From: Promethearchaeota archaeon
GTDB lineage: Archaea; Asgardarchaeota; Lokiarchaeia; Sigyniarchaeales; SOKP01
Direction: 5' to 3'
Assembly (NCBI GenBank): GCA_048937405.1
Contig: JBHLNF010000003.1
Location: forward strand, 96,001-160,000
Length of the DNA stretch: 64,000 bases
This document shows, one piece after another, positions 1 through 64,000 of this stretch (positions are counted from its first letter, which is position 1; the number at the start of each line of letters is the position of its first letter). The position numbers were made by a program, and so were the translations under genes. The notes under the pieces were generated by a model. That model saw only the letters and a list, made by a program, of their open reading frames with translations, searched no databases and was not told where the DNA came from.

Positions 1-8
1 ATTCCGGG

Positions 9-3000
9 GTGGGTGTCAATGAGGATTATGTGGATAGTGATGCCTCCAATGTGGATGGAGTTTCTGATTTAGGAAATTTAATTAATTTTGATGATATGAA
101 GGCAATAGATAGTAGTTATTCGACATTGACCGAAACATCGGTAGGTGGGAGTAATATAGAGTTTGTTGATTCTACCGAAGTAATCGGTAGTCAATCAATG
201 TCTTTAAGTGTTCCTTCTGTACAAAACGGAGATTTTATGATCACGATTGTGGCTCATTCTGATGATAATCCTACTACAACACTTACACCTCCTTTGGGAT
301 GGACATTGCAACGGGATAAGACAAATATGGGTACAACAGCGGTTTCACCTCCGGTGATTTATGTGTATTACAGAATTGCGAATAATGAACCGTCGTCTTA
401 TATCTGGAGTTGGGATACCGCAGGTGGTGTAGTGGGTGTGTGTCTGGCTTACAGAAATGTTGATACTGTTACAGCAATAGATATTGATTCTTTAAATGCC
501 CAGACGAGTTCTGGAACAGATGTCATATCACCGAGTATAGTGACCAATAATGATGGGGATTGGATAATTTCGATAGAGTGGCATGACGATGATGATGGTG
601 TAACTGGTCCTTCTGATAGCGGGTTCACTGTACGACATGATGTGCAAACCGCAACAGGAGGGAATGGATTGGGGATAGGTGTTGGTGATGAGTATCGAGC
701 TACTGTTGGTTCAACAGGAACGAGAACTTGGACCCTTTCCTCTTCTGAGGAGCGGAGCGGTATTATGCTTTCCATTACTCCAGCTGCGGGTTCAAGCGAA
801 TATCAACTGAACCAGGAGGTGCAATTTGAAGGCATTCCTGATGAGGCGGATCAGATGCCAGTACAGGAGTTATGTATTAAAACGGGTAGCATGGGAGCGG
901 AAGACCTGGCTATGGAATACTGGGACGGGGATTCCTGGGAAGTACTTGCTTCTGATTTAGTAGCCTCTTCGTGGAACAATATCAGCATCGTAGGTTATCT
1001 ATCATCAGCGACCTTTACCGTTCGGTTCAGCGATGGTACCAAAACCTCGGATGGATCAGGAGATGTGTGGAATATCGATGCGGTGTTGATTCATCTTGAG
1101 AATTCTGGTGGTGAAGGAGGAAGTGCTGAATCAGATCTTTTACGATGCACTGATTTTGATTTTTCCAGTATTCCAGATACAGCAACAATAGATGGTATTA
1201 CTGTAGAAATTGATAAGTATACGGATGTATCTGATGCTATTTCAGATTATTCCATACGCCTTAGAAATTCAGGTGGTCCAAAGGGAAGTGATAAAGCCAG
1301 CGCTTCGTATTGGTCTACCTCTGATACTGATACTTACACGGTCTATGGCAGTTCAACTGATCTGTGGGACACTTCATGGATGGTTTCTGAGATTAAAAGC
1401 GCAAATTTTGGGGTAGATATTATAGCAGAAACGGGTACCAGTGCCAGTGCGTTTATTGATCATGTACAGATCAAAATAAATTATATCGAATCTTTTTCAG
1501 GTAGGGAGTGGCAAAATCCGAGTAATGCAAATACTCAGGATGATGTTGACACTATTGTGGTATTTACTACTACTTCTGAAGATACTTCTGATATATTACG
1601 ACTTACAAATTTTGGATTTATAATTTCTGATATCGTAAATATTGTAGGTATCGAAGTGGGATTTGATCGTGAGGCAAATATTACAAATTCTATCACCGAT
1701 GGCTATCTAAAATTATTGAAAGCTGGATCTCCAGTAGGAGATGATAAAGCGACGACAACACCTTGGACGGTTGGAGACGATGATACATATGATATATTTG
1801 GCGCTTCCGATGATCTGTGGGGTACTTCGTGGACATATTCTGATATTAACGATAATGGGTTTGGAGTGGAGTTGTTTGTAAATTATACGGGTTCTTCCAA
1901 TGCTGAGGCTAGAATTGATCATATCCATATTACCGTGTATTATACGGTACCACCATCTTTACAGCAGGATAGTGGTATAATACGTCCATATGGGGATGTT
2001 TCTGCTCAGTGGAATGGATCTGATGTGGGAGATCATTTCAGTTTATTGAATGATATTGTTATAGATCCTACCATTCCAGATATCAACCTCGGATATATTT
2101 TTTCTTCCAGTAGAAGCTCTGGACCGTATATTGTTGATGAATTTACTATGGATACATTGGATATCAATAATGGTAATGTAACGCAAATTACCATAAAAGT
2201 ATACGGCAATGAAACCGATATTGATTCTAGGGTGGATGTGTATTGTGGTGGTAGTTGGTTAGGAGCTAAACAGTTGAATATGGGTTCGATCCCAGGATGG
2301 TATATTTATACTTGGAGCGGATTAAGTTTATCTCAGGCTGATCTTGGAGGGATGCAAGTGAGATTCAACTCGACCGTTCCCACGCCAGGACCAATAGAAT
2401 TTTATGAGGATTTCGATTATGTGCAATTTGGAGATATTTTAGATAGCACCTTTGATACAACCGAATTTACGATATGTGGATGGGTTAATCCAACTGCATT
2501 TTCCGATGTAGAAAGTTCCCATGGTGTGAACAACGTCTTCTTCTCAAAGGAGGGCATCCTGGAATTGGGAGTAAATGAAAGCGGTTATGTAGAGGTCTAT
2601 CTTGATCCGAATAACTTGCCTGACGCAACCGCAACCTACGGTACCTCGGGAGCGGTTCAAATAGGCCAGTGGAATTTTCTTGCGGTACGGTATACCAGAG
2701 GAAATGTTGATGTGATAATTAATGATGTTTGGTACACCTCTGCGGTGGGAGGTACTACGGAGCCGTGGAGCGGAGGGAATCAGCTGGAGAATGGTGGCAC
2801 CTTCATTATCGGTGCAGAACTGACTAATTATACCTGTTTTGCAGGGAATATAGATGATGTGAGAGTGTATAATCGCTCATTAACGTTTAACGAAGTTGAA
2901 GAAATTCGGTTAGGGAATGAACTTAGACTGGAATGCACAGTTTCACGAGAAAATGGTGCGGGTGGATGGGTACCTATTACTTCGGGAGAGCTAATCGATA

Positions 3001-6000
3001 GTTATATTCACTTTGAATGTGAAAAAATGTATGGTGAAATGGTAGCCCTTGAAACAGTTGAGTTTTACATAGCGACATATGAACCTACAATGTTAGAAGA
3101 TCCAGTTCCCGATGAATGGAGTTTGATTAGAAGCTACTCCTATAATCGGGATCATTATTCGTTTGTTGTTCACAGTAGAAATCTACCAGACGAACCCACC
3201 TGGTATTTCATTGTTCGAGTGGTATGTTCAGATCAGAACGTTACGTTTAGTATATATAGTAATTCGTTTGGTATTAGTCATTTCGAAGAGTCTGTAAATT
3301 TTACCTATGTCAATATTGATGGGCGTGTTAATCATAATTCTCAAATTGGCGTGTTACCACTAGAGAGATTTAGCTACCACATAGAATCTATTAATCTATA
3401 TGTAAATTATTCTGGGTCGATTGATAAAGTGAATAACGTGCCTTTCACATACAATGATATGTATTTTAATAATTGGTTACTTGAACTTGATGAATTAACA
3501 CAATGGGTATTAGATGAAGGATTATTACCAGGTGAGTATATCATCAATTTCATTGTTGAAGCAAACTTTACTTTCGGACCAGAATTTAACTATTATATGT
3601 ACAACTATACGATGGGTAATATTACTTTAGATATCGAAAGTCCAGATATTACATTAAATATACAACACAATCCATTTGAAACGACATATACAGATGAAGA
3701 AGATCACTTATTAACAGCGCAGCTAGATTTTATAGATGATCACTTTTCATATGTAAGGCTCGATTACATGTATCATACCTATGAAACTCAGGAAATTTGG
3801 AGGGATTACGGTATAGAATTTACAGGATCGTCCCCTAGTATGAATATTACGTTTGACATACTCAATTTTAGAGATGATAACATTTCTATGAGGTTTATTG
3901 GCTATGACGATTTGGGTAATGAAAAAATTCTAGATGAAGCCAGTTTTTGGTTCCTAAAAGATATGAACAACCACCGTGATTTTGTAGTAAACGGTATTGA
4001 TGAGAATTATTTGTATTCTCTCGATCACAGCGGAAAAATCGATCTTGATGTAACTATATATCCAGTTGATAATGATATCACCAAAGTAACGCTTACAACT
4101 ATGTACGAGAATTTTAAACTCAATAACACAGTTATAGAAAATGATCATATCTACTTCAGCGATACGAGTGTAGGTGAGATAAATATTAAACTAAACAGTA
4201 TCTATTATGAAGTATTTGCAACTGATTTTCTTCAGATTCCAGTCACCATACGATTATATCAGGATGATAATATAATAGCAACAAAACAATTTACCATTAT
4301 CTCAACCACAAAGGTGTTTGAGGATCCCATAGAGATATCTGGAATTGATATCAATTTAGATTATAATGATGAAGTGGTATATGAAGAAAACTTTAATGAG
4401 TCAAATTGGAATTTATACGGAAATAATCCACACACATTTGATGTATCATCATCTACGATTAATAACTATTTAAATAAAAATCACTCTTTAAAAGAGTCAT
4501 TTTATAGTTATACAGGCGAATATAGTTTAGAATCTCCTTCAGGCTCTATTCACTTCAATGAAGACGATAACCACTGGTACGTATTTGATAAGAGCAATAG
4601 TAGATTATATCAATATAATCCCGATTGGACATATACTGGCACATTTTACAATATTGATACATCATCATTTCCCTCATTTGAACCTACTTCTATTTATTAT
4701 GAAGATGATTGGTATGTATCTGGTACAAATTCTGAAGATTATTTATATTCCTATCTCAGAACATCTACATCCAGCAACATACCTTTAAATAATAAGTATG
4801 AAATAGTTGAAACCCCATATGGGATTTATTTTTCGGATTTGAATGGTCGTTTTATTTATAAGACTTCTGATGAGGGAAAAACTTTTACAACGGTAGTAGA
4901 TGAATCACAGAGTGTAACACGTATTAAAGGTCTTTTGTTTGATGAAAATACTAATCGTCTATACTTTTTACTGTCGGATAATATCTATTATGATGAGTAC
5001 TCTCTAAAATCAAAATATATAGAATTAGATAATAATGATAATGTTGTTGAACGATATAATATATATTTTCAAAAAATGTCTTTATCACCCATTGATAATT
5101 TTATTCATCAAAATAGAAAATATGAATTTTATGAATATCAAGAACCCAGTACAGCGGATATAATATTTGAAATAAGAGATCAATCAGGACCTTCGACATG
5201 GTCATACAATATGGGATCTACTATAAATCATTATGGATCATTTCACCATACTTATCCAACTCTCGTAGGAAATAATCTATGGTTCTTGGGTGGTTGGGAC
5301 GATGGAAATGTTGAAATATGGAGGTTCAGTTTAGTCTCCAAGGTTTTTACAAAAATGAAGGATTTAGGAGCCAATACTAAGATCCCTTTAACACCTATTT
5401 ATCAGCTGTATGGAGAACTTGCGTATAATGGACATGATCATCTTTGTTTTATAATTGAAGGTGTATCTGATGACCGACGTTATTATTGGAATTACTCGAT
5501 TTCTACAAATATAGCAATTAAAGGAGCAGAATGTGACGTTTCGTTTATGTTAAATAAATATGCAGATGGATATACGAAAGCTTTTGATCGTGAACAAGGT
5601 ATAATATATTTACTAACTGATAACGGATTAGAAACATTCTATGAAGAGGATTTTCAGGCGCCTATCTCAGTTATAACTGAAAACTATTTCTGGACATTCG
5701 ATAAAAAATTCTACAAGCTTGAATATCCTAACTTATTGAAATTTGATTATGATTGGAGGATATATTCTGGCTCTCATTATGATATTGATGTTAGTAACAA
5801 CGGTCTTAATTCTATGTGTTATCAGAATGGATACTGGTATGTGGCTGATGGTAATTTTATAAAGAAATTTAATGCGGAGTGGGTATATCAAACAGAATAT
5901 TTTGTAGGTTCTGAAGATACACCGATATCTCTTAAGTTTAATGAAGATGATAGTTACTGGTATATGCTGGGTGAATATAGTTCAACGGTGTATAGATATG

Positions 6001-9000
6001 ATTCTAACTGGGTATATACAGAAACATCATATAATATAAATCAAGACGCAGATCCAAGAGGGATTTATTATCATAATGGATACTGGTGGATGTGCGGTAA
6101 CGAACGTGACAAAATCTACAAATACGATAATCTTTTTACGGTTTCTAAAATATATCAGGGAAATGGAATTTTATACTGCCAAACGGGTGCTACTGAAACA
6201 ATATCATTAAGAAGTAATAGTCTTGATCTTGATCTAATACCTGGAGATATTATTGAAATTACATATAACACCACTTCGACACACGAGATAATGTTTAATT
6301 TGTTAAGCTCTGGAATACAACAAAAAGGATTTAAATTGATACAAGAGGGGAATAAAAATTTCGGTACTAAGACTGTAGGATTTATTCTTGATAATTTTGA
6401 TGATTTTTATGATAATATAGATCAACTCGAATTTACTGGAACATTTGACGATACTCACAATTTAGTAATAGATCACATAAAGATATACCGCATTCCTCCG
6501 AATATTTTTATGAATGTGTCTTGTGGGAATTCGTATAACAACTCTTATAATTTACCATTTATAGTAAATAACATCAATCCCTATGTTGAATTTTACAATT
6601 CCGAGAATGAATTAGTGCAAACAGTAAGGTTATTCTCAAATGTGAGTGATATGAGAGTACAACTTTATTCCAATGAATACTTATACCTATACACAAGTAC
6701 AAAACTACCAGCAAACACGCATTTATGGTGGGAAATTGGTAGCGGAGAATTGTATCTTGTAGATGCTGCTGATCAAACTCAATTGTATGTATCTACCGAT
6801 GAAGGAATGACCTGGATTCAGGTAGATATTGATCCTTCTGACACTTCTGGAGATGCTAAATCACGAGATCACAACATCCAATCAGCGTGGCATGACAACG
6901 TAAGTCAGGTTATATGGTTTGTTGATTGTGATGATGGAACGGCAGACAATTTCGATGTGTGGAAACTTGATTACAGTACGAATAAAACGCACCCAACTAT
7001 AACAGAAATAGGAACTTCTAGTGGTGCTGATGCAGGTAGTGTGATGTTTACGGATATTTTTGTATATAGTTCAGATACATATGTTGTAAATTATGAGGAG
7101 AGATCAGGCACTAAAGTCGTTGTCGTTTGGGATGTGGATACTGCACCATTTACTCAGGAGGGTATACACTATCCAGGCAGTCCAGCGACACATGTTGAAC
7201 TGTCTTTTGTTACACTTATAGGTGATGATGTCTATCTTACTGAGGAACTTGACACAGGACAACCATCACCCATGGATTCAATTCGCATACTGCGTTTTGA
7301 TCTTTTTACCTCATCATGGGGCGCTCCAGATTATCTAAGTGGGTATGATATGCTAGAAAGGGGTATCGTCTATGATGGTAATGATACTATATATTTTATG
7401 GCTGCTAACATTGCTGATGGCAAGAATTATGTATGTTCTTATTCTATTTCAACCTTTACAATTACAGTGGGACAAGAAAATAACATTTCATTTATGTTAA
7501 ACCGAAATGCGGATGGATATGGAAAAGCATTTCATACAAATGGCATAATATATCAAATTACTGAAAACGATATTGAGTTGTTTAATACTAGATCTTATGA
7601 TGATGATGTAATCGCTATTACAGAAGGATATATTATGACCGCAAACGGTAAGTTATACATCTTTGAAAACATTACAATTACGCGGAACAGGTTTAAGGTA
7701 CCATTTCCAGATTTAAATCCTGGAGAGGAATTGGCGGATATAAGAGTTGTTACTATTAGCGGTACCTCATATGAATTTTATTATTTTATAGATGCAACTG
7801 ATCAGGAAATTTACATCAATTTACTAACAGATGAAAACATTGATGGTACATATAATGAGATATATATACGGTACGGATTTACTAACACATCTATCGGATT
7901 TCATCAGTTTTATGGATATTACGACTTAAAATCAACTCTTTTTATCCCAGAAGGGAATTATACATTAAAAGGCTACTTTCATGATATTTCGGGTACAGTT
8001 TCTAAATTTTTATCAAATACAACACATGTAATTGATTTTGAAAGTCCTCGGGTGTTCAAGCAATTTGAAGAAAGTGTAATAATTAATAATCTAAAAGATG
8101 GATTTATTTCATTCATTATTGAAGATTTTAGCGGTATCGACGAGTGCTTTTTCCTTGATCAAATTTTTGATGGGTATTGGGATGTTCAAGGTAATCTTTA
8201 TACCTATTACTTTACTGATCCCCATGCGACTATATTTTTATCTGAATTTTCAACCCCTTCTTTGTGGAATTTCAGCGTCGCCTATGGGAAATTGGACTAT
8301 CATAATCTTGAACATATTGATAATATCAATACAACAATTTATGGTGAGTATACCACATATGACACTCCAGAACAACCCAGCGACGTCATTGTAATAGATG
8401 GAATTATTACAGATTATGGAAATCTCGAATTTATTGATAATAACGAAACAACAATTGATGCCGAGTATAGCGGTAGTTCATATGACATTAATGCAGAAAT
8501 ATTAATCGATGGGATACCGCCAAATATAAATGACTGGAGGTCCTACCTCAGATTTAATCATAGTTCTACTGCAACTATTGATTTTGATATATGGGATTAT
8601 ACATTATCCGATTGGCAAGATATAAGCGCAGGCCATTATCCAGCAACCTACAGTTTTGAAAACGATCAAGCTGGGCAAAATCCTAGTGAATGGGATATAG
8701 ATGAAACAGGAGGGACTGTCGACGTTCTCGCTACTTTTCAAAGACATGACAAAGTTGTAAAAATTACAGATAGTAGCGGTTCTGATTATCCACGATTTTA
8801 TCAAAGTATCGATTATTTATCATATGGAAAGGTGGAATTTTGGATTTGTGCAGGTGAGACTGATAGAATGCATCGTTTTGCGATTGTTGATTATATGGAT
8901 GAAGGACTTGAGTTTTATATGAGAAATAATGGGCAATTTTCTTATTATGATGTTAATGGGTATCATGATATAGGCGCATATATTACGAATCAATGGTATC

Positions 9001-12000
9001 ATATCAAAATAGAATTCGGTCTTACAGACTGGCATCTGTGGATAGATGGTGTTTCTAAGGATCAAGGGAATGGATATGGATATTATGGATATCGTATACC
9101 ATTTACTATTATGACTTTTGAAACAAATTCAGGGGAAACTGGCGCTGATTTTTATATTGATGCAGTAGGAACTTCTTGGTATTCAAAGAAATATAATATC
9201 GGGGACAATAAATACGCAACTCAATTATTATCTACTGATTTAATTAACAATCGCGTTGTAAAGGTACGGTATATAGCCACTGATTCAACCGATTTTGTAC
9301 TAGACATTGATCAACTCCGAGTAGATTACTATGATGATAAGTATAAAATAGAAGGAGAAATTGAATGGTCAGTAGATGATCCAATTTTATATTCAATCGA
9401 TTCGCTACGATTTAGTCAGTTTGTTGAAAACAGACTTGATAATTTTGATATATGGAATTATACATTAGGTAATTGGCAGGATATTTCAAGTGAAGACAGT
9501 CCATTTACACTTTCATCTGATTTTTATGACAGTAGCAATATTATAAAGGTTCGTTACATAGCATCTTCTGATACCACTTTTGGCTTAGATTTAGATCAGC
9601 TCAGAACTGATTACACAACTACAATACCAGTTGAAGGATTTGTATCCACATTCCATTTATTTGTTAAGGATACCGTGGGTAATAATAATACAATTGGTAT
9701 TTCACTCGCATTTGATGATGTGCCTCCTGCGATTGAAGATTTGTACATACATACCAAATATTGGAATGAATTACTGAGAATTGATATAAAGATCAAAGAT
9801 ACTTCTGATTATGATATTTCATTGATGTTAAAAAACATCATTAACAAAGCAACCTTTACTCGGTTGAAATACACCATCACAAATGTAGGACAAGATGAAT
9901 GGCAGATTTTGTTAGATACATCTCAACTGCCGAATGGCTTGTACGATATTTATCTCACCATAACAGACATAGCGGGAAATTCACTTATACATGTTATTGA
10001 AGACATATATTTGGATAACAGTCCCGTAGAATTTTTGTATCTTGAAGATAAAGTAATAATCGACGACATTTCGATGTATAGTTTTGTAATTGATGATGTA
10101 TTATATTTCAATGATAGAAAAGAAATAGCTATTTCTGCAATTGACATTACCTACGACGGTTTTAGCTGGAGTTTAATTGATCCAGCGCTGGGTATTCAAC
10201 AAGGGGTTCATAATATTACAATGTATATAACAAACGAGCTTGCTTATCACCCCGTTGTGTTATCAACCGAATTGAATTATGATACACTTTCATATGTAAT
10301 AATCGGCTATGGTACCTATCCAAATATTATATATGATACACAAGCCATCAAGGAAATCAAGCGGTTGAAAATTAATGATGTAGTTATAGAAAATAACGGG
10401 TTTTCGACCTCATTTACTGGAGGTTCATATGTATTGCATATTGATCCTCATTATACATATTTACTATCCCCATTAAATACAATTGAAGCCGAGTTCTATG
10501 AACGCATTGAAGACGGCATTTATTTTGAGTTTGATAGTATTAGTATGGAATGGGTTTTGAAATCAAGTGGAAAAGATTTCTTTAATATCTCTGAGTATCT
10601 GTCACTTTCTGAAGGAGAAGAATTTTACTTTTGGTTCGAATTGGAAGATGGAATGGGTGTTGCCAAAAATGGTTCGGTATCATATAATCCGTGGTGGAGA
10701 TACACAGGGATTAATTATCCAGTTTTTCCAGTTAACGAAACATCTCCAAAAAGCATATACTACCAAAATGGATATTGGTATGTGCTTGGAGATTATAACA
10801 ATAAAGTATTTAAGTACTATTCTAATTGGATACCTACTGGTGAGTCATATTCCATTGCTTCTGAGGATAACCTACCACAATCGATCTATTACTATGATGG
10901 ATATTGGTGGGTATTGGGTCAATTTAACAAAACTGTGTTTAAGTACAATCCAGACTGGACTTATACTAACTTAAACTACACGATAGATGAAGATGCCTGG
11001 CCAACTTCAATTTTTTATCATAACGGATATTGGTGGGTGCTCGGAAATGCTCAATCAGAAGTATTTAAATATAACTCTGATTGGACATATTCTGGAGAAT
11101 CATTTTTACTCGAAACAGAGGGAGATCTAAGTGACATCAATTTTGAGGGAGGATATTGGTATGTCTGTTGCAATGATAAAAGAAGGATATATAAGTACGC
11201 AGTTGATTGGACATATTTGGGAGAATCTTTTTCAGTAAACGCGAATCCGACCGCTATTCATTATGCAAATGACTACTGGTGGGTTCTGGGAGAACAGTCA
11301 AGAATATACAAGTATATGTGGCAGACTTCGAATGAGACAAGGGGAAATATCTTTATCACCCATACCTATAAAGGAATTTATGATAATTCAATTGAACGGA
11401 TAGGTGATGGGAACTTATTTGAATGGAACCTCGGTACTACGTCTAATGGTACAGGAGTTGTGATTTTCGGTACAGATGAGTACAAGGATAGCTTGATCCA
11501 GATCGATCCGTCATCAGTGCTTCCTGATGTGAACGATGATATGGATATCGCGAGAGTAATGATTTATGGAACTGAAAATCCTGAGTATTACATTGTGGAT
11601 ACTGCGTGGTGGAATCTTGATGAAGGTACAGGAAACATTGCTGAAGACTCTATTAATGGAGATCACAATGGTATAATTTATGGGACGACCTGGGATGATG
11701 GATTAAACGGTAAAGCACTGTATTTTGATGGTATAAACGATTATGTTTCAACAAATCTTGATATGACCTCTATTTGGACTGCTGGGGATCCGATTCACAT
11801 ATCTGTTTGGTTCAAAACTACCGCAACGAGTGGTTATATCATCGCGGGAACTCCTGAAGGAGGTCCAGATATAGCAGTTCAAATGTATAATGGACAAGTT
11901 AGAGTTCGATTGTACGGCGATACAGTAGCGGCATCTGATAATGAAGAATATAATGATAATGAATGGCATCTTGTCGATTTTGGCTGTAATGAAACTGATT

Positions 12001-15000
12001 CTTATTTCTATGTCGATGGTGTATTACAATCAACCGCACCATCTATTGGAACCTTTAATCGAGAGACTTCCCTAATGTTTGGTGCCCGTAAAACTCCTGC
12101 TCAAGACTTTTATGAGGGTTATATTGATGACATTCGTATTTATCAATACGCGCTCTCAGGTGATCAGATTCAATGGTTATATAATGAAGGTAAAGGTAGA
12201 ACATCACTATGGGATTTTGTTGGTAGATGTTATTATGATGAAGTAGAAGATAGGTGGGTGTATTACTGGAATGACGAAACTGTTGATGATATTTCTTCTA
12301 GAACGTATCATTTAAAGAGCTATGTATTTGATAAAGCTGGTAATTACCTTGATTTTAACGAACATTACAGTGGAACTTATAGTTTTGAACACGATACAAT
12401 TGGATTCATACCTAATGGATGGATAGGTAGTTCGAGCGCACCTGTATATGTAGAGGTGATTGATTCGTGGGAAGCTCATAATAAAATGCTAAGAATACAT
12501 GATGATGGAATACAAACACCATTCGACTTGATTGCAGTAACCGAGAACATATTTAGTAGTCAGCAAACAAAAGGTACTATTGAGTTTTGGTGGGGCGCTG
12601 ATAATGTCTATGATTGGTCGCAATGTGTTGTCTACAACCAAGATACTTTTAAGTCAATTCGTGTAGTACTTTATCAGAATAAGTTTCAATACCATGATGG
12701 ATCATCATATCAACCTCTAGCTGATGTTTTTAACAATACTTTATATCATGTTCGATTAGTGTTTGATTGTGATTTAGATACATATGATATTTATCTGAAT
12801 GGGAATTTAGAAAAGGATGATGCTCAATTTTTATTTAACGCGGATTCTTTAAAATCATTAGATTTTTCAATGGCAGACGAAGATGGAGGTGGTGCAGATC
12901 TTTATGTCGATGCGATAGGGTACTCATGGGATAATGATTACAAAATCGGAGATAACAATTTTGAATTCGGACGTTCAGCGGTGCAAATCTATGATTTTGT
13001 GGATATCGAACTTGCCACTGACATCATTCTTGGAAAGGTGTTTGAGTACAACAGCACCTTACCACAAAATATACAAGAAATAACAGGAATTATTCAAGAT
13101 TACTTTGGCACTGATAATCTATGGGACATTATAGTTGAGTATTATAATCCGTTAGAACATGAATGGATACCTCTGGCAGTAGATTCATCGGTAATTACCA
13201 ACGGAAAGTACACAATTACCTGGGATATCAATCAGGATGAAACATTCTTGAATTCAATGTATTATTTAGAATATGAATTCCTTCCTTATGCAATTCCTAA
13301 TAGCGGTTCTGAATTGTGGGGATCATGGGGTACCTTTTATTCAGGTGGAGATTGGCAACCCATTGTTGTAACAAAACACTCTTCAGACGTCGATATTACT
13401 GTATATAAATTTGATGGCATAAACGGATGGCAGGTGGATACCCAGCGCAGTAGTGAAAATACTATACCATCGCTAAATGGTGAAGTATTCAAATTATTTG
13501 ATATCAACAATGACGGAGTGAGTGAAATTGTCAGGGTATCTCCCGCTCAAATTGATGTGATCTATTTAGATCTGGATGTGTGGGTACTACATGAAAATGT
13601 CACCTACATGAGTGGGTATGAATATTTTGCATTTGATCTATTTTATGATGAAGACTTCGATAAAACTATACTAGTTGTCATGCAAGAAAATATTGCTCAA
13701 GGAATCTTATCACTGTGGAAATATCAGTTTGATGCTCAATTTAACCTTGATTTGGTAAGACAGGTTTACTGTCCTTTAAATTTTTATCCATATACTATAA
13801 AAATTGTAAACGATTTTTCAACAAACGATAGAAACGCGATATTAGTAGGTGGGTTAATGGAAGGAGGCGCCTATTATTCTCAGCTTCTTGAATATGACCA
13901 GAATTTGGATGTACAAAAAGTAATTACAGAGGAAGTTCTGGGAAAAATTAGCGCTATTGAATATGAGCAAATTAACGGAATACATACGATTTTCCTTGGT
14001 ATGGATCGACTTGCAATCGGAAAAATGGATGCTGTAGTAGTACTGAAGAAAAAAGAATTTTCGGATGAATGGAATGAATTAGAATTAGGGGAGTTTGAAG
14101 AGGACATCAAGTTTAAGATTTTGGATCTTCTTTTTATCAATGATAATAATAATATGAAATTGATAACAGCATCAAACACGGGGGTGTTTCAAACATCGAT
14201 CATATATGTAGAAGACAAATCTACAATTAAAAGCCCTATTGTCGTGAAGAAGTTAATGCTACTTAAAGATGATTTGAACTCAGAAAGTCATCCTTTTCAC
14301 ACAATCGAAATTACTGATCGAGTGTATTCTATAGAAAGGGTATATTATAAGTTAAACAACAGATGGGTGGAATTGGGAGAATCAAAGTATGTTTATTCAA
14401 ATTTCAAAATCAAACTCGATTTAAGCGCTGTCTCGTGGAATGATTTACAGTCAGTTATAATTGTGTATAGTTTTTGCTCTTTTAAGGTTATAGAAGAAAA
14501 CGTTATAGATCCATCTTTTAAAATATTTGATGGACAGGCTGATATCAATGAACTATCCGCATCTGCAACATTTTACAAAGATTTACAATTCCCCTTGTTA
14601 TGGATCAATCCAGGGACAAGAACAGATCAATTTTATCTTCCAAACGCATTGACATTACATCGGGAACCAGTTATTTCTGGATACGGTAGGAAGTCGGCAT
14701 ATCCTATTGATATGCAACAGGGATGGGATGGAGAGTATAGTGCAGCGTACACCTCTATGACAGAACTTGAAAATAGTTTGATTTTTTACAATAATACTTA
14801 TGATTCGGGAATTCTTGCTCAAGAGTTAACGGGTAAAGATGATAATCCCGAGGTGGGACTTAACGGGGATAAGAAAAAGGTATTTGATGATCAGTTTGAA
14901 GGGAATTATATAGACGGGGTGTGGATTAGCAACCCAGCAATCAGTGAGAATTACGATTTCAGTGAGATGTATTATGATCAAATACATGATGAAACACTGG

Positions 15001-18000
15001 TAGAGCCAAATTCGATGTACAATAATTACGGAGGTGAGCAAGAGCTTTTCATTAGAAATAATTTAAATAATTATAATCTACTTTCAAGTGATACAACAAG
15101 TACAATAAAATCAAGAAATACGGCTTCATTTGGCACCGATCTAAAAACATTTCAAGAAGCAACAGTGACGGATGTTGCATACGCATTGGTAGACCCAGAA
15201 CAATACATTTCTATAGATCTTATAAATCCATCTACAATATATGGGTTAGAATTAACACATCAACTACCCATCATTGATAGGGATGGAACAAGATCTATTC
15301 AGATATCGTTTGATGCAGCAATATACGACAGTGATTACAACTTTGGTAGTAATGGAGAGCTTCCTATTTCTGTACAAATCTATAATTTCTACAGAAGAAG
15401 ATGGGAATCAATACCGATGGGGGTAACATCGGGCGGTTATTACAATTTAGGTGTATTGGATTACGATAGTTTTTGGACGTATCAAGGTCCCGAAGATACA
15501 AGTGCCTTTCAACCAAAATGGGGTACCACAAGCACAGGTGATATCAACATCATATCGTTTGGATTTCCGTTTCCAACAGAACTTGATAGTCAAGGAAGGG
15601 CATGGTTTGATGATTCTATTACGGATCCGTATAGCGGGTCAAGTTTCTTAATGAAGAATTCGGAAAACCATACTATGAATAACTTTGATATGGATGATTA
15701 TCCATTCAAAGGACTGTTTTATGATAGTAACGGGAATTCCCAAAAATACCAATTTGACAACATCAAAATAAATCCTAAAGATTTTTGGACATCTCCAACA
15801 GACTGGTTCCCAGAAGTTGATCCATCAGAAGCATTTGAAAAAGTTACAGAAGAGAATTTTTATAGCCAATTTGTAAACGATGATAATGAAATCAGAGTAA
15901 GGTTAATAACTGATTCAGAATCTTGTGATGGATACTTATGCCTTGGTGATTTTAACACCTATGTTCATACTGATAGTGATTATTTGAACTACGATGATTT
16001 CTCGGCCAATATCTACAATTCTGGACAGTACAGATACTTAAGAAACATTAATGTATTACCAAAAGATCCTCATCTATTTATAGAAGCATCTGATGGTGAT
16101 TTATATGTTGTCGATTTTGTATCACCGAATATGGTGATAAAGTTAGAGGATGAGGGAGAAACCTGGTCAATAGTTGCTAATAGAAATTACGACATTATCT
16201 CAGCATGGTATGATAGATCTTCAGAGGTGATTTACTTTATTGAGTCTAATAGCACTCAATTCAACTGTTGGTATTTAACCCTTGCATCTGATGCAATCAC
16301 AGAAATGGGAACCCATACAGGTACAAATATTGATGTACGGGATGTGTATAAGTCTGGATCCGATATGTTTGTTCTTACAATTGAAGATGACAGCGGTATG
16401 GATAAAGTGCATGTGTTTAAGTGGGTTAGTCCGAACTGGGTCAATCGGGATATAGAAGTATTTCATGATATAGGTTATATGTCTGAGGTAGTATTTCCTG
16501 GCGGAACATTTCCAACATTTATCGTCGAATCGACGGAAAACATGGTAAAAATCTATACCTTTGATGATACAATCCCAGATTTCAGTCTTGTCGCAGATGT
16601 GGGAAGTAATTTGAAATTACCCCCTATAGAAATGAGGGGGATTGCTGATCAGGACGGTGAAGACATATTTCAGTTCGTGATTTCTGATTTAACAGATACC
16701 TATTATAGATATGTGTATGATTCTGGTACCATTACAGAAGAAGAGGAATTTAATATCATACTGATGTTGGATAGAAATGCAGCGCCTGGAAGTCAAGAAA
16801 AAGGCATACATATATCCGACAGCATTGCGTGGCAAACACAATTAAACGGATTTGTCAATAGCACGGGTATATGTACAGATGGAACATCTGTGGCTATATC
16901 TGAAAATTACATCCTTACCGATAGTGGGAATTTATATAAGTTTATCAGTCCGTTCCTTGAAAGCGTGCATGTAAGTGAGAGAATTGATATGACACCTGAC
17001 GGTATTGAACTGTACGGTAGAAGTGGATTTAATTTTAAAGATACACCGACAATGTATAAGTTTCAAGATAACTTATATCAAGGTTCATGGCAATTAGTTG
17101 GCGGCACTGAGAACTTACTTATAGATTCAGGTATATTAGATGGTGATGCATTTGTAAATAGAGATAACAGAAATACGAATTATGGTGATCTATCTTATGT
17201 GCTAATAGATGGAATCAATCGCGGTTTTATACACCGACAATCTAATTATATTATAGGTAGTTATACCAAAAATTCTGAACTACGGGTATTTTATAATGGT
17301 GAATCTCCTCTAAATCATAGGAGTATATCTATTCCTACAAAGACTTTTGTAGAAGATGAGATAACATGGAATAATCAACCACCGCCGTTGACATTCAACC
17401 GAATTTGGAGTGATATAACCGCTGATCCTAATACATTCGTAATAATAGATATGGGAGTTCCGAGCGAAGCATATATGTTAATAAAAAGTTCTGAAAGTTC
17501 TGGAGGATCTTTATTTTTTTCATCAAAAGATAATACAAGAAATCTCCCTATTCTTACTCATTATCTATACAAATTTCACCAGGATGATGGTCGTATTTAC
17601 ATGCAAAGCAATATAGAAGAACAATTAACTATAAGAAGCCCTGTATATAGCAGTAAAACCCAATTGAAACCTGGAAACATACTTTCTATTGATTGTCAAG
17701 GAACTACTCCGAATGGCATGCACTTGAATCTTTATAACGATGGGCAACTTGTCAAGTCATTTGCAGTGGATGATAACTATAATAGAAAGATTATAAACAT
17801 TTTAATCCCTGAACAACTCATTTTCAACCAATTAGAGTTTACGGGAGCCTTTGTGGAAAATTCGATATTTCAAGTATATGATATTTGGGTAGAAGTGAAA
17901 AACGAGTATAGAGAAAATTTAGAATTTAAGGGATATGATCATGAGATTGTAATAGGACAGCATGTAGATTACGGTCCAATTACATGGCCTCAAGCAAATC

Positions 18001-21000
18001 TTTATGAAAGCATGGATAATATATCCTATGGTAAAGTTGATGATGAAAGATACTGGACGATCCGATCTCAGGATATCGATAACAATCAGCACTTACAAGT
18101 GGATATTTTATTTTTCAATACTATAAATCACGAGGAATTGGATCATATTGAAATCAACTTGGAGGGGTATTGTACCTATGCTCAATGGCTTGAGAATGCA
18201 ATATTTTATTTTATGAACTACAGAACTGGTGTTTATGAAGAAATGATCCCTTCAATCAATGGGGATACACTTACTTTCACAATAACAGATGGCAAGAAAT
18301 TAAACAACAGAAATATTTTGATTCGTATTGATATCACATGGCCTAACTCGGATTCTTATTTTGAATTAAATATCGATCGACTGGTCGCTACAACCTATGA
18401 TAAGTGGAAAGCAGATCATGATGTGTACCGTTTAGTGTACACCCTTGAAAGAAGACCAGATGGCTATGATGATGGACAGGTATGTTTCTCAGTAAATGAT
18501 AATGTAGCGATCAACATACTAGATAATCAATTTTCTCCTTCGGGATTCGGATATAAAGATAAAGTGTATTTCTACTATGATTTTTCAACCAACATGTGGA
18601 ATATATACCTCCAAAAAGAAAATCCTCCCCAAATTCAACCGTTATTATCTCTTTATGATCCCAATCCAGTATTTCGCGCAATTCCCAGGATCGAAACATT
18701 ATATTCTGATACAGATCAGGGTATTAAATTATATTCCATAGAATCTCAGTTCTTGAAGCGCATTTCTTCGGAAGAAGATTTCATCAAGTATAAAGCCTTG
18801 GTTGAATCCTATAAGACAGAAGGGTATGTTGATATGTTAAACATTGATTATCAAGACTTTTTATTTACTCCTGAGAATACATTTACGCAGCTCAGTTCTG
18901 ATATTGATATATTTTATAGCTTTAATGATGCAATGAAAGAGCAAAATGTATACAGTTATGAAATGCTACCTTCATTTATGAATGAGGATCAAGCAGATCT
19001 TTTTGATTATGAGTATGATTCCTTTTTAGAGAAAAATTATATAATAAACGGAGATGAGCAGGCATCAATTGAGGGTTGGTATAACGTCTCGGTGGTCAAT
19101 GATTGCAGTTTTCCAGCATATGCTTGGCTACTTCCAAAGAGTACTGTCTCTAATGATGGATTTGAGATTATGGGAGATGAAACTACTATACATGGGGCGC
19201 TAGATGATACAGGAGACGATAATTCTTATTCAGGAGGCGGAACAAAAATTTACGGGTACAATATGGACACATGTGAACTTGGGTTTGGAACAGGTCATGA
19301 TATTCCGACTGATAGTACGGTAACCGCATTAAAGGTAATTATAAAATGGGCTGGTGCTAGTTATGGGACTATTGTGAGATTTAAAAAAGGTGGGTTTATT
19401 TCATCATGGAAAAGTATCTCATATTATACGTGTTGGGAATATAGATGGTCTTTATTATATTGGGATGACTTGAGTTTAACCGATGTTAATAGTATAACAG
19501 TCGAAATTAAAGCTCAAGATTACACGGGTATATTTATAGATGCTTTATTTGTAGATTATGATTTTTCTGTTCCAGTTTCTAATGATGATGAAGAAAAATT
19601 GGGAGGCTTTGGAAGTCCTCCTGATGATAAAACATATACTGTATCACGTGGAAGAGTCGCCTATAGTAATTATGATACAAATTATCAGCATGTAGCTCCT
19701 GATACTCTTTATACCTTTTATTATTTTGATGATCATTATGATGAGACAATTGCACCAGATTGGTGGAAGGCAACTGGGGATCAAAAAACCGCCTATTTTT
19801 GGGCGCGTAGTTACGGGAAAGATGTTGGTGATCCTGGAGGAGTGCATATGGAAGTTATCCAAGAATTTAGATATTACACTGATTGGACAAGTGGAGATCC
19901 TCTTCCAGATGAAATCGATATAAATTTGAATATGAGGGCTTGGGGTTCTTCTGGATCTGATGATGATAGTCATCATCCTTCCTATCATTATACCAATATA
20001 GAAATTTATAATTACAGGTTAAGTGAATGGCAACATTTCAAAAACGTTCCTCTAAGTTCTAGCTCTGGACCTTTCTCGTGGATCAATATCAATATAAAAC
20101 CCTATACTGTGTATGGTGGATATGATGCATATTTGTATCGTCCTGAAGATTATTTAACATCGAGTGGAGAATTTAAATTTCGCATATACTCCAAGTCACA
20201 TTCATGGGGTCTATATAGGACTAGTACAAATGGGGTAGAGTTAGACTATTTATCTGTAAAGGTGTCTTATCTTCCGAAATCGGAGATACATTTCACATTT
20301 AATGATCCAGATATTACAGACGGGGCAAACGATTTCATTCTTTTATTTGAAGGAAAGACTACCCAAGGAACATATAGTGGAGTAGATCCTTGGACAGCAC
20401 AATTACACATCGGTGATAGAGTAGTATCATTTGGTAACCAAGAGGTCACGATACTTGAAGAAGACTCTTTCTTAGTAAGAAACGTAGATGATGTCTATAT
20501 TACTTTTGCTGCTGATAAACGAATAGGGGAACCTGACCGTACGATAATTCTCGATCAGTTACAGTTGTTTTTACTCAACGAGACGCGAATAAAAGTTCAA
20601 AATGATTATGAGATATTTACAGGACCGCACCTTTCTCACAGTAATATGGAATTAGTTGGCGGTAATTGGGGCAATGAACCGTTCCTCGGCAATAATACGA
20701 TACATTATACCGCCCATAAATCACTGAAAACTCCCGTATTCGGAAGATCAGATGATGATGTGTATGTAAATCTCGAGCTCGAGGATTTGAAGTTTCAGTT
20801 TGAGGTGTTCCCACCAGAGGAATATCCGAATTTTCCAACAAATGAACCCAATGTTGAAGGAAATTATGATGACTATGATATATATTCACTGGATTATGAA
20901 ACAAGTAGGTTCAAGAACACGGCATTGGATGATATTCAAATCCCATTGATATCTCCTTTTGAACTGAATATAGGAAATTTAGATATAACGGATATTTATA

Positions 21001-24000
21001 ATCTAGAACTTAAGTTGGCGCTTGATGTAGATATCGAACTTGAAAACCGCGCATATGATAGCATCTGGAGTTGGAGATGTAGATTAGTAATGTATAATTA
21101 TACTTCTGGCAAGTGGCAGGATATCGATGCTGTAATCAGGGCGAGACATCTTTTTGAAGACAGGGATGTGTGGTCTCCAGAAGATTTTTCTGATCATCCC
21201 CTTGCCTATATTCAAAATACAACGCAAAATAGATTTTTACCAATAAAAAACTCAAATGACATAGAACTGAAAAATCCATTCAGATTGTTAAATCTGAATT
21301 CAGATGTGATACAAGACGGTATTATGAAGCTTGCATTTATTTCGTACATACTTCCTGGTGATTTGTGTATCGATTCATGGGGATACTTCAGGTATGAACG
21401 CAGCGATCCGAACATTCCTATTAGGGTTTCTCAATCATTAGATATAATGGATTGTATATTCATGTGGGATACAAAAGAAACACTGTACGCAGAAACTTCT
21501 GTAGTGACATCTTTAGATACCTACAACAATAGAGTAAACCTAAGTGAAATAAGTAATCTAGGAGAAATCTTAACATTAACGGGAGTAGTATATCAAGACG
21601 GATCGATACAACGATATCCAATTTTTGATTATATTATAAATGATGATAATGAACTTCGATTTATTTCTTCTTTCATTAAAGAAGAATTGATAAACGAAAT
21701 AGAAGTAGAATATGTTCCTGATGTAGTACTTATACATAATCCTTCTGGTCTTCCGCAGTATGATGGAATGTGGTATATGCCGAATTCTTCTCTTGTCGGT
21801 GCTTATAATTTCAGTTCCCCATTTTTCGTAAGCGAGTTATGGGTCAATACTACATTATACAATACATGGATGGGTACTGAAGATGTAGGATATGTTGTGG
21901 ATTCCAATGACTACGGTATGTATGTTAAATTTGATAATGATCCTCATCCTGATTCCAATGTACACGGATCTATAAGATATGAAAATATCAATGAAACCTC
22001 ACTAGTTTCAACTTTTACGGCAGGAGATGAATTATTGTATAAGTATGATGTGTTGGAAAGTGATCAGGAGATCATTGATGGTATATTGCATGTAAATATG
22101 AAAAGCGGTCTTGATGCTCTCTATTTAGATAGAAAAGTGCTTTCTGAAAGTTATGAACTTGTATTTCATCTATGGTGTATTGATAGCATGGGAAACAGGG
22201 ATTTTATTACGGTGTTTTCACATGATATAAATAAATATGACTTAGGAGTTCAAGATCGGGTTCTTGACATCACTATAGGAGATCTTAATTTATCACCAAC
22301 AGAATTGGCATTATTGAGCAAGTCATTAACAGAAGGGTATGATTTAATTGTTGAGGTAAATTCTACTATGGCTGGATGCGAAGTCATAGGAGCCACTTTT
22401 CAAGGGAATTATATTCAGGAGTTAACAGATGTAGATTTTAAAGTGAAAGCTCATGAAGCCGAACTGCATATCAATAATACGGTTGTAGAAGTTCCATATG
22501 TTGAAGAGTATCATAATAATGCGATGTTAACAAAAGTTGCGCCATCTGTTTTCATGTTTGATGCACTCAGGTATGATACTGAGTTTTACATTACGGATCT
22601 ACGTACGGATTCAGAATCGATTCCAGAAGATGAGTATATACTCAATATAGATCAAAATATAATTATATTACTCGGGGTTGATTGGAGTGATTATTCTGGA
22701 TTGCTTTTTGCTGATGTGGTATATAAATTATTTGAATGGCACGACGGTTCTGTAATAACACTGGAACCCATTACGTTAACCTTTCAAGGTGATTTCATTA
22801 ACAATATTGTGGATAATTTGTGGCTCGGTATTGAGTTTGACCCAAACTGGATACCAGGATATGAGATAACACAAATAAACGAGCAATCTGGTAAACGAGT
22901 TATCACTGCCAAAGAGAACGGAGCCGAATACATCGAATTTTACTTCTATAATTATATAGATGAAGTATGGGAAAACACTAAATTCGTTACTTATGATGGT
23001 ACATCATTTAATCAATTTGAATATGTTATTGATAGGAACTTTATCTTATTTGAGAAGTTCTTCAACCGTACAGATGTCCAAAACGAATTTGAAATGCAAA
23101 TGATGATAGGCCTTGATGAAGATCTTAATCAGTACCAATACATTTCTTCAACAACAAGATTTAAAATAAATGATATACAAACAATGATTTTCTACTCTCC
23201 ATCAAATGAAGGCCGAGTTGTAAGTCCAGAAGTACACTTTGATGTTGATTTAACTGAATATTTTGATAAGAATATAGACATCGATGAAATTGAACTTTCA
23301 TTAGAATATTTCAGTGAGTTAAATATGAACCAAACGATGATTTTTGCTGAACATGCATTGATTGAGGAAGGATATCGCTTTTACATCCAAAATGAGTATT
23401 TAGAATTTGAGGAATTTATATTAGATGATAATAAAGTACGCATATCCAAAGAAGTGTTAGATGCTAACTTGTTCTATGATATTAACGCTCAGAAGTATTT
23501 ACTACGGTGTAAATTGGAATATTTCTGGGATTGTTTCTTCATCATTAATTTTGCAACAGGTAATAAACTGGAAGTCGTTGCTGAATTGACATTAGATAAA
23601 TATGATCTTAGTGTATTTTACACGAAGTATGAGACGACAAGGATATCAGCAGATGAGTATGATATACCCTTTGATATGGCCGCTATTGATGCACCGAATT
23701 ATATTGAAAATGTTGTTGAAGGACATTATCCAGCGACCTACAGTTTTGAAAATGAAGTTGGCGAAACTGATACAAATATTGAGTGGATCGATGATGTTTA
23801 TTCTGGAGCTCATGCAGAAATAATTAATAGTCATCAAGGTCATAATGCAGTTTTGGAATTTAATGTCGATGCTGGTTATCAATATGCAAAAATAAACGAT
23901 TTAAACCTAGATCAAGATTCTGGAACAGTTGAATTTTGGCATCTCTATGACACAGAGACCTTTCAATGGCAATTTAGAGACTTTAGTGGCAATTATTTAT

Positions 24001-27000
24001 TCCAGATTAGAATTACTCCTACCCATATTACATTCTACTATGACGGAACTACTTCATATATTATTGATACTACCACCGAATGGGTACATATCAGAAGTGA
24101 CTTTGATTGCGCGAGTGATTCAGTAAGTTTTTATGTAAATGATTTTCTTATTGTTGACAATCAACCACTGGATAATAATAATTCATTAAATCAGGTGATT
24201 ATTCAAACTAATTCTAATTCAGCAAGCCGATGTTATGTTGACGCAATAGGTTATTCTTGGGATATCAATTATATAATTAATGATAATAAACATGAAGATA
24301 CAAAAGTAGCAAAACTTCTTGCAAATGATCAAGAAATTGATATAGGAGTGCTTGGTGGATTTCTTAGGAATATTGATTCACGACAGAGATTAATGTTAAG
24401 GCAAAAACTCTTCTATAATTTTACAGAAAGTGAACTTGACAGTTTTCAAATATTATTGGATCAAAAATATTCAGATGTACAACTAAGATTCATGAATCCA
24501 ATTGGTTGGTTAGAATACCCTATTAATGATCGATTTGGTAAATATAGCACCTCTATTTCAGTTCCGATCTATCCTGATGATTTTAATTTAATTAACGGAT
24601 TATTAACGAGGCAAGGAAGTCTTTTGGGTATCAATAACGATTATCATACAATTGTATCAGAATTATTACGAACCGAGTATCTAAAATTAAGCGAAATGCC
24701 AATAGCAGGTGACTTTAATATCACTTTGAACTGGGGAGATCTTGAGTATATTAATGGGGATTTTGCATCATTTGCTTCCGAAATTTCAGGTTCGTATTAT
24801 AGCAGTGATTATAAAATTCCTAACCAAGTACAATTCTCATTTACTGAAGGTGTGTGGAACTACTATGATAAAGGAGCTCTCAACTATGATGATAATCAGA
24901 ACTCAATGATTACCGCAACATCAAGTAATAGTAGTTCAGAATACGAAATTCCAGTATACGGACATTATCCTGCTACCTATAGTTTCGAAAATGAGATACC
25001 AGAAACTTCGGGAACAGATATAGGTTTTGTAGATCAATCGAGTGGAAATGTAGAGATTATCGATAATTTTAACAATCATTATCATGTTATTGAAGTAAAT
25101 GATACTGACTCATCTGGACATTATTTCAGACATAATATTCCGACAGCGCTATCTGAAGGGTCTATAGAATTTTGGATATGCGCATCCGATGTTACTCAAG
25201 AAGTAGAGATCAAACTTATGAATACAATCACAACAACTGTTTGTAGAATTCATATTTTAGCTGATAAATTTCAAGCATTTTATAATTCTCAATGGAATGA
25301 TCTAACCACCATTCCTTATGATAACACATGGTATCATATAAGAATAGATTGGGAGCAAATTAATAATAAATTTTCTGTTTTTATAGATGGTGTAGAGGAG
25401 GTTTCATATAAAACAGTTGAGGATAACGGTAATGTGAAATCATTCCAAATGATGAGTCAAACCACAGATCAAAACTATTTAATATATTTTGATGCATACG
25501 GATGCCCTGAAGAAGATTTAAGCTACACTCTCGGCGATAATAAAAAGGAAAGCGGTAACTTTAATGTAATTACAGGAAATCTCATCTATGGTGATCTTGC
25601 CGATATAGATAGCCAGGTATCAACTATATCAGTTACAGATCCAGGTCTTCCAATGATACAAGGGTGGGATTATGTACGAGATATTACATTAAGTCCACCA
25701 ACCCCAGAAGATAACTATCAGGTAAAGGTGCAATTAGATAGCTCAAACTTTGATTATTCTAAAGTAAAATCAGGTGGTTCTGATTTACGATTTTATGCTA
25801 GTGGCGTATTGTTGAATTATTGGATAGAGTCATGGGATATAACAGGATATTCTCTTATATGGGTAAATGTCCCAGATGCAGGAACGTCTGTGATTAACAT
25901 GTATTACGGAAATTCTGCAGCAGTGGCAATGAGCAACGGGTCGGCGACATTTCCTTTTTTTGATGATTTTGAAGGAACAAGTTATGATAACAATATATGG
26001 TATGAAGTATATGATACTACTGGAGAAATTAAGGAAAGATATGTAAATGTATCTGATAGTATAGCTGAATTATATATAGAACTTGACCCAGATGATTGGG
26101 GTGGACAATATACTCCAGAGATGCGGTGGGAAAGAAGTGCTGTTGGATGGCTTGATTTCTGGTCAACAGGGGGGACTTATGGAAATAGGTATCCGAATAG
26201 TCTTTGTTTCCTTGAAGACGATACCATGACAAGGAGGGATGGTGGAGAGATTGAAACAACTAGCAATGTTGCAGCTTCTGAATGGGTTTGGACTATTAAA
26301 GAGGTTGTTTGGATCAATTCTTCATCAGTCAAGTTTTATGAAAATGATACTTTTCTATCAGAGCACACAAATTCTAACGCTATACCAATTTCTGAAACAG
26401 TACCGATACAATTTTATCTCGGCTGTGGATCCTATCCAAACGGTTGGGATCATATGCTAGGTTTAGAGTCTATTGATAACACTCTCGGTGCTGAAGGTAG
26501 AGCTCTAAGAAGTTTTACTTTAAATGAGTGGAATGAAGCTACTGATGACGATATTCTCATATGTCTAATTGATTGGGTCTTTATTTATAATATTAATGAA
26601 ACGGAGTCAGTCGCTAGCATAGGATCTGAGTCCTTACAGGAATATTCTGTAAATGCAGAAATTGAGTGGTCTGTTGATGATCTAAATCTTATATCAATGG
26701 ATTATTTAAGTTTTGAATATGATGATATTCCAGAGGGGTGGAATTATTTAGGGACTCATTTTGATGTACAGGCTCAAGATGGGCGTCCAATGGGAATTAC
26801 CTGGGATGGTACACATTTTTGGGTTGTTGGAGATGGTAATAGTGAAGTTTATCAATACACAACTGCGGGAGTGTATTCCGGTACTCATTTTGATGTAGGA
26901 AGTCAAGCTAATTACCCAGTTGGAATCACTTGGGACGGAACATATTTCTGGATTGTATGTACATCAAATGATGAAGTCTATCAATACACAGCTGCGGGAG

Positions 27001-30000
27001 TGTATACTGGTACTCATTTTGATGTAGCAGGTCAAGATACGAGTTTAGGTGATATTATATGGGATGGAACTTATTTATGGGTTTTAGGATTTGTTAACCA
27101 AGAAGTATATCAATATACGACCGCAGGGGTGTATACCGGAGTTCATTTTGATGTTACAGGTGATAGTGGAATCACATGGGACGGTATCAATTTCTGGGTC
27201 CTTTCAGATAGTAATGATGAAGTTTATCAATATACAGCTACGGGAGTGTATACTGGTGTTCATTTTGATGTAGGAAGTCAAGGAAATCAGATAATAGGTA
27301 TTACATGGGATGGAGGAAATTTATGGGTTATGCATGGAGAAGGACCAGGAGGAGGTAATCCAGAAGTTTACAAATATATATTCTTTGAATTTAATTTTGA
27401 TATATGGAATTATAATGCTGAAGACTGGCAGGATATTTCAAATGAAACTAGTCCATTTGCACTGACTACCGATCATTATAATAGCAGCAATACTTTAAAG
27501 GTTCGTTATATAGCTTATTCTGGTAGTCCTTTTAATATCACCATTGACCAATTACACATTGATTATACACAAGCTACTGATTATATGGTTGATGCGGTAG
27601 CAGAAATAACCATTCAGGATGATGTGATGTATGAATATCAACAAACAAGTGCTAAACAACCAGCAAATACACACTTATGGTGGGAACTTGGTGATGGTGT
27701 ATTTTATCTTGTAGATTCAACCGATCAGTCCAAATTGTATGTGACATTGGATGAAGGGAAGACCTGGGCTCAGGTAGATGTCGATCCTTCGGATACTTCA
27801 GGAGATAGTAAATCGCGAGATCATAAGATTCATTCTGCTTGGCATGATAGAATAAATAAGATTATCTGGTTTTTGGATTGTGATAATGGTGGTACTGCTG
27901 ATAATTTTGATGTTTGGAAATTAGATTATACAGTAAGTAAAACGAGTCCAACTGTAACGGAAGTAGGGACTTCAAGTGGGGCAGATGCAAATAGTGTGTA
28001 TGCTTATGATATTTTTATGATTGGTAGTAATGTGTTTGTTATAAATTTGGAAGAACGTTCTTATACTCAAACTATGGTAATTTGGGACGTAGATACTGCT
28101 CCTTTTACTGAGAAAGATACAGATACAAGCGAAGGTGTAAATAGAAACACATATATGTTTGGTGCAGTCGTAGGAAACATTTATTATAATTGCTTCGAAG
28201 TCGATAGTTTTAAAGTATTTGAATATAATGACTCTGCAACCACAATCTCATGGACATCAGAAGCATTATATACTCCCCCTTCTAACAGTAATTTAAAAGC
28301 AATGACGTATGATGGTTCAGATGTAATTTATATGATTGGAGATAGATGGGTGGTTGATCGATATGTAAACTATTTACTTTCTTATTCAATTTCAGGAGGT
28401 TCATGGACGGTAGGAGGAGAAGAAACTAATGTTGCATTAATGCTTAATAGAAATGCAGAAGGGTGTGCAAAAGCATATCATCTCGAAAATGGAACTATAT
28501 ATTATATCACCACAAACGGTCTTGAAGTAATGTATGACGGTAGTTCTTATTTTGATGATGATGTTATCGCAATTACTGATACTTATATTATGACTGATAG
28601 TGATATTATTTACAAACTTATCGGGCAAAATGATATAAATATTGAATCTGTAGACTATCTATTTTTTGACCATATTGCATCTGTAGGCACCAGCTTTTTT
28701 GTTTGGAATTATACTGCAGGTTCATGGCAAAATATTTCCAGTGAGTCAAGTCCTTATTCTCTTAAAACCGATCATTATGATGGAAATTACACTATACTTG
28801 TGCGATATCTCACAGGAGTATCTATCAGTTCATTTGATTTGGATATTGATCAATTAAAAGTAAATTACACGAAACTCGCTAATCTCTATGATGTACATGC
28901 TGAGGTGGTGTGGGATATTACGGAAGTTATTCAATCAGTGGAATATTTGATGTACTCGCATAAAACTTCAAGGGATGTAAACTGTACAATGGAAATTTGG
29001 GACTTTACCTCTCAGGAATGGGATCTGGTAAACAGCTCTATCAACTCTATTGGATTTTTCAACACATCCTTTGATTTGAGCGATCCTCGATACCGTAATG
29101 CAACCAATCATGTGAAAATTCGGTATACAACTAAGGGGCTTCCTACAGAATTTAATCTTCTCATTGATAGATTGCGGGTGGATTACACCTCAATAGATGA
29201 GATTTATGGTATTGATGTTGAAGTTACATGGAATGTCTCAGATGAACTTTTCTATTCATTAGATTTCTTGAAATATTCCTATAGAACTAATGAGTCAATT
29301 GATGTAGATCTTGATATTTATAACTACACCTCGCAATCATGGGTAGGTATAGAAAGTGTAATAAACTCAGAGGTATTTAATGATGAATCATTTACGCTCA
29401 ATAACGATTTCTACAATGAAACTAATCATGTGAAGGTAAGATTCCAGACAGCTGAATCTATTGACCAACCGTTTGAATTACTCATTGATCGATTACGCAC
29501 TGATTACACGAAATACAATGAGTGGAGTAGTTACATTTCTGATACTCAATACTTCTCCTTTATTGGTGATAACGAAGTTACGAATGTATCAATGTATTTC
29601 ATTAATATTACTCAGGAAAAAGAGTTTATTGGAGACATGGTACAAAATTTTGTAAATCCAACGCGGTTTGAATATACATGGACAAACATCCAACAAGCAA
29701 CAGGCGCTCAAGATGGTGATTTTGTGGATGTAATATTTGAAGTAACCGATATATTTGACAATACTAATGATATTCAATATCAATTCATTGTTGATTTCAC
29801 TGAGCCAATACCTGTCATGACTATTGGAAACGGCACACAAAGTTTTGAGGGAAATGAACAGGCTACAGTGTTAACAGAGATAAATTTCGATAGCGACGAA
29901 ATTACAGAAAGCGGAGTGTATTACGCTACTTATGATTTCAGAGATGAAAATGTTGAAACCAGCGGTGTTAGTATAGGTTATGTAGATTCTATTAGCGGCA

Positions 30001-33000
30001 CTGGCATTACGGAAATTCAACCATCAAAAAAAAATCATAACAACGTGATGTATATGAAGGCAGATGATTCAGTGTATTTGATCGTGAATCATGATATTAC
30101 AGAAACTAATAGTGGAACATTTGAATGCTGGCAATATCCAGTAAAAGATGATGTAGATTGGAGTAATGAAATTTGGTTCCAGGACTCTTCTTCAAAAGAA
30201 GGGTATATTATCATGAATGCAGCAGGGAAATATTACTGGCGTAATGATACAATCTCGATATTACTTGCTTCTGGTGTAAGTAATCAGTGGAATCATATAA
30301 AGGTAACCTGGTTTAACAATGATGTTGAAGTATGGATTAATGGAATATTCACTGATGGATTAACGCTTGGATCGGGGCAGACCAACGTGAGTAAAATAAG
30401 ATTTGTGCAATATGATGATGAAGGAGAGTGTTGGTATGATGCTATTGGATTTTCGTGGGATATCTCATCTCACGGTGGATTAGGATATGAACTAGGATAT
30501 AATGTGAATCCTTATGATTTGGAATCATTGTTATTACAAGGATTTTCTTCAACCTACTTCGATTACGGTGAATACTGTAAGTTATCAGATATTGATGGTC
30601 ATCGTGATGTTATTGAATTATATGCTCCAATTGATCAATATCTCTACATGGCAGATAATTTTAATTCGATGGCAGAAGATGGTATTCAATTAGAGTGGTG
30701 GTGGAGAAAAGATGCAACAGGACAGAGCGAAGTGCAAGTGCACGGTGATTTTCTATCACTGTATTTGGTAGCAACTGCAACTGGTATGTATTATTACCAC
30801 GATGGAACTCAGTCTAATATTGTGATGACGAATTTCCAAGAAGATCAGTGGTACAAACACAAGGTGATTGTAAACTTTTCAACTAATTCGTTTGATTGGT
30901 ATATTAACGATAACTTAGTTGAATCTGGATGTGATTTCTACAATGATGCCTCATACATCGATAGGGTAATGTATCATACTTCTAGTGGATATACACATTT
31001 TGATCTCAACCTGAAAAAAGAAATTGCGTGGTACAAATTTGACAGAGGAACGGGTTCGATTGCATATGATCATGCCGTTAATAAGTTTCCAGGTAATCTT
31101 ACCAACATGCATGAATCTACGTGGGAACCAGGAAAGATTAATGGGGCACTGCATTTTGATGGTATTGAAGATTATGTCGATATTCCAGATGATATCATTA
31201 ACGGTTCAACAGACTTCACGATAGCATTATGGTTTAAAACGGATGGAACAGATTTGATACGAGATAGGACATTGATCGGCAAGCGTGATAATGATACAGG
31301 ATACAATGGATACTACGGAGAATTTGAAATTAGATTAACTAAGGATGGAAATCTTCGGTTTTATGTGTGGAATGACGGGTATCAATTTGATTTATTGAGT
31401 GAATCAGTCTATAATGACGATCAATGGCACTATGTGGTGGCAATTAGGGATGGAAAGAACGGTTATCTATATGTCGATGATATATTGGTTGACCAAGGAA
31501 GTGGTCCAGTCAAGCTATTGAATCCTAATCTGGCTATGAGCATCGGAACCGAGCTACGTAATGTTGAATGGGATCCAGTGAACGGATGGCCTCATTTCTT
31601 TAAGGGATATATTGATGATGTAAGAATTTATGATGTTGCTCTATATGAAGATGATATTAAATGGCTATTTAACAAAGGGGACGGAAGAGATACGTCATTA
31701 AACTTATCTCCCAAAGAAGAATATAGGATTATAAATCTTGAGAACAGTTTTACTTCAGAGTGGAAGCCCTTCAACTCAATATATATTTCTACTCTGGGTG
31801 ATTTGGAAGTTGATTATGGCGAGACATTACCAAATTATTTCATGATTGAGTATCGTACAACGGATATCGCAGATAATATGGTTGCAATTTCAACATACAA
31901 TTCACACTACCAGAATATCAACTTTACACATGAAGTAGATATGTCGCTAGTCAAAAGTGTAATAGATCTCAACAGCAATATAACATCAGATCGAGTCATT
32001 ATATTTAAAGATGTAGGTCAATTTAATGGAGCCCCTGTCGAGGTGTTCATTAACGGATTTGAATACGGTACAGCAGTTTCAAACGGCACTCATTATGTTG
32101 TTTTGTTCGGTCAGGAAAATAATGAGGACACGCTTCTTGCATATTCAAAATCACTGATAAGCGATTACATACATTCAACTATCAATCCGCTATCTCACGT
32201 TAGCTGGGAGTTTTCAAATGATGATCTATTTGGTGTTATTCAACATGTGCTTGTCGATCAACCAATCACAATAGTAAATCCACTTACTTATAATGCAACA
32301 GCGATAATGCAGTTAGATACTATTTATGATCAAACATTTAGGATGGCAAAATATGTCAGACCTGGTAAAGAGGCATATTATTGCAATGCTACTACAGGTG
32401 AGTTATTATATCTTGATCTGGGTTATGATTATATGATTTTACAGGATGGGACGGTTAAATTTCCAGATGGGTCATTTATCTTTGATTTATATGAGAACCA
32501 TTCAAGTGAAGTACAGGACGGTTTTATTTATTTCGAGTACAGTGCCTCTGATGTATATGATCAACTAACGCTCTCCAATGCTGAAGGTTTGTTCATTAAT
32601 TTTACCATGCCAGATTTATATTACAATCACACCACAATTGATACACTTACTGTTCGATTAAACGACTTTTCTGGAAAGTCATTTGCAAAAATATTTTACG
32701 ACATCGATCTTCGAGAATTTTTCCAAGAGGATGTAAAAAGCAAATATGAACAAACGATATTCGGTCTGAGTAAAATGATGACAATACCGTTGTACATCGA
32801 TTTCAGAGAATTTATTCTTTCAAACACTGACGCAATGTTTGACATGAGTCTAATAGAATCTATTTCATTTGAAATTGTTGATTCTGCTCGATGGCCAGGA
32901 TCCTTCATGAAAACGTACGAAGAAGAAGGATATACCGTGTTGAATCTACCGTATCAGAGAGTTGGAATACAGGATATTAAGTTGTATAATTTAATCAGTG

Positions 33001-36000
33001 ATAATGTAGATGATCAAGACGGGTTTGTGACCTCAGAAATAGAAGTACGATGTCCAGAGTATCATGACATATTTGCAACAGACACATTTAATATTGCTAA
33101 GATGAATGTAGAATTTACAGATGTTTCGGTAATATGTGACGGAGTGAATATCAATTACTATAACAGATCAATAGATGTAGAATTTTCTGATAGAATTGAA
33201 TTGTATATGCATTATGATTCAACATCTGGTGTAATTCCGTTGTATGACTTGGTTAATTTACCAATATATTTAGTGAATGCAAGTAATGTAGATCAGGCAT
33301 TCTCCTTTGACAGTCTTCATCATATTACAAAAGAAGATGTGAATGCTCCCGATGGATTTTATTCCGATTATTATTATGCAAAATTTGCCGTTCCGAAAGA
33401 ACTTGGAGAGTATAACTTAACCTTTAATTCACTAGGTACTCCTATGCATAATCTTATCATCGGTGGAATATCAGAGGTCGCAATGTGGAGTTTTGGTGAG
33501 AATGATACGGCATTCGACTTGATCGGTGACAAAGACGGTATGATTGTCGGAGCAACACAGGTCGATGGAAAGGTTGGTCGTGCATTATATTTCGAAAATT
33601 CAAATGATGATCATGTTGAAATACAGCCAGTGTTTGATGATTACCAAGACTATTTCACATTTGCTGCTTGGGTAAATGCAGAAAGTTTATCTACATATCA
33701 TTCATTATTCGGAGAGTATACTGGACAATATGCAAGAAATCACATTTATATCGGTACGAATGGTGAAGTCGTATTTGATCACAACCTACCGGCTGGAGGA
33801 GAAGCGACAAGTATCAACAATTTGATTACAATAGGATCGTGGATACATGTAGCCGTGGTGAAAGATAATGATACTGTGTACTTTTATAAGAACGGCGAGC
33901 AATTTGGTAGCGGTGTATCTCACGCTGAGAAGTATACATCAGGGAACCCCACAATATCAGGATTAGGAGGTAGGTATGACGGGGGGTGGGATTATGGGTT
34001 TGACGGAACACTTGATGACATACGACTTTATAGTAGATCTCTATCTGAAGATCATATAAAGTTCTTGTATCATAATGGCTATGGTAGATCTCAGCGATTA
34101 AATACACTAGTGCAATTTTCAGTAAACGTTACTCAAGAATCATTAAATGAGGAGCCGATCTATCTTGAAAATGATAGATATGAACTTGAATACGGAGAAT
34201 CATTAATACTTAGTGGAGCAGTGTTAGATAACGATATATATATAATAGAGGATGAAGTGCACGAATACAACTATCAGGAAGCATTAGGAGACGGAACCAC
34301 AACTAGCACCACAACTCACACACTTGATATCATCGCACCGTTCGGAGATGACTCATTCATTGATAAAAATGAATTTGCTATCTATTATATATCAGATACA
34401 TTAGAAAAACTTCCGTTGTACGTGAAAATGGATGGAAAGCTATTCATTGATACAGAAATTATATCTATCGAAAAGCTTCCAGAAATAGTGTATGTTAACG
34501 ATAAATATGTCCTTAATATACACTGGGAAACAAATCCAATAACAGGTTGTCATATTAATTATAATACTATGTTGTTGATTTCATATAAAATGATTAGAGG
34601 ACATCCAATTACCCCGATGTCGTACAGCTCTGAAGATGCATACGGACATGATAAGAAAGAAAATTTACATGAGATACCATTTGCTCGATATGATATAATT
34701 ACCGATAGTTGGATAACAAAAGATGACTATACAGAATCATTCTTTATTGATAAACAATTTATTGTAGAAGGAAATGTTACGGTTAATTCTGTGCTTATTG
34801 AAGGTCCGACCTATTTTGATGGTCAAGAGATCAAACTGGGTATTATTGGAATTGATAATGTGTATGTGAATAAGAGTAACGCTGATGTGTATGTACAACT
34901 TGATCCTCAAAACTATACATGGTTTATAGATGCAAGTGGCAGACTTAATGTTACATACTTGAATTTTGAAACTGGTGATGTGTGGTTTGTTGAGTACTGC
35001 TCTTATTATCCTTTGGAATTATCACACTCCTTGAAAAAATCATCATCTTACTTAACTAGTATTATGATTCATTCGAGTAATGACACTTCTCAATATCATA
35101 CTTTTACAACTAGTGAATATATAAATGCAACAGATGGATATGCTATTTACTTATTAGATCTGTATAACACGGCATTCTCTCTGGGTTTTGATATCGGTGA
35201 TGAAATAGTAGTTAAGTACCACGCCCCATTAACGAGAAAGGTTGATCTTTCATGTCAAGTACTGTTATTATTACAGGATAACAATAGCAATTATAGACCG
35301 ATTGATATGATACAAATTGACAGTTATGGGATGTTTAAATATGATCAACAATTTACCAATGATGGTCCTCTTTCATTACCGTTAAATAGTAAAACACTAG
35401 TGAATTTGAAGCTTGCCTATTTACCGCTACAGGTATATAATACTTCAGCCGGCGAATTAGTGAATATTAGTTATTCAGATCCGACTGTAGGAAGTATTTA
35501 TCCATATAAATCTAGTAGTAAATGGGTAAAAAGTTTTAAAATCATGACGATCCAAGATCAAGTGAAATTAGAGTTCGTCGATTTTGAGTTACAGCCAATA
35601 GTAGTGAACCAAAAATTCATAGAAGAACGTGATTATAAGTTCACCTATAACCCATTATATGCTTTAGAAGAAGGGGAAGAATATACAGCATTAAATCTTG
35701 ATGTAATGACACGAGAGGACTACACCTTTACCTTTAAATTGACAAATTCAGAGGATAAGCCTATTAATAATTCTATAGTATGGTTACATATTGGATTTAT
35801 GCCGAAGAGTGTCTCCGGATTCATTGACGACGGTCTAGAAATAGAGGAATTAGGAGGAATTTCACCGTATTATGAAATTTTAGGCACTGAAATAGGTACA
35901 ACAAAGGGACCCGGAATGGGTCCGAATAATATGTTCGGAAGACCATTAACATATGAAGTTGAATATAAGTCATTGAACAGAAGTGCCTACGGTCCATATA

Positions 36001-39000
36001 TATGGACATTTGGTACGACAGATGTATTTGGCAAGGTGTCGTTTGATCTATCGTTTGATAATGAATATTTATCTGACTTTTCTACAATATTTGGAACGGT
36101 CTCGGGAATAAAATCATTAGACGATATTTCACTTTATATAAGAGCATTTACAACAGAGTTCAGATGGCAAGATTTCATCATTCATTCACCCGAGCAGTAT
36201 ATCTGTTCACAAAACGGAATCATCTTTAATTCTAGTAGCAATATTTTACGTGAATATGATCTAATGCAACTCAAGTTCCAAGACAGTACATATGCAGAAG
36301 GGGTTATTGAGTTGCACAAAAAGGATATTGCATTAGGGTGTTCTGATCGTATTTCCTATGATCTTCCCTATACTGATGAGTTTCAAAGTGCCCAACTTGA
36401 AAATCTTCGCTTATTTGTATACGTTACAGAGGCAAATGTAATTGGAGGTAACATCGGCACGACAGTTGAATCATTAGATGGGCTTCATGAGGTACTTGAG
36501 TTGGAACCAACTCCTGTAAATGTACTCGCACAAAATTACAGCTATTATGCTTTACTTCAGATACTCGATCCTGCAGGAAACAATGTAAAGCAAGCCTACT
36601 TGCCAATACAACCAAGCGGTGATGGTGGATATATAGAAATTGCAAATTGGACTATGGAAGAAATTCTAAACACGGCGGGACCTGGTGTTTCAACGATACA
36701 AATTCAAGTTCAAGAAACAGAGTATTATAAGGCTTCTCCTGTAGTACGAGTCCCCCTAGAAATTAGACCCCCCAACTGGCTTCGTTTTGGGGAGAAAAAT
36801 ATGCAGATCGATCTGATTGATCCATTTATCGCCTCTTGGGGTTCTGCATTTGATGGAAGTGGGTTGATGCCATTTGAGAGCAATTATCCGCATCTGATTG
36901 GCACACTGTGGATTGATCCACACTTTGAAAACGGAGAAGAACTTTCTATAGAAGATTATATTGAGATAGGATTGACCTGCACCTCCTTTAATGAATCTGG
37001 AGGGATAAGCGGTGTCACTGATTTACGAGAACCCATCATGTTTCGTCCAGGTAATTATGAAGGATTCTTAACGTTTGATGTGGGATTAGGTCCAGAAGAT
37101 GCATTTTTGATGGGAACCGAGTGCATGCTGAATTTAACATTCGATATTGATTATATTGAACAAGAGGTATATAACGAAAGTAGAGATATCAATATCTATC
37201 TGCTTGATCTCCGAATGGTCAATAATCCATCAGCGAATAACCCAAATATTATCTGGTCACTATATGAAGATAAATTCAAAGATATCGCATTTCCAGTAAA
37301 AAATGAGTTATTAAGTATATCAACAGAAACTGGAATACTTTTATTGGGTGGAATTTCTGGTACAGAAGCATACGGAGTTGAAGAGTACTTCCTCTATGAT
37401 CCAGATCAGGTTACCTATGCAACGGATCCTGAAAATCCACAATTATCATTACTTGGGTTAGATAACGTAGAACCTCTTGCTGTTATAGGCACAAATGGTA
37501 CCGAAACAAATTATATTTTTGTAAAAAACGTTGATTGGCAAGAAGGAACGACTATGACCGAGATCGAATTTCTGGGAAATGATGTTCCAAATAACGATTC
37601 AGAATTCAAGGTGATCTATCAGTATAACTTTGATTTCGGTTCGAACTATTTCGGAAACGTAACACTTGGAGCTTCAAACAATGTTAGTAAGAGTTATATA
37701 GAATTTGATTTAACTGGAGGATTTTTACCAAGTAGTGAAGACAGTAGATCTTCCATGTTTGTAAGGTATTTTGACAACTTTGTTGGTAATAATATTGATA
37801 AAAATTTCAATTTAACCTATACTATTGAAAATGCAGATCTATCGGATTTTGTCATTTATAATGAAGAGGAATTGAACGCTTCATTTACAGGAGTCATAAA
37901 GAAGATTGACAACGGAGCGTTACAAATTGAACTTACTGATATTCCTGCTAATGGTCAAAAATTCAACGTGTCATATGGCATCCGATCTCAGTACGAATTA
38001 AGCTACGGCTTCCAGAAATTTAATAAGTCTTACAGTGATTCGGTTCGGTTGATTCACAATGATGAAGAGCACCAGGATTCAATATTAGATACTCAGGAAA
38101 TTCCATTGATCACTACCAAATTGAATGAACCTTCCTTATATGTGTCAATGGACCCCTCGGATGAAGAAACTATTCTAGAATTATATAACCTACTTATAGC
38201 CTATAATCCTGAATTAAACTTTACTATAGTACTTGATCCGATAGTTGTAAATCAGATAGAAGCATTTAACAATGATTTTAATACACTTAGTGTCGAGTTT
38301 TATTATGTAAAACATGATATGGGAGTCTATTATTCAGATTATATTGAAATTCCGTTGAATTATAGTGAATTTGTATTAGATCTTGAAGAAGATGGTAGTT
38401 ATCGGATTAATTATAATAAAGATCTGTTTGGACTATATTCTGATTTTGGAGTTTCGTCAATGGATATATATATTTCAATTTCACAGGTGAGCGAGGGATG
38501 TAATTTCATTCCATATGTAATCATTGAAGATTTTGATTATCTCAGTGATGATCATTTTATAGAAATGTATGATAGAATACCAAGAGACAGTAATAATAAT
38601 ATAGATGTAAAGGCAGTCATTGGAACTCCTCATTATTTCCAAATATTTACCGAGCCTTTACGAACAAGTACCTTGTATAATGTATCATCTCCTTTCGATC
38701 TTTTAGAAAACTCTATAGTAACTGTCGGATTGACTGATCTACCACATTCTAGCTTAGTCTCACTGAATAATTATGAGTTTTCTTATTTAGGATCATCAAC
38801 ACCAATTGTTGTTAATGATGATGATTTCAACATGATTACTAACCTTGGATTATTTACTAATACTTATAATATTGAAGACTCTATTGTTCAGGATGGATTT
38901 GTCGATCTTTATTATGGTTCAGGAACAGAAGTGGACGGGTCAAAAGAGTATGATATTAAGATGAACATGTGGCCGTTGAACGATGTTATTGACTATACAT

Positions 39001-42000
39001 CAAATGTTTCTAATCAAATTATTGAATCATGGGAAAACTCATTGAACTTTACTTCCCAATTCTTAACTACTGATGAAATCACAGTATCAGGAACGGTTCT
39101 ATATCATCAGATATTTAACTTGGTTTCGGATGATACAGTAATCGGGGAAAATGAAATAAATGCCCTATTTGACGGTTATGATGTACCACATGCGATGCTT
39201 GGATTACGCCTTCCAGATGATATACAAATTGCATATGTCGGAACGGTTGGCAAACCATATGATTATTACCTATCTGTACAAGGTTTCCCTATCGGAAATC
39301 ATAAAACGAGCCACTGTATAAACTTGACAACTGGAGTTATCGACTCATTTGCATACAGTGAGAGTGTGATGATAGAAGATGATCACTATTCTATTGAATA
39401 TTTAGATAATGGAAGTAAGTATATCTTAATCTATGTAAGTAATTCTTCATTATATGCTGAAAATGATGAAATAATTGTAGATTATTGGGCATATCATACA
39501 TTTACAGAAGGAATCGATTACGAGATTCATGAAGATCCTGATGATCCCTATATGTCCGCGATCACTTGGAACCTTGAATATAATAATGTAAATGACTTTA
39601 AGATGCACCCTGATTTATCTACACAAACATCCTATACCATTGAATTCTCTGCTTTAGAATGGAAAGATGCAGGTGATAATTACGTATTACAACATAGTGA
39701 TGAATTTATTTTTCAACCATTAACCAAGACAAATATCTCTCTGTTATATGAAAAAGGAGATACCGAAAAAATGTTTAACATCCTCTATTATGTGCCCTTA
39801 GAGCGGTTCCCAGCACCCGACTTATTCACTTCTGTTGCTGTGAAGATATGGGATGGGAATGATATAAATTCATTGCAACTTTATTCTAATTTTAGAGCTG
39901 AATATATCCTTTCAGATACAGATTGCAACTGGATGTACTATCTAAATTTTACTGAAGTACAAAAAGATATTTCGATTGAACATCAAGGATTTGAAATATA
40001 CCCAGATACATCGGTATTAATAGAGGTGCAATTCAATTCTACTGTCATAAAATATCCATTGACATATACCCCATTTAACTACGATTATATAGAATCAACT
40101 CACGAAGTATACAACATTAACATCACAGTGGGAGAACTCGGCACCTATACCTCAAATGTGGATTCATTCTTTGATAAATATGTTATTCAGATCAAAGATA
40201 ACTATATCTACTTAAATGATACTGAAATAGATCCTCATACTAAGATCACCGTTAAGTATCGCCATAAATTACAGCCAGGGTTGCTTGATCGTAAGCATTT
40301 AGTAACTGTAACATATCCGTGGACAAATACTTTTACCACAATCGCAAGTGATATCACTTCTGTGGAAGACCTAGACACCGCCACATCATATAGAGAGAAA
40401 TACAGGAAATTATCGGGAAGCTCAATTATCGCACCCTTTGATTACTCCTTATCACTAGATGATATTTATACCCTTTATTTGAGTTATCGGTTGAATCAAC
40501 GGGACATCATTGAAGAAACATTTACATTTGAACCAGCAAAAGTGTGTAAAGATGGTACATATAATTATACCTATATGGATCACGGTATTGATAAGTATAT
40601 GGATGATGTCGTCATAGATGGGCAGCATTCAATCACTATCTATTATTATGATGAATGGGGACGTATCCAAACAGTAGAGGAAGAATGCTATACTGTAGAT
40701 TCGGTCAATAATATAATAACAATGCTACCAAGCGGTAGTAAGAATCCAATTCTCCAGAATGCTGTCCCTGAATTTTACGTATCATATCTTCCCGAAGGAA
40801 ATGATAAGAAATTCGAGAATTACGAATTTACCTACGACCCAAATAGAGAATTAAAAGATACCATTGAGGTGAGTAATTGGGAAGTCATCAATGGAAAAAG
40901 ATTAGATACAATTCCTATCTTTGAAGCACCGTATTTCATGGATGAGAGTGTAAGTACTCATGAAAATATAGTATGTTATGCTACACAATTAATGTCGTAT
41001 ATCAATACAACAACAAAATTACGATTTAATTTAAATGATGAACTTTTTGGATATGATACCGATCTTTTGGCAGATATACAGTCTGGACAGATTACCAACC
41101 TGCACATACGGACAGGTATTAGTAATTACGAGAGTATCGAGAGTCTTACTGTTCGACTCTTTAATACTACTCAACAAATTGAATCTGATCAAGTTTTCAC
41201 CATTGAAGAGCTTCTTAAGAGTAATTTCGTCATTAATATAGTATTACCATCCTACCACCATAATTTACAATACATTGAATTTGATGCGACTTTTACGGAA
41301 CGAGGTGAGTATTCAAGTGATAATGATAAAGGTATTACTCGTGTTGAATATATTGAATGGGATGAGCAATTAACTACTGTGGGTTCAAACGGATATAAGG
41401 TGATGGAATATGTACTTGGGTATGATCTTATAGAAAATACAAATATCTATCTTTACAATGATGTGTTACAATACCTCAAACTTCCTGATGGAATTTCTTT
41501 TGAATACACTCTCAAAGTGGATGCCTTTGAAAACATAATGTATGTCTTAGAAATTCCCGATGTGTATGTTAACCCAGATGATTCTAGTGAGAATCGCACC
41601 TTTGCAGATGGGGACATGCTTATTTTACGTTATAGCTCTCCCCCTAAAAAAGAAATTGGAATTGCAGTGGGTACGATGTACTTTGAAAAGGAGCAGTATG
41701 AGATGTCTATCCCAATCGCTGAAGTAATGTTGATTAATGCTTCGAATACCTTTAGTTATGATGAATTTATAAGTCCCTACTATTACAACATTCCTCTAGA
41801 AGTAACGCCGTTTGATACCGAATTTTCCAATTCTTTTAAGGCGGTTGCAATTGAGTTGGATATCTCAACATTAGCGGCATATAATGTGAGCAATGCTATC
41901 GAGTTTTCGAATATCATATTTTCTGTACCCGATCCTTCATATGAATTAACTATTGATCAAGTGGTTATTACTAGGAAAGATCATGGAAGATCAGACCATG

Positions 42001-45000
42001 AATATGTTGAACAGAACATCTGGAGATATACAGAGCTAGAAATGTTTGAGTCAGACGTAGATCCCAGTGATGATGTGTACAATCCAACATTTACTGAAAC
42101 ACCGATATTTTACAATGATGGCGGTGATAAATGGTTAAAGTATCTGGCGTTGTATGACGGTGCCGCTACATATTATGCGGGATTACCAGAAGGACAAGAT
42201 CAAGATCAATATCAATTACACTGGTCTCAACAATACAGTAATTTCACCTGGAATCCATCATTTGATAAATTTAAAGAGATATTTGGCATGCAGTATGAAT
42301 TACCTATGAGTATTGAACCAAATAGCTCTTTATATCTTGCCTACTGTACAAACACATCGTGGATGGAACCAATATATTTGGATTATAGTAATATAGACCT
42401 GAATTCTATTGCAGTAGTGTATGAGGGCGATACCTTTTCATTAGAGAATCGGTATTATTATTCTGAATTAGACAGAAATCTTACGGAACGACTGTACTAT
42501 GATTATGAAGTAGATCAGTTTTACAGCGATTCATTTACTGTATACAATACAGTGTCAACATATACCCATGAGTTCGATCTTGGCAATTTTACCCTTGAAA
42601 ATGATTTCATTAATGTGAGTGTGTATAGTATAAAAGGAATATATGCAAATTTCACTGATGTTACAATAGAAAATGATACAATCAACTATGAGGTGTACTT
42701 TGATAAGGCTGCAAACAATATTACCATTATAGACAAAATATCTGGAGATGGGGTCTTAAACCAGTTTGATCTAATTACCGTCATATTAAACTTTTCATAT
42801 GGACCTATTTCTACAAGCTCAAGCATCGAACTTTCGCACATGTTTAACAATTCTTATTTATCAGATCCTACGGCATCATTTTATGATTTACTTTCAATAT
42901 CATTTGAATATGTTGATGATCTTGAATTCGTGTTATTTAATGAGGATTACAGAACTATTACTACCTCAAATACTTTGTTTACTTCGATTGATTTTACAAG
43001 AAGTAGTGAGTTGGGTATAGATAAAAAACTCAATGGGTATGATACAAGCGTGTTCCTGAACTTTAAGATATTTTATGATCCATATAATGTGATTTATGAA
43101 GCGGATTTAGACGCTGATGGGAACATAGATTATCTACAAGAAATAGATATAAACAAAGATGGAATCACGGATATTAGAAAATTCGGAATCCAAGATGGGG
43201 AGTATCCTGAAGACATCATATGGCATACTATCATTCAAAATTATAAGACGCATGAATCATATGTTGATAAGCAAAAACAATCGAAAGCAACGAAATGGTT
43301 CGATCTAAATGATGATAGTTATTCTGAAATAGACTGGGGAGATCCAGGTATCTGGGCAATGATTTCACTAGCGATAGCTGGAATAGCCTTGTCTGGAGGG
43401 GCAACAGCTGCACTTGTTATCCCACCGATTGCAGGGGAGATCATGGTTTCAAGAGTAGATTACTGGGCAAAGAAATCAATAACACACGAAATGACTCAGC
43501 ACTATGATGTAAATACTGTATATCAAAGTGTAATAGTAGATGAAAATAAAGATGGGTATGCAGATACGGAAGTTACTTACGAACATATTGATACAGTAGT
43601 AAATTACGAATCAATAGACATTGAAACAACAATCATTGCTGCTAAACCTTATGGTTGGACAACGTATCTCTTGGATTATGTAGAGAGAAGTTTTAAGGAA
43701 TTTTTTGTAGGAGAAATAGAAGATAATGTGTTTAATGAAGAATTAACAGAAGAAATATTGAGTGATAAATCACTTGCAGTGCAGAAGTACGGAAGCACAG
43801 GAGAAACCTTGTTTAATACATTTGGAAAGGTTTCAAAAAACACAACTGTACTATACCGAGAAGAACGTATACGAGAAACAATTACTATTACGGATTGGGA
43901 GCAAGGAAAAATTAAAGAAACAAGGATTTACACAAACGATTTTGATGACCACATTACAAATTACGAAACATTTACGATAAAAGATCTCTACTCAGGGAAC
44001 ACACAGGTGGTAGAACTTGAGACTCACAGAATTCCAGATGAAGTGTCTATTGAAAAGAAGCATATTGATGATATTACTTGGGAAAATGATAAAATACCAG
44101 AGCAGTTCGATACAAAGATCACGATATTAGAAGACGGAACAACAGAAAGGAAAAACATCAATGAGAAACAACTCACGATCATTATTCCAAACAGGTTCAG
44201 TCTGTATAACGATATCTACAAGGGTAAATATAATAAGGATTTAGTTAAAAATGACACATTTACAATAACTGGAGTGGTTATTAAACCTATCGATGGGCAG
44301 GTGTATTACACTTCTGATATAGATCTGTATAAGGCTGGAATGGCCCAAACACAAGGATTCTATCTATATTACGATAGCGATGAAAACGGTTTTTATGAAA
44401 CCGTGTATGTACTCGATGAAGATCCGACGAATGATGGATCATATATAGTAATAGCAATCGGTTATAATTATGACGGAAGCCACGAATTTTCACCATATAA
44501 TCAGAAAACCGTTCGTACCTATGTAGAAAAAGATGATGAATTGGCAAGAAAGCCTTCCTTCAAAATAGGGTTCAGAAGGTACTCTTTCTCAAGGATTATG
44601 AGAGATGACAATCTATTTTTGAGTGATAATGATGGATTAGAAGCAAAAGATATGATATTTGAAATTTACCGATTGACATCATATAAAGGTTCAAATCCAG
44701 AGTTCTTTTATGAAGTCAAACAACGAGAGTACAGTCGAACAACAAACATTTTCGATAAATCATACTGGTCTGATGTAGCTGAACAGGTATTTATGTCAAC
44801 TGCAGCTGGCACTATCTCGGTGGTTGTTGGGGCAGCGGTGTTCGGATGGATAACGGGTGCTACATTAGGTTTTGGCGTTGCAGCTGGTAAGGTGGCACAA
44901 GAATTAGCTTCAATGCTTACCTACTTTGCGGTATATTCGATAATGAGTAAATATTTCATGGATGTCAAAGAATGGAAGAGCAGGCATCAAGAACGTGCCG

Positions 45001-48000
45001 TTACATTCTATCTTGAGGGATCTGAAATCAATAAACCGAAGTATCTAAATGACCGTACGAAATACGATGATATAGACGAGGATAGTCAAGCGGCTGCGGT
45101 AAAAGGTCATCCAGGCGGATACTATACATTAGTACGGGGTGGTCAGTTAGGATCAGAGTATCTTGCAGAAGCTGTAGTATCACCGAAAAATTCACGAAGA
45201 ACTAATGAAGGGCTAATTAATTACTATACCTATGGAGCTTGGACAAATGATCCATTTGTCTATGTTGGATTGAACTACGATGAGCAAAACTTAGATTATC
45301 TGCTACTTACTAGTGAATTATACTCCTACAATGATGAAGAGTATTACTCATATCGTGTTGGCCCAGGATTTGTAAGCATTCAGGATGGAAAAGAATATAA
45401 TGAGTATAAATACAATACTCTCGGATATTTAGAAAAAGCAATTGCAGAAGAAACAAATGGAGCGTTAAATGCAATTCTTCCTACGTGTGTAGGCGGAAGA
45501 CCAGAATATCTATTCATTGATAAAAATTCTGATTTGTATCAACTTGTGCTTCCGCAATCTCATTTATATCAATCCCTTGTTGTGAATCCTAATGTCTATG
45601 ATAATAATAATTTTGCGAACGGCATTCTTGATGTGGATATTGACCCGTCTGGCATAAAAGGAATAAATCCTTATGAAATGACTGTTATCGAACAACTCTT
45701 ATATAGTGCGAAGATACCGTTACATAACTTTAATTATGAAATAGTTAGTACCGTATTATATATACGGGATAAGAATGGTAATCCTAAAGCTGATGTAGAA
45801 CTAACCCAAGAAGTTGATTATTTGATTGATGAAGGTTCTCTTTATCTTTTAGCTCCCATTTACGAACTTCTTGCGCGAGATTCCAAGTTTGAAGAGTATA
45901 TGAATGCAAGAGCATCTGGATATTACTTCTCAATAAGTATTGAATTCAAACGGATAATACCAGATGATTCAGATGAAGATCACAAGATAGCATTGCAACA
46001 GGCAACATCCTATATTATCATGGAGTATTTCAACCAGTATGAATTTGCAACAACCACAGCTCGAATGACTGCAGAACTTGGATATACAGTACGTCTCACT
46101 GAAGTATCAACCGCCTTATCAGTAGTTGCAATGTATCTGAGTAAAGGATTAACCAAAGGTTTAGAAGAAAAATTCCTTGCAAAATCAACACTAACGGCCT
46201 CACAAACAGTGTCTAAGGCACTAACAGTAAAGAATCTATTACTTACCATGTTAAAAGAATCATTATCAGAAGTAATAGAAGAAACGATCTGGGATGCATA
46301 TATTGAACAATGGGTTAAAAATTACATTGAAGAAACGGGTGGAACAGCACAAATGGAATTCTGGTTATCTTCTATTTTAACCTCATTGAGGGAAACAGCG
46401 TTCGGTGCTGGTGATATATACAGGGGAATCCGTCAGGAGGTCCAATTACAGACCCAAATAAAGGCGTTTTCTCAACTTGATCCAACTCTACAGAATTTCA
46501 TGAGCGAGTTACGTCTACAAAATCCTGGTATCAGTGATAAACAATTGCGTATACAATATAGAGCTGATTTTGCTCAACTCCTCGCTGAAGAACAGCAAAA
46601 ACAAACCCAAAATAACAATCAAAAAGCACAAAATAAGAGAAGTTATAAAGAAGTCTTACGTAAAATTCCAACAGCACTGTTAAAAGGTATAATGGGTGCG
46701 ATGTTTATTTTCAACCTTGATGCATATGTAAAAACTTTCATCGGAGTTCTTGGCACTTCGGTGACATTAACCCCGATAAAAAATTACATGACTAAACAGC
46801 ATCAAAAACGAATAAATCCAGGATTATCTCTTGATGAGAAGCATCCAGTTAATGATATTGATCTAAATAAGCCAGCATCTCTTATCTTCGACCTAGAAGG
46901 TCGTCAAAAATTAATGACAGATAGAGATCTTGTCCTTCTTTCCTATTCGGCAAAGTTGCTTGATCCAAAAGCAATGGTCGATAGACAATTCGATAAAAGT
47001 TATAATACACTACAACTGGAATATAAACCAACTGCACAAACAGTCACTAGTAATACATACCAATTAGAAAAAGCAAGACAAGGATTACTAATTCAAAAGA
47101 AATTATATGATACAGGTAAAACTGGAAGAATCGAAGAAACGACTCTAGATGTTGAAGAGGCTTATCGTGTATCACAACAAGTTGTTGATGTAGAAGTTAT
47201 AATTGATGATGTTCAAATGAATGTATTTACGCCACAATTATACTCAAGAGAAGCAATATATTTATATTTATGGAGTCAAACAAGAGATCCTACTATAGTC
47301 TCTCTTCCTAGAAGGGCCAGTATTGAAGCCTTAAAACAAAATATTATCCGTAAGTTTAATCTTAATTTAGCTACCAGGACAGATTCACTCGATTCAATAA
47401 CCGTCTCCAATGATTTTGTAGTAGTTGATTTTGACATTAATCGAGTATATGATATAGATAATTTTGCGACTGTGGGGGAAATAATTGATGCCCATCCAAA
47501 TTTCAGAATTATGAGGACTATAAATCTTGAACCAAATACCCCTATTACAACTGTACGCGATTTTAGAGAAATTGAATATTATTCTTCAACACAAAGAAGT
47601 GGTACATATTTAAGATTTGGAGAAATTAATCCAGATGATAACACACTTTCCCCTATAGAATCATTACCAGAAACCCAAGCGGGAAGAAGAACTGCAGACG
47701 TACTTGAACATAGAGGTGGAGGAAATGAATTTATAAGACGCTTAATTAGAAAGATCACTGGCGGTATAAGAGGAATTTTTAAAGGTACTGAAACAACCCA
47801 GAGAGTTCTTAATCAACCCGAACTACCTCTATTCGTAACTGAATTACAACGGGCGTCTGATGATATCCTGTATTTTAACCCTAATACCCCAAATACTGAT
47901 CGTCAAGTTACTATTCGACAACAACTCGATTTTGTAAGAGATTTCATTAGAGATGAACTTGTTATAGTATTACGAGAAAGATTAGAGCTACTTGGAGTTG

Positions 48001-51000
48001 CATCTGAGGTACACTCGAATGATATGATTGAAAAAGTCACAGAAATTATACTTCAGATATATGATGAATTTTACATACATCAATACGAAGCACATCAACA
48101 ACTTCTTGGAAGTGATCAGAGAAATCTTAACCTACTTGATAAAGAAGTACGGTTAAATTGGGAACGTGTAATACAGAATAACTTACTAGCTTATATAATT
48201 GACTACTTCCCAGCAGAAAATGGTGTTTTAATCAGGAATTTTAATTCAAGAGATCAAAATTTGCACAGGAATATTTTTGTATCGGTTTTGGATAAATTAG
48301 AAGATATTAATGATAGGAAGGAAATCATTGATCGACGACGTTTATTTTGTATGTCAGTTATAGAGAGTATGCTGATTTCAAACGATATTGAAAGAATAAA
48401 TAACGATCCAGCTGGAGCAGAAATAACTCGGTTCCTTGGACCTACGGCTAGAGGGAGGAATAGAGCGTTTTCTGAGCTTTTTTTCGCTTTATTTGGAAAA
48501 TTCAGTTCAGATACCGAGATCAACACAGGTGCTTTACAGGAAACTCATGATTTCATGTATTTGTTACCAAAAATTATTCTAGGGTTGTTTTTCGAACATG
48601 TGGGAGGAAATATACAAGATATTAACTATGAATATTCCTATAACAAATTTAGTTATGCTGATGCAACCTCTATTTTCAACTTAGTTAGGGAATTATTTAA
48701 CGGAGGTAGTCTTCTTCATGCTGAAGGAGATATACGAGCGGAAGATGTGTTTTCAGATCATATGTTTACATTGATTAATTCACACTTTAAACATCAGATT
48801 ATTAATATAATCTCTAAGAATCTTCAAGATGGAGGTCATGCTAGAACTCGAATGGATCTCATTGAAAGTGACTTATGGAAGGCTCTTAATTCAATTAAAA
48901 ATCTCGCTGGGACAGATAAATTAGAAATGGATAAAATATTAGCAAAAATAGTAATTGATATGCAGGCACTTAGAGGAATGGACAGTACAGGGAGAGAGAA
49001 TACTGAATTCAGTACAGTAGAATCCCTTTTAAGACACAGATTTAATGATGTTTCTGCTAAATCTATAATCAGATCAACAGAGTGGAGAAATCAAATTAAT
49101 ACTAATAGTAAGTCAGATATTTCTGAGATATATTCACAAAGATGGATACATTCACGAATATTAGGAATCGCTAGTAATATTATATATGAGGGTGGGATAT
49201 TTCATGCCGACCGTTATGCTGCTATATATGATCTGCTAACCAGCACTCGAGAAATTATAAGTCAAACTGGCACTCTTAATACTAATCCATGGCGAGAAAG
49301 ACGTGGAGGTACCTTGTATAGAGTTAGACCATTGGGAACCTGGACACCAGGCACAATTTATCAAAATAATCAAATTGAAGTACTTATTGAAATATCACCA
49401 ACCAACAAATTCGAAATAACTATCAACTTCCTTGAAGATGGTGGGAATGTTGGGAAAAATCTTGAACGTGGGGATACTTTCCTACAACAATCTGGGTATT
49501 GGATTTCATCTTGTCTTAATTTCGTTGAAAATATATTGGTTACTCCAACTAGTATTGCTAATTATCTTAGATTATTAAGAAATGATTTTGAAGATCGTTT
49601 AGGGACATCATATCTTCATTGGGATGAAACTGGGGAATATACAACAGGATTAAATCTGGTTGCTGGGTGGAATAGTGGAGTGTTAATTGAGGGTAATTTG
49701 AATATAAACAATATACCTAATAGTATAGATACAAGTAATGCTGAATTTGATCCCATTAGTGGTAATCTTATTGGATCTTACATTCCAATGTCCCGAGAAT
49801 TAGATGACAATACTATCCAATATGGCTTATTGCGTGTAGAACAGGATAGTGATGGAGTCTACTGGCATATTCATCCCTCAAATACTCTTGTGGGTACAGA
49901 TTGGGCTCCAATTTTGATAGAGAGAGAAGATGGATATATTCCGTTTTTTGTTCAGGTTGAATTAAATGTAAGAGAAAGAAAAGTCACTTATTTAGGATTT
50001 AGTAACAATCGATTAGATAGTTCTGGTTTCTCTTTTGATAGCGATTGGTTCATGTCAACAGATCCAGAAATACAAGCGGCATTAGAAGAAGCTATGTCAA
50101 GTGGAGGGTTTACAGAATATACATTATATTTTTCATGGCATGGAAATGAAATAACTGGATGGTCGATACATACGAATATAGAGAATATGTATTTAGCTTA
50201 TGGTCATTATAGAGACTCTTATAATAGATTTAAAAATGTAAGAAGAAGTAGGCAAGATCCCTATCAGGATCCCGGATTATTTGAGCTTAAAAGATTAATT
50301 GAGTATGAAAGATATCTACGATATGGCGAAATAGCTCGAGTAGGTGTACAAGCGGAAATAAATAAGGATGGAACTATATATTTTACTGATTCAACACTCC
50401 AAAAGGAAAACACGAAGTTGATATTTAAAATGGCAGAAGATCAGTTAATCACAGCCACAACAACAGAGATTTCCGAAATAAGGAACTATTTCTCATTGAT
50501 AAATGCTTATTATTTTGGAGCTTCTGATCCACCAATAAATATTATACATGCAGATGACGTTGACATTTATTTAAGCGCACTTGAACAATCAGCAAAAAAG
50601 ATCCTTGGTGATACAAAAACAGCGGAATTGATGAATTCCATATTTTTCAATGAAATGAGGGACGGTCAATTACGATTTAACAACAAACAGATGCTGAAGA
50701 ATTGGGCAAAGGGTATGTTGCTGTTATTACAAAACTATTATAATGATCCAAATAGAGAAGTAATTCTACGTCTTGAAGGATTACTTAACCACTTTGAATT
50801 GAATAGTTTAACATTCACGGATAGTAATGAACTCTTTCAAGAGTCAGATAAAAACACTTTTCAAAAATTACAAACATTGCTTTGGACAATATTTGGACCA
50901 TATACTTACTTAAAGATGCTAACAGGTGGAATAACATTTAAAGATGGCAAAACACGATATTGGAATTTACCATTTTATGATTTTCTGCTTGCGATTAATC

Positions 51001-52304: not shown

Positions 52305-52364
52305 ATTTTGTAATATTTTTAAATTAATAAATTATTAAATAGAGATTGATATAGTAAAAAAGAA

Positions 52365-53222
52365 ATGCTATTTGTAATTTTCAACATATTATCAAGAGAA
52401 ATTTACTTCAAATCATATTTTGAAAGTCATTACATAGAAGATAATATATCAAAAATTATTAAGATGTTTAACAATCGAGTATATTTAAAAAATGAGGAAA
52501 AATACCAATTAGCTTTTAAAATTAGGGAAAGTGTTGCTTTTGGAGGAATAAGAGCCTATAATGGTGGTAGCTACAACGGTCGTGATATTATTCCATGCAA
52601 ACAAATAAATCTACAGGAAATATTAAATTTTATACATGAGTTATCAGAAATTATTACTGAAGAAGAAATTAATCTCTTAACTACAAATCAATTTAAATTG
52701 ACAAAAGAAATAATTTTACAAAGATTAAATATTAAAAATATTCATAATAAATCTAAAATATTAATTGTTGGAGGGGGAGGTGCAGGGGTAAGTTCCATAA
52801 TGTTTATGAATTACGGTCTTACATTAACAAATAATCTTGGAACAATAATTTATCATGTAACAACAAATATAAATGTGAAGAATGAAAAACTCATGTTTTT
52901 TTTTACTCCATATAGATCTGATTTATATCATCATCAAATTAGTCTTTTTCCTGCATTTTCAAGTATTATTTATGTTGAAGATAGTACAAGAAAAGAAGTT
53001 TTTAATGAATATAATTACATTTTAAAAAAAATAAAAGAAGAAAAGAAAAGGAAAAAAGAAAAACGATTTTTAATTATTGCAAATAAACAAGATTTACCAG
53101 GAGCAATGGAGCCAGAGAAAATCGAAGAAATTACAGGGATAACAACAGTCGGCTTTTCTGCCATTGATCCTGATGCTCCTAAACATTTAGAAAAAATAAT
53201 TTCAGATTTTTTGAAAAAATAG
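52365..53222 (+). CDS. Arf/Rag-like small GTPase-fold protein with an N-terminal extension (possibly longin-like); degenerate G1/G3 (pseudo-GTPase)
   Basis: KILIVGGGGAGVSSI (no Lys), no DxxG, YVEDST, intact ANKQD (G4) and FSAI (G5); 60 bp after the giant gene. Confidence 0.8.
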   Translation: MLFVIFNILSREIYFKSYFESHYIEDNISKIIKMFNNRVYLKNEEKYQLAFKIRESVAFGGIRAYNGGSYNGRDIIPCKQINLQEILNFIHELSEIITEEEINLLTTNQFKLTKEIILQRLNIKNIHNKSKILIVGGGGAGVSSIMFMNYGLTLTNNLGTIIYHVTTNINVKNEKLMFFFTPYRSDLYHHQISLFPAFSSIIYVEDSTRKEVFNEYNYILKKIKEEKKRKKEKRFLIIANKQDLPGAMEPEKIEEITGITTVGFSAIDPDAPKHLEKIISDFLKK

Positions 53223-53224
53223 AC

Positions 53225-53266
53225 ACTTTTTATAAATTTTTATTTTATGTATTTTTATGTATTTTT
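53225..53266 (+). terminator. Probable archaeal oligo-T terminator
   Basis: Several T-tracts, including a repeated TTTTATGTAT unit, immediately after the stop codon. Confidence 0.45.
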
Positions 53267-53413
53267 AAATATTCTTGATTACTATTCAAACAAAAATTGC
53301 AATAATTAAAATTCTTTATAATCAGTCTAATGAGTGATTAAATCATAACGACAATAAACTATCCTCCCAAGAAAATATTAGAAAAGAAGGATTATGTATA
53401 CATTATACTATGG

Positions 53414-54289
53414 ATGTTGTACAATAATGAAGGATGTAGATGGTTAGATTTTCGTCAAGAACCGCTTGAAATTCCTACAGTTAGTTTATCTGAACATTTA
53501 AATAAGTTAACACGTAAAGGATTAGTAGAAAAATATACTAAAGGGTATTATAAGATAACACATAAAGGGAAAGAACGTTTTAATGAAGAGAAATTTGATT
53601 TAAATTATTATAATGAATATTATAATTATAGACTTTTGATGACCAAGGTTTTAAGTCCTGATCGAATCTTTGATATTGAGAGTAATGGAGATTCTAAGAC
53701 TGAAAAGATATTAAAATTTTTAGTATTAGGAGAAGCGGGAGTAGGAGTAAGAACCCTATTAAACTCAATATATCTTAAACTTGGTTTCACAGATTATGAT
53801 TATGATCATTATAATTCTTCAGTACATACAGAAATACCAAAAGATTGGGAAGGTTATGATATCGATATTCATGGTTTTGAATTTGAATTTCATTATACGG
53901 AGTATTTAGAAATCAATGAAGATATATACTTACTTGATTATTGGGATTGTGAGAAGGATTATCGTTTTCATAAAATATTTCAGATGTTTAAAGAGAAGGT
54001 TCTTGTGTTGTTTATTTTTGATTTATCACGACCAGGAACTTTTGAATATCATATAAAGTACAATTCATGTCCTTGGTGGAATTTAAGTAAGCCCTCGATT
54101 TTATTAGTTGGAAACAAACTAGACTTAATCAAGGACACAACTACAATTGATCGGAAAAAATATAAGGATTTTGTTGAAAAAGAGGGTTTGAGGAAGTATA
54201 TAGAAATATCAATGAACAATTTTAATGGGTTAATTGAAGAAATATCTAAATTAATTCAAGAGAAAATAGGTAAATCCTTTAAATTTTAG
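53414..54289 (+). CDS. Winged-helix + Rab-like small GTPase fusion with degenerate P-loop; true start probably ~53342-53354 (non-AUG)
   Basis: wHTH pattern SLSEHLNKLTRKGLVEK...YKITHKG; GTPase motifs KFLVLGEAGVGVRT, YWDC, FIFDLS, LVGNKLD, EISM; the frame is open upstream to TAA 53339 and reads INYPPKKILEKKDYVYIILWML. Confidence 0.82.
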   Translation: MLYNNEGCRWLDFRQEPLEIPTVSLSEHLNKLTRKGLVEKYTKGYYKITHKGKERFNEEKFDLNYYNEYYNYRLLMTKVLSPDRIFDIESNGDSKTEKILKFLVLGEAGVGVRTLLNSIYLKLGFTDYDYDHYNSSVHTEIPKDWEGYDIDIHGFEFEFHYTEYLEINEDIYLLDYWDCEKDYRFHKIFQMFKEKVLVLFIFDLSRPGTFEYHIKYNSCPWWNLSKPSILLVGNKLDLIKDTTTIDRKKYKDFVEKEGLRKYIEISMNNFNGLIEEISKLIQEKIGKSFKF

Positions 54290-54720
54290 TCTTGTTATGG
54301 AAATCTAGTGAATAAAAGTTCTATATTTAAATCAGTTTTTAATATTTCTTAATCTTATTTTTTTTACTATTTAAATTTAAAATTAATGATATAAAACTAA
54401 AGAGGGTCTTATTAAATGAACAAAAAACTTAATGATCTACATCATTAAACTAAACTAAATCCTTTTTCCGCACCTTTTTTCCGTTTTTCATCCTTTAATA
54501 AAAAATTTAGGAGAAATCAATAAATATTGAAAAATAATTATCAAATTATAATAAAATTGAAAAAAATTTCTTGTTAAGGTCACTTTCTCTGAAAAATGTT
54601 ATGTATAAAGGAAAGACAGAAATAAAATACCCATAATAACGGTTTCAGTAAAATTTATTAGAAAACATATTCTACCTAATAATAGTTTTTGATTCAATTT
54701 ATAAAGAGAGTTTGAGAATA

Positions 54721-56013
54721 TTGGCACAAAAAAATATTTATGAATATGATGCTAAAAAGCTTTTAGCAAGCCAATTACCGAAATACTATCCTGAATTTGA
54801 ATATCATAATAAATTGGCTATAGTTCAAAATGAAACTGACTTAAATCAATTGGCTTCAAAAGAGCCTTGGATCAAATCAGAAAAATTAGTTGCAAAACCA
54901 GATCAGTTATTTGGCAAAAGGGGAAAAGCAAATTTACTTTTACTAGATGCTAATTTTGATGAAATGAAAAAATTTTGTCATGAGAATTTAGATAAAGTAT
55001 TCGAAATTGGTAAGGTTAAGGGTGAGTTAAAACGTCTTCTCATTGAACCATTTATACCTCATGAGAAAGAATATTACGTCTCAATAACCTCAGATAGAGA
55101 AAATGATATTATCCACTTTAGCTTTGAGGGAGGTATTTTTATTGAGGAAAACTGGGATAAAGTATATCATATTCCTATCCCACTTGGAACCGATATAAAT
55201 ACATTTGATTTATCAAGTAAGATGCCTAATTTAGGAGATTTAAAAGATGTTTTAATTCCTTTTATTAAGGCATTATTTCAGGTTTTTGTTGATCAAGATT
55301 TTGCTTTTCTTGAAATTAATCCATTTGCGATTACTGGAGACAGGAAAATTGTTCCTTTAGATGTAAAAGCGCGATTAGATGATACAGCAGCCTTTATTCA
55401 CCAAGATACATGGGGAAATCCCGAGAATCCCATTGAGTTTCCAGCGGGATTTGGACAAAAATCATCCATAGAAGAAGATAGAATTAGAGATCTTGATGAA
55501 AAAACAGGAGCGTCATTAAAATTAAAAATTTTGAATAAGGATGGTCGTGTTTGGACAATGGTTGCGGGTGGTGGAGCTTCAGTAATTTACACCGACACAG
55601 TAGTAGATCTAGGTTTAGGAGGAGAATTAGGAAATTATGGAGAATATAGTGGTAATCCTAGTCGTGAACATACAGAAATTTATGCACAAACTATCATTGA
55701 TTTAATTACCGAAAATCCTGATTCGCAAGGAAAACCTAAATATCTTATAATTGGGGGAGGAATAGCTAATTTTACTGATGTTAAAGCAACTTTTGCTGGA
55801 ATAGTTAGTGCGATTAAAAATTCTGTTGACAAATTAAAGAAAGCGAATGTGAAAATTTTTGTTCGACGAGGAGGACCAAATGAAAAACAAGGTCTTGAGA
55901 TGATGGAACAGGTTGGAAAAGAAACAGGAATACCAATTGAAGTCTATGATAGATATACTCACATGACTAGAGTTGTTGAGTTAATAAAAAAAGCAGAAGA
56001 GGGAAAAACATAA
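54721..56013 (+). CDS. aclB: ATP-citrate lyase beta subunit (ATP-grasp + citrate-binding)
   Basis: AQKNIYEYDAK, LVAKPDQLFGKRGK, FLEINP, MVAGGGASVIY, NYGEYSG, IGGGIANFTDV, VRRGGPN; TTG start at 54721 (alternative 54712). Confidence 0.95.
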   Translation: MAQKNIYEYDAKKLLASQLPKYYPEFEYHNKLAIVQNETDLNQLASKEPWIKSEKLVAKPDQLFGKRGKANLLLLDANFDEMKKFCHENLDKVFEIGKVKGELKRLLIEPFIPHEKEYYVSITSDRENDIIHFSFEGGIFIEENWDKVYHIPIPLGTDINTFDLSSKMPNLGDLKDVLIPFIKALFQVFVDQDFAFLEINPFAITGDRKIVPLDVKARLDDTAAFIHQDTWGNPENPIEFPAGFGQKSSIEEDRIRDLDEKTGASLKLKILNKDGRVWTMVAGGGASVIYTDTVVDLGLGGELGNYGEYSGNPSREHTEIYAQTIIDLITENPDSQGKPKYLIIGGGIANFTDVKATFAGIVSAIKNSVDKLKKANVKIFVRRGGPNEKQGLEMMEQVGKETGIPIEVYDRYTHMTRVVELIKKAEEGKT

Positions 56014-56031
56014 AGGAGGAATGAAAATATA

Positions 56032-57867
56032 ATGGAAAAATTTGATTTATTTGATAGGAAAACACAAGCAATAATCTATGGTTTTCAACAAGCAGCAATT
56101 CAAAGGATGATAGATTTTGATTACTTATGTAGACGAGAAATACCATCAATTGCAGCAGTAATACGACCTACTCAAGATGCAGCAATAGCTTATCACAAAG
56201 TATTTTGGGGAAGTAAAGAAATCGTTGTCCCTGTTTATAAAACACTTCAAATGGCTATGAAGAAACACCCTAATGCAGATGTAATGATAAATTTTTCTTC
56301 ATTTAGAAGTGCATATCCAACAAGTAAAGAAGCATTAGAATCGGATACAATACGTACGATAGCAATAATTGCAGAAGGAATGCCTGAAAGACAGAGTCGG
56401 TATTTAGTTAAAATTGCTGAAGAAAAAGATAAGATAATAATAGGCCCTGCCACTGTTGGTGGAATTAGGGCAGGAGCTTTCAAAATTGGAAACACTGCAG
56501 GCACAATTGAAAATATAATACTCTCAAAATTATATAGACCTGGTTCAGTAGGATTTGTCAGTAAATCAGGGGGACTTTCCAATGAAATGAATTTTATGAT
56601 TGCCCAGAACACCGATGGTATTCATGAAGGTATTGCTATAGGCGGGGATCGATATCCTGGTTCACGATTAATTGACCACCTTATGAGATATGAAGCTAAT
56701 CCTAATATCAAAATGTTAGTTTCATTAGGAGAAATTGGTGGTAAAGATGAATATGATATCGTTGATGCCCTTAAATCTGGAAAAATTATTAAACCATTAG
56801 TTATTTGGGTAGCGGGAACAGCTGCTAAAATATTACCAAGTGGATTGCAATTTGGACACGCTGGTGCTATGGCAGGAAGTGATATGGAAACCGCGGAAGC
56901 TAAAAATAAAGCTTTAAGGGACGCAGGAGCGATTGTCCCCGATTCATATGAAGACTTAGATAAAAGAATAAGAGAAACGTTTGAAAAACTAAAGCAGGAA
57001 GGAAAAGTAACTCCAATTGAAGAAATTAAACCTCCAGAAATACCAATTGACTTTAATGAAGCAATTAGATTAGGATTAGTTCGAAGACCTAGTGATGTTA
57101 TTGTAACAATTTCTGATGATCGAGGTGATGTGCCCACATTTGCTGGAGTTGGATTAGACACAATAATACGAGAAAATAAAAGTTTAGGATATGTAATTGG
57201 ACTTCTTTGGTTTAAACGAGAATTACCTGAATTTGCTCAACAATTTATTGAAATGGTGGTAAAATTGACAGCTGATCATGGTCCAGCTGTAAGTGGAGCT
57301 CATAATGCTATAATTACTGCTCGAGCAGGAAAAGATCTTATGTCAGCTTTGGCAAGTGGAATTCTGACTATTGGCCCAAGATTTGGAGGCGCAATATCAG
57401 ATGCTGCTAAATATGTAAGAGAAGCTTTACAAAAAGGAATGCAACCACAAGAGTTCGTTAACTATATGAAGGATGTTGTAAATATAAATATTCCAGGAAT
57501 TGGTCATAGAATTAAATCTGTTCAAAATCCTGATATTCGGGTTCAATTACTCAAAGAATTTGTTTTTAATAATTTCAAAAACCATCCTCATTTAGATTTT
57601 GCGTTAGAAGTAGAAAAAATAACCACATCTAAAAGAAATAATTTAATATTGAATGTTGATGGATGTATTGGAATTACTTTTCTAGATTTATTAGAAAATT
57701 TAGACTTCACTCCTGAGGAAATTGAAGATGTTATTTATAGTGAAGCTTTAAATGGACTATTCGTGCTTGGACGGACAATAGGAATGATGGGACATGTTTT
57801 TGACCAAAAACGTCAACGAGCAGGTCTTTATAGGCAGCCTTGGGATGAAATTTTATTTAGTGAATAA
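56032..57867 (+). CDS. aclA: ATP-citrate lyase alpha subunit
   Basis: IIGPATVGG, YRPGSVGFVSKSGG, FGHAGA (phospho-His), DHGPAVSGAHN, IGPRFGGA, GIGHRIKS, NVDG; GGAGG RBS at ~56015. Confidence 0.96.
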   Translation: MEKFDLFDRKTQAIIYGFQQAAIQRMIDFDYLCRREIPSIAAVIRPTQDAAIAYHKVFWGSKEIVVPVYKTLQMAMKKHPNADVMINFSSFRSAYPTSKEALESDTIRTIAIIAEGMPERQSRYLVKIAEEKDKIIIGPATVGGIRAGAFKIGNTAGTIENIILSKLYRPGSVGFVSKSGGLSNEMNFMIAQNTDGIHEGIAIGGDRYPGSRLIDHLMRYEANPNIKMLVSLGEIGGKDEYDIVDALKSGKIIKPLVIWVAGTAAKILPSGLQFGHAGAMAGSDMETAEAKNKALRDAGAIVPDSYEDLDKRIRETFEKLKQEGKVTPIEEIKPPEIPIDFNEAIRLGLVRRPSDVIVTISDDRGDVPTFAGVGLDTIIRENKSLGYVIGLLWFKRELPEFAQQFIEMVVKLTADHGPAVSGAHNAIITARAGKDLMSALASGILTIGPRFGGAISDAAKYVREALQKGMQPQEFVNYMKDVVNINIPGIGHRIKSVQNPDIRVQLLKEFVFNNFKNHPHLDFALEVEKITTSKRNNLILNVDGCIGITFLDLLENLDFTPEEIEDVIYSEALNGLFVLGRTIGMMGHVFDQKRQRAGLYRQPWDEILFSE

Positions 57868-57937
57868 CTTTAACTTTTTAAATATAAATTTAGCAAATAA
57901 AAAATAAAAAAAAAACAGAAAATAGAGGTTTTATACA

Positions 57938-59131
57938 ATGGGAGAAATGGTTGATAAGGCAAAAGAACACTTCGAAAAACTTGTAAAAGAGCAACTTGAA
58001 CGAGTAGAGCAAATGAAACAAGCAGAAGATTGGATTGATTATTCCAAATTAAAACCAATAATAATTGGTGTAGCTGGTGGAGATGGTATTGGTCCGGAAA
58101 TTACAAGACATGCACAGGCAATCATGGAATTTGTTTTAAAAGAAGAAATTGAAAATGGAAGTGTTGAGATTAGAAATATTGTTGGATTAACAATTGAAAA
58201 TAGAGCTAAACATATGAAGGCTATACCAGATGATGTTCTTGAACAATTAAAGAAATGCCATGTTATATTAAAAGGTCCTACATTAACTCCTCGAAAGGGT
58301 GATCAATGGCCAAATATCGAAAGTGCTAATGTTACAATGAGAAGAGAACTGGATCTATTTGCAAATGTTCGACCAGTTAAAGTTCCAGAATTAGGAATAA
58401 ATTGGATGTTCTTTAGAGAAAATACAGAAGGTGCGTATGTATTAGGTTCTAAAGGAATTAATATTTCAGAGGATCTATCAATAGATTTTAAGGTTATAAC
58501 TAAACAGGGAGCTGATAGAATTATTCGTCTGGCCTTCGATTATGCAGCGAAAAATAATATAAATCGGGTTTCAGTGGTAACTAAAGCAAATGTTGTAAAA
58601 GCGACTGATGGTAGATTCCTTGCTATGGCCGAAGAAATCGCTAAAGAATATCCACAAGTGAAATGGGATGATTGGTATATTGATATTGCCACTGCAAAAT
58701 TAGTTGATCCAGCACGTCAAAAGGATTTCAAGGTTTTTGTTGCTCCAAATCTGTATGGGGATATTATAACTGATGAAGCTGCTCAAATTCAAGGGGGTGT
58801 TGGTACTGCGGGAAGTGCTAACATTGGTAAACGTTATTCAATGTTTGAAGCAATTCATGGTACTGCTCCTAGAATGGTTGAAACAGGACGTACTAAATAT
58901 GCGGATCCTTCGAGTATCATAAAAGCAGCAGCATTGCTAATTAATCATATCGGATTTGTTGAAAAAGCTAAAAAACTCGAAATGGCTTTGGATATATGTG
59001 CTACTTATGAAAGAAAATTGAAAATGACGGGGAGAGATACTGGTTCTACAGGTGAAGAATATGCAAAATATATTATGGAAACTATTCAAGATCCTAATCT
59101 TGAAAAACGTTTTAATGAATATAATAAATAA
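57938..59131 (+). CDS. Isocitrate/isopropylmalate dehydrogenase family enzyme, probably isocitrate dehydrogenase
   Basis: GDGIGPEI, LKGP, SANVTMRRELDLFANVRP, RENTEG, KANV, NLYGDI, EAIHGTAP; directly downstream of aclBA. Confidence 0.9.
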   Translation: MGEMVDKAKEHFEKLVKEQLERVEQMKQAEDWIDYSKLKPIIIGVAGGDGIGPEITRHAQAIMEFVLKEEIENGSVEIRNIVGLTIENRAKHMKAIPDDVLEQLKKCHVILKGPTLTPRKGDQWPNIESANVTMRRELDLFANVRPVKVPELGINWMFFRENTEGAYVLGSKGINISEDLSIDFKVITKQGADRIIRLAFDYAAKNNINRVSVVTKANVVKATDGRFLAMAEEIAKEYPQVKWDDWYIDIATAKLVDPARQKDFKVFVAPNLYGDIITDEAAQIQGGVGTAGSANIGKRYSMFEAIHGTAPRMVETGRTKYADPSSIIKAAALLINHIGFVEKAKKLEMALDICATYERKLKMTGRDTGSTGEEYAKYIMETIQDPNLEKRFNEYNK

Positions 59132-59156
59132 TTTGAAAGAAGACTTCAAATAGTAA

Positions 59157-59178
59157 ACTTTTTTTTAATTTTTTTTTA
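59157..59178 (+). terminator. Oligo-T terminator of the acl-idh operon
   Basis: Two long T runs ~25-45 bp after the stop codon. Confidence 0.6.
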
Positions 59179-59452
59179 AATTAATATTTTATATTAATAT
59201 AGAAAAACTTGACTTATAGAATAATAGAGAAAATATAGAATTTAAAAACAATTTCTCTTTAATTTAGTCAGTTTTAATATTATAAATCAAAAATAGATGA
59301 AGAGATCTTAGATTATATTCTTTTCCAATGAAAAAATTAATTATAATTATAGTCCAATCATTCTATTATTACTAAAAGAAGATTTTAAAAAGTATGCAAA
59401 GAATTAATGGTGGTTCATAAAATTTAAATATTTGAAAAATATTTCTTTTTTA

Positions 59453-59481
59453 GACATGTAAAATCTTGACATATATTAAAA
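59453..59481 (+). promoter_or_regulatory. Putative PadR operator/promoter of padR
   Basis: GACATGTAAAATCTTGACATATATTAAAA: ATGTa-N7-gACAT inverted repeat next to a TATA-like element ~30 bp before the ATG; near-copy at 60140. Confidence 0.65.
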
Positions 59482-59508
59482 TCCTATACAATTTTATCCT
59501 AAATAGTA

Positions 59509-60054
59509 ATGAATAATGAAAAATTTGTTGAGGTTATTGAACATTCAATGAAGAGTGGTTTCATTAGTTTACTTATTTTATTAGCTCTTGAAAAAGAATC
59601 AGCTAATGGTTATAAACTAATGAAAAAAATATCTGAAGACACTTTTGGTGAGTGGCGTCCATCCAATTCAACAATATATCCCTATCTTTCCAATCTTTCT
59701 ACTAAAGGATTAATTGAGTATGACATAAAGAAAACAGGGCAGAGAGAAAGCAAAGAATATTCCCTTACGAAGAAAGGCAGAGAAGTTTTAAAAATGTTAG
59801 TAGAAAAACAGCAAGAAATGAATTTATCATTACTAAGTATGATTACAACTGTTTTGGATGTCGATGACAATTCTATTCTTCTAAAAGACTTTCTTACCCA
59901 ATCCCTACCTTACCAGATCCTTTCTGATAAATCTCATGAGGAAAAAATTGAAATTCTCAATAAACGGATTAAAGTATTAAGTTTTATTTCAGAAATCGTT
60001 AAAAACAGTAAAGCTGGGATGGAAGAAGAATTAGAAAGACTCAAATCAAAATGA
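59509..60054 (+). CDS. PadR-family transcriptional regulator
   Basis: LLILLAL...NGYKLMK...STIYPYLSNL..KGLI...YSLTKKG. Confidence 0.92.
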   Translation: MNNEKFVEVIEHSMKSGFISLLILLALEKESANGYKLMKKISEDTFGEWRPSNSTIYPYLSNLSTKGLIEYDIKKTGQRESKEYSLTKKGREVLKMLVEKQQEMNLSLLSMITTVLDVDDNSILLKDFLTQSLPYQILSDKSHEEKIEILNKRIKVLSFISEIVKNSKAGMEEELERLKSK

Positions 60055-60139
60055 TAATAAGAATCTTAAATTTGTAATTCAGAACTCAGAAAATTTTAAA
60101 GACTAATATTAAAGATTGAATTAAATATACCTAAAATCT

Positions 60140-60168
60140 GACATGTCAAATCACGACATATTTAAATA
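60140..60168 (+). promoter_or_regulatory. Putative PadR operator/promoter of the ABC permease
   Basis: GACATGTCAAATCACGACATATTTAAATA: perfect ATGTC-N7-GACAT (60143-60159) adjacent to a TTTAAATA box. Confidence 0.7.
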
Positions 60169-60334
60169 TTATTAATTCTTATTTTTACTAATAAACTGTT
60201 TGATTTAATAATCTAAAATTCTAATCAATGATTATTTAAATTGAATATATTAAATATACAAAAATAAAGGATGAGAGTTATATCCTTGTTAATACAAAAA
60301 AAAATATAACAAAAAAAAAAGAGAAAAAAAGAAA

Positions 60335-63300
60335 ATGGGCGTAATACTCAAAATAGCATTGCGTAATATGAAAAGACGTAAATTACGATATATTCTAACT
60401 ACAATTACACTTGTGATCAGTGTAGCATTATTTGGAGGTGTTCTGATTGTCTCAGATTCATTTCATCAAATGATGTTAAATACTTTTGATGAACAATTGG
60501 GTACAGCAGACATTTTAATCAGAACAACTAATAGTACTGATAGTTGGTTTGATCCTGATGAAATTGACCTTGAAATCAGAAATGTAGAACATGTTGAATC
60601 AGTAGCTTATAGGATTTCAGGTTATAATATATACGTTAGTTCTATTGATAATGGAACTCAAGCTGATAATGGTATATCCACGGGAATTTATGGTATCAAC
60701 CCTCAAAATAGAGATGAACAGAAATTGGGTGGAACACCATATATCATAGATTCCATCAGTAACGGTGAAACAATCGAAGAACTTCTTGATTACACACATG
60801 AAATAACTGGAGATAAAGTAGTGGTTATTTCAGAATCATTAAAAATTCAATTAGGTGGAAATTTTACTGTAAATAAAAGCATTTGGATCTATCCAAATGA
60901 AGGGGATGAACTGGGACAGGGATATGATCCCAGAAATACAGGGACATGGATCGAATACACTGTTGTAGCTATTATACGTGATACTAGTGAAGCCCGTGAT
61001 TTCGATCCAGAAGGTACATCAACAAGCTCAATGATGGGGCTAGGTCTAGGCCCTGGAATATTTGCTAATATTAATAATACACATGAACTTGTTGATGGTA
61101 CAGAAAATCACACTGGTGAATATACATTAGGTGTGGTGGGTGTTGACAATATATATAGAATTTCTTCTGTGGCAGAAAATATTCAAACTCAATTAACAGA
61201 TCTCGATGATGAAAAAGATTGGGTTGTAAACGACTTGAAATCAGATAGTATTGAACAGATTGACACTTCAATGAGTATCATGCGTACGATGTTTAGTTTA
61301 TTTGGGATAATAGCATTGATCCTATCAATAATTTTAATGATGAATATCTTCAATATTATTAAAAAAGAACAGGAATATGAAACAGGGATGTTTCAGGCAA
61401 TTGGAGCCTCAAAATCTGAAACCTTTAAGATGTTCTTAACCCAAGGTATTGTTATGGGGATAATTGGAACATCAATAGGGACAATGTTTTCTTTTTTGAT
61501 ATCTTACGTAATAATGTCAGTTACATTCCAAAGTTTAACAGAGATTACATCTCAATTTGAAGGAGTAACAATTTCAAATTTTGAAATTATCTTATATCCA
61601 TCAACTCTTATAATTACCTTTATAGTAGGCTTTATATCCTGTGTTCTTGCTTCGCTTTATCCTAGCTGGAAAGCAAGTCGTAAACCTATTATAGAATGCT
61701 TAAATCCTATTGAAGAAAAGTCTAAAAGAGAGAAAAGGCATTATTTGAAAAGAATTGTATTTCTTATTTTAGGAGGATTACTCATTTACTTTGGTATTCT
61801 GCTTATGGATTTTGGCTCTGAATCTACATTTGAAGTTCAATCTAATACAGAAACTCCTGGTGGGGGAAGTATGGTTACTGGTATGTTTGGTCCTATGTTT
61901 ATCTTATTTGGAATGATATGGATAATGGTACTCTGTATTAAACCACTTAATAGAATGTTTACATTTTTCTTTTCTCCCTACCTTCAAAAAACACGATTAT
62001 TAACTGAAAAGAATATACTGAGACATCGAAGGAGAACTGCTTTAACTTTTACATTAATCACTTTAACAACAAGTTTTTTAATTGGTATAAGTGTTATGAT
62101 GGATTCGATGAGATCGGGTATAAATACCACTATTAATGATTTTATGGGTGGTGACATTCGAATTTTTACTTATGGGACTCCTAAAAGTTTTGAAGATGGA
62201 ATAATAAATCAATCTGGAGTTGATGATGCAATGGGGACTACTTTTCAAAATGCACAAATTCAAATGGAAACTGAACTGGTTGGACATAGCATGCTTGATG
62301 ACGATTGGAATAAAACAATAACTATAAATGTCCTAGATACTACGAAAGTTAGGGAACATCTGACTAAATCAATTATAGTTTCCCCCGAGAAAATGACTCT
62401 TGATGAAATGATGGATGAAATTGAAGAGAACAATAATATTATAATTGATGAACAATTTGCTAAAGAATATAACGTTAAAGTAGGAGATCACTTACCTATT
62501 AATTTCTCACTTGGTCTAGATTATGCAAATTTCACAGCATTCCTCTATATGGATGATTATAATGCAAATGAAGTTAGTTTAGTAGTAAATATGAGTGTTG
62601 TTGCTATTGTCAGAAGTATTCAAGGATTTGTAAGTCTAGATCTTTTTGGTATGAGTGAAGGAAAGACTTATAATATGTATATATCTTGGGATGTTTATGA
62701 AGAAATCGCATCAAAAAACTTGCCTGGTGGAGGAACTGACCTTGTTTTCAGGCAAAAAGAGAATACTGGTATTCCTGAGGTAGATAATTTTTTACCAAGT
62801 TGGTTTAACTTTTCAACTGTAGAAACGATCATGAACAGCATTAATGGAATTGATTACTATACAACAAGAATGGATTATTTTACAGCTACATTTAATGGTT
62901 CAGTAGTTGATTCAAAGACTTCAGTTGTTGGTATTCATACAAATTCAAGCGGACGACTAAAATCTGATTCGTATTTTGGAAATAATAGTCTTATAGAACA
63001 ACAATTAGGATATGAAGGATCTACAATGGAAGAATTACTTAATAAAGACGAAAATATATGTGTGGTCGATGAAACCTTTATAAAATATCATCCTTCGGCA
63101 AAAATCGGTGATAATATTAATATATTTTCACAAGATGCTATATATGATCCATATTCACCATGGACTTGGCCATCATTTGAAATTGTTGGAATAATAGAGG
63201 CTCCTACTTTATATAATGCAGAACGCTATAATTGGGATGCTAGTTATGAAACAGCCTTCGATGTTATTGGAACTAATGGTTCGATTTATGTAAATTATGA

Positions 63301-64000
63301 AAAAGCGAGAAATATTATATATGAAGATTATAAGGGATCGAATTATTTTGATGACAATGTAACATCAGTCTTAGTTCACTGTGAACACCCTTCAAACAAT
63401 ACAATTTGTAATTATATGCTTCAACTGAGTCTCCCCCTTTCAGCAAACTGGTCAATTATTGACGTTAAGAGCTTAACACTGTATATGAGAACTAGTGTAT
63501 ATGATTGGTTTGTTTGGATAGAGGATGGTGTAAAAGATGAGGTGGTATTAGAAGAGGCAGCACAATTTATACACGATAGTGGATATCTTATAATATTCTC
63601 CTTCACAAGATCTTTTATAAAATCCACTTTCAACACTTTATTAAATTTAATCGTTTTCATAACCAATGGTTTATTATTCTTATGTATAATTATTGCAATG
63701 ATAGGATTAACACTTCATAGTCTTCTTACAACTATGGCACGTAGGAGAGAAATCGGCATGCTTAGATCTATAGGATTAAGTAGAAAAGCTGTTATACGTT
63801 CAATATCGGGAGAATCATTAATTCTAGCAATCTTAGGTTTATTTGGTGGTATTACTGCAGGTCTAACTCTTGGGTCATTTATGGTGAGTTCAATACCTGG
63901 AGGGGGATTCCTTACTGTAACTTATACAGTTCCATGGTTAACGTTATTTATTTTAGTTTTGGTAGTATTAGTTACAGTAATTCTAAGTTCACGATATCCT
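60335..64000 (+). CDS. FtsX/MacB-like ABC transporter permease, two-repeat type (3'-truncated by window; missing from ORF track)
   Basis: ATG 60335 MGVILKIALRNMKRRKLRYILT...; FtsX motifs EYETGMFQAIGAS (~61375) and RRREIGMLRSIGL (~63740); spot-checked in the same frame at the window end (...ILSSRYP), and its absence from the ORF track is consistent with no internal stop. Confidence 0.92.
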   Translation, partial: MGVILKIALRNMKRRKLRYILTTITLVISVALFGGVLIVSDSFHQMMLNTFDEQLGTADILIRTTNSTDSWFDPDEIDLEIRNVEHVESVAYRISGYNIYVSSIDNGTQADNGISTGIYGINPQNRDEQKLGGTPYIIDSISNGETIEELLDYTHEITGDKVVVISESLKIQLGGNFTVNKSIWIYPNEGDELGQGYDPRNTGTWIEYTVVAIIRDTSEARDFDPEGTSTSSMMGLGLGPGIFANINNTHELVDGTENHTGEYTLGVVGVDNIYRISSVAENIQTQLTDLDDEKDWVVNDLKSDSIEQIDTSMSIMRTMFSLFGIIALILSIILMMNIFNIIKKEQEYETGMFQAIGASKSETFKMFLTQGIVMGIIGTSIGTMFSFLISYVIMSVTFQSLTEITSQFEGVTISNFEIILYPSTLIITFIVGFISCVLASLYPSWKASRKPIIECLNPIEEKSKREKRHYLKRIVFLILGGLLIYFGILLMDFGSESTFEVQSNTETPGGGSMVTGMFGPMFILFGMIWIMVLCIKPLNRMFTFFFSPYLQKTRLLTEKNILRHRRRTALTFTLITLTTSFLIGISVMMDSMRSGINTTINDFMGGDIRIFTYGTPKSFEDGIINQSGVDDAMGTTFQNAQIQMETELVGHSMLDDDWNKTITINVLDTTKVREHLTKSIIVSPEKMTLDEMMDEIEENNNIIIDEQFAKEYNVKVGDHLPINFSLGLDYANFTAFLYMDDYNANEVSLVVNMSVVAIVRSIQGFVSLDLFGMSEGKTYNMYISWDVYEEIASKNLPGGGTDLVFRQKENTGIPEVDNFLPSWFNFSTVETIMNSINGIDYYTTRMDYFTATFNGSVVDSKTSVVGIHTNSSGRLKSDSYFGNNSLIEQQLGYEGSTMEELLNKDENICVVDETFIKYHPSAKIGDNINIFSQDAIYDPYSPWTWPSFEIVGIIEAPTLYNAERYNWDASYETAFDVIGTNGSIYVNYEKARNIIYEDYKGSNYFDDNVTSVLVHCEHPSNNTICNYMLQLSLPLSANWSIIDVKSLTLYMRTSVYDWFVWIEDGVKDEVVLEEAAQFIHDSGYLIIFSFTRSFIKSTFNTLLNLIVFITNGLLFLCIIIAMIGLTLHSLLTTMARRREIGMLRSIGLSRKAVIRSISGESLILAILGLFGGITAGLTLGSFMVSSIPGGGFLTVTYTVPWLTLFILVLVVLVTVILSSRYP

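Follow-up and report, generated by a model that had tools for sequence, protein, structure and literature searches.

The window analysed here, a stretch of 64,000 nt from a Lokiarchaeia-type Asgard archaeon, carries the 3′ part of the gene for a giant surface protein whose C-terminal end is completely free of N-glycosylation sequons (N-x-S/T, x not P), and the variable tails of its family are almost equally devoid of them. These sequon-free tails are a new finding of the present analysis. Judging from sequence, we tentatively suggest, at close to an even chance, that the giant may be a contact-dependent cargo- or toxin-type system with conserved membrane modules, an exchangeable tail and an Arf-mimicking pseudo-GTPase as a partner.

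To our knowledge, almost nothing is known about the surface molecules of Asgard archaea, and the giant family provides a concrete candidate for contact-dependent interaction, either antagonistic or cooperative. It offers three testable handles: the total avoidance of N-glycosylation sites, which predicts the parts leaving the cytoplasm unglycosylated; a new membrane module of about 1,355 profile positions; and a two-gene cassette of a rare cysteine-peptidase-like domain and a GTPase-fold protein without the catalytic Lys.

Extent and integrity of the giant gene

The giant ORF (G000:C13:86445-148304, + strand) starts 9.6 kb upstream of the window and is open throughout its 61.9 kb. The part inside the window (3-52304) encodes 17,433 aa in a single stop-free frame, which bears out the original prediction of a carrier of more than 17,000 aa; the complete protein is larger still, 20,619 aa. 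This length places it in the rare class of archaeal proteins exceeding 10,000 aa. Such proteins are commoner in Asgard than in other archaea (Wu et al. 2022, PMC8813620; West-Roberts et al. 2023, bioRxiv 10.1101/2023.11.21.568195), and the giants of Heimdallarchaeum belong to mobile elements called 'Aloposons' (PMC8813620). The parts read of both papers contain no mention of the module, of variable tails without sequons or of the cassette of peptidase and pseudo-GTPase.

Along the protein, a basic N-terminus is followed by a polytopic TM block, an ectodomain of ~16,950 aa, the membrane module (~1,355 positions) and a tail of ~1,860 aa (Table 1). The N-terminus, located outside the window, comprises a basic region of ~450 aa and ~6-7 strongly hydrophobic TM helices. 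The TM block is conserved in giants of other genomes (G003, G014, G061 and G205), and the N-terminal anchor and the module recur together in giants of 11,000-13,000 aa from the same Promethearchaeia family. Since the N-terminus is a polytopic anchor and not a secretion signal, a released toxin appears unlikely.

Table 1. Positions of the features described, numbered from the first nucleotide of the window.
Feature	Position	Strand	Remarks
Giant gene, 3′ 52.3 kb	1..52304	+	the window is preceded by 3,186 aa with the basic N-terminus, the polytopic TM block and the beginning of the ectodomain
Ectodomain, in-window part	3..43346	+	acidic, Tyr/Trp-rich, sequon-rich; LamG, DUF2341 and CBM-like modules
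Conserved C-terminal membrane module	42645..46709	+	alignment A2, 1,355 profile positions
Hydrophobic segment TM1	43347..43433	+	Gly/Ala-rich, KD19 1.9
Sequon-free zone	44253..52301	+	zero N-x(not P)-S/T over the last 2,683 aa
Hydrophobic hairpin region	44787..44957	+	~57 aa, Gly/Ala-rich, possibly two helices
Module core	45237..46709	+	alignment A3; start of the short 'core + tail' forms
Variable tail	46710..52301	+	~1,860 aa, cytoplasm-like composition, no Pfam match
Tail sub-domain with few distant relatives	50394..51068	+	P0005 (787 aa), P0007, 814-aa ORF in G047
Terminal candidate clan-CA (papain/C39-like) cysteine peptidase domain	51510..52301	+	motif-based
Arf-like pseudo-GTPase, 285 aa	52365..53222	+	PF00025; N-terminal extension of ~120 aa
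Ras-like pseudo-GTPase, 291 aa	53414..54289	+	N-terminal winged-helix piece

Based on Pfam, the 17,433 in-window aa contain extracellular-type modules only, namely Laminin_G_3 (1e-39 and 4e-46), Laminin_G_2, DUF2341 (1e-20) and Sialidase-like_CBM. All of them lie within the first ~14,400 aa, where adhesin-like extracellular modules had been predicted. The last 2,433 aa gave no match in Pfam and none in a sequence search of the PDB. Past the hydrophobic region, the K+R content rises from ~5.5% to ~10% and the net charge changes from -10 to -3, in agreement with the cytoplasmic-type tail proposed earlier. An exact-sequence cluster look-up of neighbouring proteins returned no names.

The source genome is a MAG in 29 contigs, its contamination is 5.7%, and the tail is unique, all of which would suit a mis-joined tail or a decaying pseudogene whose ORF is not expressed as one protein. 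However, contigs from an independent study span the junctions of module and tail (46277-47020) and of stop codon and GTPase gene (52242-52962) with zero differences, and an assembly artefact was therefore rejected. The open frame, the relatives of the same architecture and the sequon-free stretch, which runs unbroken from the module into the tail and stops at the stop codon, also stand against a chimera or pseudogene, and we regard this explanation as extremely improbable.

Conserved membrane module and variable tails

The module leads from Ca-type loops through TM1, an inter-TM region of 450 aa, the hydrophobic hairpin and a beta-rich core to long amphipathic/hydrophobic helices; the weaker hydrophobic helices of the core are at 46092-46169 and 46674-46769. 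The Ca-loops and Gly/Ala-rich hydrophobic helices of the original prediction were thus located, and the DxDxDG-type loops are invariant across the family alignment. The module is present in 24 of the 251 genomes of the phylum, 22 of which (the giant's own genome included) belong to the window's own family. It shares 32-37% identity with the giants of the same genus. The shared block corresponds to aa ~17,405-18,810 of the full protein (32-35% identity), beyond which the tails diverge; within the last 2,433 aa, matches to relatives are confined to the first ~580 residues. The relatives carry an 'NPNPK' junction motif, which is degenerate in the window's giant. An AlphaFold2 model of the module core (18-row alignment) had a pLDDT of 58 and gave no match to the PDB by Foldseek at E<=0.001. 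Rotavirus VP4 and phi29 gp9, which were language-model neighbours of the core (0.79-0.84, low recognition), were rejected since shuffled sequences often reach such values. The module is thus a membrane domain with several helices that belongs to no known family.

The tails of the family are 600-1,900 aa long and mosaic or mutually unrelated. A conserved region followed by a variable C-terminus had been expected, and the homologues do not share an invariant C-terminus; instead, co-oriented small genes recur downstream of their mosaic tails. Searched from nt 46884 onwards (1,806 aa), the tail had no paralogue in its own genome and a single weak match of 148 aa in the 53 other genomes of the genus (G047, E 1e-6); bar this match, the tail of the window's giant is unique among the 54 genus genomes. 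The sub-domain relative P0005 (Table 1) sits on a short contig. No Pfam family of any kind was found in the tail of the window's giant at E<=5, and hence no known toxin, pre-toxin or trafficking domain. For the relatives, eight of the ten last-450-aa ends were without a Pfam match at E<=0.1, and sub-threshold matches were to PRTase-CE (5.8e-5, one tail end) and Peptidase_S24 (6e-4, the short form in G012).

At G205:C185, the giant is followed by small-ORF paralogues and then, 4.8 kb downstream, by a 1,283-aa 5′-truncated copy beginning inside the module. Its homology extends back to the preceding stop codon, and it is the only clear orphan-like case, the remaining short forms being alone on their contigs.

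Avoidance of N-glycosylation sites in the tails

The last 2,683 aa of the giant are the longest sequon-free run of the genome, and the top two such runs belong to the giant and its paralogue. For the last 2,445 aa, 21.6 +/- 4.2 sequons were expected and the minimum among 1,000 shuffles was 10, against zero observed. The tails of 19 family proteins (16,899 aa) contained one sequon, at the third-last residue, compared with 124.2 expected; the family members being related, this pooled count overstates the number of independent events. In a pool of seven proteins, N-x-T and N-x-S were the most depleted of the 400 a-x-b patterns (z -5.3 and -4.9; next -2.9), and all leftover N-x-S/T cases were N-P-S/T, the one form that is not glycosylated.

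The whole ectodomain of the giant contains 203 sequons vs 177 expected. In the same genome, the observed/expected ratio was 0.93 for likely cytoplasmic ORFs and 1.36 for TM- or signal-bearing ORFs, and the tails of 14 other sequon-rich surface proteins had 17 sequons vs 13.6 expected. The first co-oriented downstream ORFs had 32 vs 37.5. It is worth adding that the genome encodes STT3/AglB. Since the tails are depleted while cytoplasmic ORFs, other surface tails and downstream genes are normal, the tails appear to meet the oligosaccharyltransferase and to be selected to stay unglycosylated. The near-complete absence of sequons is the pattern to be expected of an exported or translocated cargo.

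We propose the following scheme for the delivery of the tail. In each giant, a conserved polytopic anchor at the N-terminus precedes a huge ectodomain open to glycosylation, and the conserved C-terminal module, taken to insert into membranes, leads to a variable tail that would be an exchangeable 'cargo'. The tail would exit the cytoplasm, probably unfolded, would therefore meet AglB/STT3 and would have to remain glycan-free. The weakly hydrophobic Gly/Ala-rich helices of the module may then bring the tail into a membrane or through it, plausibly the membrane of a contacted cell, following the logic of polymorphic-toxin-like or effector delivery.

The alternative named in the original prediction was a membrane-anchored receptor with a cytoplasmic protease. 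In that case, the giant would serve in adhesion or recognition, its cytoplasmic tail signalling via an adjacent cognate partner (the Arf-like pseudo-GTPase, an LRR protein or a small adaptor) and its terminal peptidase cutting cytoplasmic substrates or processing the tail itself. The location of the tail depends on the parity of the membrane passes of the module, an odd or even number deciding between outside and inside, and is not derivable from sequence; one plausible count (TM1 + hairpin + two core helices = 5) would leave the tail inside. Arf-like and LRR proteins, to which the partners belong, are typical of cytoplasmic signalling in Asgard archaea and come from widely expanded families, which lends the receptor some probability. 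The cytoplasm-like composition of the tail fits it as well, as do the Arf-like proteins without signal peptide and a free-standing peptidase homologue without signal peptide or TM; the tail composition and the free homologue also count against cargo. However, a receptor leaves unexplained why N-x-S/T would be selected against while N-P-S/T is spared, and the near-complete lack of sequons in the tail argues against it, because cytoplasmic ORFs, downstream partners and the tails of the 14 other surface proteins are not depleted. Moreover, in the giant family it is the tail that varies and the membrane module that is conserved. Altogether, the receptor seems to us rather doubtful.

It is also conceivable that the tail is displayed on the surface and never delivered, as an external enzyme or interaction platform (e.g., an extracellular protease) kept glycan-free for packing or activity. 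Alternatively, it could be transiently mis-exposed in biogenesis, the module helices acting as weak stop-transfer signals and glycosylation trapping the wrong topology. Sequon avoidance requires exposure to the oligosaccharyltransferase and does not by itself imply delivery to another cell, and the module helices are only marginally hydrophobic. On the other hand, avoidance across ~17,000 aa of unrelated tails points to a generic rather than a fold-specific constraint, and the ectodomain of the same protein tolerates its 203 sequons. An extracellular function is also hard to reconcile with partner genes whose sequon content is normal and whose products carry no export signal. We consider surface display or mis-exposure quite unlikely.

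Terminal domain, partner genes and likeness to known systems

Under the delivery scheme, the cargo of the window's member would end in a probable papain/C39-like Cys-His-Asp peptidase. The terminal domain carries the motifs GQQD..C (Cys 51582-51584), H-A-L-T-I (His 52140-52142) and L-I-G-D-S-D (Asp 52200-52208), and 186 aa separate the Cys from the His. Its order, with Gln ahead of Cys and then Cys...His...Asn/Asp, is that of clan CA and is kept among homologues: GQ(Q/E)D...C was found in the window's giant, P0006 and L135, the His and D-S-D are invariant in four sequences, and both alignment A1 and L135 retain the Cys, His and Asp. No Pfam peptidase matched the domain; the nearest Pfam entry was DUF3335 (19.5 bits vs a cut-off of 25, on the fragment P0008). 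The best PDB profile matches were papain-family cathepsins aligned at the His...Asn motif, with non-significant E values of 0.4-1.3, and the language-model neighbours were the Mac-1 and Peptidase_C39_2 clusters (0.93). The single-sequence AlphaFold2 model was unusable (pLDDT 40).

The domain is rare, with three relatives among 1.84 billion representative proteins. A profile search of 5.8 billion protein clusters found only P0006 and P0008 as relatives, its other matches stemming from the glyoxalase part of P0008. A tblastn search of plasmids, a set expected to include the Shigella virulence plasmids, gave no match. Of the terminal Cys-His-Asp peptidase predicted from the sequence, the conserved Cys, His and Asp hold, while a significant match to a peptidase family is missing; we suggest that the domain is a probable papain/C39-like cysteine protease.

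A small co-oriented gene for a degenerate GTPase had been proposed 60 bp downstream, and the Arf-like gene indeed starts 60 nt past the stop of the giant in the same orientation (PF00025, 47.9 bits, cut-off 22.3). In its P-loop, GGGGAGVSS (52770-52796), Lys is replaced by Val and the intact G1 GxxxxGK[ST] is absent; the G3 site is FFFTPY instead of DxxGQ, and G4 NKQD and G5 FSAI are retained. Its relatives have Val, Thr and Thr at the position of the P-loop Lys. At L030/L031, the gene order is a free-standing 404-aa peptidase homologue, a 158-aa ORF and a 265-aa Arf-like gene, whose product is 34% identical to the window's over its full length (E 2e-33) and shows the same Lys to Val change. 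At L135, an Arf-like gene (Lys to Thr) follows 68 nt past the peptidase stop. Thus, the terminal domain is followed by a full-length Arf-like relative at all three loci with a readable flank. In G065, a relative of the pseudo-GTPase occurs without a nearby peptidase. Co-folding of the terminal domain with the Arf-like protein (0.00, 0.36 and 0.00 in three runs) was evidence neither way.

In the delivery scheme, the Arf-like partner, with its guanine-binding motifs kept and the Lys of its P-loop lost, would remain in the cytoplasm of the producer as a fold-mimicking inhibitor (immunity or decoy) of the protease, with Arf-type GTPases as the real targets. The complete proposal, an Asgard-own contact-dependent delivery in which a self-inserting module passes exchangeable glycan-free cargo, including an Arf-directed protease held in check at home by the Arf-mimicking pseudo-GTPase, is in itself unlikely; should it hold, sequon avoidance would be a general sequence signature of translocated archaeal cargo. 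Antagonism between proteases and Arf GTPases has so far been described for effectors that bacteria direct at eukaryotic hosts, and an Arf-like immunity factor or decoy would give it a prokaryotic precedent. The proposed action would parallel that of IpaJ (Shigella/Salmonella), a C39-type Cys-His-Asp protease specific for ARF/ARL GTPases (PMC9728880). The suggested likeness lies in the Cys-His-Asp order in a papain/C39-like setting and in the tie to Arf-family proteins, whereas the Asgard Arf-like protein, a partner encoded in the genome itself, has a dead P-loop and is not a host substrate.

The predicted layout of a polymorphic toxin was recovered in part. Like CdiA-CT/CdiI and Rhs-CT/RhsI (Zhang et al. 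2012, Biol Direct 7:18; cited in PMC6393860), the giant family has a large surface carrier, a conserved region before a sharply variable C-terminus, a small co-oriented gene directly downstream that partly tracks the tail type, arrays of paralogous small ORFs, and one orphan-like 5′-truncated copy downstream of a main gene. Unlike those systems, the Asgard giant lacks known pre-toxin and toxin domains and has a polytopic membrane anchor as its N-terminus, its tails are long mosaics rather than single domains of ~200 aa, and its partners include GTPase-fold and LRR proteins. Pfam analysis of the 17,433 in-window aa found no TPS domain, FHA repeats, VENN junction or CdiB transporter, no RHS/YD repeats, and no RTX repeats or Peptidase_C80. 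With MARTX and large clostridial toxins, the giant has in common an enormous length, helices of marginal hydrophobicity that precede an effector region of cytoplasmic type, a candidate cysteine peptidase domain and a possible functional connection to small GTPases. It has no sequence or fold match to them, however, its candidate peptidase forms the very end of the protein, and the producer itself encodes the GTPase-fold protein.

At 14 of the 19 loci, the stop of the giant is followed within ~90 nt by a co-oriented ORF. Three families of downstream ORFs recur, namely a family of ~120-150 aa, LRR proteins and a family of ~155 aa. The tail and the following gene were predicted to vary together, and this holds for the peptidase/Arf-like pair at its three readable loci; the other small genes track the tail type in part only. 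This partial co-variation counts against the delivery scheme, as do the absence of known toxin, pre-toxin or trafficking domains and a peptidase call made from motifs and sub-threshold matches.

The Ras-like gene further downstream (PF00071, 31.7 bits, cut-off 21.6) encodes a degenerate P-loop (GEAGVGVRT) and G3 site (WDCEKD), with NKLD retained. Neither an orthologue of this gene (53414-54289) nor linkage to the giant family was found, and the membership of this second pseudo-GTPase in the system is thus not supported. Its product is a mosaic, the winged-helix N-terminus being 56-67% identical to the N-termini of mostly ~640-aa proteins and the GTPase half ~37-47% identical.

Membrane module, variable tails and adjacent genes

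The open frame originally read over window positions 3-52304 was borne out: it contains no stop codon and extends upstream to C13:86445, giving a protein of 20,619 aa (in what follows, the full-protein residue is the window-frame residue plus 3,186). Contigs from an independent study were identical across 46277-47020 and 52242-52962, the two junctions that matter, and the whole 10 kb examined was spanned by one contig from the source sample. In the genome itself (4.47 Mb, 29 contigs; the window is G000:C13:96001-160000), there are genes for two Snf7 homologues and for a single STT3/AglB oligosaccharyltransferase. Judged by isocitrate dehydrogenase, it is closest to MAGs labelled Promethearchaeota or Promethearchaeia, which are Asgard archaea of the Lokiarchaeia type. 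The parts of the protein are listed in the table; no Pfam family was found in the tail, with matches up to E<=5 included.

Coordinates of the parts of the giant protein, its neighbours and related loci (aa, full-protein residues)
Feature	Position	Length	Remark
Giant gene	C13:86445-148304	20,619 aa	
Basic, coiled-coil-like N-terminus		~450 aa	K+R 19%
Strongly hydrophobic helices	aa 449-679		about six to seven
Acidic ectodomain		~16,950 aa	K+R ~4-6%, D+E ~15.5%; Pfam modules LamG_3, LamG_2, DUF2341, sialidase-like CBM
Gly/Ala-rich hydrophobic segment	aa 17,634-17,663		
Region between segment and hairpin		450 aa	DxDxDG-type loops
Hydrophobic hairpin	aa 18,114-18,172		
Post-hairpin part			beta-rich region, then long helices, two weakly hydrophobic
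Tail		~1,860 aa	cytoplasm-like composition
Candidate peptidase domain	window 51510-52301		
Arf-like pseudo-GTPase gene	window 52365-53222		
Ras-like gene	window 53414-54289		
Winged-helix piece of Ras-like gene	window 53414-53590	~58 aa	
ATP-citrate lyase (two subunit genes), isocitrate dehydrogenase	window 54712-59131		consecutive
PadR gene	window 59509-60054		
MacB/FtsX-type permease gene	after PadR, past window end	at least 1,222 aa	
Module-bearing paralogue, contig C28	G000:C28:270451-278751 (-); L035 8451-16724	2,758 aa	
LamG protein, contig C11	G000:C11:26411-30784 (-); L036 4408-8757	1,449 aa	
Tail end of one relative	G221:C27; L044 4952-6301		
Free peptidase homologue P0006	L030 10001-11215	404 aa	
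Pseudo-GTPase relative with the 217-aa ORF before it, genome G065	G065:C74; L032 10013-11720	289 aa (relative)	
Pseudo-GTPase remnant, genome G069	G069:C22; L033 10393-10518	42 aa	

When the last 2,433 aa were compared with 40 relatives, only the first ~580 residues matched; the matching ORFs were two of 11,803 and 12,745 aa and several shorter ones. The block common to the fetched loci comprises ~1,400 aa (aa ~17,405-18,810; 32-35% identity by BLAST), beyond which the tails diverge. Of 251 genomes drawn from across the phylum, 24 had a match to a profile of this membrane module (A2, 1,355 positions), and 22 of the 24, our own included, are from the family to which the window belongs. The module-bearing giants also have the N-terminal transmembrane block in common; therefore, both membrane-associated ends are conserved, and the ectodomain and the tail vary.

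The family also includes short forms, which begin at the module core (profile position ~860) and run on into a tail. In genome G205 (contig C185), a giant is followed 4.8 kb downstream by a short-form copy, with paralogous small ORFs in between, and the homology of this copy extends to the preceding stop codon; in this it resembles the orphan cassettes of bacterial cdi/rhs loci. The tails are mosaics, in which ~120-150 aa after the module are common to many relatives and further blocks are found in subsets. Within single genomes, the similarity of paralogues breaks off suddenly: identity between G022_C5 and G022_C37 is 50% over ~320 aa, beyond which they are unrelated, and between G098_C9 and G098_C91 it is 52% over 157 aa, beyond which they diverge. 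The tail of the window's protein matched none of the other family tails and had no paralogue in its own genome; a search of 53 further genomes from the genus gave a single weak match.

Most relatives keep a junction motif, '...KKPS.(L/I)D...NPNPK...KFNEI', in the ~150 aa that follow the module, just ahead of the tail divergence (read in L011, L013, L014, L016 and L037-L041). The motif, which is degenerate in the window's protein, may mark a site of processing or of recombination. One relative's tail end (G221) has a sub-threshold match to PRTase-CE (PF24390; E 5.8e-5, 23.5 bits vs a cut-off of 27).

A co-oriented ORF follows within ~90 nt of the stop codon in 14 of 19 loci. Recurrent partners are a ~120-150-aa family and LRR proteins (four loci each) and a family of ~155 aa, found at two loci and present twice at one of them. 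The tail and the next gene vary together only in part: homologous tails are often followed by the same family (for example, G003_C7 and G098_C91; G012_C47 and G205_C185b), and the correspondence is not strict. In the C28 paralogue, a 220-aa ORF without a Pfam family lies 52 nt downstream, followed by an M29 peptidase gene.

Sequon depletion and the proposed fate of the tail

The window's protein has 210 sequons (N-x(not P)-S/T), none of them beyond residue 17,936. For the last 2,445 aa, 21.6 +/- 4.2 were expected, and the minimum among 1,000 shuffles was 10; the reverse motif S/T-x-N occurred as often as expected. In the post-module regions of 19 module-bearing proteins (16,899 aa), a single sequon was found vs 124.2 expected, and it occupies the third-last residue of one protein. 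Inside the module, depletion was strong in the post-hairpin linker (0 vs 8.7 expected) and the core helices (4 vs 25.3), and counts were mildly low in the inter-TM region (35 vs 48.7) and the core beta part (26 vs 40).

In a pool of seven proteins, no other of the 400 a-x-b patterns was as depleted as N-x-T (1 vs 30.3 expected) and N-x-S (7 vs 36.6), and all eight remaining occurrences were N-P-S/T, the only variant not used by oligosaccharyltransferases. This specificity (both S and T, a spacing of two, Pro spared) is that of an oligosaccharyltransferase. Controls showed no such loss: in the same genome, observed/expected ratios were 0.93 for likely cytoplasmic ORFs and 1.36 for ORFs with TM segments or signals, and 14 other sequon-rich surface proteins had 17 sequons in their C-terminal tails vs 13.6 expected. 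At the 19 loci, the co-oriented ORFs that come first downstream had 32 vs 37.5. The two longest sequon-free runs of the genome belong to the window's protein and its C28 paralogue (a C-terminal run of 1,660 aa). The third longest is in the C11 LamG protein, whose first 1,266 aa have no sequon vs 12.8 expected; it is flanked by a TIR-domain protein and a SIR2-TPR protein in what looks like a defence-type neighbourhood.

The active site of AglB/STT3 faces outward, and from the specificity we infer that the tails are exposed to this enzyme, probably as an unfolded chain given the almost complete loss of sites, and that they are under selection to remain glycan-free; the topology as such does not follow from the sequence. 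The giants associate with the membrane at two places and have conserved ends; their tails are exchangeable and free of sequons, and partner genes lie next to them. We suggest the following scheme. The marginally hydrophobic module helices would bring the tail out of the producer's cytoplasm, and the tail may then enter or cross the membrane of a contacted cell. Passage would be obstructed by glycans, which would explain why sequons are purged from the helices and the tail and not from the parts that would stay outside. The partner protein would remain cytoplasmic and neutralise or regulate the cargo. As a whole, this scheme has, in our judgement, slightly less than an even chance of being correct. 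It is rather unlikely that the protein is a receptor with its tail inside the cell and the partner as a signalling adaptor; this would account for the tail composition and the kinds of partner and leaves the sequon purge unexplained. Display of the tail without delivery, or its transient exposure, seems improbable to us.

The exported-tail scheme follows the logic of polymorphic toxin systems, and our results partly support the original reading of the giant as a candidate for such a system; however, Pfam showed none of the defining domains of CdiA, Rhs and MARTX in the 17,433 aa encoded within the window. Two earlier accounts note giant genes in Asgard archaea (PMC8813620; bioRxiv 10.1101/2023.11.21.568195). 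In the literature searched on Asgard/Lokiarchaeota polymorphic toxins and archaeal sequon depletion, we did not find the family, the sequon-free tails or the cassette described. The sequon-free tails are new here.

Terminal domain and GTPase-fold genes

The terminal domain contains GQQD...C, followed 186 aa further by H-A-L-T-I and then by L-I-G-D-S-D. When 1.84 billion representative proteins were searched exhaustively by HMMER with the last 1,200 aa, five matches had E<=0.001, and three of the five fell on this domain. The domain is complete in P0006, Cys motif included; P0004 and P0008 have the His-Asp half only, and on the P0004 contig the Cys motif is also present, in a shifted frame. P0008 has a sub-threshold match to DUF3335 ('Peptidase_C39 like'). 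Papain-family cathepsins made up three of the best six, non-significant PDB profile matches, two of the three aligned at the catalytic His...Asn motif, and the language-model neighbours were Mac-1 and Peptidase_C39_2 clusters. Together, these non-significant similarities are suggestive of a candidate clan-CA peptidase. P0006 carries an extra C-terminal ~90 aa (residues ~315-401) matching the extreme C-termini of the tails G205_C185a (E 8e-6) and G205_C185b (8e-4); therefore, free proteins and giant tails seem to share one pool of end domains.

The product of the next gene scored above the cut-off of the Arf model (47.9 bits). It has GGGGAGVSS, with Val for Lys, as its P-loop and FFFTPY in the G3 region; NKQD and SAI are unchanged, and an N-terminal extension of ~120 aa is present. 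Its best relative in the genus is only 35% identical, over part of the length. The best full-length relative (265 aa, 34% identity, E 2e-33), likewise with Lys to Val, is the second gene past P0006 on a contig from JGI metagenomes that occurs in two samples; a third relative, with Lys to Thr, begins 68 nt past the peptidase stop codon on the P0004 contig. The peptidase-like domain is thus followed by a pseudo-GTPase in all three loci with a readable flank, whether it forms the end of the 20,619-aa giant or a 404-aa protein, the latter encoded behind a secreted, sequon-rich beta-helix protein. The G065 relative (P-loop GSMNVGTTT, Lys to Thr) has no peptidase domain nearby; the ORF directly 5' of it (217 aa) lacks a Pfam family and ends in a long coiled coil. 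The G069 remnant, which shares 76% identity with the C-terminal end of the Arf-like protein and has no intact gene around it, is probably a decayed orthologue.

For the window's member of the family, the partner may be a decoy with a GTPase fold, and the protease that it decoys would be directed against Arf-type GTPases. IpaJ offers a precedent for such a protease: it has Cys-His-Asp, is of the C39 type and acts specifically on ARF/ARL GTPases (PMC9728880).

The second, Ras-like gene was also assigned to the system at first, a connection that our results do not support. It has a degenerate P-loop, and no orthologue of it was found. Many genomes of the family encode proteins, mostly of ~640-660 aa, whose N-termini share 56-67% identity with its winged-helix piece; therefore, the gene looks like a recent mosaic. 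The genes farther 3', from ATP-citrate lyase to the permease, are unrelated housekeeping genes.

Follow-up and report, generated by a model that had tools for sequence, protein, structure and literature searches.

A 20,619-residue Asgard archaeal protein with a predicted membrane anchor, a giant stalk and an exchangeable, sequon-free C-terminal tail

Among known archaea, the Asgard group is the most closely related to eukaryotes. The giant protein halomucin (~9,200 aa), from Haloquadratum walsbyi, is considered to form a secreted coat of mucin-like character. Archaeal proteins of more than 10,000 aa are few and come mostly from Asgard archaea, going by the available text of one survey (West-Roberts et al. 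2023, bioRxiv 10.1101/2023.11.21.568195). A second survey, in the portion available, names Laminin_G_3 as the hallmark of huge proteins in archaea and puts their number in Lokiarchaeota at 12, with lengths not given (PMC11573180), and Asgard proteins of more than 3,000 aa are tabulated in the available part of a third (PMC8813620). By cryo-ET, the membrane of Lokiarchaeum was seen to carry many protruding surface proteins but no S-layer, and Asgard cells rely on close contact with partner organisms (PMC9834061); an S-layer protein was not found by proteomics of P. syntrophicum (PMC11284389). Polymorphic toxin systems are described as including Imm-LRR immunity proteins and papain-like (including C39-like) C-terminal domains with a toxin or releasing role (PMC3482391).

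Here we describe a gene from a Loki-type Asgard archaeon whose predicted product shares features with several of these systems. Like CdiA, Rhs and WapA (Zhang et al. 2012, PMC3482391), it is a very large protein of the cell surface whose conserved body gives way, at a sharp junction, to a variable, exchanged C-terminus, and a variable gene lies directly behind the C-terminal end. The Asgard protein appears to be anchored by an N-terminal polytopic domain, whereas those proteins are secreted via T5, T6 or T7. It is also archaeal, 2-6 times larger and predicted to be glycosylated, with a tail that is predicted to be glycan-free, and half of the LRR genes beside it are convergent. Searching the whole protein with Pfam, we found no FHA, RHS, TPS, WXG, PVC or VENN domain, no pre-toxin motif, and no catalogued toxin or immunity family. 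None of the hallmarks of CdiA and other two-partner secretion proteins (TPS domain, FHA repeats, VENN motif, CdiB partner) was detected with Pfam, and the host has a single membrane. The Archaeovorins of Omnitrophota (West-Roberts et al. 2023) are likewise non-repetitive multi-domain giants with a membrane anchor, carbohydrate-binding modules and a proposed action on neighbours. They differ in having many enzyme domains (glycosyl transferases and hydrolases, peptidases, a SecA-like helicase) and beta-helix tubes, whereas over 90% of our protein has no Pfam match and its modelled part consists of beta-sandwich chains. Compared by description only, halomucin is another giant acidic glycosylated archaeal surface protein, from which ours differs by its N-terminal polytopic anchor, its conserved non-repetitive stalk and its exchangeable tail.

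Our protein is archaeal, is longer than 5,000 aa and has Laminin_G_3 as its sole frequent Pfam domain, so it belongs with the huge proteins in the available text of PMC11573180 and West-Roberts et al. 2023, and to the huge-protein class of the former. The available text of these two surveys and of PMC8813620 does not describe the architecture of this family, and that of the first two does not describe the anchor, the distal module, the exchange of tails or the avoidance of sequons. Giant Asgard genes are already in print; as far as the accessible text of these sources goes, we did not find a description of the present family in the literature searched. What is new here is an exceptionally long member, a clean junction in a close pair of orthologues, and a family-wide count of sequons.

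The window, by which we mean the whole stretch of DNA that was analysed (64,000 nt, C13:96001-160000), is part of a 328,806-bp contig (C13, ~329 kb) from a genome of 4.47 Mb, which we call G000; the giant gene here is the G000 gene. A single open frame runs from base 3 of the window to a stop at 52304 (17,433 codons), with its 5' edge open. The features in the window, in window coordinates, are:

3..52304, + strand: window part of the giant gene (codons 3,187-20,619 and the stop), an open frame whose start lies upstream at C13:86445
1125..2024, + strand: second block of the ~154-aa tandem repeat, aa 3,561-3,860, from self-profiles; Logan contigs fragment here
2415..2900, + strand: ConA-like lectin module (Laminin_G_3), aa 3,991-4,152, from Pfam and self-profiles
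11592..12209, + strand: ConA-like lectin module, aa 7,050-7,255, from a self-profile family common to the Pfam-matched copies
25776..26003, + strand: DUF2341 domain, aa 11,778-11,853, from Pfam
31020..31700, + strand: ConA-like lectin module (Laminin_G_3/Laminin_G_2), aa 13,526-13,752, from Pfam and self-profiles, with a match to S-layer domain protein 4qvs
33474..34175, + strand: ConA-like/CBM module, aa 14,344-14,577, from a match to a module of arabinanase 5hon and self-profiles
34119..44744, + strand: conserved, non-repetitive, sequon-rich distal stalk, aa 14,559-18,100, in an unbroken orthologue alignment at ~40% identity
35319..38618, + strand: Ig/macroglobulin-like beta-sandwich chain, aa 14,959-16,058, from an AF2 model with pLDDT 81.6
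44250..44258, + strand: final N-x-S/T sequon, aa 17,936, with none in the remaining 2,683 residues
44781..46814, + strand: conserved A/G/S/T-rich hydrophobic-helix module, aa 18,113-18,790, a candidate membrane-insertion or translocation module
46842..52301, + strand: polymorphic sequon-free C-terminal tail, aa ~18,800-20,619, unlike the tails of 15 orthologues
51537..52301, + strand: probable papain-like (clan CA, C39-like) cysteine peptidase, aa ~20,365-20,619, from weak, concordant signals
51582-51584, 52140-52142 and 52200-52208, + strand: candidate catalytic residues Cys20380, His20566 and Asp20586/20588, respectively
52365..53222, + strand: P0012 (285 aa), 60 nt past the stop, with an N-terminal 120 aa without a known domain and an Arf-like small GTPase domain
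53414..54289, + strand: P0013 (291 aa), the second neighbour, with winged-helix and Ras-like GTPase domains

An earlier note on the window had proposed that the stop-free stretch is a single archaeal gene under purifying selection and that it continues upstream. Upstream of the window, the frame extends for another 9.6 kb (3,186 codons), to a stop at 86444. From stop to stop, the ORF spans C13:86445-148304, a length of 61,860 nt (20,619 codons). Since both stops lie inside C13, the gene is complete and is not cut by a contig end. The earliest start is a GTG at C13:86445 (L001:10443), preceded by a 930-bp AT-rich spacer, and an ATG follows 12 nt (4 codons) on. The product has a computed mass of 2.36 MDa. 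The note saw no signal peptide because the N-terminus, with its cytoplasmic head and ~7 membrane helices, lies outside the window.

Given the base composition of the ORF itself, 7.7% of codons would be stops by chance, so that the probability of finding none is ~1e-717; the remaining two frames have 100-280 stops per 2,000 codons. GC1>GC2>GC3 holds along the full ORF, and its GC content is 33-39%, as compared to 29% for the genome. All of the related records that we found (using a 12-sequence alignment as the query) are from Promethearchaeota or Promethearchaeia, and Arf/Ras-like GTPase genes adjoin, which agrees with the note's archaeal assignment. As to whether there is one gene, the ORF is collinear from end to end with orthologues of 11-15k aa. 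By its coding signature and this collinearity, we conclude that the stretch is one real gene of a Loki-type Asgard archaeon.

Promethearchaeota (Loki-type Asgard) genomes contain no fewer than 14 orthologues that are full-length and collinear, with 11,000-14,800 aa. Two are from the same genus: the orthologue in G003 (12,745 aa) is complete within a 199-kb contig, and the one in G014 has at least 11,803 aa. Blocks in the same order are 30-48% identical between G000 and these two, and one unbroken alignment with the orthologues covers 4,300 aa (aa 14,559-18,791 of G000). With a 1,000-aa piece of the core as the query, we found homologues in 25 of the 399 genomes of the phylum, in open frames of 11,241-14,833 aa. 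The distribution is patchy: 23 of the 25 genomes fall among the 133 genomes of the same family (~1 in 6), and several genomes have two or three copies. Database homologues, which include sequences from Loki's Castle and Baja-Loki, are all partial (3.8-6.9k aa). So far, we have found this family of 11-15k-aa proteins only in Loki-type Asgard archaea. The note's claim of purifying selection is borne out by a close pair of orthologues, G224:C135 and G212:C3, whose bodies are 84-86% identical with dN/dS of 0.11-0.12, which is similar to the flanking genes (0.12-0.16).

The N-terminus, which is present in the same orthologous ORFs, begins with a lysine-rich head (residues 1-445, K+R 19%), followed by about seven hydrophobic helices between aa 450 and 677. 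This fits a predicted seven-helix, N-in/C-out topology with K/R-rich loops, in which the head is cytoplasmic and, together with the ~7 helices, anchors the N-terminus in the membrane of the producing cell. The predicted ectodomain has ~17,400 aa with a different composition (K+R 5.6%, D+E 15.7%, net charge of about -1,760) and 205 N-x-S/T sequons versus 183 expected. We conclude that these ~17,400 residues are predicted to be an exported, N-glycosylatable surface part. Across the whole protein, the only Pfam matches are to Laminin_G_3/Laminin_G_2, DUF2341 and a sialidase-type CBM, and a sequence search of the PDB found ConA-like and CBM chains only. The sialidase-like CBM lies immediately ahead of the ConA-like module at aa 13,526-13,752. 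NCBIfam and PHROGs gave no match in the N-terminal 3,186 aa or the C-terminal 5,000 aa, and the protein atlas gave no useful match for the N-terminal 700 aa.

Iterated self-profiles identified several families of repeats: 154-aa tandem units, short repeats of ~45 aa, a 140-aa module in six copies, a 340-aa module in four copies, and five ConA-like modules. The second block of 154-aa units belongs to a G/S/T-rich, recently duplicated region (aa ~970-4,150) that lies mostly upstream of the window. The G000 gene is the longest member of the family, with 6,000-8,000 aa beyond its relatives. The repeats are restricted to aa ~970-7,500 and 11,000-14,580, which are the segments in excess of the orthologues, so the additional residues of G000 represent lineage-specific amplification of modules in the membrane-proximal two thirds of the protein. 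The same self-profiles detected no internal repeat in aa 7,500-8,400, 8,900-11,000 or 14,580-20,619, which rules out an ordinary tandem-repeat adhesin. An AF2 model of aa 14,959-16,058, built with 27 orthologues, is a chain of beta-sandwich domains, and its best structural matches are the MG arrays of macroglobulin and complement proteins and archaeal Big/MG surface proteins. From the domain count, the stalk may reach a fraction of a micrometre.

At the distal end of the stalk is a hydrophobic module of ~700 aa that is conserved across the family, with segments H1 (18,113-18,170), H3 (~18,555-18,578) and H2 (~18,745-18,780). Basic (K/R-rich) residues follow H2, and H2 is poorly hydrophobic in G000 itself. 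A distant copy of the module is found in a 2,767-aa ORF on contig C28. A TM-like segment at aa 17,640 is an unconserved insertion specific to G000.

All 15 of 15 orthologues can be aligned with G000 until aa ~18,650-18,850, where similarity is lost at a sharp junction ~110 residues past H2. The tails of the orthologues have 720-1,840 residues and resemble each other weakly or not at all. The last 1,000 aa of G000 had no match among 40 relatives, and the last 700 aa had 5 weak matches among 1.84 billion representative proteins. Across the junction in the close pair, identity goes from ~85% down to ~25% in the space of ~25 residues, and dS is saturated in the tail only. The abrupt drop in identity and the saturated synonymous divergence indicate replacement of the tail rather than fast drift. 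This pair also differs in the DNA that separates the giant's stop from the next shared flanking genes. Pfam gave no relevant match for 14 orthologue tails or for the C28 paralogue and its neighbours, and we found no known toxin, pre-toxin or immunity family in 16 tails or in the neighbours using Pfam, NCBIfam and PHROG. In composition, the tails are intermediate between cytoplasmic and exported types.

The tails also lack sequons. We counted N-x-S/T motifs and compared the observed to the expected number. In G000, aa 14,500-18,100 contain 58 sequons (36 expected), and there are none past aa 17,936, where ~22 would be expected over the final 2,683 aa; the tail taken by itself has 0 (16.7 expected, P=6e-8). 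The bodies of 15 orthologues have 388 sequons (296 expected) and their tails have 0 (126 expected, P~1e-55), although these loci, like the 14-15 orthologous loci in our other counts, share ancestry and so are not independent. Sequons continue from H1 to H3 in the orthologues, and past H3 all but one are gone. The paralogue on C28 shows the same pattern, with 24 sequons in its body (16 expected) and 0 in its module and tail (10.5 expected). Cytoplasmic sequence does not avoid sequons: the cytoplasmic head of G000 has 5 (4.5 expected), the soluble proteome has 0.93 of the expected number, and none of 41 soluble ORFs with at least 6 expected sequons has zero. So, a cytoplasmic location does not explain the void. 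As judged from these counts, the glycosylation machinery must have access to the tail, and selection must nevertheless keep the tail free of glycans. Avoidance of sequons is evidence of a need to be glycan-free and not of crossing a membrane. It is also an unusually clean quantitative signature, which could be used to find such cargo regions elsewhere.

The tail of G000 ends in what is probably a papain-like domain. Its last ~260 residues contain a GQQD-x6-Cys motif, an invariant histidine, and Asp-x-Asp 20 residues on, which are common to three short homologues (including P0009); in the numbering of a 300-aa piece, His247 and Asp267/269 are invariant in the 4 sequences. These three homologues are the only detectable relatives of the domain among 1.84 billion representative proteins. 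The clan CA papain-like peptidases have the same arrangement, with an oxyanion Gln ahead of the catalytic Cys (Gln-x(10)-Cys) at the start of a helix, a histidine on a beta-strand, and an aspartate 20 residues later on the next strand; the G000 domain differs from them in having no significant match. Just one homologue, P0011, matches the C39-like family DUF3335 (E=7.6e-4). The nearest clusters in the protein atlas, which is based on a language model, are Peptidase_C39_2 and staphopain (score 0.86), and when the four-sequence profile was compared to the PDB, cathepsin B came first (E=0.3), with His/Asp aligned with its catalytic His/Asn. The AF2 model of the C-terminal 300 aa has a pLDDT of just 50, because there are only four sequences, and places Cys61 at the start of helix 60-76. 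Foldseek found no match for this model at E<=0.001. Its top structural matches were calpain, interpain, GtgE, xylellain, C39-like proteins, staphopain and SpeB, with VIA Z scores of at most 5.7 (all below 8). These signals are each below threshold; taken jointly, they make a papain-like fold quite probable.

Every locus that we inspected has a variable gene no more than 100 nt from the stop of the giant gene. At 10 of 14 orthologous loci, an ORF for an LRR protein is within this distance (5 co-directional and 5 convergent). As a background, from ~58 LRR_8 matches per genome we roughly estimate that LRR ORFs make up ~1% of genes. At four or more further loci, the giant gene is followed by small co-directional ORFs, some of which are duplicated in tandem. 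G000 has no LRR neighbour; it has the two genes with GTPase domains, P0012 and P0013, of which P0012 is in the position of the LRR or small genes. Neither the LRR nor the Arf/Ras-like neighbours have signal peptides. The genes that flank the G000 gene, both upstream and downstream, are beside 0 of 16 orthologous loci, which rules out a conserved partnership with the GTPases.

We propose, with a probability of roughly 0.45, that this is a contact-dependent protein that presents its tail to other cells and transfers it, by analogy to the polymorphic toxins. The stalk would present the distal module and the tail to a neighbouring cell; the hydrophobic module would insert into the neighbour's membrane; and the glycan-free tail would cross as cargo, as in bacterial polymorphic-toxin and contact-dependent systems. 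In G000, the papain-like peptidase might be the effector or a releasing peptidase. The variable gene behind the stop (LRR in most relatives, GTPase-domain in G000) might be a partner or immunity gene. Against this proposal, we recognised no toxin or immunity family, the orientation of the LRR genes is mixed, and H2 of G000 is weak. Whatever its role, an anchored stalk that combines a conserved, putatively membrane-active module with an exchangeable end free of glycans makes a concrete candidate for cell-cell recognition, conflict or protein transfer.

A more specific version for G000 is that the papain-like cargo is injected via the hydrophobic module and is aimed at small GTPases, much as GtgE is aimed at Rab GTPases, and that the Arf/Ras-like genes are decoys or confer immunity. 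If true, it would be an inter-cellular weapon against the eukaryote-like GTPase machinery of rival Asgard cells, but we consider this very improbable.

The main rival to delivery of the tail is that the protein is purely a fibre for adhesion or recognition, whose lectin modules and variable tip bind to cells (syntrophic partners or kin) or to polymers. Adhesins typically contain ConA-like lectin modules, CBM-like modules and beta-sandwich chains, as this protein does; its variable part is at the far end from the N-terminal anchor, and toxin families were not found. Furthermore, some of the surface proteins seen by cryo-ET on Lokiarchaeum, which has no S-layer, bridge protrusions (PMC9834061). 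The tips of adhesins and of phage tail fibres diversify as well. A pure fibre leaves unexplained why a conserved hydrophobic helical module precedes the tail, why the tails have 0 of 126 expected sequons when the rest of the ectodomain is rich in them, and why the tail is exchanged like a cassette along with the downstream DNA. We consider this alternative somewhat unlikely.

Another possibility is that the protein forms a structural or protective matrix similar to halomucin: an acidic glycoprotein coat for hydration, ion binding and spacing, without a specific partner. This would fit with its charge (about -1,760), its 205 sequons, the G/S/T-rich expanded region, and the lack of an S-layer on Asgard cells (PMC9834061, PMC11284389). 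On the other hand, just ~1 in 6 genomes of the family have the gene, the stalk is conserved and non-repetitive, and a coat has no need for an exchangeable tail or a hydrophobic module, so we view this as improbable.

Less probable still is a receptor that is anchored at both ends, with the stalk forming a giant loop, H1, H3 and H2 in the producer's membrane, and a cytoplasmic tail that signals via the LRR or GTPase neighbours. The K/R-rich sequence after H2 fits the positive-inside rule, the composition of the tail shifts towards the cytoplasmic type, and the neighbours have no signal peptides. But cytoplasmic sequence keeps its sequons (5 versus 4.5 in the head, and 0.93 of expectation across the proteome), and the genes beside the G000 gene are not conserved. 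Finding 0 sequons versus 126 expected, despite this normal rate in the cytoplasm, speaks for a tail that encounters the glycosylation machinery outside the cell.

The earlier note had named a chimeric assembly of paralogues as a risk. The stretch is present in five DNA runs from two studies. In two of the runs, Logan contigs of 53.7 kb, made with another assembler, run from aa ~3,480 to past the stop and cover ~52 kb of the gene with 0 differences. These exact contigs largely exclude a chimera; the exception is the copy number of the 90%-identical internal duplication at aa ~970-4,150. At aa ~800-3,500, and only there, the Logan contigs fragment into small pieces; this region contains a duplication of 1,268 nt (1.27 kb) with 90.5% identity, in which exact matches extend to at most 111 nt, and in one low-depth run an alternative joint leads back by 4,254 nt. 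Although the breaks at this duplication and the alternative joint could hint at an assembly artefact, a paralogue chimera or a dead gene, we think that the chance of this is negligible, given the independent contig without differences, collinearity over the whole length with at least 14 orthologues, zero stops in 20,619 codons with a uniform codon signature, dN/dS of 0.11 among relatives, and the lack in G000 of a second stalk paralogue that could form a chimera. The giant gene accounts for 1.4% of its genome, whose second-largest open frame encodes 3,512 aa.

Within the giant protein, sequon density over aa 14,001-18,000 is 14-19 per 1,000 aa, where 9-11 would be expected, and the sequon void begins only past aa 17,936 (window 44258). 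A second sequon-poor part is aa 8,001-10,000 (window 14446-20445; 6 observed, about 20 expected). This is a unique-sequence part of the ectodomain, and the remaining stalk is not sequon-poor.

The same genome encodes a paralogue of the distal module, the conserved hydrophobic helices near the giant's C-terminus:

C28:270451-278751 (extracted locus L081:3451-11751), minus strand: 2,767-aa ORF with a distal-module copy

The copy is distant (24% identity across 666 aa). Sequons number 24 in the body of this ORF, where 16 are expected, and zero in the module and the 764-aa tail, where 10.5 are expected. This ORF is the giant's plan in miniature. A co-directional ORF of 220 aa, which had no Pfam match, begins 52 nt past its stop.

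Ten of the 14 orthologous loci (L046-L049, L053, L054 and L056-L059) have, as the first ORF past the giant gene's stop and less than 100 nt away from it, a gene for a leucine-rich-repeat (LRR) protein of 286-559 aa. We estimate that LRR ORFs make up only about 1% of the genes in the genomes with orthologues. Five of these neighbours are co-directional with the giant gene and five are convergent. Four of them (in L046, L048, L049 and L059) have in common an N-terminal motif that is EFKINEF..LKLEDGKTNIYV-like.

A second, distant subfamily, with 24-28% identity to the core (a piece of which served as the search query), has giant frames as well (9,130-14,552 aa), and therefore some genomes hold three giants of the superfamily. 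The members of this subfamily, by genome and contig, are:

G232:C7
G232:C8
G212:C41
G252:C47
G182:C163

Some orthologues contain in-frame stops: one TAG within the core match, and one TGA and three TAA within the match to the N-terminal anchor. The matches, both in genome G277, are:

G277:C1:34909-38286
G277:C6:5552-6808

The stops may mark copies in decay or may be sequencing errors.

In the recently duplicated region of the giant gene, one contig from run X5, at low depth, links position 9101 of locus L060 back to position 4848 (4,254 nt backwards):

L060:4848-9101 (C13:90848-95101): alternative joint, aa ~1,470-2,890

This joint hints at variation in repeat copy number or at an alternative path through the region.

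Downstream of the giant gene, the window contains:

54712-59131: pair of ATP-citrate lyase-like genes, beta (433 aa) and alpha (611 aa), then a dehydrogenase gene
59509-64000: PadR-family regulator (181 aa), then an FtsX/MacB-type permease

The dehydrogenase that comes after the lyase-like pair is a 397-aa isocitrate/isopropylmalate dehydrogenase, and the three genes look like a compact citrate-cleavage or TCA gene cluster. The permease is over 1,222 aa and extends past the window's end.

Follow-up and report, generated by a model that had tools for sequence, protein, structure and literature searches.

The window analyzed here is a 64,000-nucleotide stretch from a Promethearchaeota archaeon (contig JBHLNF010000003.1, positions 96,001 to 160,000). 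Its nested region lies in frame 3 of one ORF, which runs from position 3 to position 52304 of the window; the full ORF on the contig encodes 20,619 amino acids, with transmembrane helices at aa 449–677 of the full protein. The adjoining IDH gene shows 93–96% identity to versions from Asgard MAGs, mostly labelled Promethearchaeota/Promethearchaeia, with the best match labelled Odinarchaeota. The ~20,600-residue product is in all likelihood a membrane-anchored, extracellular protein of a Loki-type Asgard archaeon (Promethearchaeota). Of 121 genomes from the same order, 26 yielded the jelly-roll domain described below, in every case from giant ORFs belonging to this protein's family, and no orthologue of the entire arm was found among 40 related genomes.

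Between positions 24579 and 29516, in a single frame on the forward strand, four N-segments are followed by a module containing DUF2341 and then by exactly four C-segments of ~100 residues each, with passenger domains interrupting two of the four. In kind, order and number these pieces match what the original prediction had described; the N-pieces and the four C-terminal bodies were recovered with profile HMMs built after excluding all rows from the window's own protein (referred to as independent). The outermost N-piece, N0, occupies 24579–24659 (aa 8193–8219) with about three short strands and the motif DFNLINGLL..GSLLGINNDYHTI. N1, which lines up with homologues' N-N rows, follows at 24711–24779 (aa 8237–8259), and N2 at 24834–24914 (aa 8278–8304). 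Passenger 1 fills the gap between N2 and the innermost N-piece, N3, at 25557–25628 (aa 8519–8542). Beyond the tip module, the innermost C-piece is divided into C3a (26640–26726, aa 8880–8908; strands 1–2, C-HMM positions 3–30) and C3b (27387–27578, aa 9129–9192; positions 35–101) by passenger 2, which lies between its strands 2 and 3. The third-level C-piece is likewise divided, between strands 1 and 2, into C2a (27582–27650, aa 9194–9216), whose YMVDAVAEITIQ corresponds to the Y.V.AE..W start of intact copies, and C2b (28629–28877, aa 9543–9625; positions 13–101). C1 (28881–29195, aa 9627–9731) and the outermost C0 (29199–29516, aa 9733–9838) are intact.

The independent C-HMM (consensus Y.V.AE..W ... 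IWNY..W..I ... KVRY ... F.L.IDQLRVDYT) matched C3b at aa 9130–9189 (iE 2e-13), C2b at 9543–9623 (3e-14), C1 at 9629–9729 (5e-25) and C0 at 9735–9836 (2e-27). The independent N-HMM (consensus DFTFTKGSLTSYGDLETIDNNYTTI), run over 17,433 aa, placed all six claimed N-segments, four in the arm and two in a second nest of the same protein, among its top seven hits. The inner N of the second nest scored 17.7, N0, N1 and N2 scored 11.3, 10.5 and 9.7, N3 scored 2.7 and the second nest's outer N scored −1.1, as compared with a best score of −1.9 in the shuffled protein. Thus, N0–N2 are solid, while N3 is marginal by HMM, as is the second-nest outer N. As an isolated segment N3 scored 13.9, and it matches the consensus well by eye, with 11 of 25 residues in agreement.

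The tip module spans 25638–26636 (aa 8546–8878). The DUF2341 (PF10102) predicted for this place is there, at nt 25776–26003 (aa 8592–8667), with scores of 73.6–77.6 bits against a Pfam cut-off of 23.4 (1e-21 at 77.6 bits) over profile positions 2–82 of 84. The passengers had been predicted as a lectin-like cassette and two propellers. Passenger 1 (24960–25547), a ~196-aa cassette of the LamG/sialidase-CBM type beginning GHYPATYSFEN, has no Pfam match of its own; a related copy at 8631, with 19.2 bits, falls short of the 27.6-bit cut-off. By phmmer it matches that copy (aa 2877) at 2.8e-16, and the window copies are linked at 1e-16 to 1e-41 to cassettes of the type found in the homologues P0076 and P0114, which exceed the Laminin_G_3/Sialidase-like_CBM Pfam cut-offs (34.1, 28.9 and 29.0 bits). 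By this phmmer homology, passenger 1 is a putative member of the ConA-like family. Passenger 2 (26727–27386) does consist of five ~42-aa repeats, read directly from the pattern GTHFDV..ITWDGT.FWV..EVYQYT.AGVY, and passenger 3 (27651–28628), an insert of ~326 aa, does contain one canonical Asp-box (TLDEGKTW), the sole one present. Neither has a Pfam match, and their identity as propellers is a lead from the Atlas feature search, which returned propeller blades of the SMP-30/NHL/Glu_cyclase type (0.94) for passenger 2, and DUF6242_C (0.91) with BNR at rank 25 for passenger 3.

The same protein contains a second, shallower nest of the jelly-roll domain on the same strand, with the order N N C C, at 8268–9620 (C-HMM and N-HMM). 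Its N-pieces lie at aa 2756 and aa 2798, the inner one directly adjoining its C-piece; this inner C (aa 2827–2876 plus 3076–3110) is interrupted by the ConA-like cassette at aa 2877–3075, and the outer C follows at aa 3111–3206.

We surveyed the family with the C-piece profile and obtained 113 metagenomic proteins carrying the two pieces, most of them of Asgard or marine-sediment origin. N-runs were followed by C-runs of equal length (1+1, 2+2, 3+3, 6+6 and 7+7), and lengths were equal in 73 of 94 clusters, as compared with 47.3 expected by shuffling (p ≤ 5e-5; Spearman 0.71). Among the mismatched clusters, 20 of 21 were short of N-pieces, and a relaxed search regained missing ones in P0004 (7+7), P0007 (6+6) and P0107 (3+3). 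N- and C-piece numbers are coupled one-to-one family-wide, at nesting depths that vary from 1 to 7 among relatives, a comparison that the original prediction had proposed. The same N- and C-HMMs match all four levels in the window and between 2 and 7 in homologues. The arrangement seen most often is N-[passenger]-C, in many cases with the same ConA-like cassette sitting precisely between N and C, and unsplit N+C domains occur in at least 11 proteins. An unsplit relative that had been predicted within the window at 17930–18405 was not confirmed, with an hhalign probability of 13% and a match confined to the last 26 columns.

The ~135-residue domain fits no Pfam family and, as judged from its sequence, is apparently a new domain family: no Pfam CBM match was found on the N/C domain at E ≤ 0.01 or E ≤ 1, and a PDB profile search reached no better than E 0.21, with unrelated proteins. 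The fold was addressed by AF2 modelling of a passenger-free N N C C homologue (P0072:1202-1480) from a 49-row collinear alignment. The model had a mean pLDDT of 92.0 and a pTM of 0.75, and its N-pieces were beta-structured and scored 88–95. VIA-align superposed CBM16, CBM29, CBM4, CBM22 and CBM11 onto model residues 37–174, that is, inner N plus first C, with overall Z of 10–13 over 120–136 residues at an rmsd of 2.3–3.3 for the homologue model, not the window copy (2zew_A: Z 10.6, 128/146 residues, rmsd 3.0; 1gwk, 1gui and 4xun: Z ~10). The model shows inner N and first C of the homologue as one full predicted CBM-type beta-jelly-roll, consistent with the roughly 10–11 strands and ~140 residues of that fold. 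The outer N0 and C0 probably pack in the same way, given the occupied inner site, the confident prediction of N0 and the shared strand pattern. DSSP strands 31–42 and 163–185 pass unbroken between the two domains.

We consider it highly probable that this part of the window is a CBM-type jelly-roll nested in itself four-deep, forming a passenger-bearing side arm. The N-piece and the C-piece, the first 3–4 and the last ~7 strands, would meet at an insertion-tolerant hairpin; a second domain copy would sit in the hairpin of the first, a third in that of the second and a fourth in that of the third, and the chain would therefore run N0 N1 N2 N3 - tip - C3 C2 C1 C0. This originally predicted order is supported by four independent lines: the equal counts, the unsplit forms, the AF2 homologue model and co-divergence. 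Each domain would consist of an outgoing and a returning part, as predicted, but these are not the halves of which the prediction spoke, being unequal in strands and in length (~25 aa against ~100 aa). The innermost hairpin would carry the DUF2341 module, and the ConA-like cassette, the five-repeat module and the Asp-box-containing module would sit on other loops. The chain would enter and exit at the base, so that the entire arm would be a lateral branch of the giant protein. Strands continuous through the junctions may stiffen the stack, and this continuity of secondary structure suggests a rod and a tree-like overall shape; the arm may display glycan- or ligand-binding modules for adhesion.

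Other readings of the same pieces have to be weighed. We find it barely credible that only the four C-domains with their inserts are real and that the N-segments merely resemble the motif by chance, in a giant protein of low complexity rich in N/D/T. The motif is short (~25 aa) and its whole-genome E-values are weak (0.16–0.5 for N0–N2, with N3 missed at E ≤ 1), but this reading is opposed by the rank of all six sites within the top seven hits of the N-HMM search, above the best score in the shuffled protein, and by ~130 N-piece copies in homologues at the expected sites upstream of C-runs. It is very unlikely, too, that the C-pieces are self-sufficient tandem beta-sandwiches merely preceded by N-pieces that make up a distinct short-repeat structure, for instance a stack of hairpins or a solenoid. 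Self-sufficiency would accord with the ~7 predicted strands of the C-piece and with the C-only tandem arrays of some proteins, mostly fragments (P0003, P0005 and P0074), but most such arrays belong to truncated proteins that begin inside the passenger just before the C-run. A separate N element would accord with P0004, in which the N-pieces are tightly periodic at a spacing of 42 aa and the N and C arrays have been amplified independently; the reading as a whole leaves equal counts from 1 to 7 unexplained, however, and the AF2 model places the inner N within the CBM-like fold, the structural alignments beginning at model residues 36–42 and not at 76.

Equal counts by themselves do not fix the order of pairing, which could be one-to-one and yet parallel (N0 with the first C), register-shifted or swapped between molecules. 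In the co-divergence test, which was validated on 13 N-C-N-C control proteins and paired 12 of them correctly, the signal from the window's 4+4 was weak: nested pairing (+0.40) ranked 6th of 24, being outscored by five other permutations, while parallel pairing (−0.52) ranked 21st. P0114 slightly preferred the parallel order, and the repeat similarities of P0004 fit neither order, its six recently amplified N-units and C-units not being mirrored (nested r −0.01, rank 336/720); this suggests that N and C arrays grow by tandem duplication independently of each other rather than by whole-domain insertion. Against these observations, inner N was preferred with first C in 11 of 11 2+2 clusters, nesting ranked 1st of 6 in P0066, and the odd outermost N of P0004 matched the last C (r 0.76). 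Furthermore, the innermost N directly adjoins its C in unsplit and compact forms, and the AF2 homologue model pairs the inner N with the first C. We judge a non-nested pairing improbable and favor four-deep self-nesting, in which each N-piece of the window probably packs on its nested partner.

Taking these results jointly, we tentatively suggest, as a possibility somewhat short of an even chance, that in the giant surface proteins of Asgard archaea this undescribed CBM-like family serves as a module dedicated to recursive branching. One hairpin would accept either foreign binding modules or copies of its own domain, to at least seven levels, and strands continuous through the junctions would make a stiff stalk. 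The stalk would grow and shrink as interchangeable N-stubs and C-bodies are amplified in tandem, each kind on its own, with selection keeping their numbers equal, making it a length-adjustable, register-shifting protein zipper without described precedent.

Inserted domains usually go only one level down and come from a family unrelated to that of their host. Until now the SBHM domains of RNA polymerase Si3 have, to our knowledge, been the main documented case of deep self-nesting. The self-nesting proposed here would be new in that it involves a different fold, is extracellular and goes deeper than in Si3. Its occurrence outside the cell, in what is predicted to be a different, sugar-binding-type fold and at depths of 1 to 7, suggests a general route to branched, tree-like proteins made of a single chain. 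It also provides a rule for reading the huge unannotated surface proteins with which Asgard archaea may contact partner cells: the number of stubs predicts the number of bodies, and the payload is to be sought between them. It defines a new domain family, too, whose insertion-tolerant hairpin is mapped and which could scaffold multi-module display in protein engineering. Stubs and bodies that are amplified separately, yet in balanced numbers, raise the question of how such architectures evolve.

The modelled N+C domain shares its beta-jelly-roll with type B CBMs (CBM16, CBM29, CBM4, CBM22 and CBM11), but sequence identity is only 3–13% and it matches no Pfam or CAZy-type family; the CBMs known to us are contiguous and appended in tandem, never nested. 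The C-piece has weak sequence matches in several homologues to PF14741 (GH114_assoc), an N-terminal glycosyl-hydrolase-114-associated domain that we do not know as split or nested. Homologues score 20.8–21.6 bits, below the gathering cut-off of 22, and 3 of 11 unsplit domains match (best E 2e-5); Atlas structural neighbours of the domain carry PF14741, and the window's own copies have no match to it in Pfam. Structurally, the inner domain is matched best by a baseplate protein of Staphylococcus phage phi812 (9eui chain D, 9euf chain H), with Z 13.2 over 132 residues, rmsd 2.3 and 13% identity for 9eui_D. The match extends over 229 chain residues, so the phi812 domain also seems to carry an insert; this phage baseplate component is without evidence of self-nesting.

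Recursive self-insertion as such is already known from cyanobacterial RNA polymerase, in the SBHM domains of Si3, and a six-level SBHM nest has been reported in Prochlorococcus RpoC2 (PMC13114784). In Si3 of the cyanobacterial and plastid RNA polymerase beta' subunit (RpoC2), as proposed for the arm, a small beta domain lies repeatedly inside itself (A1-B1-C-B2-A2), forming an elongated appendage that the chain enters and leaves at its base. The family shares with Si3 a discontinuous host domain, seen in the N-[passenger]-C units, the N N C C clusters and the AF2 homologue model, and a guest and host of the same family over several levels, all recognized by the same HMMs. The two systems differ in fold, SBHM in Si3 and CBM-type jelly-roll in the arm, and in setting, since Si3 is cytoplasmic and part of the trigger loop of an enzyme, whereas the arm lies outside the cell and belongs to a giant surface protein. 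Unlike Si3, the arm is split very unevenly, varies in depth among relatives and carries unrelated passengers.

A single open reading frame in frame 3 fills positions 3..52304 of the window and carries the proposed arm (24579-29516). Its start lies 3,186 codons upstream in the contig, which gives a protein of 20,619 residues with hydrophobic helices clustered at residues 449-677 and a hydrophilic remainder. Genes located 3′ of the giant gene code for Arf/Ras-like GTPases, ATP-citrate lyase (both subunits) and an isocitrate dehydrogenase that is 93-96% identical to Asgard MAG genes, mostly labelled Promethearchaeota or Promethearchaeia, with a top match labelled Odinarchaeota. We therefore place the host, whose genome is 4.47 Mb in size, among the Loki-type Asgard archaea. 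Two Arf/Ras-like small GTPase genes (window 52365-54289) directly follow the giant gene, the second having an N-terminal winged-helix-like match.

The original prediction described the arm as four N-terminal stubs (N0-N3; N-pieces), a DUF2341 tip and four C-terminal bodies (C3-C0; C-pieces), which together would form one domain inserted repeatedly into itself. The DUF2341 assignment is certain (77.6 bits). The C-piece spans ~100 residues with the motifs Y.V.AE..W, L.YS.KT, IWNY..W..I, F.L, KVRY and F.L.IDQLRVDYT, in this order. In the frame 3 translation, two C-pieces are intact (aa 9627-9731 and 9733-9838), one is interrupted by five ~42-residue repeats (aa 8880-8908 / 9129-9192) and one by a 326-residue insert containing one canonical Asp-box (aa 9194-9216 / 9543-9625). 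An HMM built from other proteins only recovered all four bodies at iE values of 2e-13 to 2e-27, confirming the four C-halves. The same HMM found one further protein with the domain in the whole genome and no more; it is encoded by an ORF of 1753 aa from position 26240 of contig C8 (iE 8e-5 and 3e-4).

The N-piece is a motif of ~25 residues with the family consensus DFTFTKGSLTSYGDLETIDNNYTTI. When an HMM from which all rows of the giant protein had been excluded was run over 17,433 residues, all six claimed N sites fell within the seven best matches. Scores in the giant protein were 17.7, 11.3, 10.5 and 9.7, with 2.7 for N3 and -1.1 for the outer N-piece of a second cluster, and the shuffled giant protein topped out at -1.9. 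Because of these scores, we regard N0-N2 as solid N-pieces at the sequence level, and N3 as marginal by score, though convincing by eye. Many homologues carry as many as three sequons for N-glycosylation within the consensus (NFT, NGT and NYT); they are nearly absent from the four N-pieces of the arm, which have only NIT, in N1. Another match, GNLINFDDMKAIDSSYSTLT, lies at the window start (72-131, aa 24-43; score 9.0). No C-piece of the same family was detectable near it, and it may be the stub of another nested jelly-roll family. A segment at 17930-18405, previously taken for an unsplit relative, was not confirmed as such: its hhalign probability was 13%, and its initial N-HMM match was circular, the segment itself being among the seeds.

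The lectin-like cassette at 24960 belongs to a ~196-residue family whose other members pass the Laminin_G_3/Sialidase-like_CBM cut-offs, but it has no Pfam match itself. At least four copies of this ConA-like cassette, starting GHYPATYSFEN, are present in the window (8631-9227, 12363-12962, 23721-24299 and 24960-25547), and among relatives no other passenger is seen more often between N- and C-pieces; it resembles a mobile protein cassette whose termini lie next to each other. For the five-repeat and Asp-box passengers, the repeats and the one canonical Asp-box are present as described, but their designation as propellers comes from Atlas feature leads only.

The same protein contains a second nest (aa 2756-3206), in the order N, N, directly C (split by a ConA-like cassette), C, so that the inner N-piece adjoins its C-piece in an unsplit junction. 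AlphaFold2 (AF2) prediction of this 2+2 cluster (two N-pieces followed by two C-pieces; aa 2750-3210) without an alignment gave a pLDDT of 31.5.

A search of 1.84 billion representatives with the C-piece profile yielded 113 proteins, the named ones originating in Promethearchaeota MAGs and in metagenomes of marine sediments and the subsurface. The domain was found in 26 of the 121 genomes of the host's order, all of them members of the same family as the host, and the longest ORF with a match has 14,557 residues. Iterated HMMs mapped ~130 N-pieces and ~200 C-pieces. If the N-pieces formed a separate repeat structure, apart from the C-pieces, there would be no reason for a one-to-one coupling between the two. 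Runs of N-pieces were, however, followed by C-runs of equal length in 73 of 94 clusters, against 47.3 by shuffling (Spearman 0.71; p<=5e-5, a generous value as the clusters are mutually related). There were 57 clusters of the 1+1 type, 12 of 2+2, two of 3+3 and one of 4+4, the last being the arm studied here. N-pieces were too few in 20 of the 21 mismatched clusters, as expected for a motif of 25 residues, and reading the sequence or loosening the threshold restored P0004 to 7+7, P0007 to 6+6, P0107 to 3+3 and P0087, P0075 and P0024 to 2+2 (handles denote proteins from the profile search). Most leading C-only arrays belong to truncated proteins that begin inside the passenger ahead of the C-run (P0003, P0005 and P0074). 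The most frequent arrangement is N-[passenger]-C, in which the ConA-like cassette often sits precisely between the two pieces; at least 11 proteins contain the unsplit N+C domain. In the alanine/threonine-rich protein P0099 (aa 40-200), three segments before three C-pieces resemble strongly diverged N-pieces (G..QGs.sa..l.sdDGssd) missed by the HMM; the family may thus be wider than the counts show.

In MAFFT alignments of the window nests, the inserted cassette attracted rows of the N-N, C-C and cassette types. Because these mixed alignments misbehaved, we instead folded a passenger-free N N C C homologue, P0072:1202-1480, whose cluster holds a Promethearchaeota MAG protein, using 49 collinear rows, 13 of which contained both N- and C-pieces. 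The AF2 model had a mean pLDDT of 92.0 and a pTM of 0.75; both N-pieces scored 88-95 and formed three short strands each. The model was compared by VIA-align with 48,161 PDB representatives and with Foldseek's top 1000 chains. CBM16, CBM29, CBM4, CBM22 and CBM11 modules and a phage baseplate domain mapped onto residues 37-174 (2zew_A: Z 10.6, 128/146 residues, rmsd 3.0; 9eui_D: Z 13.2, 132 residues, rmsd 2.3), that is, onto the N0-N1 linker strand, the inner N-piece and the first C-piece. Because the matches span this region, the inner N-piece is predicted to be integral to a complete CBM-type jelly-roll with the first C-piece, as a nested pair. All top rows cover only residues 37-174, outside the outer N0+C0 domain. 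We infer the outer pairing since the inner site is already occupied, N0 is modelled as confidently as N1 with the same strand pattern, and DSSP strands 31-42 and 163-185 pass continuously out of the outer domain into the inner one. Such unbroken strands would be expected if the guest's terminal strands extended the hairpin, and they suggest a stiff junction between the nested domains. When N0-N1 (aa 8186-8272) and C1-C0 (aa 9621-9840) of the arm were modelled as a complex, each supplied as an alignment, ipSAE values were 0.32, 0.19 and 0.31, just under the mark of 0.32 (controls, 0.00-0.01), which we count neither for nor against the pairing. Searching PDB sequences with a profile of the unsplit domain gave no meaningful match (best E 0.21).

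The co-divergence test compared the N- and C-pieces of each cluster by their resemblance to the pieces of the 57 unambiguous 1+1 units, and it recovered the true pairing in 12 of 13 control proteins, each of which has two distinct N..C units. Nesting, in which the inner N-piece pairs with the first C-piece, was favoured in all 11 scorable 2+2 clusters. In P0004, the last C-piece matches the odd outermost N-piece (r 0.76); nesting ranked 1 of 6 in P0066, and P0114 was ambiguous. In the 4+4 arm, nesting came 6th of 24 orders with a score of +0.40, against 21st and -0.52 for parallel pairing. For the arm itself, the indication is supportive but weak.

Neither 40 related genomes nor the proteins of 2898-5000 aa yielded an orthologue of the complete arm. 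The fragments P0003, P0006 and P0002 align collinearly, at 50-52% identity, with C2b-C1-C0 and the 140 residues that follow. In these fragments the equivalents of C3 and C2 are uninterrupted and at least five to seven C-pieces are present, so that depth and passengers differ between lineages. P0004, a JGI metagenome protein, contains a seven-level nest (aa 100-1245) in which six N-units, 76-98% identical, recur every 42 aa exactly and are accompanied by six C-units. A mirror analysis of these six recent repeats showed unmirrored N- and C-unit similarity patterns and supported no order. From this lack of mirroring, stubs and bodies appear to have been amplified separately, yet they are equal in number. 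This pattern is compatible with selection against unpaired pieces combined with interchangeable halves, and argues against growth via whole-domain insertion.

The jelly-roll domain has no Pfam family, and its GH114_assoc matches are sub-threshold only. Our literature searches found nothing specific on Asgard giant proteins with nested or self-inserted domains, or on DUF2341 in archaea. Judged by its fold class, its ConA-like and repeat passengers and its extracellular setting, the side arm may serve in adhesion or glycan binding. Same-family nested insertion, six levels deep, is known from the SBHM domains of the cyanobacterial RNA polymerase insertion Si3 (PMC13114784). The Asgard arm resembles Si3 in that one family is inserted into itself in nested fashion, but it uses a CBM-type jelly-roll rather than the SBHM fold, is extracellular, splits its domain very unevenly, belongs to a family of variable depth, up to seven, and carries heterologous passengers.
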